A stretch of 64,000 nt of DNA, from positions 1-64,000 of the forward strand of contig QPGO01000256.1 in assembly GCA_008632985.1 (NCBI GenBank). Reading direction: 5' to 3'. How positions within the stretch are numbered: position 1 is the first letter of the stretch; every line of letters starts with the position of its first letter. Positions 1-64,000 of this stretch are shown here, one piece after another. This DNA comes from Psammoneis japonica. Lineage: Eukaryota. The translations under genes were made by a program, and so were the position numbers. The notes under the pieces were generated by a model, which saw nothing but the letters and a program-made list of their open reading frames with translations, made no database searches and was not told the origin of the DNA.

Positions 1-1808
1 ATGAGTTGTTGTGATTGAACAAGACTTGTTGTCTTGGAGAAAACCAAGGGACATCTTTTGCTTGCTTTTTTGTCTGGTCAGAAGCTCCAAGAAACACAGA
101 AAGCACAATGGGGTTGTCCACTGGGCAGACATGGCCAATGGACACACCACAGTGGGAGTTCTTCCTTCCTGTGCATTGACCAGAAGTGCTGTCACAGTCC
201 TTGCACATGCAGGTGGAGGAGGAAGAATCAGCAGGAGTTTTGCCTGCTTTCTCAGACAGAGCCTTGAAATCCAATCAACCAAGGATGGGGTGACCCTCAT
301 TGACAATCTAAAGGCTGTTGTTGTGGTGATTTTTGTTTGGAAAATGCACATCACAAACAAGATGTTGCGCTGTCACAACAAAAGTCAACAACAGATCTGC
401 GAACATCCAAGCACATCATCATGTGATGACAATGTTTCCCATCAGGGTGTGTTGATGCTTGACTCCTGTCAAGATTGGGCGGTGCAAAGACAACACAAGC
501 AAGTGTGTCCAATGCTTGCAGCTGGCCCAGCCAAGCTTGTAGAGTGATGAAATGTTCTTCCAGTGTGATTGTTTGGGTTCTTCAAGCATTCAATCACTTT
601 GGCTCAGATCGGAGATTGCTCAGAGGTGAGATGGGCCAACAGGAGATGGTGGTCTGTGCCTCCCCCCTGTGCAAGTGGGGGGGTTGTTCTGCATTGCTGC
701 TTCTGCGACGCTCAGTGTGCCGCAGAAGCAGCACTCATGGCTGTGAACACCTGACGAGCCACAGCAACCTCATTTTTTTCTTTCATCAATGTTGCACTGC
801 ACGTTGATGAGCAGAGAGTGAGTTTTTGCTTGCAGCTCATGCCGCCCACCCTTTGTGGCTCTCCAGCAATGGCTCGAATTCCGGGTCCCCGGAATTGTGA
901 GCTCTGGCTCAAGGTCTGGTGTTTGTGGCTTGCGCCACAACCAACCAGAGTGCTCAGTCAGGAGCATCACCACCAGAGAAGAGCAGAGTCAGAGAACAAC
1001 AGAGGGCAATCAACCAGTGATTGCATGGCATGCAACCTCCATGTGTTGATAAAAACCCGCGTGATGACCTGTGGAAAATTACAAACGTGAAGCACCGCAA
1101 AAGGTGTGGCAAATGAAGATCATTTGCCACAGTGCATCACGCAGTTGTGTTGCAATGACAAGATCCAAATGACCATGGGGGATCCTTTGTGTGAGGCTGG
1201 AACTGGAAAGTTGATGGCACCAGAAGTGCCAACCAACCAGCAGGCAAAAGGGGTCTCCATGGCCAGCCACTTTCAGCTTGCGGAGGGCTGCAAATGTCCT
1301 CCTTGTCATCATCCAAGTCCTTGGTTGATCTAGATGAAACCCCTTGCTCTGATCTCAGCATGTGCAACATCACTCAATGGGGTGTTTGAGGCATCTTTGT
1401 TGGATTCCTGCCCAACCAGGCTGGTCACTGGACACATGTTCCTCAAACTGGGTGCTTGGTTGTCAGCATTTGTGCTGCTTTTGACAAGCACTTTGTTTCC
1501 ACTGGTCTGCCCCACAATGAACTTGTGTGCTGATGCAATGCCCGCTCATGGACATGCACTTTTGTGTTCCAACCTTGTCAATCAACTGCATGCGCTGGTC
1601 TTCCTTGCACGAAAATGGATTTTTCCTTGCCACGGCAGAAGCATCGGCAACTTGCACAATGTTGGGGAGTTTCAAAGCCATCAAAAGCCATCCATTTTAC
1701 TGGCTTGCTCCTGCATGGGTGCCACACTGCACCTGGTTGTTGCTGATCAGGAGTCATTTTGGTGATGTGACAAACTTTTGGCACAGACTTTTTTCTTCTC
1801 AGTTGTGC

Positions 1809-1810
<2 letters not shown>

Positions 1811-1838
<28 letters not shown>
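1811..1838 (+). repeat. (CA)14 microsatellite
   Basis: Read directly from the sequence. Confidence 0.95.
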
Positions 1839-1839
<1 letters not shown>

Positions 1840-3059
1840 CAAAAAACAAATGCAGGTGCTCCCAGATCATTGGATGGAACTCCTCCTCAAAAATGCGCAC
1901 ATTTTCTCAAATTAAAATTGAACAGATTCCAGCCGATGGCTCCCCAAAAGTGAGCAAAATGTGTCAACAAGGCCTCCGACAGATCAACCATTTAGTTGCC
2001 TGTCCATTTGCCCTCATTTCCCATGGCAAGATGATGATGCTTGTGGAGCTCTGAATTTATTGAGTTCCTTTTTTAGTTGATTTGGTGAATTTCTGTGTTT
2101 GCCATGTGCACTGCATGGAAAAAATGCGCGACCCAAACTCAACTGGGAGTGCCAAATTTGGCTGACGCAGCCAGAACTTTACACACAAACTGTGGGGTTC
2201 AGTGACAAAATTAAGTGGAACTGTCCCCCAGGCATGGGCTGGGCAACATGTGACCAAAACTTGTTGTTCTCCCAATGTCTTTCACATTTTCTCTTCTTCA
2301 AAGTGTCAAGATTAACAAAAACTTTGAATGGAGGATCGCAAAGGCTGTCACTTTGTCCAGGATGATTGAAGCCACCCAGCATTCACATCTTGTGTCATCT
2401 ATTTTTTTCTCATGCTGGCTCAGGAGAATTGAGGCACAATCTCCGAACAATTTAACCACTGCAAATGATTCCTCTGCTTGGCAATGTTGTGCAGTGCCCA
2501 CTCATTGCCGATCTCCCCATTCACATGCATGGCCTGCCTTGCACAAGAATTGGACAGCATTGAAAATGGCAAACCCACCAGAAGGGCATCGTGCAAAGCA
2601 TTGCAGCAAAGTTTCTGCAGCTTCATGAGTGATTGGTTGAAAAATGATCAATGCTTGCAAAGAACACAAGAAAGAGACCAAGCTGGCATTTGGCAAGAAA
2701 CCAGCTGGCTTGACAAGCAACAGAGAATTGAATGAGCACAAATTGACAAAATGATCTTGAGTGCTGCTCACAGCATCAAGGTGCAAGTCTCATCAGTCTC
2801 ACCAAAATTGGCCATTGGTGAGATTCATGAAATCCAAGACAAGGTTGGCATGTGGAAAATGAAGTTGAGTTCTGCTGTTTGCCACCTGCAAATTTGCACA
2901 AGAAAGGAGTGGCCCAAAGCACTGCACAGCTTTTTTTTTGCACTGGCACCAAGGCTGCTGCAAATCCTTACAAGCATTGGCTGCAGCACAAGAGGCCAGT
3001 GCACCAGATGATGAAAATTGCAAATGAAAAGCAATCTCTAAGATTCCAAGTTTCTGCCT

Positions 3060-4060
3060 GCATCCCATGTCTGGAACTTGCACCACCAAAACCTTGGGAA
3101 CCATCATCCAATGAGTTTGCACACAGAATGAGGATGTTGTTGAGCTGAAGGTCAACACTGTCACCAGCTTGTCTCAATCCTCAGGGCTCAGGGCTGAGCC
3201 CAAAGGGGGACCAAAAAGGGGGATCAAAGGGGGTGTGTGAATGAAGCACATTGCATTTCTGCAATCCGGCCATGCAATGGTGAGTTTAACCACCTGGAGG
3301 AGATCACAGTTGCTCTGGTGATGACTCTGCATTGTACAAACACAAAGCAGCCAATGCAACCATTTTCCATCTTGACATGAAAGGGGATGGCTTGCATGAC
3401 ACATGTGACCAAGACGTGTGTGAGGATGATCATGAGAAGCACACAGGCAGGTGTTGCAGGGACAAGGCTGCTCTTCTGAGTCCACGGGTGATCTCTTCAT
3501 GGACAATGATGAGAATGTGGAACCATTTGAACTCAAGTCATCATGTCCCAAGGCAGAAAAGCATGCACCTGAGGAGATGGATGAACATCTCATGGCCAAG
3601 GTGATGCTGCCCAGGGGTGGCGAGCTCCCAATGCAAAGGACAAGAGAGCCACAAATGTGACTCAGATGGAATGCCAACCAGAGCTGGGAATTCCAACCCA
3701 TGTTGGATTCCTGACTGTGCAAGGTGGAATTTCCGGATGGATCCACTGATGCATTTGCAGCACACACTGTTGCTGAGAACTCATTCTCCCAGACAGACAA
3801 TGAATGTGGGACTTGCCAAATCGTGAAGGAGACAGTGGGTCACCAAAGTGATGCGTGCACCATTGAAATGGACAACAGTTGTTTCACTGCCTGTGATGGC
3901 AGTCAGAGACCCAGACAAATGACTGTTGGCTCCAAGTTGAATGGAAGGATGGCACGACTGACTGGATGCCTTTGGCTGAAGTCAAGGAGTCCTTTCCCAT
4001 GCATGCAGCTGAGCATGCAGTTGCAATGAGATTGCCAGTGATGTGAACCATCTTTTAACT
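3060..4060 (+). mobile_element. Ty1/copia LTR retrotransposon pol remnant (region between integrase and RT), frameshifted
   Basis: Fragments 'DEHLMAKVMLPRGGE', 'EFPDGSTDAFAAHTVAENSFSQTD' and 'WKDGTTDWMPLAEVKESFPMHAAEHAVA' resemble diatom copia pol motifs (EV.LPRGGE, VEFPDG...AN.IAEN..SQVD, WKDGTT.W.PL...KES.P...AEYAVAN). Confidence 0.75.
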
Positions 4061-5873
4061 GATGAGTGCAAAGACTCATTCCATCCAGTGTGTCACTGGA
4101 TAAAAACCACCAATCACATCATTCAAGTCCCAATCTCATTTGAGCACTTGGTTCTTGCACTCTGTCACAAGTTCCCGGAGATTGACAACAAGGTCATCAA
4201 CATCATCGTCAACTTCATCCAGAACATGCTTCACTTCTTGTCCTTCTCCCGGGGTTCCCCTTGAAAACCTTGAACAAGAATCCACAAAAAGGCAAGGTGT
4301 GGTCAACCAAGATGCAGCATTGTTTTGTTGTGGGTGCTCCCACTGACCTGCATTGATGCCAATGAGCCAATTGGCTTTTTGTTGATGGAACCTCTCAACC
4401 TGGGATCCAAGAGCCAGTTGCTGAGACCAAGAAGTTCTCTGACTTCTTGGAGGGGATCACTGACTCTCAGTTGGAGATGAACATCATGAACAGCAACAAG
4501 GGCAAGTCCTCAAGCTTTGAGCTTTGCCAGCAGTGTGCAAAGTCTCTTGTTGAGAATGCCAAGAACTGCAAGATTGGCAACATGCCATTGGCTCAGTTCA
4601 GAATGAATGCAACCCTGGAAAGAAGGGTGAGCTCAGCAGGAAGAAGCAGGACAAGGAAAAGTCCAGGATTGGGGCTGGACACCATCTGAAAGACAAGTGG
4701 CTGGATCTGGCTCTGGAGGAATGAGCCAAGGTCAATGAGCTTCATGAGAAAAAAAGAAGGAGAAGACTGAGTGGAAGCACAAAGCACAAGGCTGCAGCTG
4801 TTGATGCCAAAGACAACAATGCTGCCAGGAAGATTGGCAAAGTCTCTGGCAACCCTCTCAAGCCTGACAAGACTGAAACCAAGCCCAGTGCCAACGGTGA
4901 CAAGCCTGCACCTGAGGAGCCAGGAGCTGAGGCCATGGGTGGAGCCATGCTTGTGCACATTTTGGGAGGGTGGTGCATGAGCCCAAGCCTTTGGTTGAGG
5001 ATGCAATTGAACACAAACCCTTGAAGGAGAACAACAATCAGGAATGATTGTTTGCACTGACAAGCAAAAGAGGACTCTTGTGACATTGCCCATTGGCAAC
5101 AACAGTTTTCATCTGACTTCCTCACATGGTGTTGCTGTTGGCGCTGCTTCCACCAGTTTTGTCAATTGAGTGTGTGCCTTGTCCTCAGTCAACACTGAAT
5201 CTCATGATGGAATGTCTTGCAACAAGCTTGACTTGCATGCAGACACATGTGTTGCTGGATCAGCCCATGTCCCATTTTCTAATCCCAGCCATGTCATTTC
5301 AGTGAGACCACACTTGGATGAGTGCGAGCTGGTTCACAATGTCCCCACCCAGTCAGTCACCACTGCCCAGACAGATCCCTCAAAATGTCAACCATGCTTT
5401 TTTACATTGCATGAGGCCACACATTTTGGGGACCAAGTGAAGAACTTGTTGACATGTCCCAACCAATTGCAAGCCAACAGCTTGACTGTGGATGATGAAC
5501 CAAGAAAGCAGTTTGACAGCACAAGTTCACACTCAATCTCATTCCTGGACTTGAAAGTCTGGATTCCTCTCAAACTGAATGGAGTTGACTTTGCTCACAA
5601 ATCATGCAAACTGACCAACAAAGACCTGAGGAACCACCATGTCTGGAACTTGCATCACTGACACCTTGGAAACCATCATCAATGAGTGCACACAGAACAA
5701 GGATGTTGAGTTGAAGCTCAACACTGTTGCCAGTTTGTCTTGATCATCAGGGCTCAGCCCAAAGGGGGGTCACAGGGGTGTGAATGAAGCATGTTGCATT
5801 TCTGCAATCTGGCCATGCAATGATGGGTTTAACCACTTGGAGGAGATCACTGCTGCCAGTGATGACTCTGCAT
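3068..5873 (+). repeat. Diverged direct repeat pair, ~3068-3333 and ~5641-5873
   Basis: Both copies run tgtctggaacttgca...cagggctcag...gtgtgaatgaagca...tgatgactctgcatt, indicating two copies of the same copia family. Confidence 0.85.
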
Positions 5874-6758
5874 TTCACACCCAAGATTTTGTCCAGGTGG
5901 TGGGGCATTGGTCTAACTGCTGAATGGAACACACTCAGGGTGACCACTCAAGCCAGAGTCAGGAGCATCTGTGCACCATCTGAGAGGAGGAAGGTGTGGA
6001 AGAAGACCCTTGGCTCAAGTTCCCAGTGTGTGTGACAAGTTTTGTATGGACCAAATGTTTTTGAAAGTTGGGTCAATTCATGGGGACATGACAGCTTGAT
6101 TTTCACAAACGGCCAAGGATGCTGCTGTTTCCACCCTTGGGACTCAAAGGGGAAGCATCCAGACTTGAAGATGTCTTTCATCCATGATGCTAGAGTTCCT
6201 CTTGAGGTTGTGCCTGATGGCACACCCAAGTTGGCTGACAGACACATCAAGGAGATCAGCAAGGAACACGGGATCAAACAGGGAGTGACTGTGCCCCATG
6301 GTGGCAGAAGATGTCAGAGAGGACCTTGAAATGCTTGATTGTGCCATTGAAGGTCTTGTGTCAGTTCCGAGTGCACTTTCTACACCATTCAGCAGCCGGT
6401 GTTTCCATGACGGCATGCATGCTGAAGACTCGTTCCATCCAGTGTGTCACTGGAAAAAAATGTCAATCACATCATCTGAGTCCCGCTTTCCAGTCTTGTT
6501 TGAGTGCTTGGTTCTTGCACTCTGTCATGAGTTCCTGGAGATCAACTGCAAGGTCATCAACATTGTCATCATCATCATCAATTTCATCCAGAACATGCTT
6601 CACTTCTTGTCCTTCTTTGGGTTCCCCTTAAAAAATCTTGAACAAGAATCCATGAAAGGGCAAGGTGATCAACCAGATGCAGCATTGTTTTGCTGCGGGT
6701 GCTCCCACTGACCTGTGTTGATGCCGATGAGCCAATCGGCTTTTTGCTGATGGAACTC
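4063..6758 (+). repeat. Diverged direct repeat pair, ~4063-4395 and ~6420-6758
   Basis: Both copies share aagactc.ttccatccagtgtgtcactgga...ttcatccagaacatgcttcacttcttgtccttct...gggtgctcccactgacctg. Confidence 0.85.
4390..6330 (+). mobile_element. Ty1/copia gag-protease-integrase remnant
   Basis: Gag-like 'DFLEGITDSQLE...FELCQQC', protease-like 'KLDLHADTCVAG...HFGDQVKNLLTCPNQLQAN' and integrase-like 'LSRWWGIGL...TLRVTTQ' and 'FIHDARVPLEVVPDG...HGIKQGVTVPH'. Multiple stops and frameshifts. Confidence 0.75.
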
Positions 6759-7246
6759 TTCCTTGTGATCATCTGAGAGATCTTCAGCTCCAAAACTGAC
6801 AGCTCTCATGACAGTGACCATTTTGCCATTTTTTTCATCACTCTTCCCCCAGAGCATGGCAGCAGCTTTGTACCTCCCATCTGAAGGAATGTGTGGCTTC
6901 ACTGCTGGAAACAATCTTGTGCAGTGAGGTGTCAAGCACTCTTTTCCATGCTCGCGAATCTCGACTGGGTTCCTGTTGTCATGTTCAATGTCCCAAATGA
7001 GTCAAGAGCAAGGACTGTTTTTGTTTCCCTTGTTTCTGCCCTGACCAGCGTGAATCCCTCTGTGAGCATTGAAAGTCATCCGTTCAATGCTCTGTGCAAA
7101 TGGAGAATGACTCCACTGCACTTGCAATTTCTTCATCAGTGCAAATGCTTGGTGAACATCATCAGGAGATTCTGACAGTCTCAACAGTTGGGTGTTTCAA
7201 CATGCTTCCTCTGCACTGAGCAAGACAAAAGAGATGACCAGCCACA

Positions 7247-8130
7247 ATGGCATTTTCTCTCACACCTGCTCAGGCCATCACAGGCATCTTGACTTTGCAG
7301 AGAAAGCTCACAGAGCCATCTGTGCAACAAGGCAGCAGTGGAGAAGCTCGTGGAGGGTGGCTTCGACTGCACACAGAGGCAAAACTGTTTCAGTTCCTCA
7401 AAACCCTCAAGAACAGAGCTGCAGAGAATGGGTGGAATGAAAACAATGGGATTTTGACAATTCCTGATGATCCGATGTGGACATCATGTCTGATGCCACC
7501 AACTTGTTGTGACACACTGCAGTCAAAAATGGTGAGGTGGACCTCATCTGGCTGCGATTGTGAGTGCACGCACATTGATCAACCGGCAAGGCTGGCACAC
7601 AACACAAAGATGCTGTGCCACCTTCTCATGAGTGCATTTTCTGAAGAAGTTAAGACTGGAATTTTGGCATGGGAAAAGCAACACAAAATTCTCAAGAACA
7701 ACAAGATGCATCCATCGGGAAACCTTCTGTTGAGGGTGAAAATCAAAGAAAGTCACCTCGACGCCAACACAACTGCATCAAGCATCAGGATGGCACTTGG
7801 CAATCTTGACAAGTGCACTGGCATGGTGTTGAGTAACATTGCCAAATTTGGTCAGTGCACACTGCTCTTGATGCAAGCTCTCAAGTCCTGTGGTGAGATG
7901 ATGGAAGACCTGCGGCTGGACTCATTCAAGGAACACCTTGCTGCACCTGACAAGTCATTTGGCAATTGTGTCCATTGCAAGCACAGCAAGCACAATTGAG
8001 GACATGACATGGATTCCAATGAACTTGTGAACCTTGCAGACAACAAGTGCAAGAAAAGATGGTGGAGATGGAGGAATGGAGAGCACCACCCGTCAAAGAG
8101 AAAAAGATTCTGGCTCTGGAAGCAAGGTTG
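7247..8130 (+). mobile_element. Ty1/copia gag remnant (second family)
   Basis: 'FSLTPAQAITG', 'PSGNLLLRVKIKESHLDANTTASSIR', 'LADNKCK' and 'EKKILALEA' resemble diatom copia gag. Positions normally Tyr read Cys or His. Confidence 0.75.
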
Positions 8131-9027
8131 ACACCCTCAAGAAATCATCTTGAGGCAAGAAGACCAATTGAAAGAGTCAGAAGAAAGGAGGGAAGAACAC
8201 GCATGGCCCCAATGTTGATGTTCTCTTGTGTTGTCGGGGACGCCGCAGTGGGGTGATCTTCGATCGAGCTTGAAATCGCCGAAACATGAAAACAAAACCC
8301 AAAATTTCAATTTCCAAATTGCGTGCCTTTTTTGGCACTTTGCACAGTGTGCAGAAGTCTACGTGTCTGTTTGTGTGTGCCAGGGTGCTCCAAAAGGTTT
8401 TCCCCACGGAACATGCTCCCTCCTTGCAGAAGAAAGACAATGTCTCGTTGTGTCATCCAGAGGTGCACAAATTGTCTGTTGTCATTCACACACACGCATT
8501 TGCACACTCAGCACAACGACATGTTTGGAAATTTTGCTTTGGAGCCATGGGGGGACACCTTGAGCATTGTGACAACACAGCAGCCTGGTTTGACCTTGGC
8601 TGCTCAAAAGCCAGCCCCCCGGCCGGGCCCGCTCTGCTTTTCCTCATCATGCACAGTGCGGCGCTCTCTTCTCTTTTGTCCACCATTGTCAAAAACAAGG
8701 CTTTGCAATGAATGGATGATCAAGAGACATTTTTATAGTTTGTTCTTGACAGGAATGCCAGTTGTGTTGTTGCTGTGTTGTGCCTGGCAGACACTCCACT
8801 TGCATGGCAATGTTCGTTTGGCAGGGAGAATTGCGAAGGTGAGCGAGCTCAGCGCAGCCGCCATGGCACAACTGAACAAAACTTCCCTCCGACAAGCGGA
8901 AGTTTCAAAATTCTGTAGAAACTACGTAGTTTCGATACCACATCAAGAATCAATCAAAGTATACATAACTATAAATACATAAAAGAGAATATCCAAAATT
9001 CCGTGCAAACACAAAATCTTGTTCACC

Positions 9028-11614
9028 ATGGTGGGAAGGATCCGTCGTGGCAGCATCGGAAGCTTCCGTGATGATCATGCCAGTGATGCTCGCATTGCCT
9101 CGCTGACGTATCAAACGGATGAGTCGGACGCTTGGAGAGCTCACATCGCCATTGATCATTACCAGCACCGCGGCAAGTTTTGGAATGCTGGGAAGCATCA
9201 AACGCTCATGCGTTACTTGCTCACAGCTTGTATCGGAATCACGCAGGCCTCGATTGCGTACTTTACCAACATTCTCTCGTCCTTTTTCATAACATCCAAG
9301 TACGAGCACGTCTATGATTTGTTGCAAGAAGGACACACGTTTCTTGCGTTTTGTCGGTTTGTCTTGGTTCAAATGCTTTTCGCCGTGATGGCATCCATGT
9401 TTGTTTGGATTGAACCGGTAAGCGCAGGATCGGGTATTCCAGAAGTCAAATGCTTTCTAAATGGTATTGATTTGCCGAGAATTGGCGCTCCCAAGACGTT
9501 AATGTGCAAGGTGCTTGGTGTGATTTGCTCTGTCTCTGCTGGGCTGCCTGTCGGAAAGGTGCGTGGTAGTCTGTCGCTTCAACCATGACATGAATACTCA
9601 ATGCGTACTCACTACCTCTATTCTCTATTCTACTTAACTGGTTTTTTAGGAAGGTCCCATGGTTCATTCGGGTGCGGTTGTGGCCAAGTCCTTCTCCGGT
9701 ACCATTCGCGGAAGCGATCTTGATACTCGAGATTTTGTTTCCTGTGGAGCGGCTGCCGGTGTTTGTACGGCCTTTTCCGCTCCCATTGGTGGCATTTTAT
9801 TTGCACTGGAAGAAGGTGCCAGCTTTTGGGGTCCATCGCTCACGTGGAGAACCTTCTTCTGTAGCATGATTGCTCTCACCATCTTGTATATGCTCAATAC
9901 GATCGGTTCAGCCTTGGGCAAAGTTGGCTTCAACAAGCTCTTTTCGTTTGGAAACTTCATTTATGAGGGCGCCGAATCGAGTTTTGCGGTGTTTGAATTA
10001 TTTCTATTCATCGGTATTGGAATTATTGGCGGTATCATCGGAGCTGTCTTCAACAATACCAATGAGAGAATCACGCACTGGCGAATGAAGAACGTGAACC
10101 ATTCCAAAAAGAGACGTTTCGTCGAAGTCATGTTGGTGTCTCTACTGGTCTCGACCGTATCCTTTCTTTTGCCTTTATTGTGGCCCAAGTGCACACCGTT
10201 ACCAGAGAACCCAATGGAGCATGAAGTGAAACTTTTGGAAGAGTTGGTGGCATTTCGTTGTGAAGCGGGCAAAGAGTACAATGAGCTGGCTTCACTGATC
10301 TTTACCGATGCGGGTGATGCAATTCGACAGCTGTTTCATTTGCACAAGCGCGCCTTTTCCAACACTTCATTATTCTTGTTCTTTGTGTCTTACATATCGA
10401 CGGCTGTCGTGACCTACGGGATTGCAGGTAACGAGAATCAGGAAACTCGGAATGCAGTGTTACTTTTGTCGTCCTCCTCACGAATCAATCGCGTTTTCAC
10501 CACTCAATTGCAGTGCCATCGGGATTATTTGTGCCGAGTCTACTATCGGGTGCTGCTTTTGGACGTTTGTTTGGAAACTTGGCAGTCAAGTTTTACCCAG
10601 AGCTTGCCTTTAGCAACACGTACGCTCTGGTCGGTGCAGCCGCAGTGCTGGGTGGTATGGCTCGAATGACAATTAGTCTTACCGTGATTCTGCTCGAGTG
10701 CACAGGAAATGAACAGTTTGTGTTGCCCCTCATGCTGACTCTCATGTCAGCACGCATTGTAGGCAGCTTGTTCAATGACGATCTCTATCATATTCATATT
10801 CACTTAAAGAAAGGAGTTCAGTTTCTTGAGGCTGAGCTCAAGTCCATCACAAGACATCACGAGTAAGTAATTCAAATTCCACTACATTCCACTCGCCTCT
10901 TTTCGCAACTGACGTGCAGTTCATACTTTTTACAATTAGTCTAGTGGCGGGTCAAGTCATGGGAGACAATGTCATGTTTCTTCGCCCCGTGGAGAACGTT
11001 GGGGTTGTTTGTGACATGCTCAAGTCATGCTCGCACGAAAACTTTCCGGTGGTGGATATCGACGATGGTGGAGTCTTGTTTGGAACAATGAGTCGGCATA
11101 CCCTTTGTGCTCTTTTAAAAGAGCGCGCCTTTGGAAACCCAAAGAAACCGTCCGGGAGAGATCAAGCGACCGTGCGGCTCTATTCGGATTATGTTACAGT
11201 GGATGACGAGAAATTTCTTCCTCTTGTGGAATGGAACGTCATTGAGAATTCTCCGAAAGATACGTCGGTCTTCGATATAAGGATAAGCCAACCCGACCGA
11301 GAATGCTTTGTGGATCTCCGCCCGTATACCAACACTTCACCCATTACTGTGCAGGAACACGCATCAGTTGCGGTAAGACATCAGACAACAAGAGAGTCTG
11401 TTACAGTCTGTATCTTGCACTCGCACTTACACCGCGCCTCACCTTTTGTCGAACTACGCTTCAGAGAGCATACGAGCTGTTTCGGAATCTGGGTTTGCGA
11501 TTTCTTCCTGTCGTGAATCGTCACAATCAAGTCGTTGGTACCATCACCCGTGCTGATTTAGCACCAGAAGGACTTGCTCGCACGCTTCTCGAAAAGGGGA
11601 AGAAGCACGTGTGA
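9028..11614 (+). CDS. CLC: CLC-family chloride channel / Cl-/H+ exchanger with C-terminal CBS domains; exons 9028-9558, 9650-10427, 10514-10862, 10940-11372, 11465-11614
   Basis: Motifs GSGIPE, GK|EGP (rebuilt across intron 1), LEE and GLFVP. Four GT-AG introns of 77-92 nt join the five ORF pieces in frame. Confidence 0.95.
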
Positions 11615-11989
11615 AGAAGCAAAATCAATGTCACGGTTTGAGTGAATCATGTGCAAATCTTTTTCCTTTGTATAGCTCTTAATAATTGCATGTATTATGT
11701 GAATGCGCTGTTCCTTCCGACAGCAAACGAATAATCATCTGTATTGTTTAAGCACTGTAGTGAGCTCCTGTTTCCTCTGCAGTCTCTCCATCGTCTCCTT
11801 GGAAGAATCCAATGAATGCATGTGCTGTAGACAGTGTGATTGTCAATTTGAATCGTGTGCGGTGCAAAAGACCAAGGTAAGATGCGATGAAAGGGCCACA
11901 CATGCTGAGACAGTCTAGCCCCATGTGTTGTTTCCTGTTGTCTTAGCGATTCGGACTTTCAATTTATGCCCAGTGATTTATTCCAAAAC

Positions 11990-13850
11990 GAACAGGTGGC
12001 GCTGATGGAGTCAACACATGACAATCTAGAAAAAGAACTGCACATCAAACTGCGGCATTCTCTCTGACGGTTTGCTTGTGGACAGTCGTGAAACATCAGG
12101 GTTGTTCTTCATGGGGGAATCAGAGTTCAAGGGCTGCATCTCTGGATTGTCGTCAGTCCACTGCTCCATCAATCCACTGCCAGAGCCATTGCTGTCTGTG
12201 GAGGTCCTTGGGCCAAATGGCATGATCAACATCATGCAAGCAACCGAGAGTGGCAAGCTACAAAGTGCAACTCTCTGCCACAGGCAATTCCAAAAGCAGT
12301 GGGTGGACAGCCATTGGGAGGCAGCAGTTGTCAAGCCATGAACAGAGTGCATCTTTTTGCCCTCTTCATCTGTTTCATCATGCTTTGAGACAAGTCCGGC
12401 ACCCAAAAAGCCAACACAAGATGGAATGGCTGTGGATGCTTGGGAAGCATCCCACTCCATGGGGCCACCAACAAAAGCAAAAGCAGAACAAATCAAAAAT
12501 GAACATGATCCCAGCACCACCACCACCACCATGGCACAAATGCCAGCAGGACGATCCGACTGGCATCACTCCCATCCAACAACACCACCAAGCAAAACCA
12601 AAACTGCCAAATGACATCCAAAGTTGCATTCCTGCTCAGTTGGAAACAAAAGCTCAATCCAATGCAGGTCCCAACATGGACAATCAACAAATCTTAGATT
12701 GGTGCATTCAATGTCATGACCAATGGGCAAACAACCAGCCATCTGCTTTTGCACATCTGAGAAATGCAATCAATCACACAGAGAGTTGCCAGATGTTTGA
12801 TCCCTGCTTTTTCTGCCAGTGACAGTTGAGCTGCCAACACATTGGTCACAATGAGCCACTGGGCCCTGTTGGGCATCAGGTGCTCTGAGACATCTTTGTC
12901 TTTTGTGCTGACAAACAACAAGCCAAGAAGCAGTGGGGACAAATTTTGCAGTCACAAGGAGTCAGAGCAATGTCACACTCCTCCACTTGCTCCTCACTGC
13001 ATTCAATGCATGAAGTGACATTGTCCATTGCCATTGCATTTTTGGTGCAATCCACTGGATCGGCAGTGAGATGTGCAGGGTTTCACATTCTCCAACTCAC
13101 CATTTTCAAAGTTCAAGTCTGCAGGATGTCCACACAAGTTGAAGTTTGATCACGCAAGCCAGCAAAATCAAAAATCATTCAACAGGCAGAGGATGTCACA
13201 ACTGCACATCAGATGAGAAGGCCCAGACCTTCCACATGTGGGTGGCCAAAGAACTGTTTGTGTTAAAGAGAGAGGCCAAGTGAGCGGATGTTTGTCCCAC
13301 TGTCACCGCATTGTGCACACATGTGAGAGCTCCTGCCAACAGAGATTGGGAGAAGCCAGTCCATTGTCTCAAGTGCATGAACCAAACAAGAAACAAAGTC
13401 ATCACTGCATCAAGCGCAAAGGATCTCGGAGTTGTCAAGTGGTGTGTGGGCGCATCGTTTGCACTGACTTCTTTGAGAGCCACACACTGAAAGAGTCATG
13501 AACGTGGGCAATGGAGCAGTGCAGGCCACCTTGAAGTGCCAGAAGCTCAGCACCCAAAGCAGCACAGAAGTCAAACTTGCTGGAGTCAGCAATGCCACAT
13601 GACTGTGATGCCATGTGGACGACGAAGCTGTTCTTGGAGGAGCACCGCTAGAAGGGGCATGGTTGACAAGAACATCCTGTCTTTCTCTCTAGAGAGGCCC
13701 TCCACTGCCAGGAGCTGCTCTCTACTGCTAGAGACAGCAGTTGCCACAAGTGCAAGCATGAGCAAACGGGTCTGTTCTTCGCCCAAGTGTAATTCGACAC
13801 AAATTGTTGGATTCAGGATTCCTGATGCTCAGCCCATTTGGGCGAAAAGG
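11990..13850. repeat. TpA/CpG-eroded degenerate block B (element family not identified)
   Basis: TA and CG are strongly depleted between two intact genes, and no intact ORF is present. Confidence 0.7.
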
Positions 13851-14013
13851 ATGTTTCAGCGCGACATCTGCGCGGTGGGGTGGCACCGGTTTGATTATTT
13901 TTGGCGCGTCTGCGAATGAATGAGGCAACGCATCATTGTTATTTGCATCAACATTGCTCCGCATCGCTCCTCTCAGAGTTGCTGTAACTCCTGTTTTCTC
14001 ACATATATGCAAC

Positions 14014-16871
14014 ATGTCGAACCACCAAGTGATTGATCTATGTACCGATGACGACGACGAGGAAGCTAGCAAAGATGAAGAACAGCGAAGACCGTCGCCC
14101 ACGTCTGTTGTTGCAGAAAGCTCGACTGCTAGTGCATGTATGTCTGCAAGCAAAGTCGATACCTCTGCAGTGGTGGACTTATGCGATAGCGACGATGATC
14201 TGGAACAAGCTACAGCAACGCCATTAACTAGCACTGCCACAACTCGATACAACAGAACGGCAAGTTCGCAAAGCAGCTCAACATTGCAATCTCGAAATCC
14301 TTACAAAACCCCCTCAAGCCGCAGCACGAGCCTTTCGAGTACATCGTCGTTTGCAAGAAAACCTCAAACAGAAGACAGTGACGACGACGATGATGAAGAA
14401 TTAAATGCTCTGCTGAATTACGGGGTGGTATTTTCAAAGAAACAAAGCTCAAAATCCGAAGATCCCATAGCTCTTCAAGTCGATCAAAATGAGTCGCCCG
14501 TTGTACAAAACCCGTATGCTCGTTCACCAGATACGACAGCTGTTTTGCCTTTGCCACCCTCTCCCGGGCCAAGAGTTTTGTTTCCGTATCCAGCGCTTCT
14601 TGCGAATTCCAAGACTTATGAGGTAAGGCAAAACCTCCGAATTGAACATCTGCATTCCTCTTTGAAGATCTCACCATGAATTTGCCTTATACTCTTTCTC
14701 TGTTTTAGGACTTACGCCCAAGACTCCTGTTGGCCTTTTGGAAGTATGCACGAAGCCAAGTGCACAACTCCTATGCTCAAAAGTCTCTGGATGCCATTTG
14801 CAAAGATGTTGTCTTTTTGGCAATCACGCCCTATCCTATTCGATCCTTGGAGGAGTTTTGCTACACGAACGCAAGTAGCGCTTCCACCAACAGGAATCGT
14901 GTTCAAGAGAAGCGAGAGATTCTGGAAAAGGGCGGCTTTTTAGACGAAGCCATTGCACGTCGCATTGCGACTCCAGTTAGCAGTCACTACAAAAAGTATT
15001 TTTCCATTACCGAAGCCTGCCTTGTTGCCATGCTGAAGGAGATTCAACGCCGTATGGAAGAAAAGGGAATGTCTGTAAGGATCCTTCATGACGAAGGCCA
15101 GCGCAAGAAAGTTTTTGCCGAAAAGGACATGTGGATTTCGTTGGAATGCTTAATTCCAATGATTGACAGCCGATTGCGCCCTGAATGTCCAGGGAAGCTC
15201 ACGCGCAAAAAGGACCACGACAATGGCGCCGCTCACTACACAGCTCGTACAACCAAATCGGCCGAGTTCTTGCAAGTGTCCAAGCTTGAGACCAAGCTTT
15301 CCAGAGGGCGTGGGGATGACGTGGATGATGACGGCGCAGAAGGCAGAATCAAATCTCACACGAGCCGTGGCAAGCGTTACTACGAGCTGACGAACTTTGG
15401 ATACAAGGCTGCCGTGTTTGTCATGAGTCGCTCATTTCCTCTCGCTCCGTCCCACTACAGATGCAGTCAAATCACGTACATGGACGAGGTACAAGAGCAG
15501 TACAAAGGAATATGTGTTGGCGTTGATAGTCGCGAGGGCGGAGGTGGTACAAAAGTTCTTCATGAAATGTGCAACAAGTTGGATATGAAGAAGGTTCCTT
15601 ACATTGTCGGGTCGCTCACCATTGGAGACTATGTTTTCTTTACTTCCGACGAAAGCAGTAATGACCCCTCCATGAACTTGCTGTGTCCCATTCTGGTGGA
15701 GCGTAAGTCAATTGAAGATGTGGCACAAAGTATTCATGACGGACGATGGACGCGACAGAAGCGCAGAATGTACGCCGGGCAGTATGTGTTCGGCTACGAG
15801 AACAGTCGAATGGTGTATATCATCGAAGGCAAGGAAGAAAGGCAGCAAGTGACTGGCGGTTACATTGGACACCGTCGTTTCAACGTCAATATGGATCGGC
15901 TGCAACAAGAAATCAACGACTTGAAGAATCAAGGGTTTCACGTTCTGCGGACGTCCTCGCCTGAAAATTCAATGTTCCAGCTAAGTCGATGGGCGGCACG
16001 AATTGCGCAAGAAATCAAGTCGAAAACACTTAAAGCCCAGTACACCTATGCTCAATTTAAAGAAGAGGTGCTGAAAATCGATCCTAATGTGGACTTCTCC
16101 CGTTTAGCCAGAGACGCGATGTCGAGAAAAAATGCAACGACAAGGCAAGACAGTCAAGAGACGCCTTCGAGACCCATCTTGTCCACAAAGCGAACCCTTC
16201 CAGCTTTATCAGGAGGTGGTTCCAACAGCATTCGTCGAGGTACTGGTGGTGAAATCGTTGACATTGAAGGCGTAGCCGCCAAGGCATCGTCTACCGGTAC
16301 ATCTTATAAGCGGGCAAAGAACACGAATGGCCCGACAAAGATCACTGTAAACTCTAGCTACGAAGGCTGGTCAGTGGCGCAGCTGAAAAGTGCTTGTAAG
16401 GCTGTCGGGCTCTCTACATCGGGGGCGAAAAATGATCTCATTTCGATGCTCAACGGTCCCCGCCCACCTCAGCTATGGTTGAAACGAAAACAGAGAGGCC
16501 AATACGTACCACAACGGCACAACGTTGCTGGCACTGCCCTTCTTGTTGCTTTGCTCTTGCACGAGGAAGCAGTTGAAGCTCGGAACGGCGAGGTTGTTGG
16601 AATGACCAAAGATGAGCTATACGTGAAAGCAGAAGAGCTCGAAATTACCAAGAATCCGTTCAGTGGAGGGACAACTCAAACCGGTCCGTATCACTACGAT
16701 GGATGGAGCTCCATGGGCCCTTTGTTGAAGGGCGACCCTCCTTTGGTTATCAGGTTTAAGAATCGGTACAAGCTTACAAGATCGTGTGATACCGCAGGTT
16801 ATAGCGTTGCCAGATCAATGCATTTGTGGTGCCACCAACACGGAAATTGTCCTTGCGGTGCAAACTTATGA
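14014..16871 (+). CDS. MUS81: MUS81-like structure-specific endonuclease (ERCC4 domain, SAP domain, C-terminal MUS81-type winged helix); exons 14014-14622, 14709-16871
   Basis: ERCC4 motifs VDSRE, GDY, VERKS..D...SI.DGR...QK and YIIEG. SAP-like 'WSVAQLKSACKAVGLSTSGAKNDLISML'. An 86-nt GT-AG intron gives an in-frame join. Orthology to MUS81 itself is not certain. Confidence 0.85.
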
Positions 16872-17265
16872 CTGCGCATTATTTGTTTCGGGAAAACAGC
16901 ATCAATGTTGTATTTGGGATAAAATTAGGTGTTAATGTGTGACGTACTGAAAATGACGTGCGCTCAGAGTGGCTCTACCGTCATTCATATTATGTTTCTT
17001 TTGCGTTGGACGTACCGGTGTGAAGCCCTACAACAAGTAGGCGCGTAAGCATAGTCGCTTCCTCCCTCCGAAGTTGGATCACAACATTATTTGAGGCGAT
17101 TGACAAGTTGCCGGGCCAATATGACTAAGATCTATTTTACAGGATGGGAGTGAACTTTGTCTAGTTCAACGCGGCAATCGATTGAAACTCAGAAGCATAC
17201 TTGCTGACTTTCATAGCGTCAACTTCATCCATAGTAACAAGGAATGACGATAAGTAGTGCTTCTT

Positions 17266-17760
17266 CTAATTGCCTTTGTCAGTTTCGCCTTGCGACTCCT
17301 CTGGAGCCTCGTCTACACCGCCCTCATGTTCGCGTACTTGTACTCCCATACTTCTGCATGTTCCAATCACCGAGTTTGCAATACCTTCCAAAGGTAGATG
17401 CCACCGATGATCATCCTGTTGTTTCACTTTGGCAATTTCATAAACCGCTTCTGGAGTGATAGTTCCTGAAACTACATCCGGACTCGGTGCGCTCGGTCCC
17501 TTCTCCATACCCGCCGCTTGCTTGATAAGCCAAGACGTTGGAGGAGATCTCACTTGAAACGTAAAGGTTCGATCCGACATGGCTGACAGTAAAACACCCA
17601 ATGGAGTGTCTCGTTTGTACTTGTCGGCTGTTGCGTCGTTGAATTGCTTGCAAAACTCTGCCATGTTGATGCCGAGCGGTCCCAAGGCCTGGCCAATCGC
17701 AGGACCAGGTTTTGCAGCACCAGCCGGAACACGGAGCTTAACATGACGAACAAATGACAT
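17266..17760 (-). CDS. MRPL11: Mitochondrial ribosomal protein uL11 (164 aa)
   Basis: 'VKLRVPAGAAKPGPAIGQALGPLGINMAEFCKQFN' and 'SVIGTCRSMGVQV' are uL11 signatures. ATG at 17760. Confidence 0.93.
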   Translation of the reverse strand: MSFVRHVKLRVPAGAAKPGPAIGQALGPLGINMAEFCKQFNDATADKYKRDTPLGVLLSAMSDRTFTFQVRSPPTSWLIKQAAGMEKGPSAPSPDVVSGTITPEAVYEIAKVKQQDDHRWHLPLEGIANSVIGTCRSMGVQVREHEGGVDEAPEESQGETDKGN

Positions 17761-19000
17761 GATTAGAATCGAAAAGGTTGCTGTTGTTGTAAGATGGAAG
17801 CAATGGTGAAATAGTCTAGCTCTACTAGAGTAGAGCCTAACTAGACCTAATAAGGTTGTACGTTGTACGGTCTGATACAGCGGTTTGGAGATTGGAGATT
17901 TGGAGGTGTGTGTGAGTTGCTTGTTGCGCGCGCGCGCGGCCAGGGGAATCGTCCCTCCGCCGCCCTCTACCGGCAGCAGCTCGCGATGCAATTCACACAT
18001 GCACTCTAACCGTCTCCGTGCAGGTGTGGAATCAAGCGCTGTTAGACTGGGGAACGTCTTTGGAAGTGAGACTGTTGAAGAAAGTTACGTAGAATTTGCA
18101 CTAAAAACAGTCTGTCAATCAGTGCGATTGGGGCATTTGGGAATGCTGGACAGATCCTGCCTGCGTGTTTTCTTGTGCTCACAAATCGCACTTGGGAAAA
18201 CCCCAAACGCGATCAGACCGCCTTCAATGATCTCACTTCCAAACATGCCCCCCATGCGCTAACTGTGCCAGGCAGTGGAACAACAGTGTGTGCAAACCGG
18301 AAGTCCACTGTCTTCACAAAAGACAATCTTGGACAGCCCTTGCGATGCCAGTTTTTTGTGTTGCTCCTCAATCTTCGCCTCCCACTGGCCAGTGCAATGA
18401 GGCACTCCTCAAGCACATTCAGCACTTGTGCTTCAAGGTCTGATGGGCACCTCTGCTCAAGGCAGGAACTTGCACCCAACTGTGTTCAAATAATTTGATT
18501 GCTTTGATTGGCTTGATTGCTTTGATTGATTTCCTGGCCTGGAGTTTGCCCACCCAAGAGGCATTGAGAGACAGATGATGTGAAGAGTCAAACTCTGGAC
18601 CTTTGAGACCATCCTTTGTAAAGACAATGGACTTGCAGGTCTTGTGCACCACTGTTCCACACAGCTGGTCGAAAGAGAAGAGGGCATCTGAGCACTCAGA
18701 GAAATCGTCAGCATGTCCTTGGGGTCAACTGTCTTGGCCAAAATGGGAGCAGCTTCGACCATGGTGCTCTCCCTCTCTGCCAAAGAAGCAGGAGTGAAAG
18801 TGACGTGCCTGTCAACAGGAACACACCACATGCCACTGTGGGCCAGTTCATGGGGGTGTGAGGGAGCATCAGTGGGCTCAGTCATCGTCTGCTCGGGGGG
18901 TCCAAGCGGAAGACTGGAGGGGGTGTGTCTGTGAAAGCAGAGAGATTTGCAGAGGTGGTGGCATCATTGGCAGGAGAATGTCTGTTGGTGTGTTGATTCA

Positions 19001-20400
19001 TCAAATGACCTTGATGCATTCCCGTCTTGCCCATTTCCTTGTTGACACACTTGTCACACCAATGCCAGGTGTTGCCTTTCTCTCATCCTGGAAGGTGGGG
19101 CCTTTGTTGACAAAGGACCATGCGGTCTTGGAAGGTTTCCCAGCTGTGGTTGGCTTGTCTGCTTCCTTGTCCATCAGCGCATCCTTGAGTTTCTCACCTG
19201 CCTTGACCTTCTGGTCTTTCTTGCACTGATCCTCACAGGCAGGACATGTGTGTTTGGTGCACCCGGCTGCACCACAGCCACAGCAATGCTTCGCCTTGAG
19301 AGGTTGGTTGGGAGCATGGTTGGATTGAGGCAGTTCAGCAGCTGGGACAGGCCAATCCTCATCACTGACAAGCTCACCATGGGTCCAGGTGATCCAACAA
19401 ACAAGACCGACTGGTCCAAGAGACACACAGTCAGCATCCTTTGGTGCCTCTGCAAGGTCGTTGAAATGACACTTGCACTCTAAGGCCTTGACAAGGTCCA
19501 GCTTGGCAAAGACTTGACAGTTGAAAAACTTGGAGGACATCTTGGATGCCTTGGTTAAAATGGTGAAACCAATTTCAACTGGTGGGGCATGGCCTGTCTG
19601 CATGATCTTCAGCAGGCAAAAAGCTTCAGTTGTTGCAATCATGGTGCATTCCTCCCCGGGGCAGGAGTCAAACATCAGATCCTTGAGTTTCTCCTTTGCA
19701 GACTTAACGTCATTGAGAGCACTTGCGTTGCACATGTCAAGCTCACAAGGAACAGTGCAGAGCCTGGCAATTTTGTGAAGTCCGAGACATGACTGAACTT
19801 GACTTCAATCTTCTTGCAAAAAGCTTCCAACACATGAGGCTTGACAAGGAGTTGGGTCAGACCAATGTTGTCCAGCTTGCATGCACTGGTCACAAGCTTT
19901 GTCACCCAAAGTTGACACTTGCAAGTTTCATGATCTTTCACAATGTCATTGACGGTGAATGCACGGAGGTTGTTAAAAAGACACATGGCTGAACTGTTGC
20001 TCTTCTTGACTTGACAAGGTCTTGGATGGTCTTCACAAAGTGATCCTTGTCCACCTTGGTTTCAGAGCTGTTGAGTAACTCAACATCACCACTGAACTTT
20101 GAAGCAGTTGTGAGGCAAGTTGGTCTCAAAGAGAATGCTCAATGGAGTTGACCGCCCTGGGATGGCAATGCTGAGATGTGCAGCTGCAGGTGTGGGAGTC
20201 TTCCTGTTTGCAATGCTTGTCCAGAAGAGAGCCACCATGGTGCACGCCATGGGACACACATGCATTCCTCAGTGCACAGGCATTGGAAGCATGGAAAATG
20301 CATTGGATGCATTCACAGCCACAAAAAACTGTTGGATGACAGCCAGATCCATTGCTGCAGCAGGGCAAGGAGCAGTCACAGCAGGAGGAGCAGGAGGAGT
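19001..20400 (-). mobile_element. Ty1/copia gag remnant with eroded zinc knuckle
   Basis: 'DSCPGEE...LKIMQTGHAPP...FFNCQVF...LGPVGL...HGELV..EDWP' followed by 'CCGCGAAGCTKHTCP', which has CX2CX4(H)X4C spacing. Confidence 0.65.
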
Positions 20401-23396
20401 GGACATGGTTCTGGATGACAAGTTGACACAGAAGATTGATTGTGGAGTTTCGACATGGAAGATCACCATCGGATCACAACACAGAAGATTGCTTTGGATG
20501 GGATGTCATCCAAGGATGATCAAGCAGCAGCAACTCCATCACAAGTTGACACCAGTGTGTTGTTGGGGTCGCAACTGCTTGGGACACAACAATGCACAGT
20601 GCAGGGGAGAGAGGAGGACTCTCTTCAGGTTGCACAACATGCACAGAGGATGATGAACAGCTGTGGGGGACAACAAAATGTTCTAAAGATGCAAATTGTG
20701 AGAAGATCTCACGGTGGTTTGGAGAGGACACTCAGACCTGATGGTCAGTTGTGTCACATGTCCTCCAGAGCCAAGCTCCTCAAAGTCACATTGGTGCTGC
20801 TGCAAGATGACCAAGTGTCCTCATTCAGCCATGCTTCAGTCCAAAGACATCCTGTCATCTCAAATGAACAAGTTGCTGGTCAGGAAAAGAGCTTGTCAAA
20901 GTCAAATGGATGATGCCAGAACTGCTCAGGCAGAAGCAGAGCAACGTGAGAAAATGAAGATGCTGGCTAGATGTGTGGCAAGGAAGCCAACACCTCCAAA
21001 TGAAACAACTCATGTTGCAAGCAGGCCAATGCCGCCAAACAAACCAACTCACTTTTCCATGCAATTTGGGTCCAAATTGTGCTCCCATCTGCCACCTTGC
21101 TGTGTGTGCATGCAACATGCAGTGCACTTTGCTGGTTGCTTCTGCCCCTGTTGCCGTTGCACATGACCCCACCAAGGACAGCTTGAGCCACAACAGCCAG
21201 TGCACAAATGGTCAATGCCACCATTTTGGGTGCAACAACATAAATTCAGCAGCCGCTCATGACAAAAACAAGCCATCCAATCAACCATGGGCATCTCTTG
21301 CCACTTCCAAAGGACAAAGTGCCTTTCCGTTGGTCTCAGACAAGTGTCTTGCACACACCCTGGGCTCACGTGATGCATTTGTTGATTCTCTGCACACCAT
21401 TGCAACTGCCAGGACTGTGGACAGATTCATTTGAGATGTCGGCAAGAGAGCCAAAAACTCTCGAGCAACTCAAAGACAGTGACACAACTGGCTTCTGCCA
21501 TTTCCACAGTCAGCTTCAAACATCAGTGTCAACAACAAAGCACTCACTGCATCATGTTTGGTGTTGCACGCTTCCTTTTTTGGGCTTGCTGGTCCAAGTG
21601 GTGGCATGTGATCTTCATGAAGCAATCCAAAATGAGCAGTCTTCACATGGCGGGGAATGTCAGATAAAAACATGGCCAAGCCATGCAGGAGCTGTCCGAT
21701 TGCTTTTTGTTCAGATTGGTTCAACCAGTGATTTGCTGCAATTGCCCAAGCACTTGGTGGCAGCAAATTCCGAGGACAGGTCACACACAGGGCAAGGTGT
21801 TGTCCCTTTTTCAACAATTTCTGCAACACTGGCACGCCAGTGTTGGAGAAATCTGTCAAGGTGATGGCACCTTCATTTTCCAACTTCCCCCCCCCCCTCA
21901 ACTGTTGTGTTTGCCTTGCGAGACCACTCACAATTTTTCAGGTTGGGCATTCTTGCTGCAAGAGACAGCTTGCGGCTTGCCAGATTTTTAGTCATGTTGT
22001 CGGTGGAGCTGCAATTCACCGGCACCCAACTTGGTGCACAATGATTTGCAGTGGTGTCCAAGCTCCAATTGAGATGAATCTGCTCGAGCAAAATTGTGGT
22101 TGGCACCCATTGGACTTGTCAGACAAATGCACCTTTGGCACTCCATTTTCATTGAGTTGTGAAAAGGGGATGGGAGTGTCTTTGGGAATGCAGTCCTGGC
22201 CCTCATTGCATCAGCCATCACCAATCGACTGTGTGACAATACACGTTGTCTCCTCACCATTTGTCACAGGCAGCTGCAGCTTGGCAGAGATGCTCTTGAT
22301 GACCATTGCCATGAAGTCCTTGTTGGGAAATGTCAAACCCAGCCAACCGGAGCTTCTTCATTCCTGTGTCACTGCCCGGACAAGTCATGTTCAGAACATT
22401 GACATTGAATTCTTTTGCAAGGGTGGCACAGGCACTGACCACCTTTTGAGACTTTGGATCTTGCACACCGGCCACTTTGGAAATTATTTTCTTGATGAGT
22501 TTCTTGTGTGCAACATGGGGGTGGAAACATTGCGGAATGGGGGCACAATCATGTGCAACTTGCAACATGCGTTGTCAACACTGTAATCCATCACAGGGTG
22601 AGACTGTGTCAACTGGAATCATGCACCACCAACCTTTTCACCATCCAAGTCATGGTGCCCATCAAAGGACAGGAATTCATGTCCCAGGAACCTGCAGCAC
22701 TCATTGGTGCACAACCAACCAGGGCCAATTGAGCAGCTCCAACCCCAGCAACAAACGCAACCGTGTGTGAGAGGAGCCAATGACTTTGATCAACTTGACA
22801 ACATGTGAAGGACCACACTCACCTCCATGCAATTGCAATGAAACATTTCACAGCAGCAGGCATTGTTGGAGAATGCATGAAAACAATGAATCATTTCCAG
22901 AAACAGGAAACCCAACACTGCACAACTGTCCTTGGCCAGTGCATTGGAGATTCTGAGAATCTCATCAAACAGTGACACCATTTGGACCAAGGGTTGGCAA
23001 TGAACAGGTGTTGTCTTGACCAAAACACTGTCAGGACAGTGGAGAGCTGCACAACCACCTTGCATCATGCAGGTGGCAGCTGGTTGTGCTCTGGTGGATC
23101 AAGCAATCACTCACCTTGCCAAAAATTCCCATCCGTTCACAACAGTCAGACACAGATTTTTTCCAACCCTCCATCATCACAGCCGTCACCATCACATTGG
23201 TGTGTTTGCACACAAATGTTTTCCATGTGTCACACAAGTCACTTGAAAAACAGCATCCCTGTGAGTCGGTGTGACAATTTGGCCTGTCTGGTCCAATGTG
23301 TGACCCATCATTTTTGTGCATCACAAAGTCAAATGAAACAAACTCAAGGTCCACCCAATCATGGATCTTCATGACAAAGTCTTTCCTTCTTGCAGG

Positions 23397-23595
23397 AAAC
23401 CAGGTTTCATCAATGAATGATTCATCAGAAAGGAGTGCAGAGTGAGCTCTCTTGCAAAGGTCATTGAATGCCAACATCAAAGAAGTGCACCAGGCAAAAC
23501 CGGGTTTCATCAATGAGTGATTCATTGGGAAGGAATGCAGAGTGAGCTCTCTTGCAAAGGTCATTGACTGCCAACATCAAAGAAGTGCACCAGGC
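23397..23595. repeat. Tandem duplication, ~100 bp unit x2
   Basis: Both units contain gtttcatcaatga.tgattcat...gcagagtgagctctcttgcaaaggtcattga.tgccaacatcaaagaagtgcaccaggca. Confidence 0.9.
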
Positions 23596-26129
23596 AGCTC
23601 CAGTCTTGAACCCTGGATGCGCAATCCCATCTTTGTTGCAATCAACACATTGGTCCCCACAAACTCCAACAGCAAATCCTCGGTTGCCCCTTGGGCCGCA
23701 TTCTGCCACAAATTTGTTCCGAGGATCCAACTCATTGTCCTTCACCATAACATCACACCACACAGATTCAAGATCAAGTGACCGGATGTCATCCTTAAAG
23801 GTCTCCTCACCAACCAATGCAAACGCCACACCCCCCCATTGCTTCAATGTGTTGTGCTTCTCAGCTTTTACCTCCGTGCATTGAACATCCAAGCAATCAC
23901 ATTTCAACTTGCAATTGTTGAGCATCGAATCACACAAAGTAAAATGAGGTGAGCACTCAAGCTTGTTTGCCATCACAGAGCCATGATCAGCTCTCTCACA
24001 TGCCAAGACATGCTTTTGTTTGCACTCATTCTTCGAGCACAGCACAGATGTCAGGAAACTTGTGCTGACAATTCTTGACTTGGCTTTCATCCTCCAGAAA
24101 GAAGCTGGGAAGAAAGTCGTGCTGACAGTTTGCTTTGCACTTCTTTTGCTTGGCAGCCTTGGCTTCCTCTGACTCCTCTTCCTCCAAGGGCTGCATCGGT
24201 GGCTTGGGATGCAGTGCATCAAGCTCCTCTTTTGCACATTGCCAAAAGACTGTGTGAGTTGAGTGGAGACATTGAAACCTCTGCTGTCATGATGGGGTTG
24301 CTCTTCATCTCTTTGCAGGTGTGCTTTTCAGTTGCTTTCTTGTGACGGTGCCAGGGGCTTGTGATGCAGCCACAGTTTGCTTTGTCACTTGACAGCCTTG
24401 GCTTTTCTTCCAATTCACAGGCTGCCAGCTCTTGCTCTGAGGGCTGCATTGGTGGCTGGCTTCAGATGCAGTGCATCAAGCTCCTCTTTTGCATGTTGCT
24501 CAAAGACAGTGTGAGTCAAGTGGAGATGTCGAAACCTCTGCTGTTGTGCTTGCTTGCTTTGCATCAATGTGGCACTGTTCTTTGCTTTCTGCTTCAATGC
24601 TGTTGGCATTGCACTGGCATTGTCAAGCATGGCAACCTTGCACAGGCGGTTTGTCAGAGAACCGCTGGGCAAGGGGTGGGAGTCAAGTGATGCAAGGGCA
24701 AGCAAAGGCAATCCGCCCACGGCAATGCTGCGTTTGAATGTTTTGCCTGGATTTGCTGTGGCTGCAACAGGAGAATCTGAATCTGATCCAACATCTCACG
24801 TGAAGTGCCTTCTGGCAATGCAGCGGTGATGGGTGCAGATGCAGGGCTGGCCATTGTTGCACATTGCTGCTGTTGCTGCAAGATTTCATGAGAGCGGCTC
24901 TTGTGTTGCGAGTCGCTCATTTTTCTGCCACGGGATGATTTCTGGCATGAATCCCATGTTGAGTTTCAAGTTGCAACAGACTGTTTGAGGTCAAAACTTT
25001 TGAAATCACTTTTTTCTTGATTTGAGGGGCTTGCTTCGTGCAAGAGGAACAAAAAGCGAGATGACCTGGTGCAGGCATTTGTGGGCAATTCACCTGTTTG
25101 CAAGACAACAGAAATGTGCCCCATCTTTGTCCTGCACAAATCCTTTTTCTTCCTCTTTCATCCAGAGAAAGCAACAGTGCTGCCAGCTGGGCTCAACCTC
25201 TCAAAATGGGGGGTGCAGGCACCATGTGCAAGACAACAGAATCACACTCAGTCTTTGCTCCTCTTTCATCCAGAGAAAGCAACAGTGCTGCCAGCTGGGC
25301 TCAACCTCTCAAAATGGGAGGTGCGGGCACCACATGCTCGAGAACAAACAACGGCCACATTCTGAGCAACAGGGCAGCCAACATCTTTGCAGGAGCATTG
25401 TGCAAAATGAGCAAAAAGGTTGCCATCCACCAAATTTGACAGCTTGCTTGATTTGACTGCATCGAACATTTGCTGCTGGCTGGCAAACTTTGCCCTGGCC
25501 CCAACCCATTGTCTTTTTTCATCCCAGGCATTTTCAAAAATCTTTTGCAGCTTTTGTTCAGTGCCCAGCACTCAACACACATTTGACTGCAAACAAGTCC
25601 CTTTTCTTGCCATGTTCAATGTGGAGATCACTGAATTTGCAATGCATCAACGTCAGCAAGGAAGGACATTTGAGTCACAGACACACTTCCACAGCTTGGT
25701 TTTGCTCTTGTTCAACCCAAATTGTCCCCTGCTTCAAAGGATGCCATGGAGCTGCAACCATGCTGCAGCAGACAAAAGCGCCGACTGTCAGTGCACCAGC
25801 ATCTGTTTCACACCAGCACACTCACACAAAGCAAAGGAGACCAGCTCAACTTGGTGGCAGGCTCAGCAAGGGAGCTGGAGAGTGTCACCACATCAGAGAT
25901 GATCTTGCACTCCTCTTCTTCCTGGCTGGTGAAAGCCTTGATGCTGAGTGGCTTGCAAGATGAGCTCTTGAAGCAGTGCGTCTAAATTGTTGTTGTGGTT
26001 GCTGCCCCACTTCTTGACATCGCCAAGCTTCTTGAGGTCCACATGTTTCTGGCCTTCATTGCAGGCAGCGAGGTTGGCAAGGGCGCACATTTCTTCCTGG
26101 CTGTCCATGACTTCCTCCACGAGCTGGAC

Positions 26130-26520
26130 CCTCAGAGAAATTTGGGCAATGGTCGGACACCATTGCACTCACCCACGAAACGGCCATGGTGGAGGTCATG
26201 TTGAAACAGCAAGAACTTTGCTGGAAATGGAAGCAAACATTGAGGCAAGAGACTGCCGAGGAAATGCCACATTGAGCTGTGCAACCTCAATCAGCAAGGC
26301 GATCGTAGACTTGCTGCTTGATCATGGAGCCAGTGTCAGCGCAGTTGATGACAGAGGACGGCTGCCGATTCATGGCACCACATGGCAGTGGGGCAATCAT
26401 GACACTGCTTTGCGGCTGCTGAAAGTTCACATGCAACAGTTGCAGGCAAGCAAAAATGTTCACCCTTGCATCTTTGCATGCGCCATCGCCACAGTCGGAC
26501 ACATTGCCGAACATGGAAAT
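26130..26520 (+). pseudogene. Ankyrin-repeat gene remnant
   Basis: 'GRTPLH' frameshifts into 'GGHVETARTLLEMEANIEARD...AIVDLLLDHGASVSAVDDRGRLPIH'. Confidence 0.75.
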
Positions 26521-26762
26521 GAACACGACCGGTGTCAGACTGACCACACGTTGTCATTCGAGTTGCTTCGTCAAAACCCTCGCTTGTTTTTGGGTGCATC
26601 TCTTGGTCTCGTTGACCAACTCCAACACCCTCTCCCTTTCCTCTTGAGCCTCAGCCATGCCAGCCTTGTTTTTGCACAGAGATTCACCGGCCAATGGATT
26701 GAACCTCTGTCTGCTTCTCTTTGATTGTGTCATTGTGGGTCTTCCTTCAAGCAAACCTTGAT

Positions 26763-27676
26763 GACTTGTTCCAGACTTAGGTGCACTCACGCGCGAAAAA
26801 ATGACCCTTTTTGCATGAAACGCGCGGTCCACACTTGCGGTGCCATTTTCGATAGTAAAAACATAACAATTTACAAATGTGTTGTTATGGGTACATACAG
26901 AATTGTCTTGTGCGTGTACCCATGTATTCGAAACTGTTGATGGACTCAGTTATTAGTCGCTAAATTGTACCGTAAGTTGAGTGCTCGAATTTTCCGATGA
27001 GCGATTTATATATGCCTAAATGTAACAAGAAACATATAAAATATTATTCATATATATAAATTAAGTCTTTAACATAGCATAATTAATATTTTGTTTATAT
27101 ACGCGAATATGAGTTACACTCAACGGATCGAATAAAGCATTCGTTGATTAATAAGTTTAGGACGACGTGAGAAGAAGTGTAGCTCAGCCCACGCAATGGC
27201 GTCGACTTCGGACCATTTTTCACGGTTTAAAAGGCATAAACGATTGATACACTTGAATCAGTCGAATATATTGAGGAAATATACATGGTAATAGAAAAGA
27301 AATGGTCCTTAGAGGCAAATTGTGAGTGAATAGAGGCTCAATTGTTGTTGCTGACAGATTTAGCATTATTGTGCCGCGCTGCAGCCTTCAACAAGCATTT
27401 TCACTATTGTTGTTGATGACACAGACTATATCAAATACGGAGATCGTGGTCATGACATTCAATTTTCCATAAGGCTGAAAAAAGTGGGCCGTCATGGTCA
27501 CTGAAAGCCATGGCCGGTTTGGCTGTTTGTTTGTTCGAGTTTATTCTGTTTATTTTACTTACAAGCCATTGATATGATCAATTTTATTAAATATGTACGG
27601 TGTTCGATAAAGCATTAAAAAATTATTTTTTCTGCGAAAAGGGGCATGTGCGCGCCACCTAAGTCTGGAACAAGTC
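26763..27676. mobile_element. Non-autonomous TIR element (MITE-like), 914 bp
   Basis: Perfect 21-bp TIRs GACTTGTTCCAGACTTAGGTG at 26763-26783 and 27656-27676, flanked by a 4-bp TGAT direct repeat. The interior is AT-rich and non-coding. Confidence 0.9.
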
Positions 27677-27779
27677 TGATGTTTGCCAACGAGAGTTCTT
27701 GGCTTTTTCCAGCATTTTGTCAGCAAATCGCATGGTGATGGCACTGTTCATCTTCACAATCGCCCGTCGAATGTGAGAA

Positions 27780-30100
27780 GAAAAATGAACTTTTTCTTTT
27801 GAGCTGCCTTTTCCACTTTAATTTTTCAGAAGAAAAATGAACTTTTTCTTTTGAACTGTCTTTTCCACTTTAATTTTTCGTTGCATCGTCTCAGAAGCAC
27901 CGCTCTTCTCAACTGAACTTTTTCTTTTGAACTGTCTTTTCCACTTTAATTTTTCGTTGCATCGTCTCAGAAGCACCGCTCTTCTCAACTGGGATTCTTG
28001 CCATTTCTGGGCACCGCTCATCTTGTGATTCTCACAGTTGCCATTTCTGGGTTTTGTCTTTTTCTGCCCATCTCAGGCATTTTAAAAAATCTTCTTGTTG
28101 CTTTTTGTTTGATCAACTCTGTCCATTTTGGGCTGCGACGATGCCACAGTGCAGACCAGTTTGATGACACTGTGCTGTTGGGCAGAATTTTGTGACAACT
28201 TGGCCATTGGTCTGGCACTGAGGTCCAGCACAGAGGCGACTTCAGAGGAGGATGCTGTCGTCAATCCTCAGCTTGAATCTTTGGCATTGCACAACTTCCA
28301 GTTGCTGTCCGAGTGGCTGCAGCAGCTCGAAACAATGGAGCGATGATGTCTCAGAAGCACCGCTCTTCTCAACTGAACTTTTTCTTTTGAACTGTCTTTT
28401 CCACTTTAATTTTTCGTTGCATCGTCTCAGAAGCACCGCTCTTCTCAACTGGGATTCTTGCCATTTCTGGGCACCGCTCATCTTGTGATTCTCACAGTTG
28501 CCATTTCTGGGTTTTGTCTTTTTCTGCCCATCTCAGGCATTTTAAAAAATCTTCCAGCGGTGCAGACTGGTTTGCTGCGCTGTTGGGTGGAGCAAGAGGG
28601 TGTCTTCCGTTGCAAAAACACAATGTTTGACAACTTAGCAGTTGGGCGACAAACATGTTTGACAACTTGGCAGTTGGGCAGTTGGTCCAGCACTGAGGTC
28701 CAGCACTGAGGCAACTTCAAAGCATGGTGCTGTGAGCCCTCTGCTTGAATCTTGGGCATTTCAGTTGGGGTGCAGACTGGTTTGCTGTGCTGTTGGGCAG
28801 AGTGAGAGGGGTGTCTGTTGCAACTGATGCTGTCAGCCCTCCTCTGCTTGAATCTCAGGCATTTCAGTTGGAGCACACAACTTCTGGTTCTATTTTTCCA
28901 TGTTTGAAGAAGGCACTGGTGTGTCCAACTGCTGCCATCTGCACATGTGTTTGCATCTCATAGATTTTAAAAACATTTGAGAAGATTTTGTTGAATCATC
29001 TGTTGTGGAATCTTCATGGTCTATTTTGAACTGCTTTGTCTTTGCCTTTTTCACTTTTGTCTTTCATTGCATCAGCTCCAAAGCAACATTCATCTTGATG
29101 CCATTGTTGCCATTTCTGGGTTTTGTAATTTTTGTTCATCTTAAGCATTTTCATCTTTGAGTTGTTGACCAAAATTAGGTGCGTGGGGTTGGAAGGGAGA
29201 AAAATCAAAGCGAAAAAGGATTTGACTACCTTGCCTTTGGCATGCTTCTCTGTTCCGCACCAATCCTTTTTCTTCCTCTTTCATCCAGAGAAAGCAACAG
29301 TGCTGCCAGCTGGTCTCAACCTCTCAAAATGGGAGGTGCGGGCACCACATGCTCGAGAACGAACAACGGCCACATTCTGAGCAACAGGGCAGCCCAGATC
29401 TTTGCAGGAGCATTGTGAAAAACGAGCAAAAATGACACCATCCACCAAATTTGGTGGCATGCTTGACCACATCGAACATTGTCTTTTTTTCATCCAAGGC
29501 ATTTTCATTAATCTTTTGCAGCTTTTGTTGAATAATCTCTGTTGTCGAATCTTCATTTGCTTTGAACTGCCTTAGTCATTTTAATTTTTTGTTGTCATTT
29601 CTGGGTTTTGACTTTTTCTGTTCATCTCAGGCATTTTAAAACTCTTCTTGTTGCTTTTTGTTTAATCATCTCTGTCCATTTTGGGCTGTGATGATGCTGT
29701 GGTGTAGACTAGTTTGATTGATGCGCTGTTGGGCAGAGTGAGAGGGGGTCTGTTGCAACCACATACAATGCTGCAACAACTTGGCATTTGGGTGTTTGGT
29801 CTAGGACTGAGATACAGCACAGAGGCGACTTCAGAGGAGGCTATCAGTCCTCAGCTTGAATCTTTGGCATTTCAGTTGGAGCGTATATTTTCTGGTTGCT
29901 GTTCTTTCCTTATTTTAAAGAGAGCACTGGTGGGTCCAACTGTTGCCATTTCTGCACATTTTTTTTCTTCTCATGGATTTTCAAAAATCTTTGCGCAGAT
30001 TGTTGTTGAATCATCTCTGTCTATTTTGGGCTGTTTCATATCAGCCCTTTCTATTTTGATTTTATTTGCATCATCTAGACAGTATATTTCATACGTAATT
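27780..30100. repeat. Complex array of partial direct repeats; a related copy lies at ~25140-25560
   Basis: 27888-28093 is repeated essentially identically at 28348-28553. The module gtg(c/t)agac..gtttg occurs four times. 29263-29480 matches 25141-25465. Confidence 0.85.
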
Positions 30101-32888
30101 ACCCCAGCTGTTGCCGCCACTTTTACTGTAAGTTGTTTCAGCAAATAATTGATGCTCTTTGTGAGAAAAACAAAGTCTTATTTTTACCTCAAGCCTCTAA
30201 AACATTAGTTTTTTTTTACACCCATTCGGACTTTCATAGCCTTTTTGTTTAATTCTAAAAAGTTTCATCCTGAAGAGGATTTCCAAATTTGCAAATTTGT
30301 TCAAAAAATTTCGGCAAATTTGTTCATCCAAATTTGTGTGCAAACTCGATTCTCGCGATCACGTGATTTTTGTTACCCAAAATACTTAAGTTTTTGCGTG
30401 CGCCTTGGCAAATTTGAGCGTATCCAAAATTCCTCTGGGATCCAAATTCCATCGATGACGGAAACACTTTGAACATTTTTTATACTTAAGGGGTAGGATG
30501 GCCACGTCTTGATCTAAGATGCCCGTGAGTGGGAGGATGAACAAAGTAATGAGATAGACCAATTGGCTCCAAAAAGAAGATGGATTTGACTTTTCTGATA
30601 TGGAAGATTAAATTTGTTGACACGCCGTGCAAATTTGTAGAAACCACATTGGTAAAAAACGCTAAGAGAAGGCTATCTTTTCTTTTCACTGTCTCAATTG
30701 CTAGCACTATTCAACATTGGCAATAAAGATTGATTGCTGCAATCGGGAGCTCATATTTATGTTGCCCTTCTTAGGCGGCACCTCCTTGGATATATTACAA
30801 TGTACATTCAAGATTTATACTCTCTATTCACCTCCCTTACAAATATGTACCGTGTTGTTGAGCATTGTTGATGAGTTGAAATTTTGTATTCACAATAGCC
30901 CCGCATGGTAAGCACTGGCGGATTGTTCGGAAGATGAGGTATGTGGGCGTGCATTGAAATAGGTCCGGGTGTCAAAAAATCCAATGCACGACCCTCAAGT
31001 GTTCCACCATTTCAAAGTCATCGAAAATATCCAAAAACACGGAATGCATTGGCATTCTACGCAGGAATAGGTACAAGCTTTACGCAGGTCATTCTCGACC
31101 GCACACGGGCAAATAAACCCTTTCATGCTGTAGCGCTTGGTACAAAGATACGTACGTACTTCACCGTGTTAAAAAATGGAAACCACGGCGGACGTATCTT
31201 AACTGTACAAACTGATTGAATATACATACTTGACAATATGCAATGATCTTCTACCGAACGAATCTACTTTATTAGTCATTCAGAGCCTCATAAAGTATCT
31301 ACAGTTAATTGCTAGCGATTTGCGCGGCAATTTGGCGAGCGATTCACCGTGCTTTGCCGTGGCGAAACAAGGATTGTCCAAAATTTTTGATTTAACATCT
31401 CTACTAGCAAAAGTTTCGGGTTACATAACCTTTGAATGTGTCGAGCAATAATTTTATAACGTTAAACCACTAGCATTGCTCATCTGAACGTTCTCCACCC
31501 CTCATGCTTTTCACCGTGCTTTCACCACATGATTTTGATTTACAACACGGTGAAGTGTGGACGTAGAATTCTACGTATTTTATGGACTGTATGCTGTGGG
31601 TTTATCGCAAGTTTAAGACCAACCTTTCACGTAACCAGCAACAACCTTTTCTTCTTGGTCTATCTTTTTTCTACAGTCTGCGGGCACCGATGAGAGGTCG
31701 TCTGTTACTAACCCTACTTAACTTAATCCCTTTGTCTTCAAAACTCAACGACCCTTTTCAGGCAGTCAATAAAAATTCGCTTTATTTGGGCGTTTTTTCT
31801 GGCTCATTTTCCTTCAAGACTAAATTCATACCGTATAGATCAATGGTCTCTTATTGGTGTTTGCAATAAGATTGATCGTTGTAATTGGGAACTCATGGTG
31901 ATGTTGCCCTTCTGAGATGGTAGCTCCTTCGCCCTCACCTGCTACTCGCTGCAAATGGTACATGCTGAATAGTTGAAGACATTAAGGATATTATTCTGTC
32001 TATCTCAGGCTATTTCGTATTGGACAGTGGCAATGACATTGATCGCTGCAATTGGGATCTTGTGATCAAATCAGACAGTTAATAAAGATTCATTTTATTT
32101 GGGCGTTGCCTCACAAAATTGTTGTGTGGCAACCGATTCTGTCTCGAATGTTCTTTGCAGGAATCGGTAAAATTTCTACGCAGGTCATTCTAGACCGCAC
32201 ACGAGCTTCACAAGCTTACCGACTGATCTTCATGTCCCTGTTCACGCAACTAGCAGCAATCTTCTCTTCTTAGTCAATTTCTGTCTACAGTCTGATAGCG
32301 CCAATTTCCTGTGGAAACTTGTCTTTCTGTGTTCATGATTGTGATCAATTCATTCATTCAGTAAAAACTAGTCCTAATGTTCCTCCTTCCACAACTTCAC
32401 TCAATGCTTTTTTGTATTCACAACTTTTGCCTGTGGAAACTGTGGTTTAGCCTTTCTGTGTTCATTTCGTTTTAGATGGAGATGTTGCCCCTAATTCATC
32501 TCATTATTGCTGTCTATCATGATAATGACAGTGCTTTAGCCGGTGTATTTCCGAATATTTTGCTCTGTCCATGACCATTGCTTGGTTGTCCATCTCAGGC
32601 TTTTTTCTACCATTTTCTTAACTGCCTTTTTTCATTTTTCACTAGTCACATGGCGGTTCGACAGAAAAATTGCTGAATCCGTCAGTGGCAAAAATAACCT
32701 GTATACGTGCATGCTTTGGTTTTTTCACCTAGAGATCTCGCATTTTGGAGGCCTCTACGAGCGTCGATGGCAGAATTAGCAGCAGAGGAAAAAACTGGAT
32801 GCACAAATGCAACAGCCATCCAGCAGTAGTATCATAGCTATCGTGGGGGGGGGGGGGCACTAGCTCTAGAGTAGAGAGCAGGCCCTGG

Positions 32889-33110
32889 CGGCTGCACTCG
32901 CTAAATTTTCAGAGAAAGGAGCAAGTCCTAGCTAGTGATAGAAGAAACTAATGTCAAACAATCTCTTCATTATGCCGCACCAGCAGCTTCTTAGACGGCA
33001 GCTACACTAGCTAAATTTTCAGAGAAAGCAGCAAGTCCTAGTCATAGAAGAGAAACCAATGTCAAACAATCTCTTCATCATGCCGCACCAGCAGCTTCGT
33101 AGACGGCGGC
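32889..33110. repeat. Tandem duplication, ~110 bp unit x2
   Basis: gctaaattttcagagaaag...aatgtcaaacaatctcttcat.atgccgcaccagcagcttc.tagacggc occurs twice. Confidence 0.9.
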
Positions 33111-33615
33111 AGCATACCAGGACAACCAACCTTCCAGGACAGCAGTGGTACAAATGCAATCTAAATTATAAAAGCACCTCAAAAAATGCAAGATGAGTCA
33201 ACCAACGCATCACTGACATTGATTGTCTTTCCAGATATGAGCATTTCAGGAAGGGAGTCGGAAATCATGCTTCTCATTCGTGCCATGGTAGCAACAGTGC
33301 TTCCATTACTACACCTTAGTCATTGCCAGTACGAGCTGTTCAACCGTGTGTGCTGTGTTGGAGTTTAGCGAACACCTGTCGCCACGACGGCCCAACTTTC
33401 TGACAACCGAACGACGAACGTGATAGAGAGGGTAAAGACGCTGTCGTAGCCTCTTCGCCTCCATCAAGAATGCCTCTTTATCGAGGCTCCTACGTGACAC
33501 ATAAAACGCGCCATTTGAAATCAACGCTAACGATTTCATGGCTTGCACTTCTCGAAAAGCTTCAGTCAATCCAAGCCACTACTTACGCAATGTGCAACGA
33601 CGCAACACACTGCTT

Positions 33616-34488
33616 CTAAACGACATCATCCGCAGCATTCACCTCTCCCTCCTCGTTTACTTCGTCGCCGCTTCCACTCTCGCGGCTAGCGTCAGTCATG
33701 ATTGTTCCTGTGCTGACATTGTCTTGCGCATCTTCCTCGTTTTCATCGACAAGTGTCATGACGACGCAATAACAGTTTGACCCAGACGTGGGTTGCCCTC
33801 CTCCATGCATTGCTCTTGATGAACGTTGTACATATGGGATGGATTGAGCGACATTTGCATATCGTTTCATTGTTACGTGGACGCCTCGGCCTCTCCAGGG
33901 TCGATACAAGTCTTCAACGTCTGCCACTAGCTTCTGTGATTCCCGGCGTGAACACCGATAGAGGAGGTAAAATACAGAAGTAATGGTCACGGCCATGGCT
34001 ACGATGTACCCGGGATGATCAAACAGTGGGCTGCTCCAAAAATGTGGGGTAAAGTAGGCCGCAAAAAAGGCAACAAGAATAAACAAGGCAATGGTTAGAA
34101 TGGCAACAGTCGCTCTTCCGCCTTTCCACTCGTCCAAGCGTTCTCTCAGTTGCTGCATTTTCTCATTGTATTCTTCACGAGAGATCGGACCGGTGTTAAA
34201 TTGCTTTGGAAACGATTCATCATGCAATTCACAGCCGCTATCCATAACCACGACATTGCTGTCTGGAGAGCTTGTGTTGGAGGTTTGAGCCGTCGTCGAC
34301 CGAGAAGCACTCGTACTTGCAGTAGTCAGGCTGACGCCACTTCCCGCACTTTCAGTCGGGGCGGGATCATCATACCGAAAAAGTGGAAGTATTGACAATT
34401 TCGTTCCAAATCTCCTCTTGGTCATGATCGGCATCACGACCCTGTGCGCTGAAGGCCGTGGTGGACTCGAGAGAGGTGCATTCCCCAT
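33616..34488 (-). CDS. Predicted membrane protein (two hydrophobic helices), possibly ERF4/GOLGA7-like
   Basis: 290-aa ATG-initiated ORF with normal dinucleotide content. 'FPKQFNTGPISREEYNEKMQQLRERL' resembles the ERF4 family core. Confidence 0.6.
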   Translation of the reverse strand: MGNAPLSSPPRPSAHRVVMPIMTKRRFGTKLSILPLFRYDDPAPTESAGSGVSLTTASTSASRSTTAQTSNTSSPDSNVVVMDSGCELHDESFPKQFNTGPISREEYNEKMQQLRERLDEWKGGRATVAILTIALFILVAFFAAYFTPHFWSSPLFDHPGYIVAMAVTITSVFYLLYRCSRRESQKLVADVEDLYRPWRGRGVHVTMKRYANVAQSIPYVQRSSRAMHGGGQPTSGSNCYCVVMTLVDENEEDAQDNVSTGTIMTDASRESGSGDEVNEEGEVNAADDVV

Positions 34489-34769
34489 TGTTATTTATGC
34501 TGTCTACTACTAGCTAGTAGAGGTTGTCACCAGAGCTTGCTGTCACAGAAAGGCGAAGAATGCAGAATGCTGATGCTGATGAGATCACTCGTCACTCCTG
34601 TCGCGCGACCAAAACTTCCCATCAGCCGCAAAGAAGAGCGAGCAGCTGTGTTGTGACGTGTGCATGGCAGGAGGGAGATACAGTAGATGCGTAGCCTCTC
34701 AGTGTGAATTTCAAGTCTACAACAAAAATCTGAGTAGTTCCTTTACAAATAGGAACAACGTTATACTCT

Positions 34770-37667
34770 CTAGAAGTCATTAAAATACCTTTGCTCTGAA
34801 TTCGAAAGCGAAGATCGCTTCTTCGTATGCTTCTCTAGCTTGGACCAAGAAGCGTCAAACTTGGAAACATCAAACGGGCCATTAACGTTGGGGGTCCAGG
34901 GTGCTTGAAGCTCTTTCCGAAACAGTTTACCAAAGTCCATATCTAAGAACCAAGCATGGTCTCGAATATCGAGTTCTCCTCGTGACAAACATCCAATGCG
35001 CAACGACGGCTTTGGAGTTAGCAAGTTGCGAATCAAGTCTTTTGCTTCTTGCGAAATGTCCAAGTTGGTTGGAAACTTGTACTTGGCCATCACAATCTGC
35101 TGGTACAAGTCCACATGCGACATTCCAGGAAGGTAGAAAGGAGTGTATCCAACGATCATGTCGTAGATGAGAACCCCGAGACTCCACAAATCGGCACCAT
35201 GGTTGTGTCCTAAGTTGCATCCATTTGAAATAGTATTGAGTTATTAGCAATGTGAACCACAAGACGTGAACAACAACAACCGAATCATACCAAAGACTCA
35301 ACAAGCTAGAGTACTGACCTTCACCCAATATTACCTCGGGGGCCATGTAGACTGGAGTCCCACAAAAGGTATAGGTCTTACCCTCTACCTCCGTTGCTGT
35401 TTGAAAATCGTCGCGACGAGCAAACAACGTGAGAAGACATTCCACGAGGCTTAAAAGAGAGTAGCTATCCCTATCTACCGCCAAATAATAACCTCACAAT
35501 ACTCACCAAAACCAAGATCGATTAAAACACAATAACCATCACTATCCAGCATGACATTTTCCCCTTTCAAATCGCGATCTTGAAAAAAGGAAACAGATAT
35601 AATAACGTGAGATATGAGACTGAATTCAACACACAAAAGTCAAAATGTCGACACGATAAAACACTTACGAATGATGCCTTGACGATGCATGTAGCTTAGC
35701 CCCTCAAATACTCCTGCGGCAAAAAAGACAACCTCATCCTCAGGAATGCCGTCAAATTCATGTGTATGAATAATACTAGACAGCTCTCCACCTTGAAATA
35801 GATTGACCAGCATGTAGAGACACTCCTCGTCCTTGTACGAATTGAGTAGACGCATGACAAAGGGATGATTCATCTTTTGCATAATTGCTTTTTCCTGTAG
35901 TACTCCCGTTACTTGGTTGTATTTCAGAATGTCACGCTTGTACTGGACCTTGAGCGCATATGTGGCTTTGCCTGATAGTTGGTTGCTATTACTACTTGGC
36001 GTTGCCTTCTTGACGAGTAGTTTTTTGTTGCGGCCAATATTTGGGTTGTCACTTTCACAAACTAGCCACACTTGTCCAAAGGTACCAGCTCCAAGCAGTT
36101 TAAGCATTTCCAAGGAATCGAGTTGAATGGAATATCCCGGTTTGGTGGGTGCCTCCTCAATCTTTCTGCCCAATCTTGCTTGATCCAAAATGACCCTTTC
36201 GATATCCTCCAGAGTCAAGACACCCATGGTAACGTCTTGAGCCGCAGCAATGGTACGCGTCGCTTTTACGGGTTCTCCTTTTGTTTCTGGTACGAGCTCT
36301 TTGTGTCCAAACATGGCGTTTGGTTCGAGAATCTTTGTCGTTCCGCCTAACAAACTATTGGTGGATACCGAGACGGTTCCCGAAATGACAATATAAATCG
36401 TTGGATGCGTCACGACCTTGCCTTGTCGGAAAAAGACGTGATTGTTTTCATAGTGAACGGTTTTGATTCGATCCACAATTGAATCCATTTCAACGTCGTC
36501 CACATTGGAATTGCGAAAGAGGTCCGTTACTTGCTGCAGAGTTAGTTCAATGGTAAGCATCATGTGAGCATCGATAAGAATAGATAAGAGTATAAACAAA
36601 AGGAACCATACAAGAGCGAGACAATGTTATTAAAGACGTACCAGCATGCGCTTATACAAGCTCTTGGCAATAAGCTTGTCTAGATCGAGTCCACCCACCA
36701 CCTTGATAAAGTTGTCTCGTGAAAGGTAAAACATGACTCCGTCCGTCAGTGCCCTTGCGTCGCCTGGCCAGAGCTTTTCGTCTTGTATAAGATTCTGTCC
36801 AAAGACTTCATTACAACCAAAGGTCAAGTCCTGTACCTTGGCATCACCAATCGAAACATTGACTGTCTTGATGGTGCCCTGTTGAATAATGACGAGTCCG
36901 TCACATTTAGTACCCTTGTGGATCAATACATCATTAGCAGCAAAGTGTTTCATTTCCAAGGCACTAGCAATCCGCTCCTTGTCCTGTTCGGCCAAGTCTT
37001 TCCAAAAGTAGACCTTGTCGACGCACTCTCGGGCTGTTTGTTGGTGTTCCAATGCCATTTTTCGACGGAGTTGCCTTACCACGTCTTGACTCACCCTCCA
37101 CAGGGTACAAGACGTGACAGCCGTGACGGTTGCCGCACGAGGCGTATCATGAAGCAAGGCGAGCTCACCAAAAGCATTACCGTCGGATCCTGTACCAACG
37201 TCTTTACCATCCACCGTAAATTGTACAGTACCGTGCTCTACAATATAAAAGAAATCTCCAATATCACCCTGCTTTATAATCACGTGCCCCTTTGGTACCG
37301 ATATGAGCTCCATGGCATGGACGAGTACGTCTCGCGTATTTTTATCGAGATGCAAATAGACAAAGTTGTCCTTGAGTGCCACGTGCAGTTTTGTTTTTTG
37401 CGACGCCGTTTTCGAATGCACCGGAGCGACAAAGTTTGTTACAACATCATTCAGTGGCTTGACAAACACATTGCGAAATCGATCAATGTGGGGAATATCG
37501 TCGTCGTCATGTTCTTGATGAATATCGACTCGTACTTTGTGTTCTTGTCCTCGTGGAGGCTTAACCTTGTGCTTGACTCGATCGGCAGCAGCATCCTTGT
37601 CGGGGGAAATGCAAGTTGCCCTTTCCAGAAAGGTTCTGATATCCTCTAACCGTTCTGCAAACTTCAT
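34770..37667 (-). CDS. Cyclic-nucleotide-dependent (PKG-architecture) AGC kinase with three cNMP-binding domains; exons 37667-36642, 36533-35669, 35578-35507, 35396-35319, 35209-34770
   Basis: cNMP motifs IIKQGDIGDFFYIVE.G and FGELALLHDTPRAATV. Kinase motifs LGAGTFGQV, ALK, H|RDLKGEN, DLGFA, CGTPVYMAPE and DLWSLG are rebuilt across four GT-AG introns. Confidence 0.93.
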
Positions 37668-39779
37668 GCTACTGTACACTTCTTGTTGTATTGAATTAGT
37701 CGTGAGATTGGGGTAAACAGGAGTATGTCTTGTTGAGGAGAGAGAATTACCAGTCTAGAGAGAATGCGGGAAGTATTATGCAGCCCTGAGATCTCAAAAG
37801 CCGTCGGCCATCAGCGGCAGTTGGGTGTCATGGCGTGATGCGTGATGTGATCTTCATTCTGCGCGATTGGATCTATTCGAAGGGTTCAAATTCTGCTATC
37901 TTTGCCTTTTTGTCCGCGTAATATCTTCAACATGCTGAGTGTTTCCGTGCGGACTTGTCTGTGTACGGTTCGTCTGCTCGTCCATCCGCACGAGGCAAAT
38001 GCACAAAGCTCGGACCTCGACAACGCAGAGACGTCACAGTCGGCAGCACTCGGTTTTTGCGTGCGTTTTGGACGGCTGCCGTAAAGCGTACGTAGGAATT
38101 GGCAACAATTTTGGAAACGGAGAGCTGCCAATGCGTTTGTTCTACATGCAAAATCATGGTGACACAAAAATGACAGCAGTCGTCGAGAAATTGAGCAACG
38201 GTCATGACACACAAAATCTCTCGGACGCATTTTTTTCTTTCGCATTGGTTTTTCATCACAACTCGCAGTCTCTCACAATGCCAAACCGTGGCTGCCCAGG
38301 ATCATGGCTCACCCTTCCTGTGGACAATGGAGAGCTCTCTCTTGTTTGGCACTCCACACCAGCTCGTCATGCTTGATGACGTGTTGTCTCCAGGTGGTGC
38401 AGGTGTTGCCAGCCAAGTCCGGAGGTCGGGGCAAATCGAGCTCATGTCTCCATCCTGGAGTCCATGTTTCTCCAGTTCATCAGCTGTCCCGATTTTGCCA
38501 ACCAGCGAAGTCCCGTCGACTGCCCCTTTTCTGCTCGGCCAGCTGACATGACGACCAACCCTTTGACGGAACCCGCCGCATTTCCCTCTGCAATGCCAAG
38601 TGCAGCTTGTGGTGACATGCCATCAAAAGCGCTGTCAGCTGAACCAAGCAATGTTTGGAAGCACTGTGCAAGATTTACAAGGGAAAACAGAGAGTTGACC
38701 AAAGATTCGCTTCGATGGGATTTGCCATTGCCAGGAGCCACTGCTGGGGCCAAGCCATTTCTTTCCTTGTCATTTTGTGACATCTGCTTTCTCGCAAGTT
38801 GTTTTCTGGCTGCGCTTTCCCCACTCCATCCCCGTCACCTGAAGATGCGCAAAAGCTCAAGCTCCATCTTTTGACGGTGCTTTTGAGGAAATGTCATCCC
38901 ACTCGACCGATTTCAACAGCTGCCTTTGACGTTGGCATGTTTCAATTTGTTTGAAACACGCTTTTGACCTTTGCAACAGAAGTGGAAATGCCAAAAGCAC
39001 AGCATGGCAATGTTTGTTGGCATGTTGTTGATTCCATGTGCGCGTCAATGGCCGCGGTGCTTGCGATGTCATTGCATGCTTTGTTGTCATGGTTTCTGTT
39101 TTTGCACCACACTTCTCTTTTTCTTTCAGGTTGGGTCCACGCTGGGGCATTCGTTGTGGTGCTCCCCCAAGGCTTGTCATTGATGTGCGGTGTTGGACTG
39201 TTTTGGCGCTGATTGCCTGCACATTTTATGGATTCGTCACGTTCACTTGTTGTCAGGGAGTTTCAAGTGTTCTGCGAAACAGCGGAGCTCTAGAGCAGAA
39301 GAGTGCATCTTGTTTTGTGTGAGTGGAGCTTGTCAGCTGTTCCATTGTTGTGTCAGTTGCTGGTGGTGGCCTTGTTGGGAGTGCGACAAAAGAGTGCTCC
39401 CGTTGTGAAACGAATTCATGCGGGCCGTCTCGGCTCAGTTGTCTTTCGACAATCTCAACTGTGTGGGGTTTTGTCTGATGAGTGCACTCCAATCTCCGAA
39501 CTGTCCATCGAGAAGCAGCAGCTTGTTCTTGTTGTTGTTCATTCGAACGTCACTCACTGGCTTGTCTCCTGCAAATGTGCATCCAATGCGCACTTGCGGA
39601 AAGACACCAGACTGGTTGAATGCCTGTGAGGACCAAAAGGACCAGCATGCTGGAAGCAAATGAGACAACCACGTGGGGTGCTGCGGACGATTCCGGGTTT
39701 GCATTGGGGTGCGCCGTGGGTGATGGAGAGGGGCTTTCGCCAGGCTGCTGCTCTCCAGGTGTAGACGTCTCTCCATTGC

Positions 39780-41320
39780 CTTCGGGAACGGGTTCTGGGA
39801 TTGGATCTTGAGGCGCATTCTCAAACAAATCAAACGCAGTAAATGCGGAATCAAAATTGCCGCGATTCGGGCAGATGTTGTCAAAATCTTCAGCCTTGCT
39901 GATGCCGGTCCATTGCGCAACTGTTCTCAGACATGTCCGAAGGATGCTCTCCCAAGATTCTGCCACCCTTGACGGCTCCGCCAGCCACAAAGTGGTTGCC
40001 GCCCCAGGCATGATCCGTGCCATCGCCAGAGTTTTGAGAGAGTGTCCGACCAAATTCCGACGTTTGTAATGTGACCACATTGTCCCACAAATCCATGGAT
40101 TTCAGTTCCTTGACGAGACCTTGAATGCCAGAGTTAACCATGCTAAATAAATTTTTCAAATTCACCTCGACATCTGAGTGCGCATCAAAGCCACCCAGTT
40201 CTCTACAAAGAAAAATTCAGCATCTGTTCCACGCGTGTGTCGAGTCTGCATCATCTTTGAAACAATGTCGAATTTCCGTCCCAACTCGGTGTCACCAAAA
40301 TCGGATGTTACTTCGGCACCCTCGAGTGCCGCGTGGAGCTCTTCATTTTGAAAGAGCGATTCAATCAAACATTTTGACCATGTCTTGGCCATAAAGCCGC
40401 CATCCAGGGCAGTGGCATTGTTGAGATTTTTGATTGCAGCAATCATTTCGGATCTGCTCATGGTGGCTGCATCTTGTGGCATGAACTGGCAGACTCCATT
40501 CTGACTGACAACGTACGGGGTTGGTGATTGACCAGGGATCCCAGCCAAGACACTGGATGTTGCATCCAAAGTGGCAGAAGCAGCAGTTACACCACTTTTC
40601 CCCAGTGCATCAGTCAAACGTCCCAGCACACCCACGCCAGCGGATTCTCTGAAAACATCTAAAGCTCATGTCTCGCATTGCACAGTGTTGTGAGCAAACA
40701 GTTGCGTCGGTGTGTTGAATCTGTGGTTTGACTTTGTAGAGCTCTTGGGAGACGAGGTCTCCGTGTTGTACAGGTCTTGAACAATGGGCAGCTCTTCGTG
40801 GACACCAAAGGTGCTGCAGCCCACCTGCCCGCTGGCGTCAATTGGAAGAAGGTTCTCCGGCAAGAGATGCACGGGGTTTTGACTTTCAGCATGATGTGTG
40901 CATGCGTCGACGCCGCCATCATCCGCAGAGCATTCGTTGGGGACGAGCATGTTGAAAGAATTGCATCCTCCCACCAGCATGAGAACAACAACTGCCTTGA
41001 ACTCATTCACACTGGGCGGGGGAGGAAGGATCTCTGGCAGAGATTCCGCTGTCTGCTTTGCTGCATTGGTTGTGTGGCATTCCCCAGCAGTGGTGATCAA
41101 TTGTTGTGCCACACGCAAGCCAGCACGTGCATCAACGTCAACCACCGCAGCATCGAAAGCAGCAGCAATGTGTTTCCTGTTCTCGGTGCTGAGCCTTCCT
41201 GATGTCAGAAGAGTGGCAAGCTCATCGACAATTGCTTCGGAAGTTTCACCCGAGGGTTCACACATCAACATTCCTGAAGCTCTGCTAAACTTCCCGTTGT
41301 CCCGGCAGCCTCCGCACAAT
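39780..41320 (-). pseudogene. DUF1501-family gene remnant, frameshifted
   Basis: 'IVDELATLLTSGRLS', 'KAVVVLMLVGGCNSFNMLVP', 'GVLGRLTDAL' and 'SEFGRTLSQNSGDGTDHAWGGNHFVAGGAVKGGRILGEHP' are spread over at least three frames. Confidence 0.8.
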
Positions 41321-43046
41321 GCGAAGCATGGTCAGTGGCATCATTGTCATGTGGGCTCTGAACAACCGTGCTCACATCATGGCCAATCGCATCCTCTCCA
41401 ATGCATCCAGAAGTTCCATGATTGTTCATTTTACTGTTGTGGCACAAAATGTCTTGCAGCAAGCCAAAGTGATTTTTCTGGTCCTTCACAATGTCATAAA
41501 ATGCAGTTCGTGGTGACACCCGTTCTCCTTTTTCTAGTCTTTCGTGGTGCCTGAAACGACGTGTTGGGCACACAGCTGCCAGCTTGCCAGGGTCTAGACA
41601 CCAGTCTGCATGAAATTGAGAGAGTGCGCAAATGCAACTTCCACACATTCAGCCTCCCTGTCCTCCACCCATTGCATGAACCACTGTGAGAGCCATGTGC
41701 ATGGAACTTCCTTGTGTCCGTTCTGCCTTTTTTCGCTTGCTGTGCAATTCTGCCAAAACTCTTTCTTCCGCGTGTGTTTCTCCTTGACCTTTTCGACTGA
41801 TTCGAATTGCTTCATGTGCAAGCATGCTTTCTTTGCCAGATGCATCTGTTTCTAAAATTTCAGCACCAGCCCAAAAACCTCCCGATTGAAATCCCGTGTA
41901 TCCACTGTTCCAATGCACACTGAAAGGGCCATCAAAGAGAGAAGACTGTCAAGAAAGACATTCAGACTTGGTTCCTTTTTAGTTGAATTTTTAGTCGAAA
42001 GAACTTTGCCCTTCGAGGGTGCAATCAGAGTCGCTTTCCAGGCATCTTGTTTCCTTTCCAAGAACTCAACAAATCCCTCTGTCAATCTGAATCCTGAGCC
42101 TTGGGAGCAAGGACTCAGAACCATGTCTTTGTAAATGGAGTGGCACTCTGCTTGCAAAACATGGTTTTCAATGTCGCCTTTGGCATTCTTGCAAATCCAG
42201 AATTTCTGCCATGGGTTTTCTCCAGAAAAAAACATCTTTTCATCCCCAGTGTCATGCCAGGCATGTTCACACACACCTTGAATCTTGTCTTTTGAATTGG
42301 TGCCAAGCATCCAAAGGTCACGTGGTTCTGGGTTTCCGTTTTCATCTACATTTTCAGCTTCTTGCATTGCAACTTGCCAATCATTTGCCACAAAGGCACT
42401 CTCAAAACTTTCACAGTTTTTGTTGTTTGGAAAGACAATGCAGGCCTTGATGGATCCCTCTGCAGCATCAGAAGGAACATTGTTCCTGGCTTGTTGGAGA
42501 ACCTCTTCAAAGGTGACGGAACTCCTGCTGGCATTTGATGACTCCAGTTTGGCATCCTCTTGTTGTTGTTCCTTTCGAGACTTTGACTGTTGCAGTTTCT
42601 TCTTTCTCGGCATCATTTTTGCATCACAAGAACCACTCCTTTTGGTTGCGTTTGAGTGTTCCCTGCTGGCTTCAGGCACTCTTTGATTGGCATCCCTTGT
42701 GGAAGCATCCCGACATCGAGGGGGGAGTTCAATGCCAGGCAACCAGAGCGCTGTCCACCCACTCGGTTTGTTGGGTGGAGGACCACTCTACAAAGCTTTC
42801 CTCTCCATCTTCTTTGAGAAGAAAAGCCTGATGCTCTGTCTTTCCCTGTGGCACCCACACAAATTTCTTCTTGCTGCTCATGGGTTTTTGTTCTTCACAC
42901 ATGTGTGCACCAATGGCCGATTGTTTTGTTGATTTGTTGTTTGTGTTCCAGCTTTGACTTCAAGGTGCGTGGTGTGTTGGAGGGCACACTCATGGCCCAA
43001 TTTGGAGCGATGGACCTTCTTTTTCCACACATGCAACACAATGCTG

Positions 43047-43950
43047 CACTCAGCACCTTAAAAAATCCAGCACCCAAAAGGCCAGAAAAGTCAGCACCTT
43101 TGTTCATTTTCAGCACCTTTTAAAAACGGCTTAAAAATCCAGCACCTTTTCAAAAACAAAGTGTCTTCAAACACCTTGTTTTTCACATGCGCATTGCATG
43201 AATTGACCAAAACAAGCCATGTTTTCACTGCGCTGTGAGGCGGGTTCCATCCTGGCAGGTGGGGCTCCGTGTGACATTGGGCCCGTAGAATTCTGTGTGC
43301 GAGCTCTGCAGCAAATTTGTCAAGCAATGAAAACACAAATGATCGCCAACAGAAAAAGAGGCAATTTTACGATGCATCTTTTCCTTCACACTTGCAGCAC
43401 ATCATCTCAACAGTTTGCCAGAGCATGTTCTGCAGACATCAAAGAATGTGCCCAGAGCATTTTCAATCTCACAAATGATGAAAATGGAAAGCTTTTGGTT
43501 TCACAAAATGGGAAGCATGAGATAATTTTGTAGAATGTCACACGCAAAAACCTGCGTGCGTGACATGCGGCATGGTCCAAAAAACTCTTGATGTCACAGT
43601 GCAGTGGTGCGAGGTCCCACCCAGAGAGCTGGAATGCATCGTGAGTCATTTGTGGAAAAAAGCCATGAGTGGCAACTGCCATTCGTTAAGTGCAATTGAG
43701 GTGTTTTGGCACCCAAGTCTCTTCTTGAGTTTGTCGGAAACAATGCGTGGGATGATCTTGCAAAGCAACCTCCGTGCTGGAGCATCTCAACAGCAAGCAG
43801 TGTTTGCACCATTTTCACAATTTCCATTGGGTGCTGAGCACAGGCGGTGGCCTCGAATTTGCAGGAATGCAGAAAATTTTCAAGGTGCTGGAAATTAAAA
43901 AACAAGGTGCTGGTTTTCTTTTGAAGTGCTGGTTTTTAAGGTGCCAAGTG
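43047..43950. mobile_element. Eroded TIR element (~900 bp), possibly Tc1/mariner-type
   Basis: Left end CACTcaGCACCTTAAAAAatCCAGCAC matches the reverse complement of the right end CACTtgGCACCTTAAAAACCAGCAC. Subterminal CAGCACC repeats occur at both ends. Flanks are TG and CA. Confidence 0.7.
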
Positions 43951-46900
43951 CAAATTTGTTTGCACAACAGCAGCCACTGCATCAAGAACAGAAGGTCGTT
44001 CAACAGCTTTCATTTTCAACAGCTTTCATTTTCAACAGCTCACAATTTTTCAATTTTCCCATGCTCAGCTGTGTTGTCTCATGTTGCCTGTTGTCAGGTC
44101 AGCGTCAATGAGGGTGTGGCCCAACAGCATGTCTCCCACTTGTGCATCAATGGAGGAGGGTGCCGCTGGGGTGCTTTCTGCCACCAGCAAGGCACCATCT
44201 GCACCTGCTCTTCCAGTGATGCTGCTGCTGCTGAAGCCACCATTTCCAAAAGTGCTGGAGGCCAAGGCTGCTGAAAAGGTGGGAGTGCCCTTGCTCAGCT
44301 CATCTTGCAACTCAGCTGAAGAGCTCACAGAGGGGGCTGAACCTTGCCGCCAAGTGCCGCCATGCAATGGCAAGCAGGGGTGGCATCACACATTTGCAAG
44401 CTCCTGAAATGACAGCTTCTTTCAAGGAAAAATTGCTGGTGAAGCCAAACGCCCCAGCTGGAAAGCAAGAGTGGTGGATGGCAACAGGAGTGCACAAATT
44501 GTCCTGAAAAGGCACAACCTGAAAGCTGTGGAAGAGACAAAAGGCAAATTGTGCTGCTGGTGCTGGTGTCATCATCCTGACTCACAGATGACCAGGACAA
44601 GACCTTCAGCCTTGCACGTGGGCACCCCCAGCCACCTCCAAAAGAGGTGCTCAGCCATGAGAGGGAGCCCTGTCTTCAGCTGCACATCATGGCAAGTTTC
44701 CAGCCAAGGTGGCATGCACCACCATTGAAGCCAAAGGTTGTTCACTCACCATGTGTTGCTTCTGAACAGGGGCCCCTGGAGGGGGCACATCAAAGCTGGA
44801 CATCCCCAGCACAAGCAGGCTGGCCTCTGGTGGTCTTCACCCTTTTGGATTTTCATCTGACCCAGGAAGAGCAGAGGGGCACCAGTTGACCCCATTGACA
44901 TTCCCACCTGTCTGAGGGAGAGCAAGGCAGATCAATTGAGTGGGTTTTGTGCCAGACAACAAAAGAGACAATTGGGCAGAGCATGTTGAAAACCAAGAAA
45001 TTTTTTTGTTGGCTTGAGAAAAGGGCTGCTCAAAGAATTGAGAAGTTTCCTTTGGGCAGGCTGGTTTGAAATGCTTGCGGTCATTGTCGGGTGTCAATGT
45101 GGCTTCTTTCTCATGTGCCATCATCCCTGTTGCTTTGTCAGAAGGGTCTCAATCATGTTGGACCAGATGGGCAGAGATGGTGTCAAGAGCAGTTGGTCCA
45201 GCAGCTGGTCCCTTCTTTCTTTCAGAAAAGAAGGAGAGCTGGATTGTGCTGGCATGCAAGCGAGACCATTGATGACACAAGACGAGCACTGCTGGATCAC
45301 TGATGAACTCATTTCCAGTCCAAGGGAGGACAATCTCCCACTGTTGGAAGCACATGCTTTCCTCATCAGGCAAGTCATTCTCTTGCCAAGTTTCACAGAT
45401 GGGAAAAGCCTTGCCACTTTGTGAACTCAGAGGAGCCTGACAATGGAGAGCTGTGCCCTCCCCACTGCCACTTTATTTTCATTGCTGATTCTTCCAGGCC
45501 ACTTGCTTGGAATCTGTTTTTGAACAAATTTGGCTTGACAGGGTGGCTGCTGAAATTTGCACTGTTGGCCCCGAAGTGTTGTGGAACACCTCAGCACTGC
45601 AGTCATGACAATGAGCACAGCACCAACCACAGCATTTGCTGCATGACAACAGTGCAGGACACTGCAGGACACTGCACCACTGCAGACCTTGACAAGGCAA
45701 AAGTCCATGGGGAAAGTCCTCCTTCATGAAGAGAGCTGCAAAGCAGGTTTTGTGCTGCTGGTGCCAGCCCAAGTGGAGGTCTCTGCCTTCTTTGCACAGC
45801 TTGGTGAGAGGAGGATGGGGATGACTTGCACCTCATCAATCTGGGGTTGTCATCATGAGATCTACAGTTTGTTGTGGTGAGGTGTTGATGAGTTGTGCAA
45901 ACTGAAGACATGCCTCATGACGTGTGGAGCAGTGGTCAATTTGTTGCACAAGACAAGACACTGTGAGATTGCTTGCAGCACCTGTTTGTGTGTGTCATGC
46001 ACCAACATTGGCTCCGTCTTGGCAAGCACCTGCAATCTGTCTCTGTGCCTTTTTTCTGCAGCGCAGGTCCACGCTTTTCTGTGATGAGTTGTCAGCCAGA
46101 CATGCCACAGGAGCCAAAGATGCACCTCAGTGTGTGCCTCAAGATGCGCTTCATGCAGCAATCTCAGCAAGAGCATTTTTTTTTCAATGGTTGCCAACAA
46201 TGCCCCCCTCTTCTCCCATCCAAAGTTGCTGTGGTCTTTGCCACCCTGGCTGCTCATGTCATTTTGTGCCCAGTTCTCAGGCACTCCAATGGCACCAGTG
46301 TCAGCATTTGTCATTGTCTCACCCACAATGTGTGTTCAACAATGCAGGTTGAGAGTCATCTCCTTTCTCCAGTCTGACACTGCTGCTGGTGCTGAGCCAG
46401 TGATTTTTTCCTCCTCAACTGCTCAAGAAAGTGGTTTGGCTTCATGAGCCAGTTGCTCTGGGTGCAGCCAAGCAGAAAAGAAATTTGGATTTAGCCAGCT
46501 TGCATCTTGTCACATTGTTTTGCAAAAGTGCACTTGACCATGTGGACATGGGTGTGTGCTTTGGGTGGGCACTTGCATTTGAAAACCTGAGCAGAGAAAG
46601 TGCAAATGGCTGAGCTGTGCAGTGTTGCATGCTGCCAACACAGCAGATGCCATGGCAACCAGTGCTCACTGAGATGACACCTGTGCCAATGCAATTATGA
46701 TCATGGCTGTTGGGAGAGTGCAGGGGATGGCTGAGACTGCAAATTGGAGCTGCCCAAAGAACATGGTTTGCACATCACATGGATTGCACACAGCCGATGG
46801 TCACAGCACCACAGACATCACATTGCATCCCCTCTGCCACTTCATTCTCAGGTGCTGACAAAATTACAAAAGTTGAGTCATCACTCTGCTCCTTGCACCC

Positions 46901-47799
46901 AGCTTGTTTTTAAAGGAGCACTGGTGCTGTGGATGCACTGCTCAGAGATCTGCTGTCCTGGCTTTCCAAGTCGCAGCAAATCATGTGTCTGCTGGCACAA
47001 TGTTGCTGTGTGTCAGAATTGACAAGAGCCAACCACCTGCAAGTCACCTTGCTTGTTGCATGTCCACCAATCCACACCTCCTTTTGTGGGTCATTGCAAG
47101 GACTGGAGTGAACATGAGAGCTGTTCTTCTGTTCTGGCTTGATCAATGGCCAGATTTGTTTTTGGAGCATGAGCTCCTCTGGCCTGCCCCAAAGTGTCAC
47201 CACCAGTTAAGTGTGTTCAGCACTTGGTCCAGCAGAACTTGTCAACAAACAAAAAGCAATTGTGTGGCCTGAGTTTGCAGTGAGCACAGAGCAAAGTGAC
47301 AAGAGTGCAAGGTTCAAAGATGTGAGAGCATGGTTTTGCAATGTCACTCAGCACAATGCATCACTTCCTTGACATCATCCATCCACATCATGGACAGAGC
47401 AAAGTGACAAAGAGTGTGAGGTTCAAAGATGTGGGAAATCACTTCTTTGACATCATCCATCCACATGGATTGCAGTTGGGGTCCCAACAACTGCCACCAA
47501 GAGAGGCAGCTGTTCGACAGCACACCCAAAGAGCCTCTCTGGAGCACACCAGAGCAATTGAGAGAATGGCTCAATGGTGTCGACAGGGCAAAAGATGCTT
47601 GCTCAACAAGGTGAGCAACAATGCCACAAGCAGAAATTCATGCTGGACTGACTGCGAGGTGTGAACAATGATGTTTGACATTTGTGCTGTGGGGTTGAGA
47701 AGCTGCTTTCATTGAGTTTATGAGGTTGATCCAAACCAGTCAGGTGACCTCTTCTAGGGTGACAATGAGCAACCAAAAAGCCATTTGGTGGTGCCATGA

Positions 47800-48500
47800 G
47801 TGGCAATTTATGAGTCATTCATTTGTTTGCACTGTGGGTCACAGGGTGTCATTGGTGTGCACCAGCTCATGCATTTTGGGCCAGAGTGCTGCCTGAAATG
47901 TTTTGCCATCGTAGGTTGGTGTTTGCATTGCCAGATCATCTGCAACCATTGTGCAATCCTGCGTGCACTTTGCAGCAAACTTGACAACTCCATCCCTGCC
48001 TTCATTCTTGGGTTGGCGTTTGCATTGCCAGATCTTCTGCAACCACTGTGCACTCCTGCAACCCCACATGGCAGCAGATTTGACAACTCCATCCCTGATG
48101 AAGGCTGGCAGCATGAGCTGGGTAATGTGCTTGCACAGCATGTTGTGGCGAGTGCCTCCTCATTGTGGAAATTCTCTGTGCAGAGGCTTGACTTTACAGG
48201 ATGATTTGCAGTGAACAGGTTTGGGCGTGCATGCCCACAGCAGTTGATCATTGCTCCATTGATTCTTGGGTGGAGTTGGCCTCTGCAGCAACCGGTGTGT
48301 GGAGCGTGTGAACTGGATCTGCGTTGTTCGCCATGTTGAAAGTTGTGCCGCACATTGTGTGATGTGCAACATTCCCAAATGCCACTCCATCAACAGCTGG
48401 CACATTTTGATGTTTCTGACATTGGCATTGACAACTGTGTTGATGAGCACCTGAGTGCAGGTTGGGTGAGTCAACAAGTTAAGTTCAGACAAGATCCTGA
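47800..48500 (-). mobile_element. Probable copia RT/RNase H C-terminal remnant with internal tandem duplication
   Basis: 'RDGVVKFAAKCTQDCTMVADDL' resembles the copia RNase H end (G.V.L....T..MVAD.LTK). The segment is duplicated at ~47921-48098. Confidence 0.45.
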
Positions 48501-49815
48501 ATTTTGCTTGCGTTGTCACCATCGGTGTGCCCAGGTGCATGTTCAACAACTCACGCTTGGCCTGCCAAGCACCTCCACCTTTGTGAACGGTGTGCTGTGA
48601 GTCATTGAGTGCAGTGCTCTTGACCTCTTGGGAATTGTTTGGTCCAGAGGGGCTCAGGCAGAGCAGCACTTCATGCAGGTTCGATCCATCCACTCATTGG
48701 GCTGAAGGCTGAGGCATCCATTGATCACAGGTTCCTCCTGTCTTTCCTTGCTTGTTGTCTGCCAACAAGTGGGGAATGGTGCCCTGTTGTCCATGGTGAT
48801 CTCAGGTTGCAACGAGCATGGAGGGCATTGTTCTCCTGGTGGGTTCACTCTGGGCAGGATTCCAGCATGGTGTGTGTGGTGCCGTGAGCACAGAGAACAA
48901 GTTGTGCAAGTGATCACCATCCGATGCCATGGCACCCGCTGCTCAATGAGATGACCTTTGCCAATGTGATGAGGATGGTTGTTGTGAGAGTGCAAGGGGT
49001 GCATAAGACCAGAGCCACCCAGAATTTGCACTTTTTGGGTGGATGTCAAATGACTTGCCCCCTGGGATAAGAAGCAGAAAGAGGTGTGGAGGAATCGTGA
49101 AAAAAAAAAAAAGTTCTCAGATCTTTCACTGCACTAAGTCTGAAAAGGAATGGTTCTGCAATCCTGTAAGAATAGTTGATAGATCTCCTGTGCTTTACAA
49201 ACGATTGTCAGAAGTTGATGTGTGCTGTGCCTGCCTGGTGCGGCACACACGCCTGAGAGGCTGCAAAAACCGCGCCCCGTCTTTGTATCTTTCGCTTAAA
49301 ATTTGACTTGCCTCGCTCTTCTGGCAAAGCAACTCAAAAAGGCTACTTAACCCTGCTTCGCTTACACTAATCATGGTGCCGATAGAACAAAATTGCATCT
49401 ACAAGAAAGATAAAAATGATTAAACATCAACTAAGCGTACACAAAGAGCAATGCGAAGCCGTCTTGACGGAAAAGCGGACTGTCGCCAATTCGTTTCTCG
49501 GAAAGCCACATTCTCGGAAAACATGTCCGCGGACCCCGCTGCAAATATCGCAGTGCATGAAACGAAAGTGAGAAGACTAGCTACAAAGCATGAAGTAGGA
49601 CCAGATATCAATTTCGCATCAACACATAAAATTCTTGTTAATTAAGAATGTAGTCATCTAAAACCTTAAACAGATCATTGTCAATGTGCAGAATGGCTTG
49701 AGGGCATACAAAGGAGACATGGCGCTGTTGAATAATGTAAAGAGAGAACAACATTTATCAAAATGCTTGTTGCTGTTCTCTTGACATGAAGACGAGTAGT
49801 TCATATTGTTCTTGT

Positions 49816-50922
49816 CTAAGCACGACGGAGCTGCTGGTTGTTTGCAACGTTATCACCATTGTTAAGCTCCCGAGATCCGTGAGCGTAGAGGTCGTCGTTC
49901 ATGTTGTCGGCCTGGGACCTCATGTCGAAGCACATCTTCTCAAAGCTCGAAGCAGAAATGAGGTGGCACTTTCGGTCAACCTGCCACGTGATGGGCGTAA
50001 AGGGGGAGCAGATGTCGTTGTCACGGGCGGTACCAGTGGTGGAACCCGTGTACGTAGCAATGTCAGTTCCCTTCTCGCCATCGACAATCATGCCGCGGAA
50101 GAGGTCGGGGTAGTAGTAGTCCTCGTCGTTGACAATGGTAAAGACTTGGGACTGGACACCAATCTGCTGAGCAGTGTCGGTAATAACGTCGTCCCTGCAA
50201 AACACACCGTCGTAAAAGGGAGTCTGGTACTGGAAAGGTGTACCGCAGGCACCCGCAGCAGAGTGGGGCCAGTGAACCTCGTAGGTTTGGCCCACCATCA
50301 TACCGATGCAGTGCTGCCAATTAAAGGGAGTCGTAAACTTGGGGTCATTCTTGTCGTAGTACCTGCACTGAAATCCTTGACGGCCTTCGTGGAAATCGAG
50401 GGGACCGGTGCCAAACTGGTCATACTGACCCATGGAGTAGTGCTCGGCACCGAGATGCCAGTGGACATTGACGGGGCACAAGCCAGCTTCGAAGTAGGAG
50501 GTGGTGATGGGTTCAGCGGTGGTGTTACGGTTTCCTTTGTAGCCCTTGGTGACGTTCGCGCCGGATTGTTCTCCGGTTTGGGTCATCTCGTCGATGACAC
50601 AAGCAACATTGGGCAAATCAGGACGCTTGCCCTGGCAGGGGTTGGGTCCTTGAACTGTAGAAGCCTCGACCTCCTTGTTCTTGTTCTTGTTCTCGTCCTG
50701 GATGTTGTTGCGGTCAACAGCGAGGTAGATGGTGGATATGAGGAGGCCAACGGCACACGCTCCGAGGAAGGCAATCAGAAGCTTCATCCTCTTGATCGCA
50801 ATGTTGGGCATGACGGTGACGTCGGAAGAAGCACGGCTGCTGGCGGCGGTAGCATCGTCTTGAGGAGCCTTCTGGGTATCGGCGGCGCCGGTTTCAACTT
50901 CGGTGCTGGCTTTGTTGGACAT
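49816..50922 (-). CDS. Delta-class carbonic anhydrase with N-terminal transmembrane anchor (368 aa)
   Basis: Motifs LCPVNVHWHLGAEH, GQTYEVHWPHSAAGACG, QYQTPFYDGVFC, YTGSTTG and PITWQVDR. Hydrophobic helix LLIAFLGACAVGLLISTIYLAV. Confidence 0.93.
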   Translation of the reverse strand: MSNKASTEVETGAADTQKAPQDDATAASSRASSDVTVMPNIAIKRMKLLIAFLGACAVGLLISTIYLAVDRNNIQDENKNKNKEVEASTVQGPNPCQGKRPDLPNVACVIDEMTQTGEQSGANVTKGYKGNRNTTAEPITTSYFEAGLCPVNVHWHLGAEHYSMGQYDQFGTGPLDFHEGRQGFQCRYYDKNDPKFTTPFNWQHCIGMMVGQTYEVHWPHSAAGACGTPFQYQTPFYDGVFCRDDVITDTAQQIGVQSQVFTIVNDEDYYYPDLFRGMIVDGEKGTDIATYTGSTTGTARDNDICSPFTPITWQVDRKCHLISASSFEKMCFDMRSQADNMNDDLYAHGSRELNNGDNVANNQQLRRA

Positions 50923-51118
50923 GGTTGTTGTTCTTTGTCGATGCGAACACTGGAAAGATTGTGACAACAGTAAAGTGCGAACGAAATATTTGATGGTGCG
51001 TGGTGACAAACGTATGTGTGTTGACACCTGAGAAAGCTTGCTTGCCAATTTCTCTCCACTCATTTTTGCATCACTCATCTTCATTGGAAACGCGCCAATC
51101 AAATTTGAACATCAGACC

Positions 51119-51281
51119 ACGTCACACAGGTTGATTTACAATGACATTGACTTTTCAGAAACACGACGCTGCGTGGAATAATTTATTTAACTACACGACG
51201 TCAGCAAAGCCATCAAGTATTTAAAGTATTGTTGAATTTGTATCAATTCTCACGGTGACGTGGGTGGGAATGTTGTGACGT
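51119..51281. promoter_or_regulatory. Cluster of four TGACGT/ACGTCA (CCRE-like, bZIP) elements upstream of delta-CA
   Basis: ACGTCA at 51119 and 51198, TGACGT at 51256 and 51276. They lie ~200-360 bp upstream of the delta-CA ATG in a divergent promoter. Confidence 0.65.
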
Positions 51282-51487
51282 TCGTTTTCAACGGATCCTT
51301 GGTAGACGGCTGTGCTGCCGGTTTTCAATTTTCGCGCGCGCGAATACTGATCGCGCGTCTCGCAGGATGCCCCACATTTTGGAATTTTGCGGATTTCCAC
51401 AAAAAGCACCTGCAATGTGCAGCGAGCGCATCCGACTCTGAGAACATTAAGAACCTTCTCGTTAACATAATCTAGCGACTAAAAGTC

Positions 51488-52338
51488 ATGGCTCTGTTCT
51501 CATGGGAAACGATGCGATATCGACTACGACTAATAATTGGCAGAAACAACATGAATCGAAACAGACAACTCATGATGATTCTTGTGTTATTGTTGTTGCT
51601 CGTGTGGCTCAACACTCACTACCTAAAGCCATACAACTTTGATCGATCCAAGGAAACGGTCTATTTCATGTTTACAACAATTCCTCCTCATGAGCACCGC
51701 GTAACCGAAATTATGAGAATGATGAAGCGACAAACACTGGTCCCGAATGCCGTGATTTTGACAATCCCAAAGACGTACCAACGCTTTCCCAACGAAACCA
51801 TCCATGTGATGCCCAGCGATTTCTTGCGTGTCCATGTTACCGAAAACGATGCGGGTCCGCTTGGAAAGTATCTAGGTGTTGCATTGGCTCGAGACGAGGA
51901 TATTGTCATAATTTCAGACGATGATGTCGACTTTAGCAATACATTCATCGAGGATGCGGTACGTGCGATGTGCGCGATGATTCTTCCAAAAAGAGTACAA
52001 TTTATTCCGCAAGTATTGATCAATTCTTGTTGGATCCCAAGCACCCAACAAAACGTTTTGATGGAGTTATGGGGTATTCTGGAGTAGTGGCACGAGCATT
52101 TATGCTGCGAGGCTTGCCGGAATTATCGCCCACTGGACCTTGCTTTTTGGCGGACGATGTTGTCGTGTCGTATCACGCTGTGCAACACGGTTACCACATT
52201 AAGAGATTTCAAAAGCGTAATGATGATTCCGATTCCACCAAGGAGCAACATGATGCAACCAGCATTCATGCACATCACATCAAGGAGGGCTTTCAAGTCA
52301 ATGACAAGTGCTCGGAAGCTCTGTTTTCAATGAAATAA
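51488..52338 (+). CDS. GT-A fold glycosyltransferase-like type II membrane protein, interrupted near 51960 (intron or frameshift)
   Basis: N-terminal TM, 'FTTIPP', 'QTLVPNAVILTIPKTYQRF', 'DAGPLGK' and 'IISDDD'. It continues in another frame with 'DGVMGYSGV...CFLADDVVVS'. Confidence 0.65.
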
Positions 52339-53343
52339 GAATTGCTGTGGATGGAAAGACGCGCTTCTCCAGGCAGGATATATTATGCGATACTCAAGCG
52401 TCCTTGCAACATGTTGCACTTTCAAACAGATGTCAACGTCCCACCATTGACTTGGTTGCGAGCGAAATAATGGCACTCGTAGCTTTCTGGAATGCCGGAT
52501 TGCGTACTTACTACCGGACATAACCGCATCTTTGTGTGAAGGAGATGCGGCGAGGATGGAAACCCTAGTACATTCGAGCTCAAGTTGGAACGCTATGCGC
52601 CAGATATGCTGCATTGTTTGGTACTGTTCTCGCGCTTGCCGAAAGCGTGAATGGAAGCGACATAGGCTTTTTTGCGCCAAACCCATCTTGTTGATGATTC
52701 GTCCACTTACAGTGCGGATTGGCTTTGTGAGAAGTTTGTCGAGTGCCGTGAGAACATCATCAAGGTGCAGATAGCTCGTGAGCAGCTGTTGTAGCAACGG
52801 GAGCTTTTGTTGTAGCTCAAGGATGATGAAATCAATGACGACATTCGTGACTTGATCAGAAGCTTGATTTGTTTTTGAAAACCAACAAAAACATTGCTCT
52901 GTGGGAAGGGGAATGGGTGTGGGAACACCCGGATGTTGCTGGAAATGATTGGAGGAGTAACGGTGCACGTGTGGGAATCCTTCTCACATTTACAGTCACA
53001 GTTCTTCTTCTTGCACCGAGTGTGGGTGATTCAGAGAATATCAAAGTCTTTTTGGGGGGTACAAGGCCGCAATCTATTTGTTGATGACTCCGGTGCTGAT
53101 CAAGGTCGCTCGAGGTAATCGCACTAGTGGTTTAAAGGTGGCGACAACAACGGCACTGATTCCTCATTGCTAGTTACGTATACTCAATCTTCCACGTATG
53201 CATTCAAGGAATTGGACGTTTCTATTGGTTACTTGGTGACTGAACCAATCAGAACGTCTGCCAGAAGAATGGCATATGTAACCGACAACCATAACGCGGG
53301 AAAGCCCAAGGCGAGAACGTTTTGACAACTTGGTTGGTTTAGC

Positions 53344-54875
53344 ATGGGATTGACTACACCAAATCCTTCCTCTCTGCCCTCGACAAAGTCACCGACACAA
53401 GATCCCATATCGCCTCCATCGACATTAGCTCCGGCACCAACACTGACTCCGCCTTCCACCCAAGAGTTAACACCATCTCCCACAGTCGACCCGACTTCTC
53501 CACCTGCTGTAGCTCCTACCACTTCAAGTCCTATCCAAGCTTCCACGGTAGCCCCCACCACTCCAACTAGTTTGCCGCGAATGCCGGTCCAACGTTCAAT
53601 CCAACTCCACCTCCTACACCTCAAGCTCCAACACCCAGTCGTACCAGTGGTGGTTTGTCGCGAAATGGGATCCAAGTCTTGCATGCGAAAACAGCAGATG
53701 ATTCTTGTCGGTTCCGTATCCTTGTCTCGTGATGGTAGTGTCATGGCTATTAGAGCAGTGCAATCTTCCAGTCCCGGCTATGTTGTTGTGCAACGATACA
53801 ATCACGCTACAAAAGAATGGACGAACATGGGTCAAGAATTAGTTGGACAATTCTGACGACTTTGGCAATTCCGTGTTATTGAATGGTGACAGCACAGTTC
53901 TTGCTGTTGGAGTGTATTTGAATGGCAGTGACGGAGTGAATGCAGGTCGCGTTCGGGCATTTGAATACAACTCGAATCGTTGGGTCCACCTCGGTAGCGA
54001 TATTGCTGGACAAGACGCTTGTGATCATTTTGGCATTTCCGTGTCGCTCTCAGACGCTGGAGACATTCTTGCCGTGGGAGTGTATCGGGATGTGACGGTA
54101 AATGGCGAGATTTCTGGATCGGTTCGATTGTTTCAACATGACGGTGACATATCATCCTGGAATCAACTTGGACTGGATTTGATTGGTGAAGCTGCTAATG
54201 ATCAATTTGGAATTTCCATTTCCTTCAATGCGGTGGGAACCATTGTTGGCGTTGGAGCGAATAGGAATGATTCGGGTGGCGTCAATGCAGGGCAGGTATC
54301 GGTGTTTCGAATACAATTCTGCATCATCAAAATGGGATCCATTGGGTGACCCAATCAATGGCCAAGTCGATTATGGAAGGTTTGGATATTCTGTTTCTCT
54401 TGATGAAAGTGGTCTGATCATTGCTGTTGGTATATATAAAAGCGAGAGCTTTGGTGTATGCATGCGACCGCTATCGACGTTGAAATGGAATCAACTTGGC
54501 CAAACTCTACTGACGCAACAGCTATTTTGGTGAATCGGAAACGTCTTGGCAGTCGGAAGTCGTTGGCATGCCGTCAATGAATTAAGATCGGTTGATCAAG
54601 TTCGAATCTTTCAATACGACACCAATGCAGACGAATGGAAGCAAGTCGGTGATCCTTTAAATGTCGAGTCCAGAGATGGCGAATTTGGATCTTTTGTGTG
54701 CTTATTAATAGACAGAATGATCGTTGCAGTTGGTTCATGGACACCGGCTTTGGTTCCGGTTCCGCTTATGTATTTACGGCAAACTACAATTAAAAAAGAT
54801 TTGCCTTTTATTTCTTCCTTTCCTGTCGTCCACACTGTATTTGCAATTCATTTCATTGTGTCGCAAGGACAGTGA
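53344..54875 (+). pseudogene. FG-GAP/integrin-alpha-like beta-propeller protein with Pro/Thr linker, multiply frameshifted
   Basis: Repeats of the type 'W.QLG.D..G....D.FG.SVSL...G.ILAVG' are spread over four consecutive ORFs in different frames. Confidence 0.75.
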
Positions 54876-54889
54876 CCAGTTAGATCTTT

Positions 54890-56830
54890 AACGCCAACAC
54901 GGGCTGTGCAGAGCAGTGTGCACGGGCCTGCACCACGCGATCGAAGGTGGTGGACTTGGCGAGCTAGAGCTGGGGCTGGACACACTTTCGAGTGGGAGGT
55001 GTGGCCGTGGCCGGTTGCCTTGCTCTATTCTTTGCGCATTGAAGGTGAGACTGCCATGAGTGGCAAGGAACAGGCAGTCAAGGTTGCATGTCAAGTGTGA
55101 TGCAGGTTGTGTTGGCTTGCCCAATCAGAAGGCAGCTTGACATCGGTGAGGACGGTGGGTCATTGTCTTTTCTTTTGCAGCATTCTCCAGCTTGCAGCAG
55201 GTGGAAGGCCAATCCAGGACAGGTTGATGATGGCATCATCTGGCAGGCTCAGGTTGGTGTCAACCAAGGCCTGAGCATGATGTGCAGTTTGGATGGGCAG
55301 CAGGAGCTTGACCCAGTTGGGAGGTGGGTCATCATCCTCTTCAAGCAGGCACTCCATGTGCACATTGATCATGGGCCCATTGTGCCATGTGGAGGAGCTG
55401 GTTGTGGGTCTGGGCCCACAACTTGGTGAACATCTTCATGCTTTATGACATGAGAGATTTTGTCATGAACATGTGAAGCAGACATCAGGCCATGGCTGTG
55501 GCTGAGGCATCCATCTCCAAGGTGATGGGCAAAGACTTGGAGTGTCAGGATTTTTTCTTTGATGCCTGTGAAGAGAGGGTCTTCAATGCTGATGTGGGGT
55601 GGGAATGGGAATGAGAAATGGCACTTGGCCTTGCCATGTCCATGGCATGGGCTCACCATTTGGTGATGGCTTGGCATGTCTTTGCCATTGCAAGGTGGGG
55701 ATCAATGCAGGAGAAGTGATGGCAGGCATCATGCATGGCATTCACCAAGGTTTTGGCTGTGGCTGAAGTCAAGAAAGAGTGGCAAGAAGGTTGGTTTTAG
55801 TGCTGAGCTGTTTTGTGAGCATGTGTCAGACAGCAGGTTGGCTGGTCCAGGGATGCAGTGCAGGTGAGGAACATGGCAAAGGCTGCATGGTTGGAGGCTC
55901 CCAATGTGCAGCATTTCCTTGGCAGGTTTCATGGTGGTGATGGGTGTTTTTCCACATTGTAAAATGGCCAGCATGTTGTTGCAGCATGTGTGCATGGTCT
56001 TTTCCCATCCTGTGTCCATTGATTGCTGATTGGCCAGCAACCAACTTGTGCAGGACTGCTGCACCAGCTGTCTCCAAGTCTCAGTGGGCAACAGTGCTGG
56101 CAGGGTTGGAGTTGTTGGGCATGACTGTGTCTTGGATGCTGGTTGGCAAGGGCAGTTGCCAAGTCATTGATGGGAAGGAGAGTTGGTGGAGCTGGGCACC
56201 AGGGGGGAGTGCACCCCCAAAACCTGGCTTGACAGTGCTGCACACACCACAGCAGTGTCAATCTGTGGCTGGAAAAGCTTGGCAGCCCAGTGGGTCTGGA
56301 GGTGATGTTGAGCACCAGGAGAGTGTGAAGATCTTTGAGTTGTTGGCAAGTGTCAAGTGTGCCAGGCACTGGTCAACTGCTGAGAGCAATCTCTCTTGTT
56401 GGTGGGTGACAACTGTGTCATGCTGGCTGATGAGTGAGTCAATGAGGGATCTGCCCCTTGGTGGTTTGACAATGGACACCACCATCATGTGACATCCCTG
56501 CCCTTGACGAGCTTTTTAGGAGAGACAGTTTCTTGCTGTCAGCTCTCATCAGCTGCTGTGTTGAGGCAACAAAATGCTTGATTGTTGATGTGGAAGAGGG
56601 AGGAAGGGATGTTGCAGGTGGTTGAGATGTGCCTTGCTGCCTTGTTGCACTCTGTTCCAATGACACCACCACTGACAAGTGCCATCAAAAATGGGCTTTG
56701 TTTCTGAGATTTACAGCACGGACACCAAGTGTCCATCATGAAGAAAGAACAGTGCCGCAATTGTCACTGCCTTGACAAAAAAGATGCCACACTGCAGTGT
56801 CTTCATAAACTTGTCCAGCTTCTTCATGGA
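54890..56830 (-). mobile_element. DIRS/Ngaro-type tyrosine-recombinase retrotransposon remnant (RNase H and YR)
   Basis: RNase H-like 'CNNMLAIL...ITTMKPA..MLH' and 'HCIPGPANLLSDTCSQ'. YR-like 'AFHLLQAGECC' (F.YLLR.GEY) and 'AKNRATG...VCPAPALARQVHHLR'. Confidence 0.65.
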
Positions 56831-57299
56831 GAAGCAACATTTGGAAGACAGATCAAATGCTGGGTGCTGTTGGCACCTTTTAAGATTTGAGACTGCAGAG
56901 GATCATGGATGACACACAATTTCAAATCATCAGTTTGCCTTGCACATTCACAAAAAACAACTAAATTTGCATGCATTGATTGACTCCAGTTTGGGCTTTT
57001 TTTTGCATTGTTGCTTTCAAAGAACAGGCAGAAGTGTCGCCGGTGCACAAGGCACAAGCAGCAGTTGGACATGTCATTGGTCCTGCTCANATGCACCTCA
57101 CATGTCACATGCTGTGAAAATCTCCCAACATCCAACATGTCAATGAGTCTGCCAACAACTGCCCCCCCCCCCCCCCCCCCTCCTGCAACATTGCTCACCA
57201 AACACCCAATGCTCACTCAATGCTCTCCACCTGCCCAATGCTCACTGCTCAGGCTCCACCTTCATTGATCACAACTGTCATCTGACACCTGATGAATCA

Positions 57300-57563
57300 C
57301 CATCAAACACCTCAGCAATGCATGTGTGTTGCCAACCACCTCCAGCAAGTCACACGTGTTGCCACTCACTTTCAGCAATGCACAGCCAACATCCCATCTT
57401 CTCACACCACAGCCTCACCAAATCAACTCCACCCTCGCCATCAAACACCTTCACCGATGCATGTGTGTCACCAACCACCTCCAGCAAGTGACACTTGTTG
57501 CCACCCACTTTCAGCAACATCCCATCTTCTCACTCCACAGCCTCACCAAATCAACTCCACCCT
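57300..57563. repeat. Tandem duplication, ~130-140 bp unit x2
   Basis: ccatcaaacacct...ccaaccacctccagcaagt...ccacagcctcaccaaatcaactccaccct occurs twice. Confidence 0.9.
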
Positions 57564-58199
57564 GGATGGCTGTCAGCATCAGCCACAAATGCTGCAACAC
57601 AAACAGCCCTTCCAACCCCTTTGACACTGTCCTTGGTGCACCCCCTCCCTCCTGCACCTCTCGACAACCCTTCTCAGAAACATCCATCAATGGCAACAAC
57701 ATGTCTGACAATGCATGAATGGTGAACCTTGGCAATGACAGCAACGACAACTCCCCCAATGATGACACTAATGCCACCAACATGATGTCACAGCATGACA
57801 TTGACCACTTTGCCACCCTCACTTCATGGGTTCATTTCCACTGTCCCAAGCACCTTCAAGATTGGAAGTGCATTGAGGCTTGAGCTGTTGAAGACAACTC
57901 TGATCTAAAATCTTTCCACCAGCTTCTCCAACCCCTTCCATGACACATGGTCCCTGCCGGAACAAGATGCCACCACCCAAGACCTCCCTGAGGCAGTCTG
58001 AGCTCACCTGCATGCCGGGCATGAAGATGTGGACCTGCAATTTCTCCCACAAGATTTTCTCTCTCAGGCTAATCTCCACTCTTGCCAGTGGTGCAATTCC
58101 ACTCAGCATCTCCACTTGCACCCCAGAGACCTGCACAATCACCTCACCTGCCACAACCCAGATTGCACTGCCACCAACTCAGCCCTCGTAGCTGCACAT

Positions 58200-59540
58200 C
58201 TGCCACATGGCACTGCCTGGCCGCATCAGCCCTTCAATGGCTGGCCACACTTGAAGCCACACCTCTGCCTTTTCATGCCTCCATTTGCTGCAAGCTCTCC
58301 CCATCTGCATGCCATGAACTGTTCATTGCCCTGCACCATGTCCTTACCTGGATCATTGAATCTGCCAACCACACTGTGCCACAACTCAGATGATCATGTT
58401 CCACCCTGCGAGTGCACATCCACCCCATTCTGGAAATTGCTGCTGCTCCCATTTGAAACCCTCATCCTTGCTCCACCCCACCACCTGCCAATGCCAACCT
58501 CAGGAAACAACCATCTGCTTCCTCTGTCTCCTCAATCCACCTTGAACTGTTCTGACAAGGATGCATCCAAGAGCAACACTTGTCTCCCTCTTGTTCATGT
58601 CCTGCACCCACCCCATGCCCCACAACCAGCACTCCAAGCCCCTGCTCCTCCCATGCAGCACACTCCATCTCCACCATCCCTGCCCTGCATCTCTGATGGT
58701 GAGCTCTTGGCAGCTCTCAGCAAGTGCAAACCTGGCACCACCACCAGCCCATGTGCTGGCTCCACTGACTTCCTCCAAGCACATGCCCTCTTCAAAACTG
58801 CCATCCCAACAAAGGCACAATTTTGCCCACACCTCTCCACCTTCAAGGACTTTGTGCTCCTCATTCAAACTGGGTCAACCCCACCAGACATTCAATCCCT
58901 CATTGCTGCCAACTGCTTTGTCACCCCACACAAAGATCCTGCCAACCTCAACAAACTCCACCCCATTGGCTGTGGCACTGCAGTCCACCACATTGCAGTT
59001 GCCCTCATTGTGACCACCAACACACCCATCCTCACCAAATGCCTGCTTCCTGATGGTCAGTTTGGCATCAAAAAAGGCCTTGACTGACTCGCACATGCCA
59101 CACATGCCAACGTCAAATGCCACCTTGACACTTGACACTGGCCTCACCACACCAACCCTTGCTTTCCTCACCCTCGACCTTTGCAAATGTTCCAACAGCC
59201 AAGGCCCTGCGCATGTCACCTTTGCACTTCTGTCCCTTTTCTTTCTGCTTAAAAGGCACTTCCTCTTTGCTCCCTTGCTTGCTCCTCACCTCAACAATGC
59301 TTGGCCCCAGATCCACTCCGCCTCATGCTGTGGTGCAAGCTGCACCTCCCTGTCTCACCCAACCACCTCAACTCCATGACTTGCCCTTCTTGCAATGGCA
59401 CTGCCGACCCCTGCAGTGATCAAGCTTTCTGCTGCGGTCCCTTGGACACAAAACTGCCCTTGTCCAAATGCCATCGGAGATGGCCTCTTCACCACATTTC
59501 AAACACTGGCTCCTCTCTCCGGCATCTGTGCCAACTCTTC
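58200..59540 (+). mobile_element. CRE-like non-LTR retrotransposon remnant (RT N-terminal half and C-terminal zinc knuckle)
   Basis: 'HKDPANLNKLHPIGCGTAVHHIA...LLPDGQFGI' resembles K....LRPIG.G...RR....Q.G. 'CPSCNGTADPCSDQAFCC' and 'NAIGDGL' resemble C..C....D..G.H...C and HN.IRD.L. Confidence 0.65.
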
Positions 59541-59675
59541 CACCATCCACCACTGCTGTCACTTGCAGCAGCAGTTGGTTTTCCCAACCAACACCACATT
59601 TCAATGTTTGGCGGTGGTGCTGCAAGGCAAAGTCGGTGCAAGCTAGCTGTGATGCCATTGTCTCATGAGCACACC

Positions 59676-59853
59676 TGTTCTTTTCCTCTCTAGATCTGCA
59701 AGTGTCTTGCAGGAGCAACAAATCAGAACTTGCTTGGACCACAACATAAAACCATTGTCTGCAGTGTTCTTTTCCCCTCCAGATCTACGAGCATCTTGTG
59801 GGAGCAACAAGTCAAAACTTGCTCGGACTGCAGCATAAAACTGTTGTCTGCAG
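59676..59853. repeat. Tandem duplication, 89 bp unit x2
   Basis: Units start tgttcttttcc at 59676 and 59765 and align without gaps. Confidence 0.92.
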
Positions 59854-60104
59854 TGTTTGAAGATGTGGCAAACGACACACAGGACACTTCTTTCGGAAGA
59901 GAGATTTGCGCCCTGCGCAGGAAACGACATTGAGAGATGACAGTAAAACAATGTCATGTTATTGATTTTGATTAGAAAAGCTACTTTACATTGTGCACTG
60001 TTGTTAAAGAGAAAGGCTAAATGATTGTTCCACACAAACAAGGATTCCCTCTTGTTGTTTCATCGGAAAACACCACGTGCTGATCCAGGTCTAACCCGAA
60101 TCAT

Positions 60105-62569
60105 CTAGTTCTCCTTCTTGCTATTTTGCAAAGGCGTTGTGGGCGCTACCCACTGCCAAACGTCTTGTTGGCTCCCGTCATCACCAATTTGCGTGAAATT
60201 GTGAATGCGATGGTCTCGTTTAGCTTCCGCGACAACCTGCTTCCAAATCGTATTCGTTAAGTAGCGGCGCTCCTTTCTGGACCGAGGATACAATTCGTTT
60301 GCCACCACGTCACGCAACATCAACACCACCGTGGGTCTACCTTGTTCTTGTAGCCTGGTATAGGCCAAGTCACGGGCCCTATCAACGACGTTGCGAAACT
60401 TCCTGTGGCGGATCCGAGCCATTCCAACGTGAAGAACCAACATGACAAACACAGTAACTAATACTGCAATGAGTGGATCCTTCACTGCCCAGTCGAAAAG
60501 AACTTTTGCCAAACTACAGATTCTGCTCCAACCGATCATACCCGAATCCTTTGCAAAGTGCAAGATCGTGCACGAAAGCGGAACTTTCAACTCCTTGGCT
60601 ATAGTTCCGTAAGTCAATCGAATCAGTTGGAGCTCGGCATCGAGTTGAAACAAAGAGTGGTTCAAAGCTAGAAGCGGCAAATCCAAGTCAATATCAACCC
60701 GCTTTTGGATATCTCGCATGGCAAATGAAGGAACCTTGTCTTTATCAACTTTGGCTGGCGAAACTGGACACTTCTTCATGGGGAGCTGGCACCCCAAGTC
60801 ACAGGTGTATTGTCCGGTGAGATTCATCAAGGTATCCTTGATGATAGAGAGTGTGGCGACCGCATCACTGTCAGGATGCACTTGGTACCCCAAGGGTCAG
60901 GCTCCATGAATTGGCTATCCTGGCAGCGGAGAAGAAAGCCGTTGCTACAGATTCCGCCCTCTGGACATGGGACTCGTTCCTTGTCGCGACCGGGAGCACA
61001 AGCGTCAATTCCTTTATCGAAAAGCCATGGCGGCGTTTCAATGTTTGGGTCCTCATATCCAGGTGTAGGCTCAAAGCATGGAGGTGCATTCTTACTCAAG
61101 GAAGCACGGGTGGAAGACTCGTTGCCTACAAGAAGGTCGTATGCTACAAGAAGACAAACAACCGCCATCGTGTAAAGCGCCACATTCCAAAACGCCTTCA
61201 TCTTTCGCTTGAGCGGCACCACTTCTTCGTGTTCTTCCTCGTCTTCGCTCACGACCGAGTGCTGGCGATCAGTTGCTTCCTCGCCAAAATCGGCTGCTTG
61301 TGGGAGCGGGTTCTGGAGACGGTCTTGCTGAACCTGGTTCTCAAAACGCATCTGAGCCTCACGGGCTTCACGTTCCTGCTGCTTGACTCGCTCTGCGATG
61401 GCCGCTGTGGATACGGCCTGCTGACACGCGCTCGCATGATCACCAAACATCATTGCATGAGGAGGTGAGTGTAGCATGCCTCCATAGGGAGCCTCTGGAT
61501 TGTGCAAAAGAGTAGGAGAGTTCACAGGGGCTTGGTAATATGCAGCAGCTGGATGCGGCACAGGTGGCTGCCAAGCAGCGGGACGGACAGGCTCTCCAGT
61601 AGCGGCGGCTGGAGGATGGAAAAGGGATTGCCCATCGGCACCACGAGCCTCTCTCGTCGCGGCGGCTGGAGGAGATAAGAGAGATACCCCGGTGGAATTG
61701 AAATCCGCAGTGGGAGCAGTTGGCACTTGAAGCCCAGCAGCCCTTGCCTCTTGGTTGAAACCGGCAACATCGTCGCGGCTCTTCCGCGGTCTCCTCCTCC
61801 TGATGGTAGATGAAGACTTGGCCTTTTTCACTACAGGTTGAACCGTGTTGTCAAAGACATTCTGTCCCTCAGCGAGCTCTTGTTGAAAGATGCTGTTCTG
61901 CCGCTCGCTGTTCTGCTCAGTCACACTATCCTCGTCGTCTTCCTCCTCTTCTTCGCTCATGATAACATCCCCATCATTGACTCGTGCAGTGCTCTTTCTC
62001 TTCTTGGCCCACTCTTTAGTACGAGCCTGTGCCTCGGCACGCTGTTCCTTCCTCGATTTCTTCGCCTTGATGGACTCCTCCTCGACTTGCTCTTCTTCAG
62101 AGACGTCACTGTTCTGCTCAGTCATATCCTCGTCGTCATCTTCCTCCTCCGCTTCGCTCATGATAACATCCTCGTCCTCGACTCGTGTGGTGCTCTTCAT
62201 CTTCTCGGCCCACTCTGCAGCACGAGCCTGTGCCTCGGCAAGCTCTTCCTTCTTCGATTTCTTCGCGGTGTTGGACGACGTGGTGGGCGTCTTCGTCGCG
62301 GTAGCACTAGCCGGTAGAGCCTTTTGGGTAGAACGTGAAGGAGTGTTTCTTGCACTAGCCCGTGTCATCGTTGTCGTAGTCTTACGAGTGGGCGTGGTAC
62401 GGCGACGTTTTGTCGGACGACTCGCTTCAGGCGGAGACTTTCCTTTTGCAAAATCAGCAGCAACACGGTCCTGTATCGCTTTCTTCTGTGCCGCTGTCAT
62501 TTTCTTTTTCGTCTTGTCGGCGGTAGACGACGACTCCGTGATAGAGTCACTCTTGTGTTTGGGTGGCAT
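60105..62569 (-). CDS. Man1/Src1-like inner nuclear membrane protein (MSC domain, 2 TM), with an apparent 1-nt frameshift near 60870
   Basis: Long charged N-terminus, a TM, 'VPCPEGGICSNGFLLRC', a second TM, then 'LRDVVA...IWKQVV....DHRI......G...DVWQW'. The two ORFs overlap at 60827-60893. Confidence 0.75.
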
Positions 62570-62874
62570 GGTGGTGAACGTCAATAGCAATACTGTAATA
62601 GCAACAACAACAACACACTCGAGCGGTTGTCAACAACAACAACAACAATAAAAGTCGATGTGATGCGGGTCAGTCAGATTTTTGCGAAATCCAACGATCA
62701 CTTTCATCTACGGGTTGTGTGGTATTATTCCAACGTAAGTAGCTTTTGTACTCGATTCTATGTAAGTTTTCGAACTGAATCATGTGCACGACTCAACCGT
62801 CACCATTGATTCAGTCGACTCAATCCCGAATCTTTTATCTTTTCCTGACGGCATGACACCGCATCAAGTCGACC

Positions 62875-64000
62875 ATGACGTCTCCGGAAATGACAAACCG
62901 TAGTTCTTATCGACGTTATGGCAATAGCAAACGCCTTACGTATGTGTTATTTTGGTTCTTGGTGATTGTCGTAATTGCTGGTGGCTCGGATAAAGAGCAA
63001 ACATGCCAAGCGGGAGACAACGAGTGCGCGGCAGCTGCTGATGTCGAGGAAGATGATTCTTGTGTAGACAAGCACGAACAATGCGGCTTGTGGGCTTCCA
63101 AAGACGAGTGCGTCAGCAATTCCGACCATATGCAGAAAAATTGTCCCAAGAGTTGTGGCGTTTGCAAAAAGAAAAAGCTCACAGAAAGCGCATGGGGAGT
63201 TCCTCAGGATTCGTCCGACTCTCGGGTGGAGGACGTTTTGAAAACGACCGAGGATTACATGACCAATCAAGTCATGGTGGAGGAAAAGTACAAAAACATT
63301 CGATCTCATTGTCAGAATCGTCACGAGCTATGTGCCTTTTGGGCCGTCGTTGGTGAATGCGAGGTCAATCCACAATACATGGCTCTCCACTGTGCACCGA
63401 GTTGCCAATCATGCGAACTCTTGGACTTTCAAACACGATGCCCCTACGACAAAGATGCACCTACTGCTCTGACTCACGAGGGAGAGTTGAATACCATCTT
63501 TGAGCGCATCATGACGCTACCTCATTACCAACAATTCGGGCCAAAAGCGCTTTCCAAACCAAACGGCAAGGACGAGGGCGTGATTGAAGGACCGTGGGTA
63601 GTCACGCTTGAACACTTTTTGTCTTCGCAAGAATGCAAAGAGCTGATTGAATTGGGTGCTCTAGAGGGATACGAACGATCTTCGGATGTCGGTGAAGCCC
63701 AGTTTGATGGAACGTACGATTCGTATGAAAACGAGGGACGCACATCCACCAACGCCTGGTGCGTGGACAAGTGTTACGAGAATGCCACGGTCCAGACGGT
63801 TCTAGCGAGAATGGAAAACTTGACTGGGATCCCCAAGGAAAACTACGAGTACTTGCAAATGCTTCAATACGAGGAAACGCAACGTTATCAAACTCACCAC
63901 GACTACATTGAGCATCAATTGGAACGGTCCGAGGGACCGAGAATCTTGACGCTCTTTTTGTATCTCAACACTGTGCCCCAAGGCGGTGGTACGAATTTTC
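62875..64000 (+). CDS. Prolyl 4-hydroxylase alpha-like 2OG-Fe(II) dioxygenase with two ShK domains, 3' truncated by the window end
   Basis: Open frame from ATG 62875 (or 62890) to the window end, absent from the ORF track. Signal/anchor, ShK domains CVDKHEQCGLWA...CPKSCGVC and CQNRHELCAFWA...CAPSCQSC, then GPWVV.LE.FLS..EC, RTSTNAW, HHD and RILTLFLYLN.V..GGGTNF. Confidence 0.92.
   Translation, partial: MTSPEMTNRSSYRRYGNSKRLTYVLFWFLVIVVIAGGSDKEQTCQAGDNECAAAADVEEDDSCVDKHEQCGLWASKDECVSNSDHMQKNCPKSCGVCKKKKLTESAWGVPQDSSDSRVEDVLKTTEDYMTNQVMVEEKYKNIRSHCQNRHELCAFWAVVGECEVNPQYMALHCAPSCQSCELLDFQTRCPYDKDAPTALTHEGELNTIFERIMTLPHYQQFGPKALSKPNGKDEGVIEGPWVVTLEHFLSSQECKELIELGALEGYERSSDVGEAQFDGTYDSYENEGRTSTNAWCVDKCYENATVQTVLARMENLTGIPKENYEYLQMLQYEETQRYQTHHDYIEHQLERSEGPRILTLFLYLNTVPQGGGTNF

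What the first reader, a model, noticed from the sequence alone, without database searches (positions are those of the whole stretch)
1..59940. Candidate undescribed repeat-targeted hypermutation system: TpA (plus CpG) converted to TpG/CpA in transposon blocks
Seen: about 35 kb of this window, in six blocks, has lost nearly all TA and most CG, while the interleaved genes keep both. Hand count: 0 TA and 0 CG in 1-300 versus 9 TA and 22 CG in 9061-9360. The signature spans unrelated element classes (copia, DIRS-like, CRE-like, TIR elements, gene fragments) in both orientations, so it was probably imposed on chromosomal DNA rather than during one element's replication. Known: CpG->TpG/CpA follows from 5mC deamination, and diatoms methylate TEs at CpG. 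Fungal RIP is C->T and increases TpA, the opposite of this pattern. Inference: a second, strand-symmetric A:T->G:C process acts at TpA in repeats. Candidate mechanisms are a DNA adenine deaminase (TadA-type enzymes prefer TA), error-prone Pol eta-type repair (A->G at WA motifs), or a thymine/adenine modification. I know of no described eukaryotic genome-defence system with this signature, but could not search the literature.
Basis: partly seen in the sequence, partly recalled or inferred. Interest (0 to 1): 0.95.

Follow-up and report, generated by a model that had tools for sequence, protein, structure and literature searches.

The report
TpA-erasing hypermutation in diatom repeats
More than half of this diatom DNA stretch is dead transposon and pseudogene sequence in which almost every TA and most CG have been mutated to TG or CA, a rare kind of targeted genome defence so far reported only once, in an unrelated alga.

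Summary
Six sharply bounded blocks (36.9 of 64 kb) have TA o/e 0.03-0.11, CG o/e 0.12-0.41 and TG/CA o/e 1.3-2.0. The genes, a 4-kb non-coding stretch and a nested young TIR transposon keep normal values.

It is a mutational process that acted in place:
- The total YpR frequency is conserved and the other 12 dinucleotides are unchanged.
- Repeat copies, including tandem ones, differ most often by TG<->CA.
- A reverse-transcriptase relic and a DUF1501 pseudogene have His/Cys where relatives have Tyr or Arg, and never the reverse.
- k-mer contigs of a read set from the same sample carry the same sequence, and their differences from the window fall largely in the same classes.

TA loss has sharper edges and runs ahead of CG loss. 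It hits both strands without coordination and prefers 5'-TAY. AA is untouched, which argues against Pol eta.

The organism is a diatom. The process is not undescribed: a 2026 preprint measured TpA->TpG/CpA hypermutation of integrated viruses in the chlorarachniophyte Bigelowiella natans. My literature searches found no diatom report. The enzyme is unknown; a DNA adenine deaminase is my leading guess and thymine oxidation the main rival.

The parts
1..8915 (.). Depleted block 1: TA o/e 0.06, CG 0.20, TG 1.81, CA 1.73. No recognisable domain. Internal repeat pairs 3065-3333/5637-5874 and 4071-4391/6425-6756.
   Evidence: X1 contigs cover it at 98.5-99.1% identity.
12028..13648 (.). Depleted block 2: TA o/e 0.03, CG 0.21. 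It begins within 30 nt of where homology to an expressed paralogue begins (11999).
   Evidence: X2 record 9 lies on 11999-12720 with 111 differences.
12029..12565 (-). MgtC-like gene fragment: a hypermutated duplicate of a gene that is expressed elsewhere in the genome.
   Evidence: PF02308, E 2.4e-08, 34.8 bits (cut-off 31.4)..
18103..26762 (.). Depleted block 3: TA o/e 0.04, CG 0.24. Its left end lies in a roughly 110-nt very high-copy repeat. Contains a weak ankyrin-repeat ORF (25972-26721 +) and tandem copies that differ by TG<->CA.
26763..27676 (.). 914-nt TIR element with 21-nt perfect inverted ends, flanked by TGAT on both sides. Composition is normal (TA o/e 0.84, CG 1.30). It is nested in the depleted DNA and is unmutated.
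27677..29508 (.). Depleted block 4: tandem-repeat array, less completely converted (TA o/e 0.11, CG 0.41). Copies of the same family just outside the block (29589-30034) keep TA.
38144..41800 (.). Depleted block 5a: TA lost (o/e 0.10) but CG largely kept (o/e 0.66).
39814..41325 (-). DUF1501-domain pseudogene with an in-frame TGA at 40666-40668 and a frame change near 40201. Tyr is 0.47% of aligned residues against 2.73% in the homologues.
41801..49134 (.). Depleted block 5b: TA o/e 0.07, CG 0.19. No recognisable domain.
54890..59643 (.). Depleted block 6: TA o/e 0.06, CG 0.12, TG 2.01, CA 1.79. A single N at 57090.
58002..59084 (+). 361-codon open frame. It is the relic of the N-terminal part of an RVT_1-type retroelement protein (homology 57933-59312), with 0 Tyr and 0.3% Arg. 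The conserved Tyr and Arg positions now read His or Cys.
8916..12027 (+). Normal island: CLC chloride-channel gene. Introns at 9557-9647, 10421-10506 and 10863-10939 are seen in a spliced contig.
13649..18102 (.). Normal island: unknown ORF, MUS81/ERCC4-SAP gene (+) and ribosomal protein L11 gene (-).
29509..38143 (.). Normal island: 4 kb of AT-rich non-coding DNA (29509-33600; TA o/e 0.64, CG 0.76), then a cNMP-binding protein kinase gene (-).
49135..54889 (.). Normal island: delta carbonic anhydrase (-), an FG-GAP repeat ORF and others.
59644..64000 (.). Normal island: unknown 600-codon ORF (-) and a ShK + 2OG-Fe(II) oxygenase gene (+, runs off the window).

Best explanation
The window comes from a diatom chromosome. 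The DNA between its genes is mostly dead mobile or duplicated DNA: a reverse-transcriptase retroelement relic, pseudogene copies of host genes, tandem and high-copy repeats, and much that can no longer be recognised.

Shown here: after this DNA arrived or duplicated, and while it sat in the chromosome, nearly every TpA became TpG or CpA and most CpG became TpG or CpA. The changes fell on either strand at random, site by site, within sharply bounded tracts. Genes, ordinary non-coding DNA and a younger transposon insertion were left untouched.

Inferred, on the two processes: two processes act on the same silenced tracts.
1. A fast TpA-specific A:T->G:C mutator with the preference 5'-TAT > TAC > TAG > TAA. 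It is the same kind of process measured directly in Bigelowiella natans.
2. A slower decay of methylated CpG, which fades towards the tract edges.

Inferred, on the enzyme: the TpA mutator is enzymatic. My leading guess is a DNA adenine deaminase of the TadA/ADAT fold that turns A into inosine, which is read as G, in chromatin marked as silent or foreign.

Inferred, on the effect: every Tyr codon and two of the three stop codons contain TA, and CGN Arg codons contain CG. The pair of processes therefore destroys coding capacity irreversibly, working like fungal RIP but with a different chemistry.
For: Composition:
- TA+CG+TG+CA is 0.239 of dinucleotides in depleted DNA and 0.245 in normal DNA.
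- The loss of TA (-0.038) and CG (-0.036) is matched by a gain of TG+CA (+0.068).
- The other 12 dinucleotides keep similar o/e values (differences of 0.13 or less); AA is 1.19 against 1.18.

The changes happened in place and after duplication:
- 12 non-overlapping repeat pairs inside depleted DNA, several of them tandem, show 207 differing sites.
- 52 of these are adjacent double differences. Random placement gives 22 on average and at most 39 in 2000 shuffles.
- 26 of the doubles are TG<->CA, the commonest dinucleotide difference.

Polarity:
- RT relic against 68 relatives. Of 323 homologue Tyr cells, the window reads His in 101, Cys in 69 and Tyr in 0. Of 548 Arg cells, it reads His in 186, Gln in 52, Cys in 41 and Arg in 3.
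- At the 89 consensus columns 70 are identical. Both Tyr columns read CAC or TGC, and all 3 Arg columns read CAC.
- The relatives average 2.85% Tyr.
- DUF1501 pseudogene against 10 homologues. Of 117 Tyr cells, the window reads His in 24, Cys in 11 and Tyr in 13. No homologue His or Cys is aligned to a window Tyr.
- In a repeat family that straddles the 29508 edge, outside copies have TA where inside copies have TG or CA in 13 cases, against 3 the other way. The alignments overlap, so these counts are partly redundant.

The sequence is real:
- Logan k-mer contigs of run X1 cover all 30 bins, at a word depth of about 60 in genes.
- They hold the depleted blocks at 98.5-99.9% identity (records 1, 2, 3, 5, 7).

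The process is recent:
- Only 40 of 706 difference rows were visible. Among about 31 events in them, 3 are TG<->CA doubles, 3 are TA (window) against CA, and 7 are CG against TG or CA.
- Differences run at 0.9-1.5% in block 1 contigs, against 0 in 2499 nt of a genic contig.

Properties of the mutator:
- No strand coordination: runs-test z between -0.5 and +1.3 in the six blocks.
- Flank preference among residual TA: RTAY 7 of 147 against 344 of 1131 in normal DNA; YTAR 70 of 147 against 210 of 1131. p = 2e-18, and 8e-09 against a non-coding baseline.
- TA loss leads CG loss: 13 windows against 2, and block 5a.
- CG o/e falls from 0.70 at the edges to about 0.25 beyond 300 nt inside, while TA is 0-0.1 throughout.

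Precedent (read: abstract, all of Results and Discussion, and passages elsewhere):
- 230 of 231 single-nucleotide mutations in two integrated viral regions of B. natans were A->G or T->C; the authors state that all of these GC-biased changes fall on TpA.
- TpA-depleted coding sequences there are enriched for RT and DDE domains.
- The authors propose an ADAT2-like deaminase.

Organism: the MUS81 gene's best named relatives are pennate diatoms at 43-45% identity.
Against: - No enzyme, base modification or chromatin state can be seen from sequence. Adenine deamination and thymine modification predict the same strand-symmetric outcome and complementary flank motifs, so the enzyme step is a guess.
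- There is no whole genome. I therefore have no genome-wide link to repeats, no family consensus and no deaminase inventory.
- X1 may be the read set the assembly was made from. It excludes an assembler artefact or a long-read base-calling artefact, but it is not an independent sample.
- Only 40 of 706 difference rows were visible. Whether these differences are allelic, between strains or from close paralogues is not settled.
- Strict column-level polarity rests on few columns: 5 of 5 in the RT relic, and 2 of 3 Tyr columns in DUF1501.
- The flank preference assumes that the ancestral TA contexts resembled those of the normal DNA. Some residual TA may also be new mutations rather than survivors.
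- The HMM places the edges at TA sites, so the sharpness on the depleted side is partly built in.
- A nested TIR transposon is unmutated, and parts of block 1 are single-copy at 80% likeness. So 'all repeats are targeted' and 'only repeats are targeted' are both unproven.
- The B. natans precedent is a preprint. It does not mention CpG or flanking bases in its text, and its supplements could not be read.
Confidence: 0.7

Rival explanations
1. Same phenomenon, different chemistry. A thymine-modifying enzyme (TET/JBP-type hydroxylase producing 5hmU or 5fU, or a related mark) acts on the T of 5'-R-T-A in silenced DNA. The modified T mispairs with G or is repaired with errors, giving T->C on either strand.
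For: - The outcome is strand-symmetric and the flank motif is complementary: 5'-RTA is the complement of 5'-TAY. Sequence alone cannot separate this reading from adenine deamination.
- 5hmU made by a dedicated enzyme silences transposons in dinoflagellates (PMC11572971; only the search listing and the start of the abstract were seen).
- Recalled, not checked here: base J and dinoflagellate 5hmU are enriched at TpA steps.
Against: - No evidence here that diatoms carry such an enzyme or mark.
- 5hmU pairs normally with A. A near-complete, transition-only conversion would need an additional mutagenic step.
- The only study with direct mutation data favours a deaminase, and that too is only by inference.
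Confidence: 0.2
2. Inherited or selected composition. The elements evolved or arrived already poor in TA and CG, for example under selection against UpA and CpG in their RNA, and nothing happened to them in the chromosome.
For: CpG and UpA are jointly under-represented, with TG/CA over-represented, in RNA viruses and cytoplasmic mRNAs (PMC3829696; title and start of the abstract only).
Against: - o/e values of 0.03-0.1 are far beyond such biases.
- Conserved Tyr and Arg positions of the RT are replaced, and the frame has 0 Tyr. Relatives have normal Tyr and Arg.
- Host-gene duplicates (DUF1501, MgtC) carry the signature.
- Tandem copies differ by TG<->CA.
- Differences from the read contigs fall in the same classes.
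Confidence: 0.03
3. Technical artefact. Heavily modified bases at TpA and CpG were miscalled during long-read base-calling or polishing, and the true sequence has TA and CG.
For: - Systematic consensus errors at methylated motifs are known for nanopore assemblies (recalled, not checked here).
- The protein-level Tyr->His/Cys pattern would look the same under this artefact.
Against: - k=31 contigs of run X1, with even word depth of about 50-60, reproduce the depleted blocks at 98.5-99.9% and the genes at about 100%. Noisy long reads would not give this.
- No chemistry I know of converts both TA and CG to TG/CA.
- The transcript-like contigs of X2 match the genic parts.
Confidence: 0.03
4. Error-prone repair synthesis by a Y-family polymerase (Pol eta type, A->G at WA motifs) recruited to repeats.
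Against: - AA, the other WA dinucleotide, is unchanged: o/e 1.19 against 1.18. AT is nearly unchanged: 0.87 against 0.93.
- Conversion is almost complete and limited to TA.
- There is no clustering along a strand.
Confidence: 0.03
5. Editing before integration. ADAR-like A->I editing of double-stranded transposon RNA, or APOBEC-like deamination of cDNA, is fixed by reverse transcription.
For: - ADARs prefer a 5' U.
- Hyper-edited retroelement copies are known in animals (recalled; discussed in the B. natans preprint).
Against: - TG and CA products are equal and randomly interleaved, so both DNA strands were hit.
- Tandem copies made in place, and a boundary that lies inside a repeat array, show independent hits.
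- The 3' neighbour preference T > C > G > A is the reverse of ADAR's (ADAR preference recalled).
- It does not explain the CG loss.
Confidence: 0.02

Closest known systems
TpA hypermutation of integrated viral DNA in Bigelowiella natans (Mettrop et al., bioRxiv 10.64898/2026.01.13.699255, 2026)
   Same: - Only A:T->G:C transitions, at TpA, giving TpG or CpA depending on the strand.
- Confined to foreign or silenced DNA; ordinary genome spared.
- The long-term trace is TpA depletion with CpA+TpG enrichment, in clusters that hold RT/DDE genes and many unannotatable ORFs.
- The enzyme is unknown; an ADAT2/TadA-type deaminase is proposed.
   Different: - Different supergroup lineage: a diatom (Stramenopila) rather than a chlorarachniophyte (Rhizaria).
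- Here the conversion is near saturation (TA o/e 0.03-0.11, against 0.45 for the B. natans NCLDV region) and covers 58% of the window.
- The identifiable targets are a retroelement relic, host-gene duplicates and repeats, not viruses.
- It is accompanied by CpG decay, which the preprint's text does not mention.
- A 3' flank preference is seen here, and none is reported there.
- No direct rate measurement exists here.
Fungal repeat-induced point mutation (RIP; RID/DIM-2 dependent)
   Same: - Irreversible mutational inactivation of duplicated or mobile DNA in the chromosome.
- Transitions only, both strands, sharp tract edges, and duplicated host genes hit as well.
- Diatoms carry DNMT4 enzymes related to RID whose function is unknown (PMC9998398, passages read).
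   Different: - RIP is C->T (mainly at CpA) and creates TpA. Here TpA is destroyed and the main change is A:T->G:C.
- Dependence on homology and a premeiotic stage are untested here.
- A boundary inside a repeat array and an unmutated TIR element do not fit simple homology triggering.
CpG decay by deamination of 5-methylcytosine in methylated transposons
   Same: - CG->TG/CA, with both products equal.
- Stronger in the interior of silenced tracts.
- Diatom TEs are CpG-methylated by DNMT5a (PMC9998398, abstract and passages).
   Different: - It explains only the CG half of the signature.
- TA loss is faster, has sharper edges, and occurs without CG loss in 38144-41800.
APOBEC3 / ADAR hypermutation of retroelements and viruses in animals
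   Same: Deaminase-type, context-dependent transitions used against mobile or foreign nucleic acid. ADAR favours a 5' U.
   Different: Those systems act on single-stranded cDNA or on dsRNA and leave strand-biased, clustered tracks. Here both strands are hit without coordination, non-retro sequences are affected, and the 3' preference differs.
5hmU-based transposon silencing in dinoflagellates (PMC11572971)
   Same: A base modification on A:T pairs directed at transposons in a SAR-group alga. It is a possible upstream chemistry for T->C at TpA.
   Different: It is an epigenetic mark and is not reported as a mutator. Only the listing and the start of the abstract were seen. No such mark is known here.

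Membership tests
B. natans-type TpA hypermutation | Changes are A:T->G:C transitions at TpA, giving TpG or CpA. | tested here: met
   - Dinucleotide budget.
- Tyr (TAY) read as His (CAY) or Cys (TGY), never the reverse.
- TG<->CA differences between copies.
The evidence is indirect: no de novo events were observed.
B. natans-type TpA hypermutation | Confined to particular tracts of foreign or silenced DNA, with the ordinary genome spared. | tested here: met
   - Six sharp blocks.
- Genes, the 4-kb non-coding stretch 29509-33600 and a nested TIR element are normal.
Tested within this window only.
B. natans-type TpA hypermutation | Mutation rate raised by orders of magnitude, measured in mutation-accumulation lines. 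| not testable with these tools
   Only a hint: contigs differ from the window by 0.9-1.5% in block 1, against 0 in 2499 nt of a genic contig, and largely in the same classes.
B. natans-type TpA hypermutation | Both strands are hit. | tested here: met
   TG and CA counts are near equal, and the runs-test z lies between -0.5 and +1.3.
Fungal RIP | C:G->T:A transitions that raise TpA and lower CpA/TpG. | tested here: not met
   TpA o/e is 0.06 and TpG/CpA 1.7-1.8, the opposite direction.
Fungal RIP | Triggered by sequence duplication (homology-dependent), so the tract equals the duplicated segment. | tested here: inconclusive
   For:
- Duplicated host-gene pieces are hit.
- Block 2 starts within 30 nt of the start of homology to an expressed paralogue.
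Against:
- The 29508 edge lies inside a repeat family.
- Parts of block 1 are single-copy at 80% likeness or more.
- The TIR element is unmutated.
5mC-deamination CpG decay | CG->TG/CA in methylated DNA. | tested here: inconclusive
   - The signature is present: CG o/e 0.12-0.41, and Arg CGC read as His CAC in 3 of 3 consensus columns.
- Methylation itself cannot be seen.
APOBEC/ADAR-type editing of single strands | Strand-biased, strand-coordinated clusters of one transition type. | tested here: not met
   No strand coordination or bias was found.
Pol eta WA-motif mutagenesis | A->G at both TA and AA. | tested here: not met
   AA o/e is 1.19 in depleted DNA against 1.18 in normal DNA.

The most novel reading that the evidence does not exclude
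Diatoms and chlorarachniophytes share, by descent within SAR or by convergence, a dedicated RIP-like genome-defence system. Its effector would be a natural enzyme that edits A:T to G:C in double-stranded chromosomal DNA at 5'-TAY, directed to silenced or foreign tracts with base-pair-sharp edges. It would erase every tyrosine codon and two of the three stop codons of invading elements. It would work independently of CpG methylation and faster than CpG decay. That would be a new class of eukaryotic genome defence and a natural DNA adenine editor.
Probability: 0.35. Interest if true: 0.95.

Novelty: new member of a known kind. Interest (0 to 1): 0.8.

Why it matters
- Breadth. If the same TpA-specific mutator works in a diatom and in a chlorarachniophyte, targeted A:T->G:C hypermutation is not a curiosity of one alga. 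It would be a widespread, or repeatedly evolved, counterpart of fungal RIP in ecologically dominant phytoplankton.
- The enzyme. It would be a natural context-specific editor of A:T pairs in chromosomal DNA. To my knowledge (recalled, not searched) none has been characterised, and engineered adenine base editors had to be evolved from TadA.
- Testable handles the preprint text does not give: a 3' flank preference (T > C > G > A), edges sharp to tens of bases, independence from CpG decay, and near-saturated targets that include host-gene duplicates.
- Annotation. Such tracts defeat domain-based TE annotation: 0 TE domains in 265 ORFs here. They also inflate 'unknown' ORFs, because TAA and TAG stops vanish.
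- Evolution. The tracts create strong local heterogeneity in mutation rate and composition. This matters for diatom repeat annotation, population genetics and the reading of genome evolution.

Tried and rejected
- Whole genome: none is held. No genome-wide scan, TE consensus or deaminase inventory was possible.
- Earlier notes of this scan: none.
- Pfam on ORFs from depleted DNA: 38 of at least 150 aa, 150 and 77 of 75-149 aa. There were 0 TE domains in 265.
  - Only MgtC, DUF1501 and a borderline Ank hit reached their cut-offs.
  - Five other weak hits fell below their cut-offs.
  - Four ORFs of at least 150 aa in depleted DNA were not scanned: 21473-21937 (-), 40732-41199 (+), 43940-44404 (+) and 58546-59010 (+).
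Read-through with stops as X was too long to print. A shorter ask, three plus-strand frames of 1-4500, gave 0 families.
- The copia-like ORF 1334-1762 found no homologues with the 'longer' setting, so the copia claim is unverified.
- Metagenome scans: a 24-nt piece of the high-copy repeat gave 0 hits. P0256 matched 393 patterns but no relative.
The cluster look-up for P0256, P0238 and P0206 could not be made because the database was off, so the origin of P0256 is unknown.
- tRNA and Rfam scans of the window found nothing.
- The strand-coordination test was negative.
- Column-level polarity in DUF1501 gave too few Tyr columns (3) to stand alone.
- Run search: no RNA holder is listed. X2 has no cover over most bins of block 1. 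I do not use this as evidence of silence.
- Literature. Subscription journals and bioRxiv supplements are outside that library.

Full report
**1. The observation**

Positions 1-300 hold 0 TA and 0 CG (31 TG, 32 CA); positions 9061-9360 hold 9 TA and 22 CG.

A 500-nt profile and a two-state HMM on TA positions give six depleted blocks, 36,879 nt in all:
- 1-8915
- 12028-13648
- 18103-26852
- 27661-29508
- 38144-49134
- 54890-59643

Within the blocks TA o/e is 0.03-0.11, CG o/e 0.12-0.40, and TG and CA o/e 1.3-2.0. In the rest of the window TA o/e is 0.47-0.88 and CG 0.89-1.30.

Pooled over depleted DNA, TA is 147 against 2392 +/- 33 in mononucleotide shuffles, and CG is 569 against 2203 +/- 36.

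The TA edges are abrupt. At 8915 there is no TA for 179 nt before the edge and 12 TA in the 75 nt after it. At 26852 there is 1 TA in the 400 nt before and 46 in the 400 nt after.

**2. What the DNA is**

The normal islands are genes:
- a CLC channel
- MUS81/ERCC4-SAP
- ribosomal protein L11
- a cNMP-binding protein kinase
- a delta carbonic anhydrase
- an FG-GAP ORF
- a ShK + 2OG-oxygenase gene

There is also a 4-kb AT-rich non-coding stretch, 29509-33600, with TA o/e 0.64 and CG 0.76.

The best named relatives of MUS81 are the pennate diatoms Seminavis, Cylindrotheca and Amphora at 43-45% identity. Unnamed relatives reach 54%. The organism is therefore a diatom and not Bigelowiella. No whole genome is held.

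In the depleted DNA, 265 ORFs gave 0 transposon domains, and three read-through frames of 1-4500 gave none either. What could be identified:

- **An MgtC-like fragment**, 12029-12565 (-).
- **A DUF1501-domain pseudogene**, 39814-41325 (-). Its nearest relatives are fused DUF1800-DUF1501 proteins. It has an in-frame TGA at 40666-40668 and a frame change near 40201.
- **A weak ankyrin ORF**.
- **A 361-codon frame**, 58002-59084 (+). It has 68 relatives in an exhaustive HMMER search. Ten of the 11 I scanned carry RVT_1, and their homology to the window runs from 57933 to 59312. This is a retroelement relic.

Word depth in the read contigs shows that some stretches are highly repeated. The bin 18010-18676 has depth 2828 and 668-1334 has 503, against about 60 in genes. 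Others are now single-copy at 80% likeness or more, for example 1335-3335 at about 53.

**3. It is mutation, in place**

*The budget.* The four YpR dinucleotides sum to 0.239 in depleted DNA and 0.245 in normal DNA. TA falls by 0.038 and CG by 0.036, while TG+CA rises by 0.068. The other twelve dinucleotides keep similar o/e values (differences of 0.13 or less).

*Copies mutated independently.*
- Twelve non-overlapping repeat pairs lie inside depleted DNA, several of them tandem and so made in place. They show 207 differing sites.
- 52 of these are adjacent double differences. Random placement gives a mean of 22 and a maximum of 39 in 2000 shuffles.
- 26 of the doubles are TG<->CA.
- This is what independent hits on opposite strands of an ancestral TA or CG would produce.

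*Polarity in the RT relic*.
- Of 323 relative Tyr cells, the window reads His in 101, Cys in 69 and Tyr in 0.
- Of 548 Arg cells, it reads His in 186, Gln in 52, Cys in 41 and Arg in 3.
- Of the 89 consensus columns, 70 are identical.
- The two Tyr columns read CAC and TGC, and the three Arg columns read CAC.
- The relatives average 2.85% Tyr, and their consensus keeps the RT box SYxDDT.
- An active element cannot have had the window's composition.

*Polarity in the DUF1501 pseudogene*.
- Of 117 homologue Tyr cells, the window reads His in 24, Cys in 11 and Tyr in 13.
- No homologue His or Cys is aligned to a window Tyr.
- At strict consensus columns the numbers are small: 2 of 3 Tyr columns read His.

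*Across a boundary.* In a repeat family that crosses the 29508 edge, outside copies have TA where inside copies have TG or CA 13 times, against 3 the other way. The alignments overlap.

**4. It is not an artefact, and it looks recent**

Logan k-mer contigs of run X1 come from the same sample and may be the assembly's own reads. They cover all 30 bins of 1-20000 and carry the depleted blocks at 98.5-99.9% identity:
- record 1: 30 differences in 2029 nt
- record 7: 2 differences in 1780 nt
- record 5: 4800 nt across two block edges, with 13 differences

A genic contig has 0 differences in 2499 nt. This excludes an assembler artefact or a long-read base-calling artefact.

Only 40 of the 706 difference rows were printed. 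Among about 31 events in them, 3 are TG<->CA doubles, 3 are TA in the window against CA in the contig, and 7 are CG against TG or CA. Over all X1 rows, 460 places are transitions and 204 transversions.

So the same classes of change are polymorphic within the sample. Whether the variants are alleles or very close copies is not settled.

Run X2 behaves like RNA, since its contig skips three CLC introns. One of its contigs lies on 11999-12720 with 111 differences. The MgtC-like fragment therefore has an expressed paralogue, and block 2 begins within 30 nt of where that homology begins.

**5. Properties of the process**

- **Both strands, no coordination.** TG and CA are near equal. The runs-test z lies between -0.5 and +1.3 in the six blocks.
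- **TA only, not WA.** AA o/e is 1.19 against 1.18.
- **Flank preference among the 147 surviving TA**.
  - RTAY is 7 of 147, against 344 of 1131 in normal DNA and 77 of 296 in normal non-coding DNA.
  - YTAR is 70 of 147, against 210 of 1131.
  - p = 2e-18, and 8e-09 against the non-coding baseline.
  - ATAT is 0 of 147 and TTAA 34 of 147.
  - Pooled over strands, survival by the adenine's 3' neighbour is T 0.39, C 0.62, G 1.10 and A 2.07. The target is therefore 5'-TAY, or equivalently 5'-RTA for the thymine.
- **TA loss and CG loss are separable.**
  - 13 of 128 windows are TA-low with CG kept, against 2 the reverse.
  - Part 38144-41800 has TA 0.10 and CG 0.66.
  - CG o/e declines from 0.70 within 50 nt of an edge to about 0.25 beyond 300 nt, while TA is 0-0.1 throughout.
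  - The TA edges are partly defined by the HMM itself.
- **A nested 914-nt element is unmutated.** It spans 26763-27676, has perfect 21-nt inverted ends and is flanked by TGAT. Its TA o/e is 0.84 and CG 1.30. Either it inserted after the process had acted there, or not every transposon is a target.

**6. Mechanism**

*Shown.* There was a post-insertional, in-place, strand-symmetric and site-independent conversion of TA and CG to TG/CA. It lies in sharply bounded tracts of dead mobile or duplicated DNA.

*Inferred.* Two processes act:
- A fast TpA-specific A:T->G:C mutator.
- A slower CpG decay through cytosine methylation. Diatom TEs are methylated by DNMT5a, and many diatoms also carry RID-related DNMT4 of unknown function (PMC9998398, abstract and passages).

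*Guess.* For the TpA step I favour enzymatic adenine deamination in DNA by a TadA/ADAT-fold enzyme. Their natural tRNA target is also an A preceded by U; this is recalled, and it is argued in the preprint. Thymine modification at R-T-A gives the same sequence outcome and cannot be excluded. What marks a tract, whether homology, small RNAs or chromatin, is open.

*Consequence (inference).* All Tyr codons and the TAA and TAG stops contain TA, and CGN Arg codons contain CG. Coding capacity is therefore destroyed, and ORF-like frames lengthen.

**7. Comparison and novelty**

bioRxiv 10.64898/2026.01.13.699255 describes mutation-accumulation lines of Bigelowiella natans. I read the abstract, all of Results and Discussion, and passages elsewhere; the supplements are closed.
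- 230 of 231 single-nucleotide mutations in two integrated viral regions were A->G or T->C; the authors state that all of these GC-biased changes fall on TpA.
- The rate was about 6e-7 per site per generation.
- 124 TpA-depleted, CpA+TpG-enriched clusters were found.
- RT and DDE domains are enriched in TpA-depleted coding sequences.
- An ADAT2-like candidate is proposed.
- Its text mentions neither CpG nor flanking bases.

The process is therefore not undescribed. The present case is a new member in a different lineage. It is near saturation, its identifiable targets are a retroelement relic, host-gene duplicates and repeats, and it adds new descriptors.

Eight accepted literature searches found no diatom report.

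One public protein, P0256 (160 aa), is 33% identical to the window's relic. It shows the same Tyr-free, Arg-poor, His- and Cys-rich composition. Its source could not be looked up.

**8. Verdict**

I put 0.7 on the best explanation as stated, with the enzyme step a guess within it, and about 0.9 on a real mutational process. Interest is 0.8.

Noticed in passing
window 26763-27676: A 914-nt non-autonomous TIR element with 21-nt perfect inverted ends (GACTTGTTCCAGACTTAGGTG) and TGAT on both flanks. It is AT-rich (GC 0.37), has normal TA and CG, and sits inside hypermutated DNA. Its copy number and family are unknown.
   Followed up: partly
window 18048-18160: A repeat of roughly 110 nt with very high word depth in run X1: about 7680 at 18103, against about 60 in genes. 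It lies directly beside the 5' end of the L11 gene and straddles the edge of block 3. Its left half keeps TA and its right half has none.
   Followed up: partly
window 39814-41325 (-), and proteins P0001-P0030: The nearest relatives of the DUF1501 pseudogene are long fused DUF1800-DUF1501 proteins (850-2000 aa), from mostly unnamed metagenome and read-assembly records. Only the DUF1501 half is detectable in the window. Upstream on the same strand lies an unexplained 311-codon frame, 41855-42787 (P0205), which keeps Arg but has almost no Tyr.
   Followed up: partly
protein P0256 (public record, source unknown): A 160-aa predicted protein, 33% identical to the window's RT relic, with 0% Tyr, 0.6% Arg, 5% His and 5% Cys. 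It reads LCPVGIG and ALHHL where relatives have LRPIGIG and A.RR. It is another hypermutated copy in some public assembly. Several other short hits (P0232, P0238, P0259, P0273) lack Arg but keep Tyr, as expected from CpG decay alone.
   Followed up: partly
window 9087-11371 (+): Run X2, labelled 'DNA?', gives a contig that skips 9557-9647, 10421-10506 and 10863-10939. It behaves as a transcript of the CLC gene and defines three short introns.
   Followed up: no
window 14047-17326: Contigs of X1 and X2 join 14827 to 16772 (skipping 1944 nt inside the MUS81 ORF) and join 14047 to 17326 on opposite strands. The laid pieces have many differences, so these are probably paralogous genes rather than splicing. 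Unexplained.
   Followed up: no
window 1802-1851 and 57090: A CA/TG microsatellite that the read tool skipped, and the single N of the window at 57090 inside block 6.
   Followed up: no
depleted blocks generally: With TAA and TAG gone, only TGA stops remain, so long spurious ORFs abound: 227 ORFs of 75-149 aa in 36.9 kb. Gene finders would be expected to call many 'hypothetical proteins' here that are rich in His and Cys and lack Tyr.
   Followed up: partly

Follow-up and report, generated by a model that had tools for sequence, protein, structure and literature searches.

The stretch of DNA analysed here (the window) comprises 64,000 nt of Psammoneis japonica contig QPGO01000256.1. At positions 7247–8130 it carries a dead, frameshifted gag of the Ty1/copia type, 884 nt long, in which two TA dinucleotides are left where 59 are expected from base composition. 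CG was also depleted (11 observed, 50 expected), while TG (95 against 49) and CA (104 against 60) were both in ~1.8-fold excess. The copy is truncated after gag. A homologue search with frame 7238–7996 as query gave 34 homologues at 32–37% identity from 612 candidates, and the 28 longest, which are full-length, were aligned. A Pfam scan found no family for the window gag nor for three of the four homologues scanned, the fourth giving one weak unrelated match. The identity of the window gag as Ty1/copia rests on the pol genes linked to its own-genome relatives, which have RVT_2 (1.2e-36), gag_pre-integrase, TG...CA LTRs and 5-bp target duplications. The gag and the codons at its scored Tyr columns are as follows.

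7247..8130, plus strand: dead, frameshifted Ty1/copia-type gag
7571..7573, plus strand: CAC (His) at invariant Tyr column 124, gag alignment
7616..7618, plus strand: TGC (Cys) at invariant Tyr column 139, gag alignment
7682..7684, plus strand: CAC (His) at Tyr column 161, tblastn
7814..7816, plus strand: TGC (Cys) at invariant Tyr column 201, gag alignment
7856..7858, plus strand: TGC (Cys) at Tyr column 215, gag alignment
7934..7936, plus strand: CAC (His) at invariant Tyr column 241, gag alignment
7967..7969, plus strand: TGT (Cys) at Tyr column 252, gag alignment
8048..8050, plus strand: TGC (Cys) at Tyr column 279, tblastn

Tyr was present in 28/28 gag homologues at Y124, Y139, Y201 and Y241, in 27/28 at Y161, Y215 and Y252, and in 24/28 at Y279. 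The window gag had His or Cys at all eight columns, every codon being CAY or TGY; six were scored by a stricter aligner and two (161 and 279) were taken from tblastn. Three N-terminal Tyr columns, which lie in the frameshifted part of gag, were left unscored by the stricter aligner, and tblastn placed Phe in the window gag at one of them.

A sequence-only reading of this DNA had proposed that conserved Tyr is replaced by Cys or His throughout dead elements, as the outcome of TAY changing to TGY or CAY, and that intact relatives would not have Cys or His at these positions. The 12 motifs that it named were all found where it had placed them. In gag, its proposal held at the eight scored columns (two of which, 215 and 252, it had not listed), with 24–28 of the 28 homologues having Tyr. 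It failed for the first C of CECTHID, which faces Phe rather than Tyr in 28/28 homologues; at this column sibling dead copies alternate between Cys, His, Phe and Trp. The H of MLCH faces Arg in 20/28 homologues, consistent with CpG decay.

The same substitutions were scored in nine dead own-genome gag copies (L001–L005, L007–L009 and L027) at columns with at least 75% Tyr; L006, a 99% twin, and L010–L014, short or twin pieces, were omitted. As the TAY prediction required, Tyr was kept at 1/75 conserved positions and was mostly replaced by Cys (35) and His (19), with Phe at 12 and other residues at 8. Because 10 of the 12 Phe substitutions sit at two columns where sibling gag copies have Phe in common, they are probably a subfamily trait. 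Control residues were kept far more often (Trp 31/37, Phe 37/52, Leu 125/177). Arg, which had been predicted to give His, Gln, Cys or Trp, was kept at 20/61 positions and changed to His at 9, Gln at 9, Cys at 6, stop at 2 and Ala at 7. Sixty-two metagenome gag relatives keep Tyr at 397/474 covered positions. The loss of Tyr at the protein level is confirmed and its original interpretation is supported: Tyr to Cys/His is the trace left in proteins by a process that acts on DNA and turns TpA into TpG/CpA, and DNA alignments give the same direction of change as the protein-level argument from Tyr.

This gag lies within one of several regions of the window that have lost nearly all TA. The window was divided into erased and gene-bearing stretches by a two-state model, for which training parts had been picked from it by hand. 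Seven erased blocks make up 34,617 nt (54% of the window), with TA observed/expected (o/e) of 0.03–0.11 and CG of 0.09–0.59, as against 0.48–0.66 and 0.9–1.2 in the gene-bearing stretches; the stretch 39672–40946 is intermediate (TA o/e 0.19, CG 0.78). The blocks include the following.

1..8812: nested dead retroelements (TA o/e 0.06, CG 0.19), including the gag and copia pol remnants with AEHAVA (4008), DECE (5317) and HFGD (5422)
18264..26774: TA o/e 0.04, CG 0.23, with DSCPGE (19669, minus strand) and an ankyrin-repeat remnant
27979..29471: TA o/e 0.11, CG 0.32
40947..49066: TA o/e 0.07, CG 0.23
55037..59782: TA o/e 0.06, CG 0.09, with GECC (55188, minus strand)

The gag loci had been fetched without coverage of the motifs outside gag, which were searched separately. 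AEHAVA has Tyr in both of the homologues that cover it. The case for Tyr is also good at DECE, which faces it in three of five homologues, and at DSCPGE, where 87 of 129 matches cover the motif, 49 of them with Tyr and 33 with Phe; it is weak at HFGD, with Tyr in just two of five. It is indirect at GECC, for which no intact homologue was found here: the Cys of the window corresponds to His in nine sibling copies. Own-genome relatives fetched for 5170–5661 (7/7) and for 55.0–55.9 kb (11/11) are TA-poor too. Two diverged copies of one repeat fragment (4110–4390 and 6450–6760) were noticed by eye in the first erased block, and a voltage-gated chloride channel gene lies at 9029–11615, where contigs from run X2 leave out four GT..AG introns.

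When the genome was searched with an intact gag homologue, 96 matches were obtained. Many of them have open frames; their TA o/e ranged from 0.72 to 0.02, and CpG was mostly near 0.8–1.0. Among them is a young copia family with a 6.57-kb element, 347-nt LTRs and 5-bp target duplications, the copies of which span untouched to saturated. Changes were counted against one little-mutated copy as reference, at sites where two other copies agree. In 11 copies (three diverged copies excluded, the chimeric L077 and L079 still included) the 6,021 TA bases showed 1,347 transitions and seven transversions. Transitions elsewhere were 150/29,414 at other A/T, 151/8,125 at CpG and 57/26,773 at other G/C, giving a TA transition rate 44 times that of other A/T. 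TpA loss is thus a separate process from CpG decay, 12 times faster per base in these copies, and it comes first. L077 and L079, which failed the target-duplication check, and L070, which is the same locus as L074, were dropped from the context-fit, hot-bin and tract-shape counts, and L074 and L080 were also omitted from the hot-bin set as diverged. In the hot bins of the nine remaining copies, validated by target-site duplications, TA underwent 976 transitions and two transversions. L070 and L074 (G000:C334 and C27), at one insertion site, are identical at 93/93 shared mutated sites; L074 has an additional mutated tract in its 3′ half, to be explained by mutation that spread later, by gene conversion or by a chimera in the assembly.

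Of the 472 in-frame TA changes that could occur in the young element, none creates a stop and 312 are missense. It is therefore missense change that kills the elements, and their frames stay long while losing Tyr.

Within single insertions, most differences between the two LTRs are TA to TG/CA (14/20 in L072, 11/16 in L073, 13/17 in L076 and 21/29 in L084), which places the change after insertion. Both strands are mutated within one copy, with 795 TG and 658 CA among 2,831 scored sites, and copies at different loci show the same direction at ~60% of shared sites. There were no strand-coordinated clusters in the validated copies, neighbouring changes being on the same strand in 625/1,200 cases as compared with 616 ± 13 after shuffling. 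TG outnumbered CA in the raw counts (p 4e-4), but this proved to be a context effect; once neighbours were fitted, the sense/antisense ratio was 0.83–0.85. The signs expected of ADAR or APOBEC editing of RNA or cDNA, namely one strand per molecule and identical LTRs, were absent, strands being mixed and LTR pairs different.

Targets were not confined to dead elements. The proposal of Tyr loss ‘throughout dead elements’ stands for the dead gag copies but is too narrow, as duplicated host genes are targets too. Two lie in the window.

12041..12720, minus strand: dead duplicate of a host MgtC-family gene; intact paralogue at G000:C19
38534..41314, minus strand: dead genomic duplicate of a DUF1800/DUF1501 host gene; intact paralogue at G000:C56

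In the MgtC duplicate 18/22 TA and 33/46 CG were changed to TG/CA, and four of five Tyr became Cys or His. The DUF1800/DUF1501 duplicate, which includes ~1.1 kb of downstream flank, had 42/56 TA but just 19/94 CG changed in its ORF, and 9/11 Tyr became Cys or His. These include GEYP to GEHP at 39952, so that the GEHP flagged in the sequence-only reading is a former Tyr site, the intact paralogue reading GEYP. The MgtC and DUF1501 paralogues, on other contigs, are intact; the comparison showed a single TA gain, whereas the dead copies had lost 18 and 42. Mutation of a host-gene duplicate together with its flank excludes RNA or cDNA editing as the route. At least four more TA-erased, internally deleted copies of the 3′ part of the DUF1501 gene were seen (L057–L060; G000:C88, C331, C22 and C47), which suggests capture and spread by a mobile element.

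These observations bear directly on readings that need no chromosomal mutator, namely pre-insertion RNA editing or reverse-transcription errors, selection against TA, a different genetic code or a base-calling artefact. Such readings might draw on the fact that most targets are retroelements and on the chimeric state of two fetched copies, L077 and L079, which shows the assembly to be faulty in repeats. They are contradicted by the differences between LTRs of one insertion, by mutation of both strands within a copy, by the mutated host-gene duplicate with its flank, by the destruction of invariant Tyr, and by a gag Tyr column that reads Cys or His according to the copy while less mutated copies retain Tyr. 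Contigs of run X1 over 7266–8487 differed from the window at 11 positions, none of them within the eight codons, and one difference turns a surviving TA into TG (A to G); as X1 may be the assembly's own sample, it is supportive rather than independent. We consider the non-mutator readings already largely refuted and their truth very improbable. Conversely, there is hardly any doubt that a chromosomal process acting after insertion changed A:T to G:C nearly only at TpA, in near-saturating tracts of kilobase length.

A competing-risk model of the target motif was fitted to 2,831 observations of sites from 11 validated copies. Relative rates of TA loss were 4.2 for TAC, 3.9 for TAT, 1.7 for TAG and 1 for TAA, with A preferred at the two 5′ positions and C or T at +2. 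Off-target A to G changes obeyed the same 3′ Y rule, reaching 30/1,561 (1.9%) at AAY, 34/1,940 (1.75%) at CAY and 9/2,198 (0.4%) at GAY, but only 14/6,403 at AAR, CAR and GAR together, each NAR at most 0.34%. The TA that survive in the old blocks of the window are an independent confirmation of the TAY preference: 63 of 128 are YTAR and five RTAY, as compared with 225 and 346 of 1,161 TA in the gene stretches.

Both the near absence of transversions and the TAY rule favour a pocket of the TadA/ADAT type over an ADAR or an error-prone polymerase. Engineered TadA variants prefer YAY to YAR (PMC12528748); AAY being as frequent off target as CAY counts against a clean YA rule. That AAY is a joint-top off-target context, and that CpG decay and TpA loss share tracts, would fit a polymerase of the pol eta type (WA to WG) filling repair patches in methylated chromatin. 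However, pol eta mutates AA strongly and makes many transversions, as against two transversions to 976 transitions at TA here and changes at 0.9% of AA versus 39% of TA; TpA loss also runs far ahead of CpG loss and has no link to CpG distance. We regard the polymerase as a poor candidate.

Somewhat less improbable, though still unlikely, is an ADAR-like deaminase editing the DNA strand of RNA:DNA hybrids formed with sense or antisense transposon transcripts or guide RNAs. The genome has two A_deamin genes (G000:C40 and C79), and the C79 gene has 270 homologues, named diatoms included. The 5′-seeded gradient described below would be compatible with transcription, and ADARs can deaminate dA in hybrids with a preference for 5′ T (PMC5389660). 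There, however, the best of six sites was TAG (94%), the context that is 2.3–2.5 times weaker than TAC/TAT here. The dsRBDs that perfectly matched hybrids required in the same source are absent from the listed C79 homologues, PF02137 being the sole domain among 120 listed, and the mutated copies have no strand runs.

As A to G on one strand is T to C on the other, thymine chemistry fits the same table, and the strand-symmetric spectrum reads equally as T to C. Oxidized or alkylated T lesions yield transitions, and such a T, at RR-T-A, could pair with G at replication. We know of no enzyme that writes a mutagenic T mark with TpA specificity, and a search of the genome for Tet_JBP gave no match. 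The genome does hold many DNMT-fold genes (27 DNA_methylase matches), and diatom DNMT4 has no assigned function (PMC9998398). The TAY rule nevertheless resembles the pockets of the TadA family (PMC12528748), and we give the modified-thymine reading a low probability, similar to that of the ADAR-like deaminase.

The distribution of changes along the elements was uneven. Nine of 11 validated copies had lost more TA at 0.5–3 kb (5′ UTR, gag and the start of pol) than at 4–6.2 kb (Wilcoxon p 0.014), a bias that holds within each context class. L214 and L219 showed the same 5′ bias and two of the 11 copies did not; L212 was hit first at its 3′ end, which adjoins an old erased block, and LTR polarity was mixed in other families. 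Seeding near gag and spread inward from erased neighbours is taken as a lead, not a result, because the copies were picked by gag similarity and the assembly contains chimeras (L077, L079). Flank counts gave no clear sign of whether mutation spreads out of elements. CpG loss was 3.5-fold higher inside hot bins (94/3,581 versus 17/2,212, p 1.6e-7), which suggests that TpA and CpG loss may share a CpG-methylated domain, although distance to the nearest CpG did not predict TA loss (rho 0.07, p 0.30).

Sites in transposons and spare gene copies were mutated one at a time, on either strand, with TAY to TGY or CAY as the consequence and CpG decay trailing more slowly in the same tracts. For the chemistry we propose that adenine in DNA is deaminated to hypoxanthine, which is then copied as G, and that a putative zinc deaminase of the TadA/ADAT2-3 type preferring 5′-T-A-Y does this. 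Recruitment would be to silenced, CpG-methylated chromatin and not to homology as such. The 5′ UTR/gag zone would often be the seed, with spread both along the element and inward from erased blocks nearby, and the role may be genome defence. We put the chances of this whole explanation, with its chromatin-guided adenine deaminase, at about even.

The genome has TadA-like (C38), ADAT2-like (C26), dCMP-deaminase-like and other zinc deaminase genes, labelled from motif reading, and those found resemble common tRNA or nucleotide enzymes; no chromatin-reader domain was found in the deaminase frames scanned. Pur_DNA_glyco gave no match in one family search of a possibly incomplete assembly. In L088:319-1791 (G000:C79) a zinc deaminase domain is in-frame with DIOX_N and 2OG-Fe(II) oxygenase domains, and L180 (C151) is a TA-poor fragment of a similar deaminase.

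One of the 27 DNA_methylase matches lies beside a chromodomain frame: in L098 (G000:C34:42155-45664) this frame is directly upstream of the methylase frame, an arrangement resembling the chromo-DNMT4 proteins of some diatoms, whose DNMT4 may be related to RID (PMC9998398). C5 DNA-methyltransferase copies L095–L097, L101 (G000:C301 and C297) and L104 (C28) are TA-erased (4.5–6.8 TA/kb) with CpG intact and 0–2 Tyr per long frame. One set is near the gag remnants L009/L010 on the same contigs, and these methyltransferases are possibly mobile-element-borne or duplicated.

The closest known system is that of Bigelowiella natans, in which integrated NCLDV and virophage DNA undergoes TpA to TpG/CpA hypermutation (Mettrop et al., bioRxiv 10.64898/2026.01.13.699255). 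According to that preprint, the spectrum was seen arising in mutation-accumulation lines; the process acts in mitotic lines, ~1000-fold above background and in some lines only, and the authors suggest reach to transposons and propose ADAT2. The two systems share nearly pure TpA to TpG/CpA transitions on both strands, restriction to DNA that is foreign or silent, independence from a second copy and a proposed adenine deaminase. Host genes are spared here as well, gene segments having TA o/e of 0.48–0.66 as against 0.03–0.11 in erased DNA, and paralogues being intact. Unlike B. natans, the lineage is a diatom, as a delta carbonic anhydrase and the named closest relatives of one gene also indicate, and the process is directed mainly at LTR elements and host-gene duplicates. 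Erasure is near saturation (TA o/e 0.03–0.11 over 54% of the window), compared with 0.45 in the NCLDV region of B. natans, and the process is known here from its scars, whereas in B. natans mutations were seen arising. The TAY preference, 5′-biased tracts and linked CpG decay were measured here, and the main text of the preprint never mentions ‘diatom’, ‘CpG’ or ‘context’.

Like RIP of ascomycete fungi, the process makes dense, dinucleotide-specific transitions in repeats in chromosomal DNA and leaves dead elements behind. The direction is opposite, RIP making TpA from CpA, and changes of the RIP type (C to T at CpA) were at background level in hot bins (10/4,296). RIP makes many stop codons, whereas no new stops arise here. 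In RIP both copies suffer, whereas here one copy is erased and the intact paralogue is untouched; RIP-like mutation of all duplicate copies was not found for the MgtC and DUF1501 paralogues. Decay of 5-methylcytosine (DNMT5 in diatoms) explains CpG to TpG/CpA and Arg to His, Gln, Cys or stop, but cannot touch TA or Tyr, and in the young copies it is the 12-fold slower of the two processes. Base editors derived from TadA, and ADAT2/3, likewise make A to G changes in DNA, with YAY above YAR in some variants (PMC12528748), but the editors are engineered and guide-targeted, while here 5′ T is preferred >25-fold over C and AAY equals CAY. The process is best filed as RIP-like in purpose, not RIP, and closest to the TpA hypermutation of B. 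natans.

Literature searches, with subscription papers mostly outside reach, found no report of TpA hypermutation in a diatom or a transposon; PMC4471660 was a false lead. No saturated copy was found among the 62 metagenome gag relatives (lowest TA o/e 0.25), a search that is weak on absence because it requires intact peptide patterns and draws on consensus assemblies. Four of these relatives (L158, L148, L149 and L157) have CpG o/e of 0.12–0.31 with Tyr kept, that is, CpG decay without TpA erasure; L158 combines CpG o/e of 0.12 with TA of 0.46. Another, L126, which comes from a different assembly, has Cys, Cys, Cys and His at four Tyr columns in succession and shows local dips in TA, and proteins P0173 and P0251 resemble it. 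These three are hints that the TpA process may occur in other organisms.

A broader proposal is that a natural DNA adenine editor serves as a defence in diatoms and chlorarachniophytes alike, with a dedicated deaminase at silenced chromatin, promoter-proximal seeding at gag, a missense-only kill and deficient hypoxanthine repair; we put it forward tentatively, with the balance somewhat against it. The scars have practical consequences. Annotation can take mutated elements for genes, since their open frames stay long. Looking for proteins that lack Tyr and are rich in Cys/His is a cheap screen of any proteome for TpA hypermutation, and LTR-divergence dates are inflated in genomes that have it. 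The measured motif and tract shape are a handle for finding the enzyme, and a natural DNA adenine deaminase, if that is what it is, would be relevant to both genome defence and base editing. With half of the window rewritten, a process known from two viral insertions in one rhizarian alga now extends to the transposons and gene duplicates of a second lineage.

Follow-up and report, generated by a model that had tools for sequence, protein, structure and literature searches.

Depletion of TpA and CpG in sharply bounded blocks of a diatom-like nuclear genome and divergence of repeat copies within them

The repeat cluster and the block structure of the window

The window, i.e. the whole stretch of 64 kb that was analysed, belongs to a diatom-like, nuclear genome. 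It is a mosaic in which about 34 of the 64 kb (33.9 kb) lie in sharply bounded blocks depleted of the dinucleotides TpA and CpG, as follows (o/e, observed/expected ratio):

1-8400: TpA/CpG-depleted block
12000-13600: TpA/CpG-depleted block between two intact genes, with an MgtC relic
18100-26400: TpA/CpG-depleted block with an ankyrin-like relic at its right end
27700-29500: eroded sub-block with the repeats (TpA o/e 0.11, CpG o/e 0.40)
38000-49000: depleted block, in which 38000-41500 shows TpA o/e of 0.03-0.2 and largely kept CpG (o/e 0.53-0.86)
55000-59600: depleted block with a reverse-transcriptase relic and with strong C-richness of the plus strand in 57001-59000

In the depleted blocks, TA amounts to 0.39% of dinucleotides (o/e 0.06) and CG to 1.46% (o/e 0.24), while CA and TG reach o/e values of 1.80 and 1.75. 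The corresponding figures for the normal (gene) blocks, comprising 26.3 kb, are 4.17% TA (o/e 0.58), 5.18% CG (o/e 0.97) and a CA/TG o/e of 1.21. The gain in CA and TG (+7.1 percentage points) balances the losses of TA (3.8) and CG (3.7), so that the sum of all pyrimidine-purine (YR) dinucleotides stays constant (24.0% versus 24.4%) and the other twelve dinucleotides shift by at most 1.3 points. This balance is true of dinucleotide totals only, since loss and gain per flank are uncorrelated at the tetranucleotide level (r = -0.51). Block and gene DNA therefore differed in their starting composition, and survival ratios relative to gene DNA are approximate; the ratio TA/(CA+TG) within blocks sidesteps this difference. 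Across the blocks, TpA/ApT ranges from 0.01 to 0.14 and (CpA+TpG)/(ApC+GpT) from about 1.9 to 2.3. GC-biased gene conversion was considered and rejected, as the blocks have a GC content of 0.49 against 0.46 elsewhere and show no change in AA/TT and AT steps.

The repeats lie in a degenerate cluster with the following elements:

27776-30060, plus strand: degenerate direct-repeat cluster comprising tandem units (52 and 76 nt) at 27776-27991 as well as a module of 250-430 nt present in four copies
28037-28347, plus strand: copy c1, with gtgCAgacCAgtttg at 28149, tttGatca at 28108 and ggtcTGg at 28209
28497-28768, plus strand: copy c2, with gtgCAgacTGgtttg at 28560 and ggtcCAg at 28684
28745-29010, plus strand: copy c3, with gtgCAgacTGgtttg at 28770 and gagCACACA at 28871
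29591-30025, plus strand: copy c4, the least eroded, with gtgTAgacTAgtttg at 29702 and gagCGTATA at 29879, placed at the eroded sub-block's right edge, within the transition zone
27888-28094, plus strand: 207-nt segment identical to 28348-28554
29247-29529, plus strand: duplicate of 25124-25558, which lies in the neighbouring fully depleted block (about 90% identical)

No coding or RNA signal was found in the cluster by Pfam, Rfam and tRNA scans: Pfam gave no match above cut-off for 42 ORFs in 26300-33700, and the Rfam and tRNA scans had 0 matches in the whole window. Metagenome contigs, scanned with a pattern for the repeat, likewise yielded 0 matches. The 207-nt segment stems from a recent duplication or conversion, and its TA and CG sites are unaltered in both copies. 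The differences between 29247-29529 and 25124-25558 consist in part of double changes between CA and TG.

The original prediction had read the four copies as paralogs in which an ancestral TA became CA in one copy and TG in others. All strings on which it was built were located by script match (gtgTAgacTAgtttg at 29702, gtgCAgacCAgtttg at 28149, gtgCAgacTGgtttg at 28560 and 28770), as were the pairs gagCGTATA (29879) and gagCACACA (28871), tttAatca (29661) and tttGatca (28108), and ggtcTAg (29798) and ggtcTGg (28209). For the last of these a third state, ggtcCAg at 28684, has to be added to its list. Repeat families, BLAST pairs with 73-81% identity and a multiple alignment (A1) identify the copies at 28149, 28560, 28770 and 29702 as true paralogs. 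The degenerate pattern GTGYRGACYRGTTTG has zero-mismatch matches in exactly these four copies; with up to 2 mismatches it matches 10 times against 2.16 expected, a number reached in 0 of 100 shuffles. The position of the least-eroded copy (29702) at the block edge was also borne out: TA occurs 15 times in 27700-29500 (o/e 0.11), 17 times in 29501-30030 (o/e 0.40) and 96 times in 30031-31500 (o/e 0.70).

Polarity of the changes in repeats and gene relics

In alignment A1 of the four copies, 22 columns vary among TA, CA, TG and CG. TA is present in 10 of these columns, in nine of which it is held by the copy at 29591-30025; ten columns are split between CA and TG, and CG is kept in six. Three states occur in columns 121 (CA,TG,TG,TA) and 248 (TG,CA,-,TA), and column 294 contains all four (CG,TG,CA,TA). 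Since TA is almost limited to one copy and pairwise distances are roughly star-like (17-30%), columns of the type CA,CA,CA,TA can be read either way. Taken alone, the four copies are nearly uninformative on the polarity and do not settle it; parsimony favours a TA root at columns 121 and 248 only. Between c1 and c4, 23 of 38 transitions (counted by hand) fall within YR steps, where about 44.5% are expected from the YR content, a mild enrichment that is weak when taken alone. That the pattern exceeds chance is seen in 16 repeat pairs in depleted blocks of the window, some of which overlap and are hence not fully independent: adjacent double transitions between CA and TG occur 33 times versus 3.4 expected under independence, whereas the other three classes of dinucleotide double transitions remain at or below expectation (4 versus 3.4, 3 versus 4.4 and 1 versus 3.6).

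Evidence from outside the repeats is provided by three relics of genes within the blocks:

12029-12750, minus strand: relic of an MgtC-family gene; an in-frame TGA stands in the place of a conserved Arg, Tyr is absent, and Cys, His, Gln and Trp are in excess
40165-41331, minus strand: relic of a DUF1800/DUF1501-type gene, interrupted by an in-frame TGA and continuing in another frame for its C-terminal part
58002-59084, plus strand: ORF, reverse-transcriptase relic, in which residues 196-357 match the part of retroelement proteins that lies immediately upstream of RVT_1 and runs into this domain

Among 105 block ORFs of at least 110 aa, MgtC alone exceeded the Pfam cut-off, and the read-through frames of 55001-60004 gave no Pfam match above it. 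The DUF1501 relic matched 0 Pfam families even at E<=1 and was identified through its homologs only, which are unnamed DUF1501 proteins; the named matches of the MgtC relic are diatom proteins. For the ORF at 58002-59084, a protein-atlas search gave a sub-threshold lead (RVT_1 in 22% of one cluster, score 0.83), which was superseded by the finding that 13 of 14 relatives tested carry RVT_1.

At the 13 conserved Tyr columns of the three relics, His is found four times, Cys twice, Phe four times, Val twice and Tyr once. His and Cys together make up 1.6% of the homolog residues at these columns, as compared with 6 of 13 in the relics (binomial P 3e-8). Phe and Val at Tyr columns are not products of a change of TpA to TpG or CpA. 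At 27 conserved Arg columns, the relics carry Cys, His, Gln, Trp or a stop in 14 and Arg in 10.

A second copy of the MgtC gene is present in the same sample (about 85% identical; contig depth 55 versus 60 for the window copy). This less-mutated copy and 47 homologs served as the outgroup for polarity. At least 39 differences separate the two copies in 12029-12605, 26 of them transitions; among the differences listed, TG or CA in the window stands against CG in the other copy in 13 of these and against TA in 8, with the remaining 5 in other contexts. At site 12391 the other copy keeps an Ile that is invariant in 47 of 47 homologs, and the window reads T|GTC for T|ATC; at site 12040 the window has CAG against TAG. 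The predicted direction from TA to CA or TG is thus supported, mainly by evidence external to the four copies, namely the Tyr to His/Cys changes in the relics, the MgtC outgroup, the dinucleotide balance and the mutation-accumulation result from Bigelowiella natans described below. CpG decay acts alongside, and some CA/TG splits descend from CG, as in column 294. The example of gagCGTATA and gagCACACA also contains one site that goes back to CG.

Context rule, proposed process and alternative explanations

In most kilobases of the blocks, the counts of CA and TG are nearly equal, and the small asymmetry follows the base skew. The survival of TA depends on its neighbours. Compared with CA and TG in the same flanks within blocks, TA/(CA+TG) ranges from 0/393 for ATAT up to 0.047 for TTAA, and sorted by the base 3' of the A it rises from 0.014 for TAT over 0.025 for TAC and 0.034 for TAG to 0.071 for TAA. 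In the sub-block 27700-29500, TTAA accounts for 8 of the 15 surviving TA; in the flanks its share is 9 of 96 and 7 of 73. In the form of a footprint, the data establish the direction of the TpA changes, their confinement to regions, their symmetry between strands and the context rule.

We consider it likely that a non-coding repeat is represented here by four old paralogous copies, located in a block where two context-specific transition processes are near completion. One would convert TpA to TpG or CpA, i.e. A to G on either strand, and the other, ordinary decay of methylated cytosine, would convert CpG to the same products, with CA and TG as the common endpoint of both. From shared ancestral TA or CG sites and this common endpoint it would follow that the copies are now split between CA and TG, and the ancestral TA would be retained by copy 29591-30025, which lies on the margin of the targeted domain. 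The TpA process is regional, not genome-wide, and strikes both strands about equally, at a speed set by the base 3' of the mutated A (TAT fastest, then TAC, TAG and TAA). It affects silent DNA of several origins, namely the relic of a retroelement, copies of host-type genes that are dead, and anonymous repeats, and as its trigger we infer a silent or methylated chromatin state. With regard to the chemistry, enzymatic deamination of adenine to inosine in DNA is our first choice, held tentatively; modification and misrepair of the opposite-strand T of TpA would leave the same footprint.

Two alternatives reverse the direction of change in the repeats. If CpG decay acted alone, CG would be ancestral at the three-state sites and the TA at 29702 would result from two successive C to T hits, the scenario against which the original prediction had been set. 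CpG is indeed depleted in the same block (o/e 0.32 over 28081-29900), six A1 columns hold CG beside CA or TG, column 294 has all four states, and the conserved Arg columns prove that CpG decay is at work in the blocks. Such a process predicts a gain of TA, however, and eroded DNA is nearly TA-free (o/e 0.06) instead of TA-enriched; the copy at 29591-30025 would need about nine double hits and yet keep three CG sites; 38000-41500 lost its TA and kept most CG; and the Tyr to His/Cys changes as well as the Ile site 12391 begin from TA, not CG. This explanation is therefore highly improbable. Hardly more credible is a RIP-like change of C to T that made the TA of the 29702 copy from CA or TG. It draws on the star-like tree, on which CA,CA,CA,TA columns need one change if TA is derived, and on RIP being the classical case of a repeat-directed mutator. 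The 29702 copy is not TA-enriched, though: its TA o/e of 0.40 is below that of flanking unaffected DNA (0.70-0.84), and CA and TG are still in excess. Columns 121 and 248 would require additional double changes, the blocks lose TA and gain CA/TG throughout the window, and the outgroup-polarised sites run from TA to CA or TG.

The remaining alternatives concern the cause of the depletion. An untargeted, genome-wide neutral bias, with "normal" DNA being under selection or too young to decay, is unlikely but has more in its favour than the others. The blocks contain dead genes and a dead retroelement, and TA is normal in non-coding 30000-33600 and in the high-copy repeats at 26408-27735. This normal non-coding DNA beside the repeats is in part high-copy and may for that reason be young, with depths of 2146-4941 at 26408-27735 and 639-871 at 30392-31700 versus about 60 for single-copy DNA. 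Against it, synonymous and codon-boundary sites of intact genes (3002 codons) are near the ordinary eukaryotic level, with TA o/e of 0.58 at codon positions 2-3 and 0.64 at 3-1 and CG o/e of 0.81 and 0.90, respectively; TA is normal in short spacers that separate intact genes (16871-17266, for example); the block edges are sharp (within 100-500 bp); and a 1.6-kb block is flanked by two intact genes. Selection against words containing TA or CG, for example through avoidance of nucleases or of transposons targeting TA or TTAA and without any directed mutation, is formally compatible with extreme depletion, and phage genomes show word avoidance of comparable strength. We regard it as very unlikely because the blocks are dead sequence (in-frame stops, frameshifts, 104 of 105 ORFs without Pfam signal), the changes destroy conserved residues, and TTAA survives best, contrary to avoidance of TTAA sites. 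RNA-level A-to-I and C-to-U editing followed by reverse transcription, which would produce pre-edited insertions, is scarcely tenable. ADARs are regarded as metazoan enzymes, and editing of RNA would be one-sided, whereas CA about equals TG per strand in most blocks. In addition, in-place relics with sharp edges and the CA/TG divergence of tandem duplicates after duplication point to changes of the DNA in situ, despite a reverse-transcriptase relic in one block and a preference for a 5' U that is typical of ADAR according to the B. natans preprint (bioRxiv 10.64898/2026.01.13.699255). Least probable of all is a sequencing or assembly artefact by systematic miscalling of modified bases. The DNA of the blocks is probably modified, and the sole confirming reads may be the assembly's own data. 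Nevertheless, contigs built from a public run, which may derive from the same data as the assembly, differ from the block sequence by 0-4 positions over pieces of 1.4-2.8 kb (a contig of 1656 nt spanning 29365-31020 has 0 differences from the window), the relics show transversions, indels and frameshifts as in real decay, and the depletion tracks a graded context rule and gene boundaries.

Relation to known mutators and significance

The combination of a TpA process with CpG decay resembles several known systems in part. Like ascomycete repeat-induced point mutation (RIP), it consists of regional, dinucleotide-specific transitions that ruin silent or duplicated DNA. Fungal RIP, however, converts CpA to TpA and thus raises TA and lowers CA and TG, the reverse of the blocks in the window. 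Duplication, which triggers RIP, applies to the MgtC relic with its second copy, yet no effect is seen on the high-copy repeats at 26408-27735, and at 80% likeness most blocks are present in few copies. As in methylated-CpG decay, non-genic blocks have a CpG o/e of 0.24 and an excess of TpG and CpA while genes keep a CpG o/e of about 1, and conserved Arg is read as Cys, His, Gln, Trp or stop. Methylated-CpG decay cannot remove TA, and in 38000-41500 the loss of TA is ahead of that of CpG. Hyperediting of the ADAR type with retrocopying would yield one-sided A to G changes, in contrast to the small CA/TG asymmetry of the blocks.

Among enzymes, adenosine deaminases acting on tRNA (ADATs) come into question; in tRNA, their natural substrate, the target A34 is preceded by U33, and a TA context would result. 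This class deaminates A and C in DNA, as described for amphioxus BjADAT2/3 (PMC10354150), and DNA editing by trypanosome ADAT2 is cited in the B. natans preprint (bioRxiv 10.64898/2026.01.13.699255). BjADAT2 is reported to prefer hairpin loops and the contexts GAA for A and TCG for C, so that the adenine context of the only ADAT2 shown to edit DNA is GAA, not TA (PMC10354150). No deaminase gene lies in the 64-kb window. The quantitative rule for the 3' neighbour provides a test for candidate enzymes.

The closest counterpart is a region-limited mutator specific for TpA, first shown in 2026 in one chlorarachniophyte, according to the preprint on B. natans (bioRxiv 10.64898/2026.01.13.699255). 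In mutation-accumulation lines of this species, 231 mutations fell in two hypermutable regions of integrated virus; 230 of these were A to G or T to C, and all 230 were on TpA (Mettrop et al., bioRxiv 10.64898/2026.01.13.699255). A search of the literature outside subscription journals found no report of a TpA-loss signature in diatoms. At 14 MUS81 loci of other diatom-like organisms there are no such blocks (lowest TA o/e per 500-bp bin, 0.27), which is weak evidence of absence as these contigs are short and gene-dense.

It is quite possible, though we would stop short of calling it probable, that in this diatom lineage or in diatoms generally, DNA editing targeted to chromatin domains and decay of 5-methylcytosine together erase every self-complementary YR step (TA and CG) in silenced DNA. 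Such a system would be the stramenopiles' counterpart of RIP, its chemistry being the opposite, about half of the 64 kb would have been processed, and the order TAT>TAC>TAG>TAA would be left by a specific enzyme that either deaminates adenine in DNA or modifies thymine. The same signature in a rhizarian alga would then indicate an old and widespread module of eukaryotic genome defence. For genome annotation it is relevant that relics lose Tyr and Arg and so escape profile searches, and that long spurious ORFs arise in TA-free DNA because the stops TAA and TAG are missing. Any genome can be screened by composition for a loss of TA and CG balanced by a gain of CA and TG, and for CA/TG splits between duplicates.

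Both in B. natans, as far as described in the preprint, and in the window, TpA becomes TpG or CpA on both strands with identical products, and the process is confined to certain regions while the remaining genome is normal. Many affected ORFs of B. natans are unannotated there, and reverse transcriptase and transposase domains are enriched (bioRxiv 10.64898/2026.01.13.699255). The differences are equally clear. B. natans is a rhizarian, whereas the window is diatom-like. Its proven targets, according to the same source, are an integrated giant virus and a virophage with modest depletion (Rho TpA 0.45 in the virus region), while about half of the window stands at a far deeper TpA o/e of 0.06 and its contents comprise the relic of a retroelement, host-type genes that are dead, and anonymous repeats; a viral hallmark or domain was found in none of the 105 and 42 ORFs and 9 read-through frames searched. 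CpG depletion accompanies the TpA loss here, and the term "CpG" occurs 0 times in the main text of the B. natans preprint. Rates were measured in B. natans, whereas the window offers footprints only, from which the 3'-neighbour rule was derived. The window suggests that this process also operates in a diatom-like genome and has advanced much further there. If this is true, the phenomenon is no longer a curiosity of one species, and its targets reach past integrated viruses to relics of retroelements and host genes.

Composition of the depleted blocks

The DNA of the window is eukaryotic. It carries a CLC channel, a MUS81-type nuclease, an organellar-type L11, a cGMP-kinase-like gene and a delta carbonic anhydrase, and the named relatives of the window proteins are diatom proteins. 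Relatives of MUS81 are found in Seminavis, Cylindrotheca and Amphora at 42-45% identity (unnamed best matches reach 53-54%), the named MgtC relatives include Epithemia, Seminavis and Attheya, and the protein-atlas clusters closest to the carbonic anhydrase carry the label Bacillariophyta. Five stretches, termed blocks here, are depleted of TpA and CpG:

1-8400, depleted block
12000-13600, depleted block
18100-26400, depleted block
38000-49000, depleted block
55000-59600, depleted block

These blocks sum to 33.9 kb and show observed/expected (o/e) ratios of 0-0.2 for TpA and mostly 0-0.4 for CpG, compared with 0.4-0.8 and about 1, respectively, in the gene-bearing stretches between them.

Table. 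Dinucleotide content of normal DNA and of blocks
TA: normal DNA 4.17%, blocks 0.39%
CG: normal DNA 5.18%, blocks 1.46%
CA+TG: normal DNA 15.07%, blocks 22.18%
All four pyrimidine-purine (YR) dinucleotides: normal DNA 24.4%, blocks 24.0%

The remaining twelve dinucleotides shift by at most 1.3 points, and the GC content is similar (0.46 in normal DNA, 0.49 in blocks). Two transition processes within YR steps, TA to CA/TG and CG to CA/TG, would produce this composition. The balance of losses and gains is valid for totals alone; per flank, losses and gains are uncorrelated, so gene DNA is only an approximate proxy for the former state of the blocks. Because DNA without TA cannot contain TAA or TAG stops, many long open reading frames (ORFs) arise in each of the six reading frames of the blocks, which contribute 105 of the 153 window ORFs of at least 110 aa. 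Almost all of these block ORFs are spurious and constitute a trap for gene callers. At 57001-59000, in the block with an RT relic, the plus strand is C-rich with a very strong GC skew (-0.41 to -0.43), and CA exceeds TG (155 vs 87 and 142 vs 91); one N is located at 57090.

Repeat copies, gene relics and the direction of change

Four paralogous repeat copies, c1 to c4, lie in a smaller, partly eroded block:

27776-30060, cluster of degenerate direct repeats containing all four motif matches
28037-28347, plus strand, copy c1
28497-28768, plus strand, copy c2
28745-29010, plus strand, copy c3
29591-30025, plus strand, copy c4

A pattern scan of the window with the degenerate motif GTGYRGACYRGTTTG gave four perfect matches (28149, 28560, 28770 and 29702), and a script match recovered every string quoted in the original prediction in its place. 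In the alignment of c1-c4, 22 columns vary among TA, CA, TG and CG. TA is present in ten of them, with c4 as its carrier in nine; CA versus TG splits occur in ten columns, and CG is retained in six. The predicted three-state TA/CA/TG sites are found in columns 121 (CA,TG,TG,TA) and 248 (TG,CA,-,TA), and column 294 contains all four dinucleotides. An identical segment of 207 nt is common to c1 and c2, so the cluster combines old with recent duplications as a mosaic. The ORFs in the cluster and its surroundings had no above-cut-off match to a Pfam family, and Rfam and tRNA scans gave no matches. One contig of sequencing run X1 leads from 28800 back to 28222 through 21 other nucleotides, which include several CG at sites read as CA/TG in the window's repeat; thus another repeat copy or allele retains CpG sites lost in the window.

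The TA o/e ratio rises from 0.11 (27700-29500) through 0.40 (29501-30030) to 0.70 further on, placing c4, as had been described for the least-eroded copy, in a transition zone at the block edge. This copy retains TA in the fast contexts ATAC and ATAT and is therefore little exposed rather than half-eroded.

The CA/TG pattern between copies generalises to 16 in-window repeat pairs within blocks (2565 nt aligned, with 178 transitions). CA<->TG double transitions at adjacent positions occurred 33 times against 3.4 expected, although some pairs overlap and the events are not fully independent; the other three dinucleotide classes of double transition did not exceed expectation. Such doubles are exactly what is expected from a self-complementary TA or CG independently resolved in two copies.

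The original prediction took the direction from the copies themselves. The four copies alone cannot fix it, because TA is nearly private to c4 and their pairwise distances are star-like. The direction TA to CA/TG holds on outgroup evidence, provided by three gene relics inside the blocks and by a second MgtC copy in the sample:

12029-12750, minus strand, MgtC-family ORF reading TGA in frame at a site that is Arg in 39 homologs
40165-41331, minus strand, DUF1800/DUF1501-type relic interrupted by an in-frame stop and a change of frame
58002-59084, plus strand, RT-related ORF, residues 196-357 matching sequence that runs into the RVT_1 domain

The best homolog of the DUF relic has an E value of 2e-73 at 40% identity, with matches carrying PF07394/PF08811; the RT-related ORF has 68 relatives, RVT_1 being found in 13 of the 14 tested. 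Tyr, alone among the amino acids, is encoded exclusively by codons with TA. In the 13 alignment columns with conserved Tyr in homologs, the relics show four His, two Cys, four Phe, two Val and one Tyr; His and Cys make up 1.6% of the homolog residues there (P 3e-8). At 14 of 27 conserved-Arg columns, the relics have Cys, His, Gln, Trp or a stop. The amino acid composition agrees with this polarity: Tyr is absent from the MgtC relic and at 0.5% in the DUF relic (homolog minimum 1.4%), and the Cys content of both exceeds the homolog maximum. An ORF with a weak ankyrin-repeat signal (25972-26724, plus strand, E 9e-5 to 2e-4) at the right end of block 18100-26400 is possibly another eroded gene relic.

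Public-run contigs were placed on 11800-31700 at 80% likeness, which gave 719 differing places and the second MgtC copy (about 85% identical, depth 55 vs 60 for the window copy). At 12029-12605 the two copies show at least 39 differences. Among the 39 listed, 26 are transitions: the window has TG/CA against CG in 13 and against TA in eight, and five lie in other contexts. Where the listed differences affect residues conserved in 47 homologs, the second copy bears the conserved one, as for Arg at 12565 and 12568, Ala at 12433 and the Ile at 12391, which is invariant in 47/47 homologs (T|ATC in the second copy, T|GTC in the window). The window copy is thus derived and eroded, with TA as the ancestral state of those sites. 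At 12040, CAG in the window stands against a TAG stop in the second copy. Contigs of runs X1 and X2 link 14827 to 16772, omitting 1944 bases of the MUS81 ORF, and a further contig connects 14047 with 17326 across opposite strands, so a diverged second arrangement of the MUS81 locus is present in the sample.

Confinement, symmetry and sequence context

The process is regional. Freely changeable positions of intact genes (3002 codons) show no comparable loss, with TA o/e of 0.58 across codon positions 2-3 and 0.64 across 3-1 (CG o/e 0.81 and 0.90, respectively). TA is likewise normal in spacers separating intact genes, in the non-coding stretch 30000-33600 and in high-copy repeats beside the repeat cluster (depth 2146-4941 at 26408-27735 vs about 60 for single-copy DNA); the blocks are mostly low-copy. 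Three high-copy repeats (26408-27735, 17776-18439 and 30392-31700; summed contig depth 640-4940 vs about 60) gave no Pfam domain and directly adjoin eroded DNA. The first and last have mostly normal TA and CG content, and these repeats may be young insertions that are still unmutated.

The process is symmetric, with similar CA and TG levels on either strand for most blocks. How well TA survives varies with the neighbouring bases, as seen from the ratio of TA to CA+TG with identical flanks within blocks; comparison against gene DNA gave the same ranking.

Table. TA/(CA+TG) ratio by context within blocks
ATAT: 0 (0/393)
ATAG: 0.0025
ATAC: 0.0034
GTAC: 0.0095
CTAG: 0.020
TTAA: 0.047

Per strand, the base 3' of A gives the order TAT (0.014), TAC (0.025), TAG (0.034) and TAA (0.071), and mixed contexts are roughly additive (arithmetic on survival ratios). 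TTAA accounts for 8 of 15 surviving TA in the 27700-29500 sub-block, compared with 9 of 96 in one flank and 7 of 73 in the other.

At 38000-41500, TA is nearly absent (o/e 0.03-0.2) and CpG largely retained (o/e 0.53-0.86), so the two processes can be told apart, and TA loss can be ahead of CpG loss. The DUF1501 relic in this region retains conserved Arg at 6 of 9 positions. This suggests that the TA process outpaces CpG methylation decay or does not depend on it. CpG decay accounts for part of the CA/TG splits. An 800-bp stretch of a related, diatom-like metagenome contig (L001:1800-2600) with only 6 CG but 21 TA is a case of CpG decay without TA loss.

Possible mechanism and known systems

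The data show the direction of the TpA process, its restriction to regions, its strand symmetry and its context rule, whereas its chemistry is inferred. The simplest model for this chemistry would be deamination of adenine in DNA to inosine. The reaction would require a 5'-T, prefer a 3'-pyrimidine and act on either strand in silent chromatin, with ordinary 5mC deamination at CpG running alongside. An identical footprint would be expected if the T of TpA were modified and misrepaired. An ADAT2-like deaminase has been proposed for Bigelowiella natans (bioRxiv 10.64898/2026.01.13.699255). The only ADAT2 with demonstrated DNA editing has a preference for GAA at A and TCG at C (PMC10354150), which does not match the TpA context of the window.

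Fungal RIP is a functional analogue with the opposite dinucleotide outcome. A search covering few subscription journals found no published report of a TA/CG-loss signature in diatoms. At 14 MUS81 loci of other diatom-like metagenome organisms, on short and gene-dense contigs, no such blocks were seen; the minimum TA o/e per bin was 0.27, and one CpG-poor stretch retains TA.

The closest known case is the TpA hypermutation of B. natans, measured there and present in the window only as a footprint. The preprint describes TpA-only hypermutation of two integrated viruses in mutation-accumulation lines (230 of 231 mutations A->G/T->C, all 230 on TpA) and 124 TpA-depleted, CpA+TpG-enriched clusters in the genome (bioRxiv 10.64898/2026.01.13.699255). 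Both cases share products, strand symmetry and regional character. They differ in host lineage, in extent (about half of the window at TpA o/e 0.06 vs 0.45 for the virus region) and in targets, no viral hallmark having been found in the window; moreover, CpG loss accompanies TA loss in the window, whereas the term 'CpG' is absent from the preprint's main text. The phenomenon in the window is classed here with this recently described kind, TpA hypermutation.
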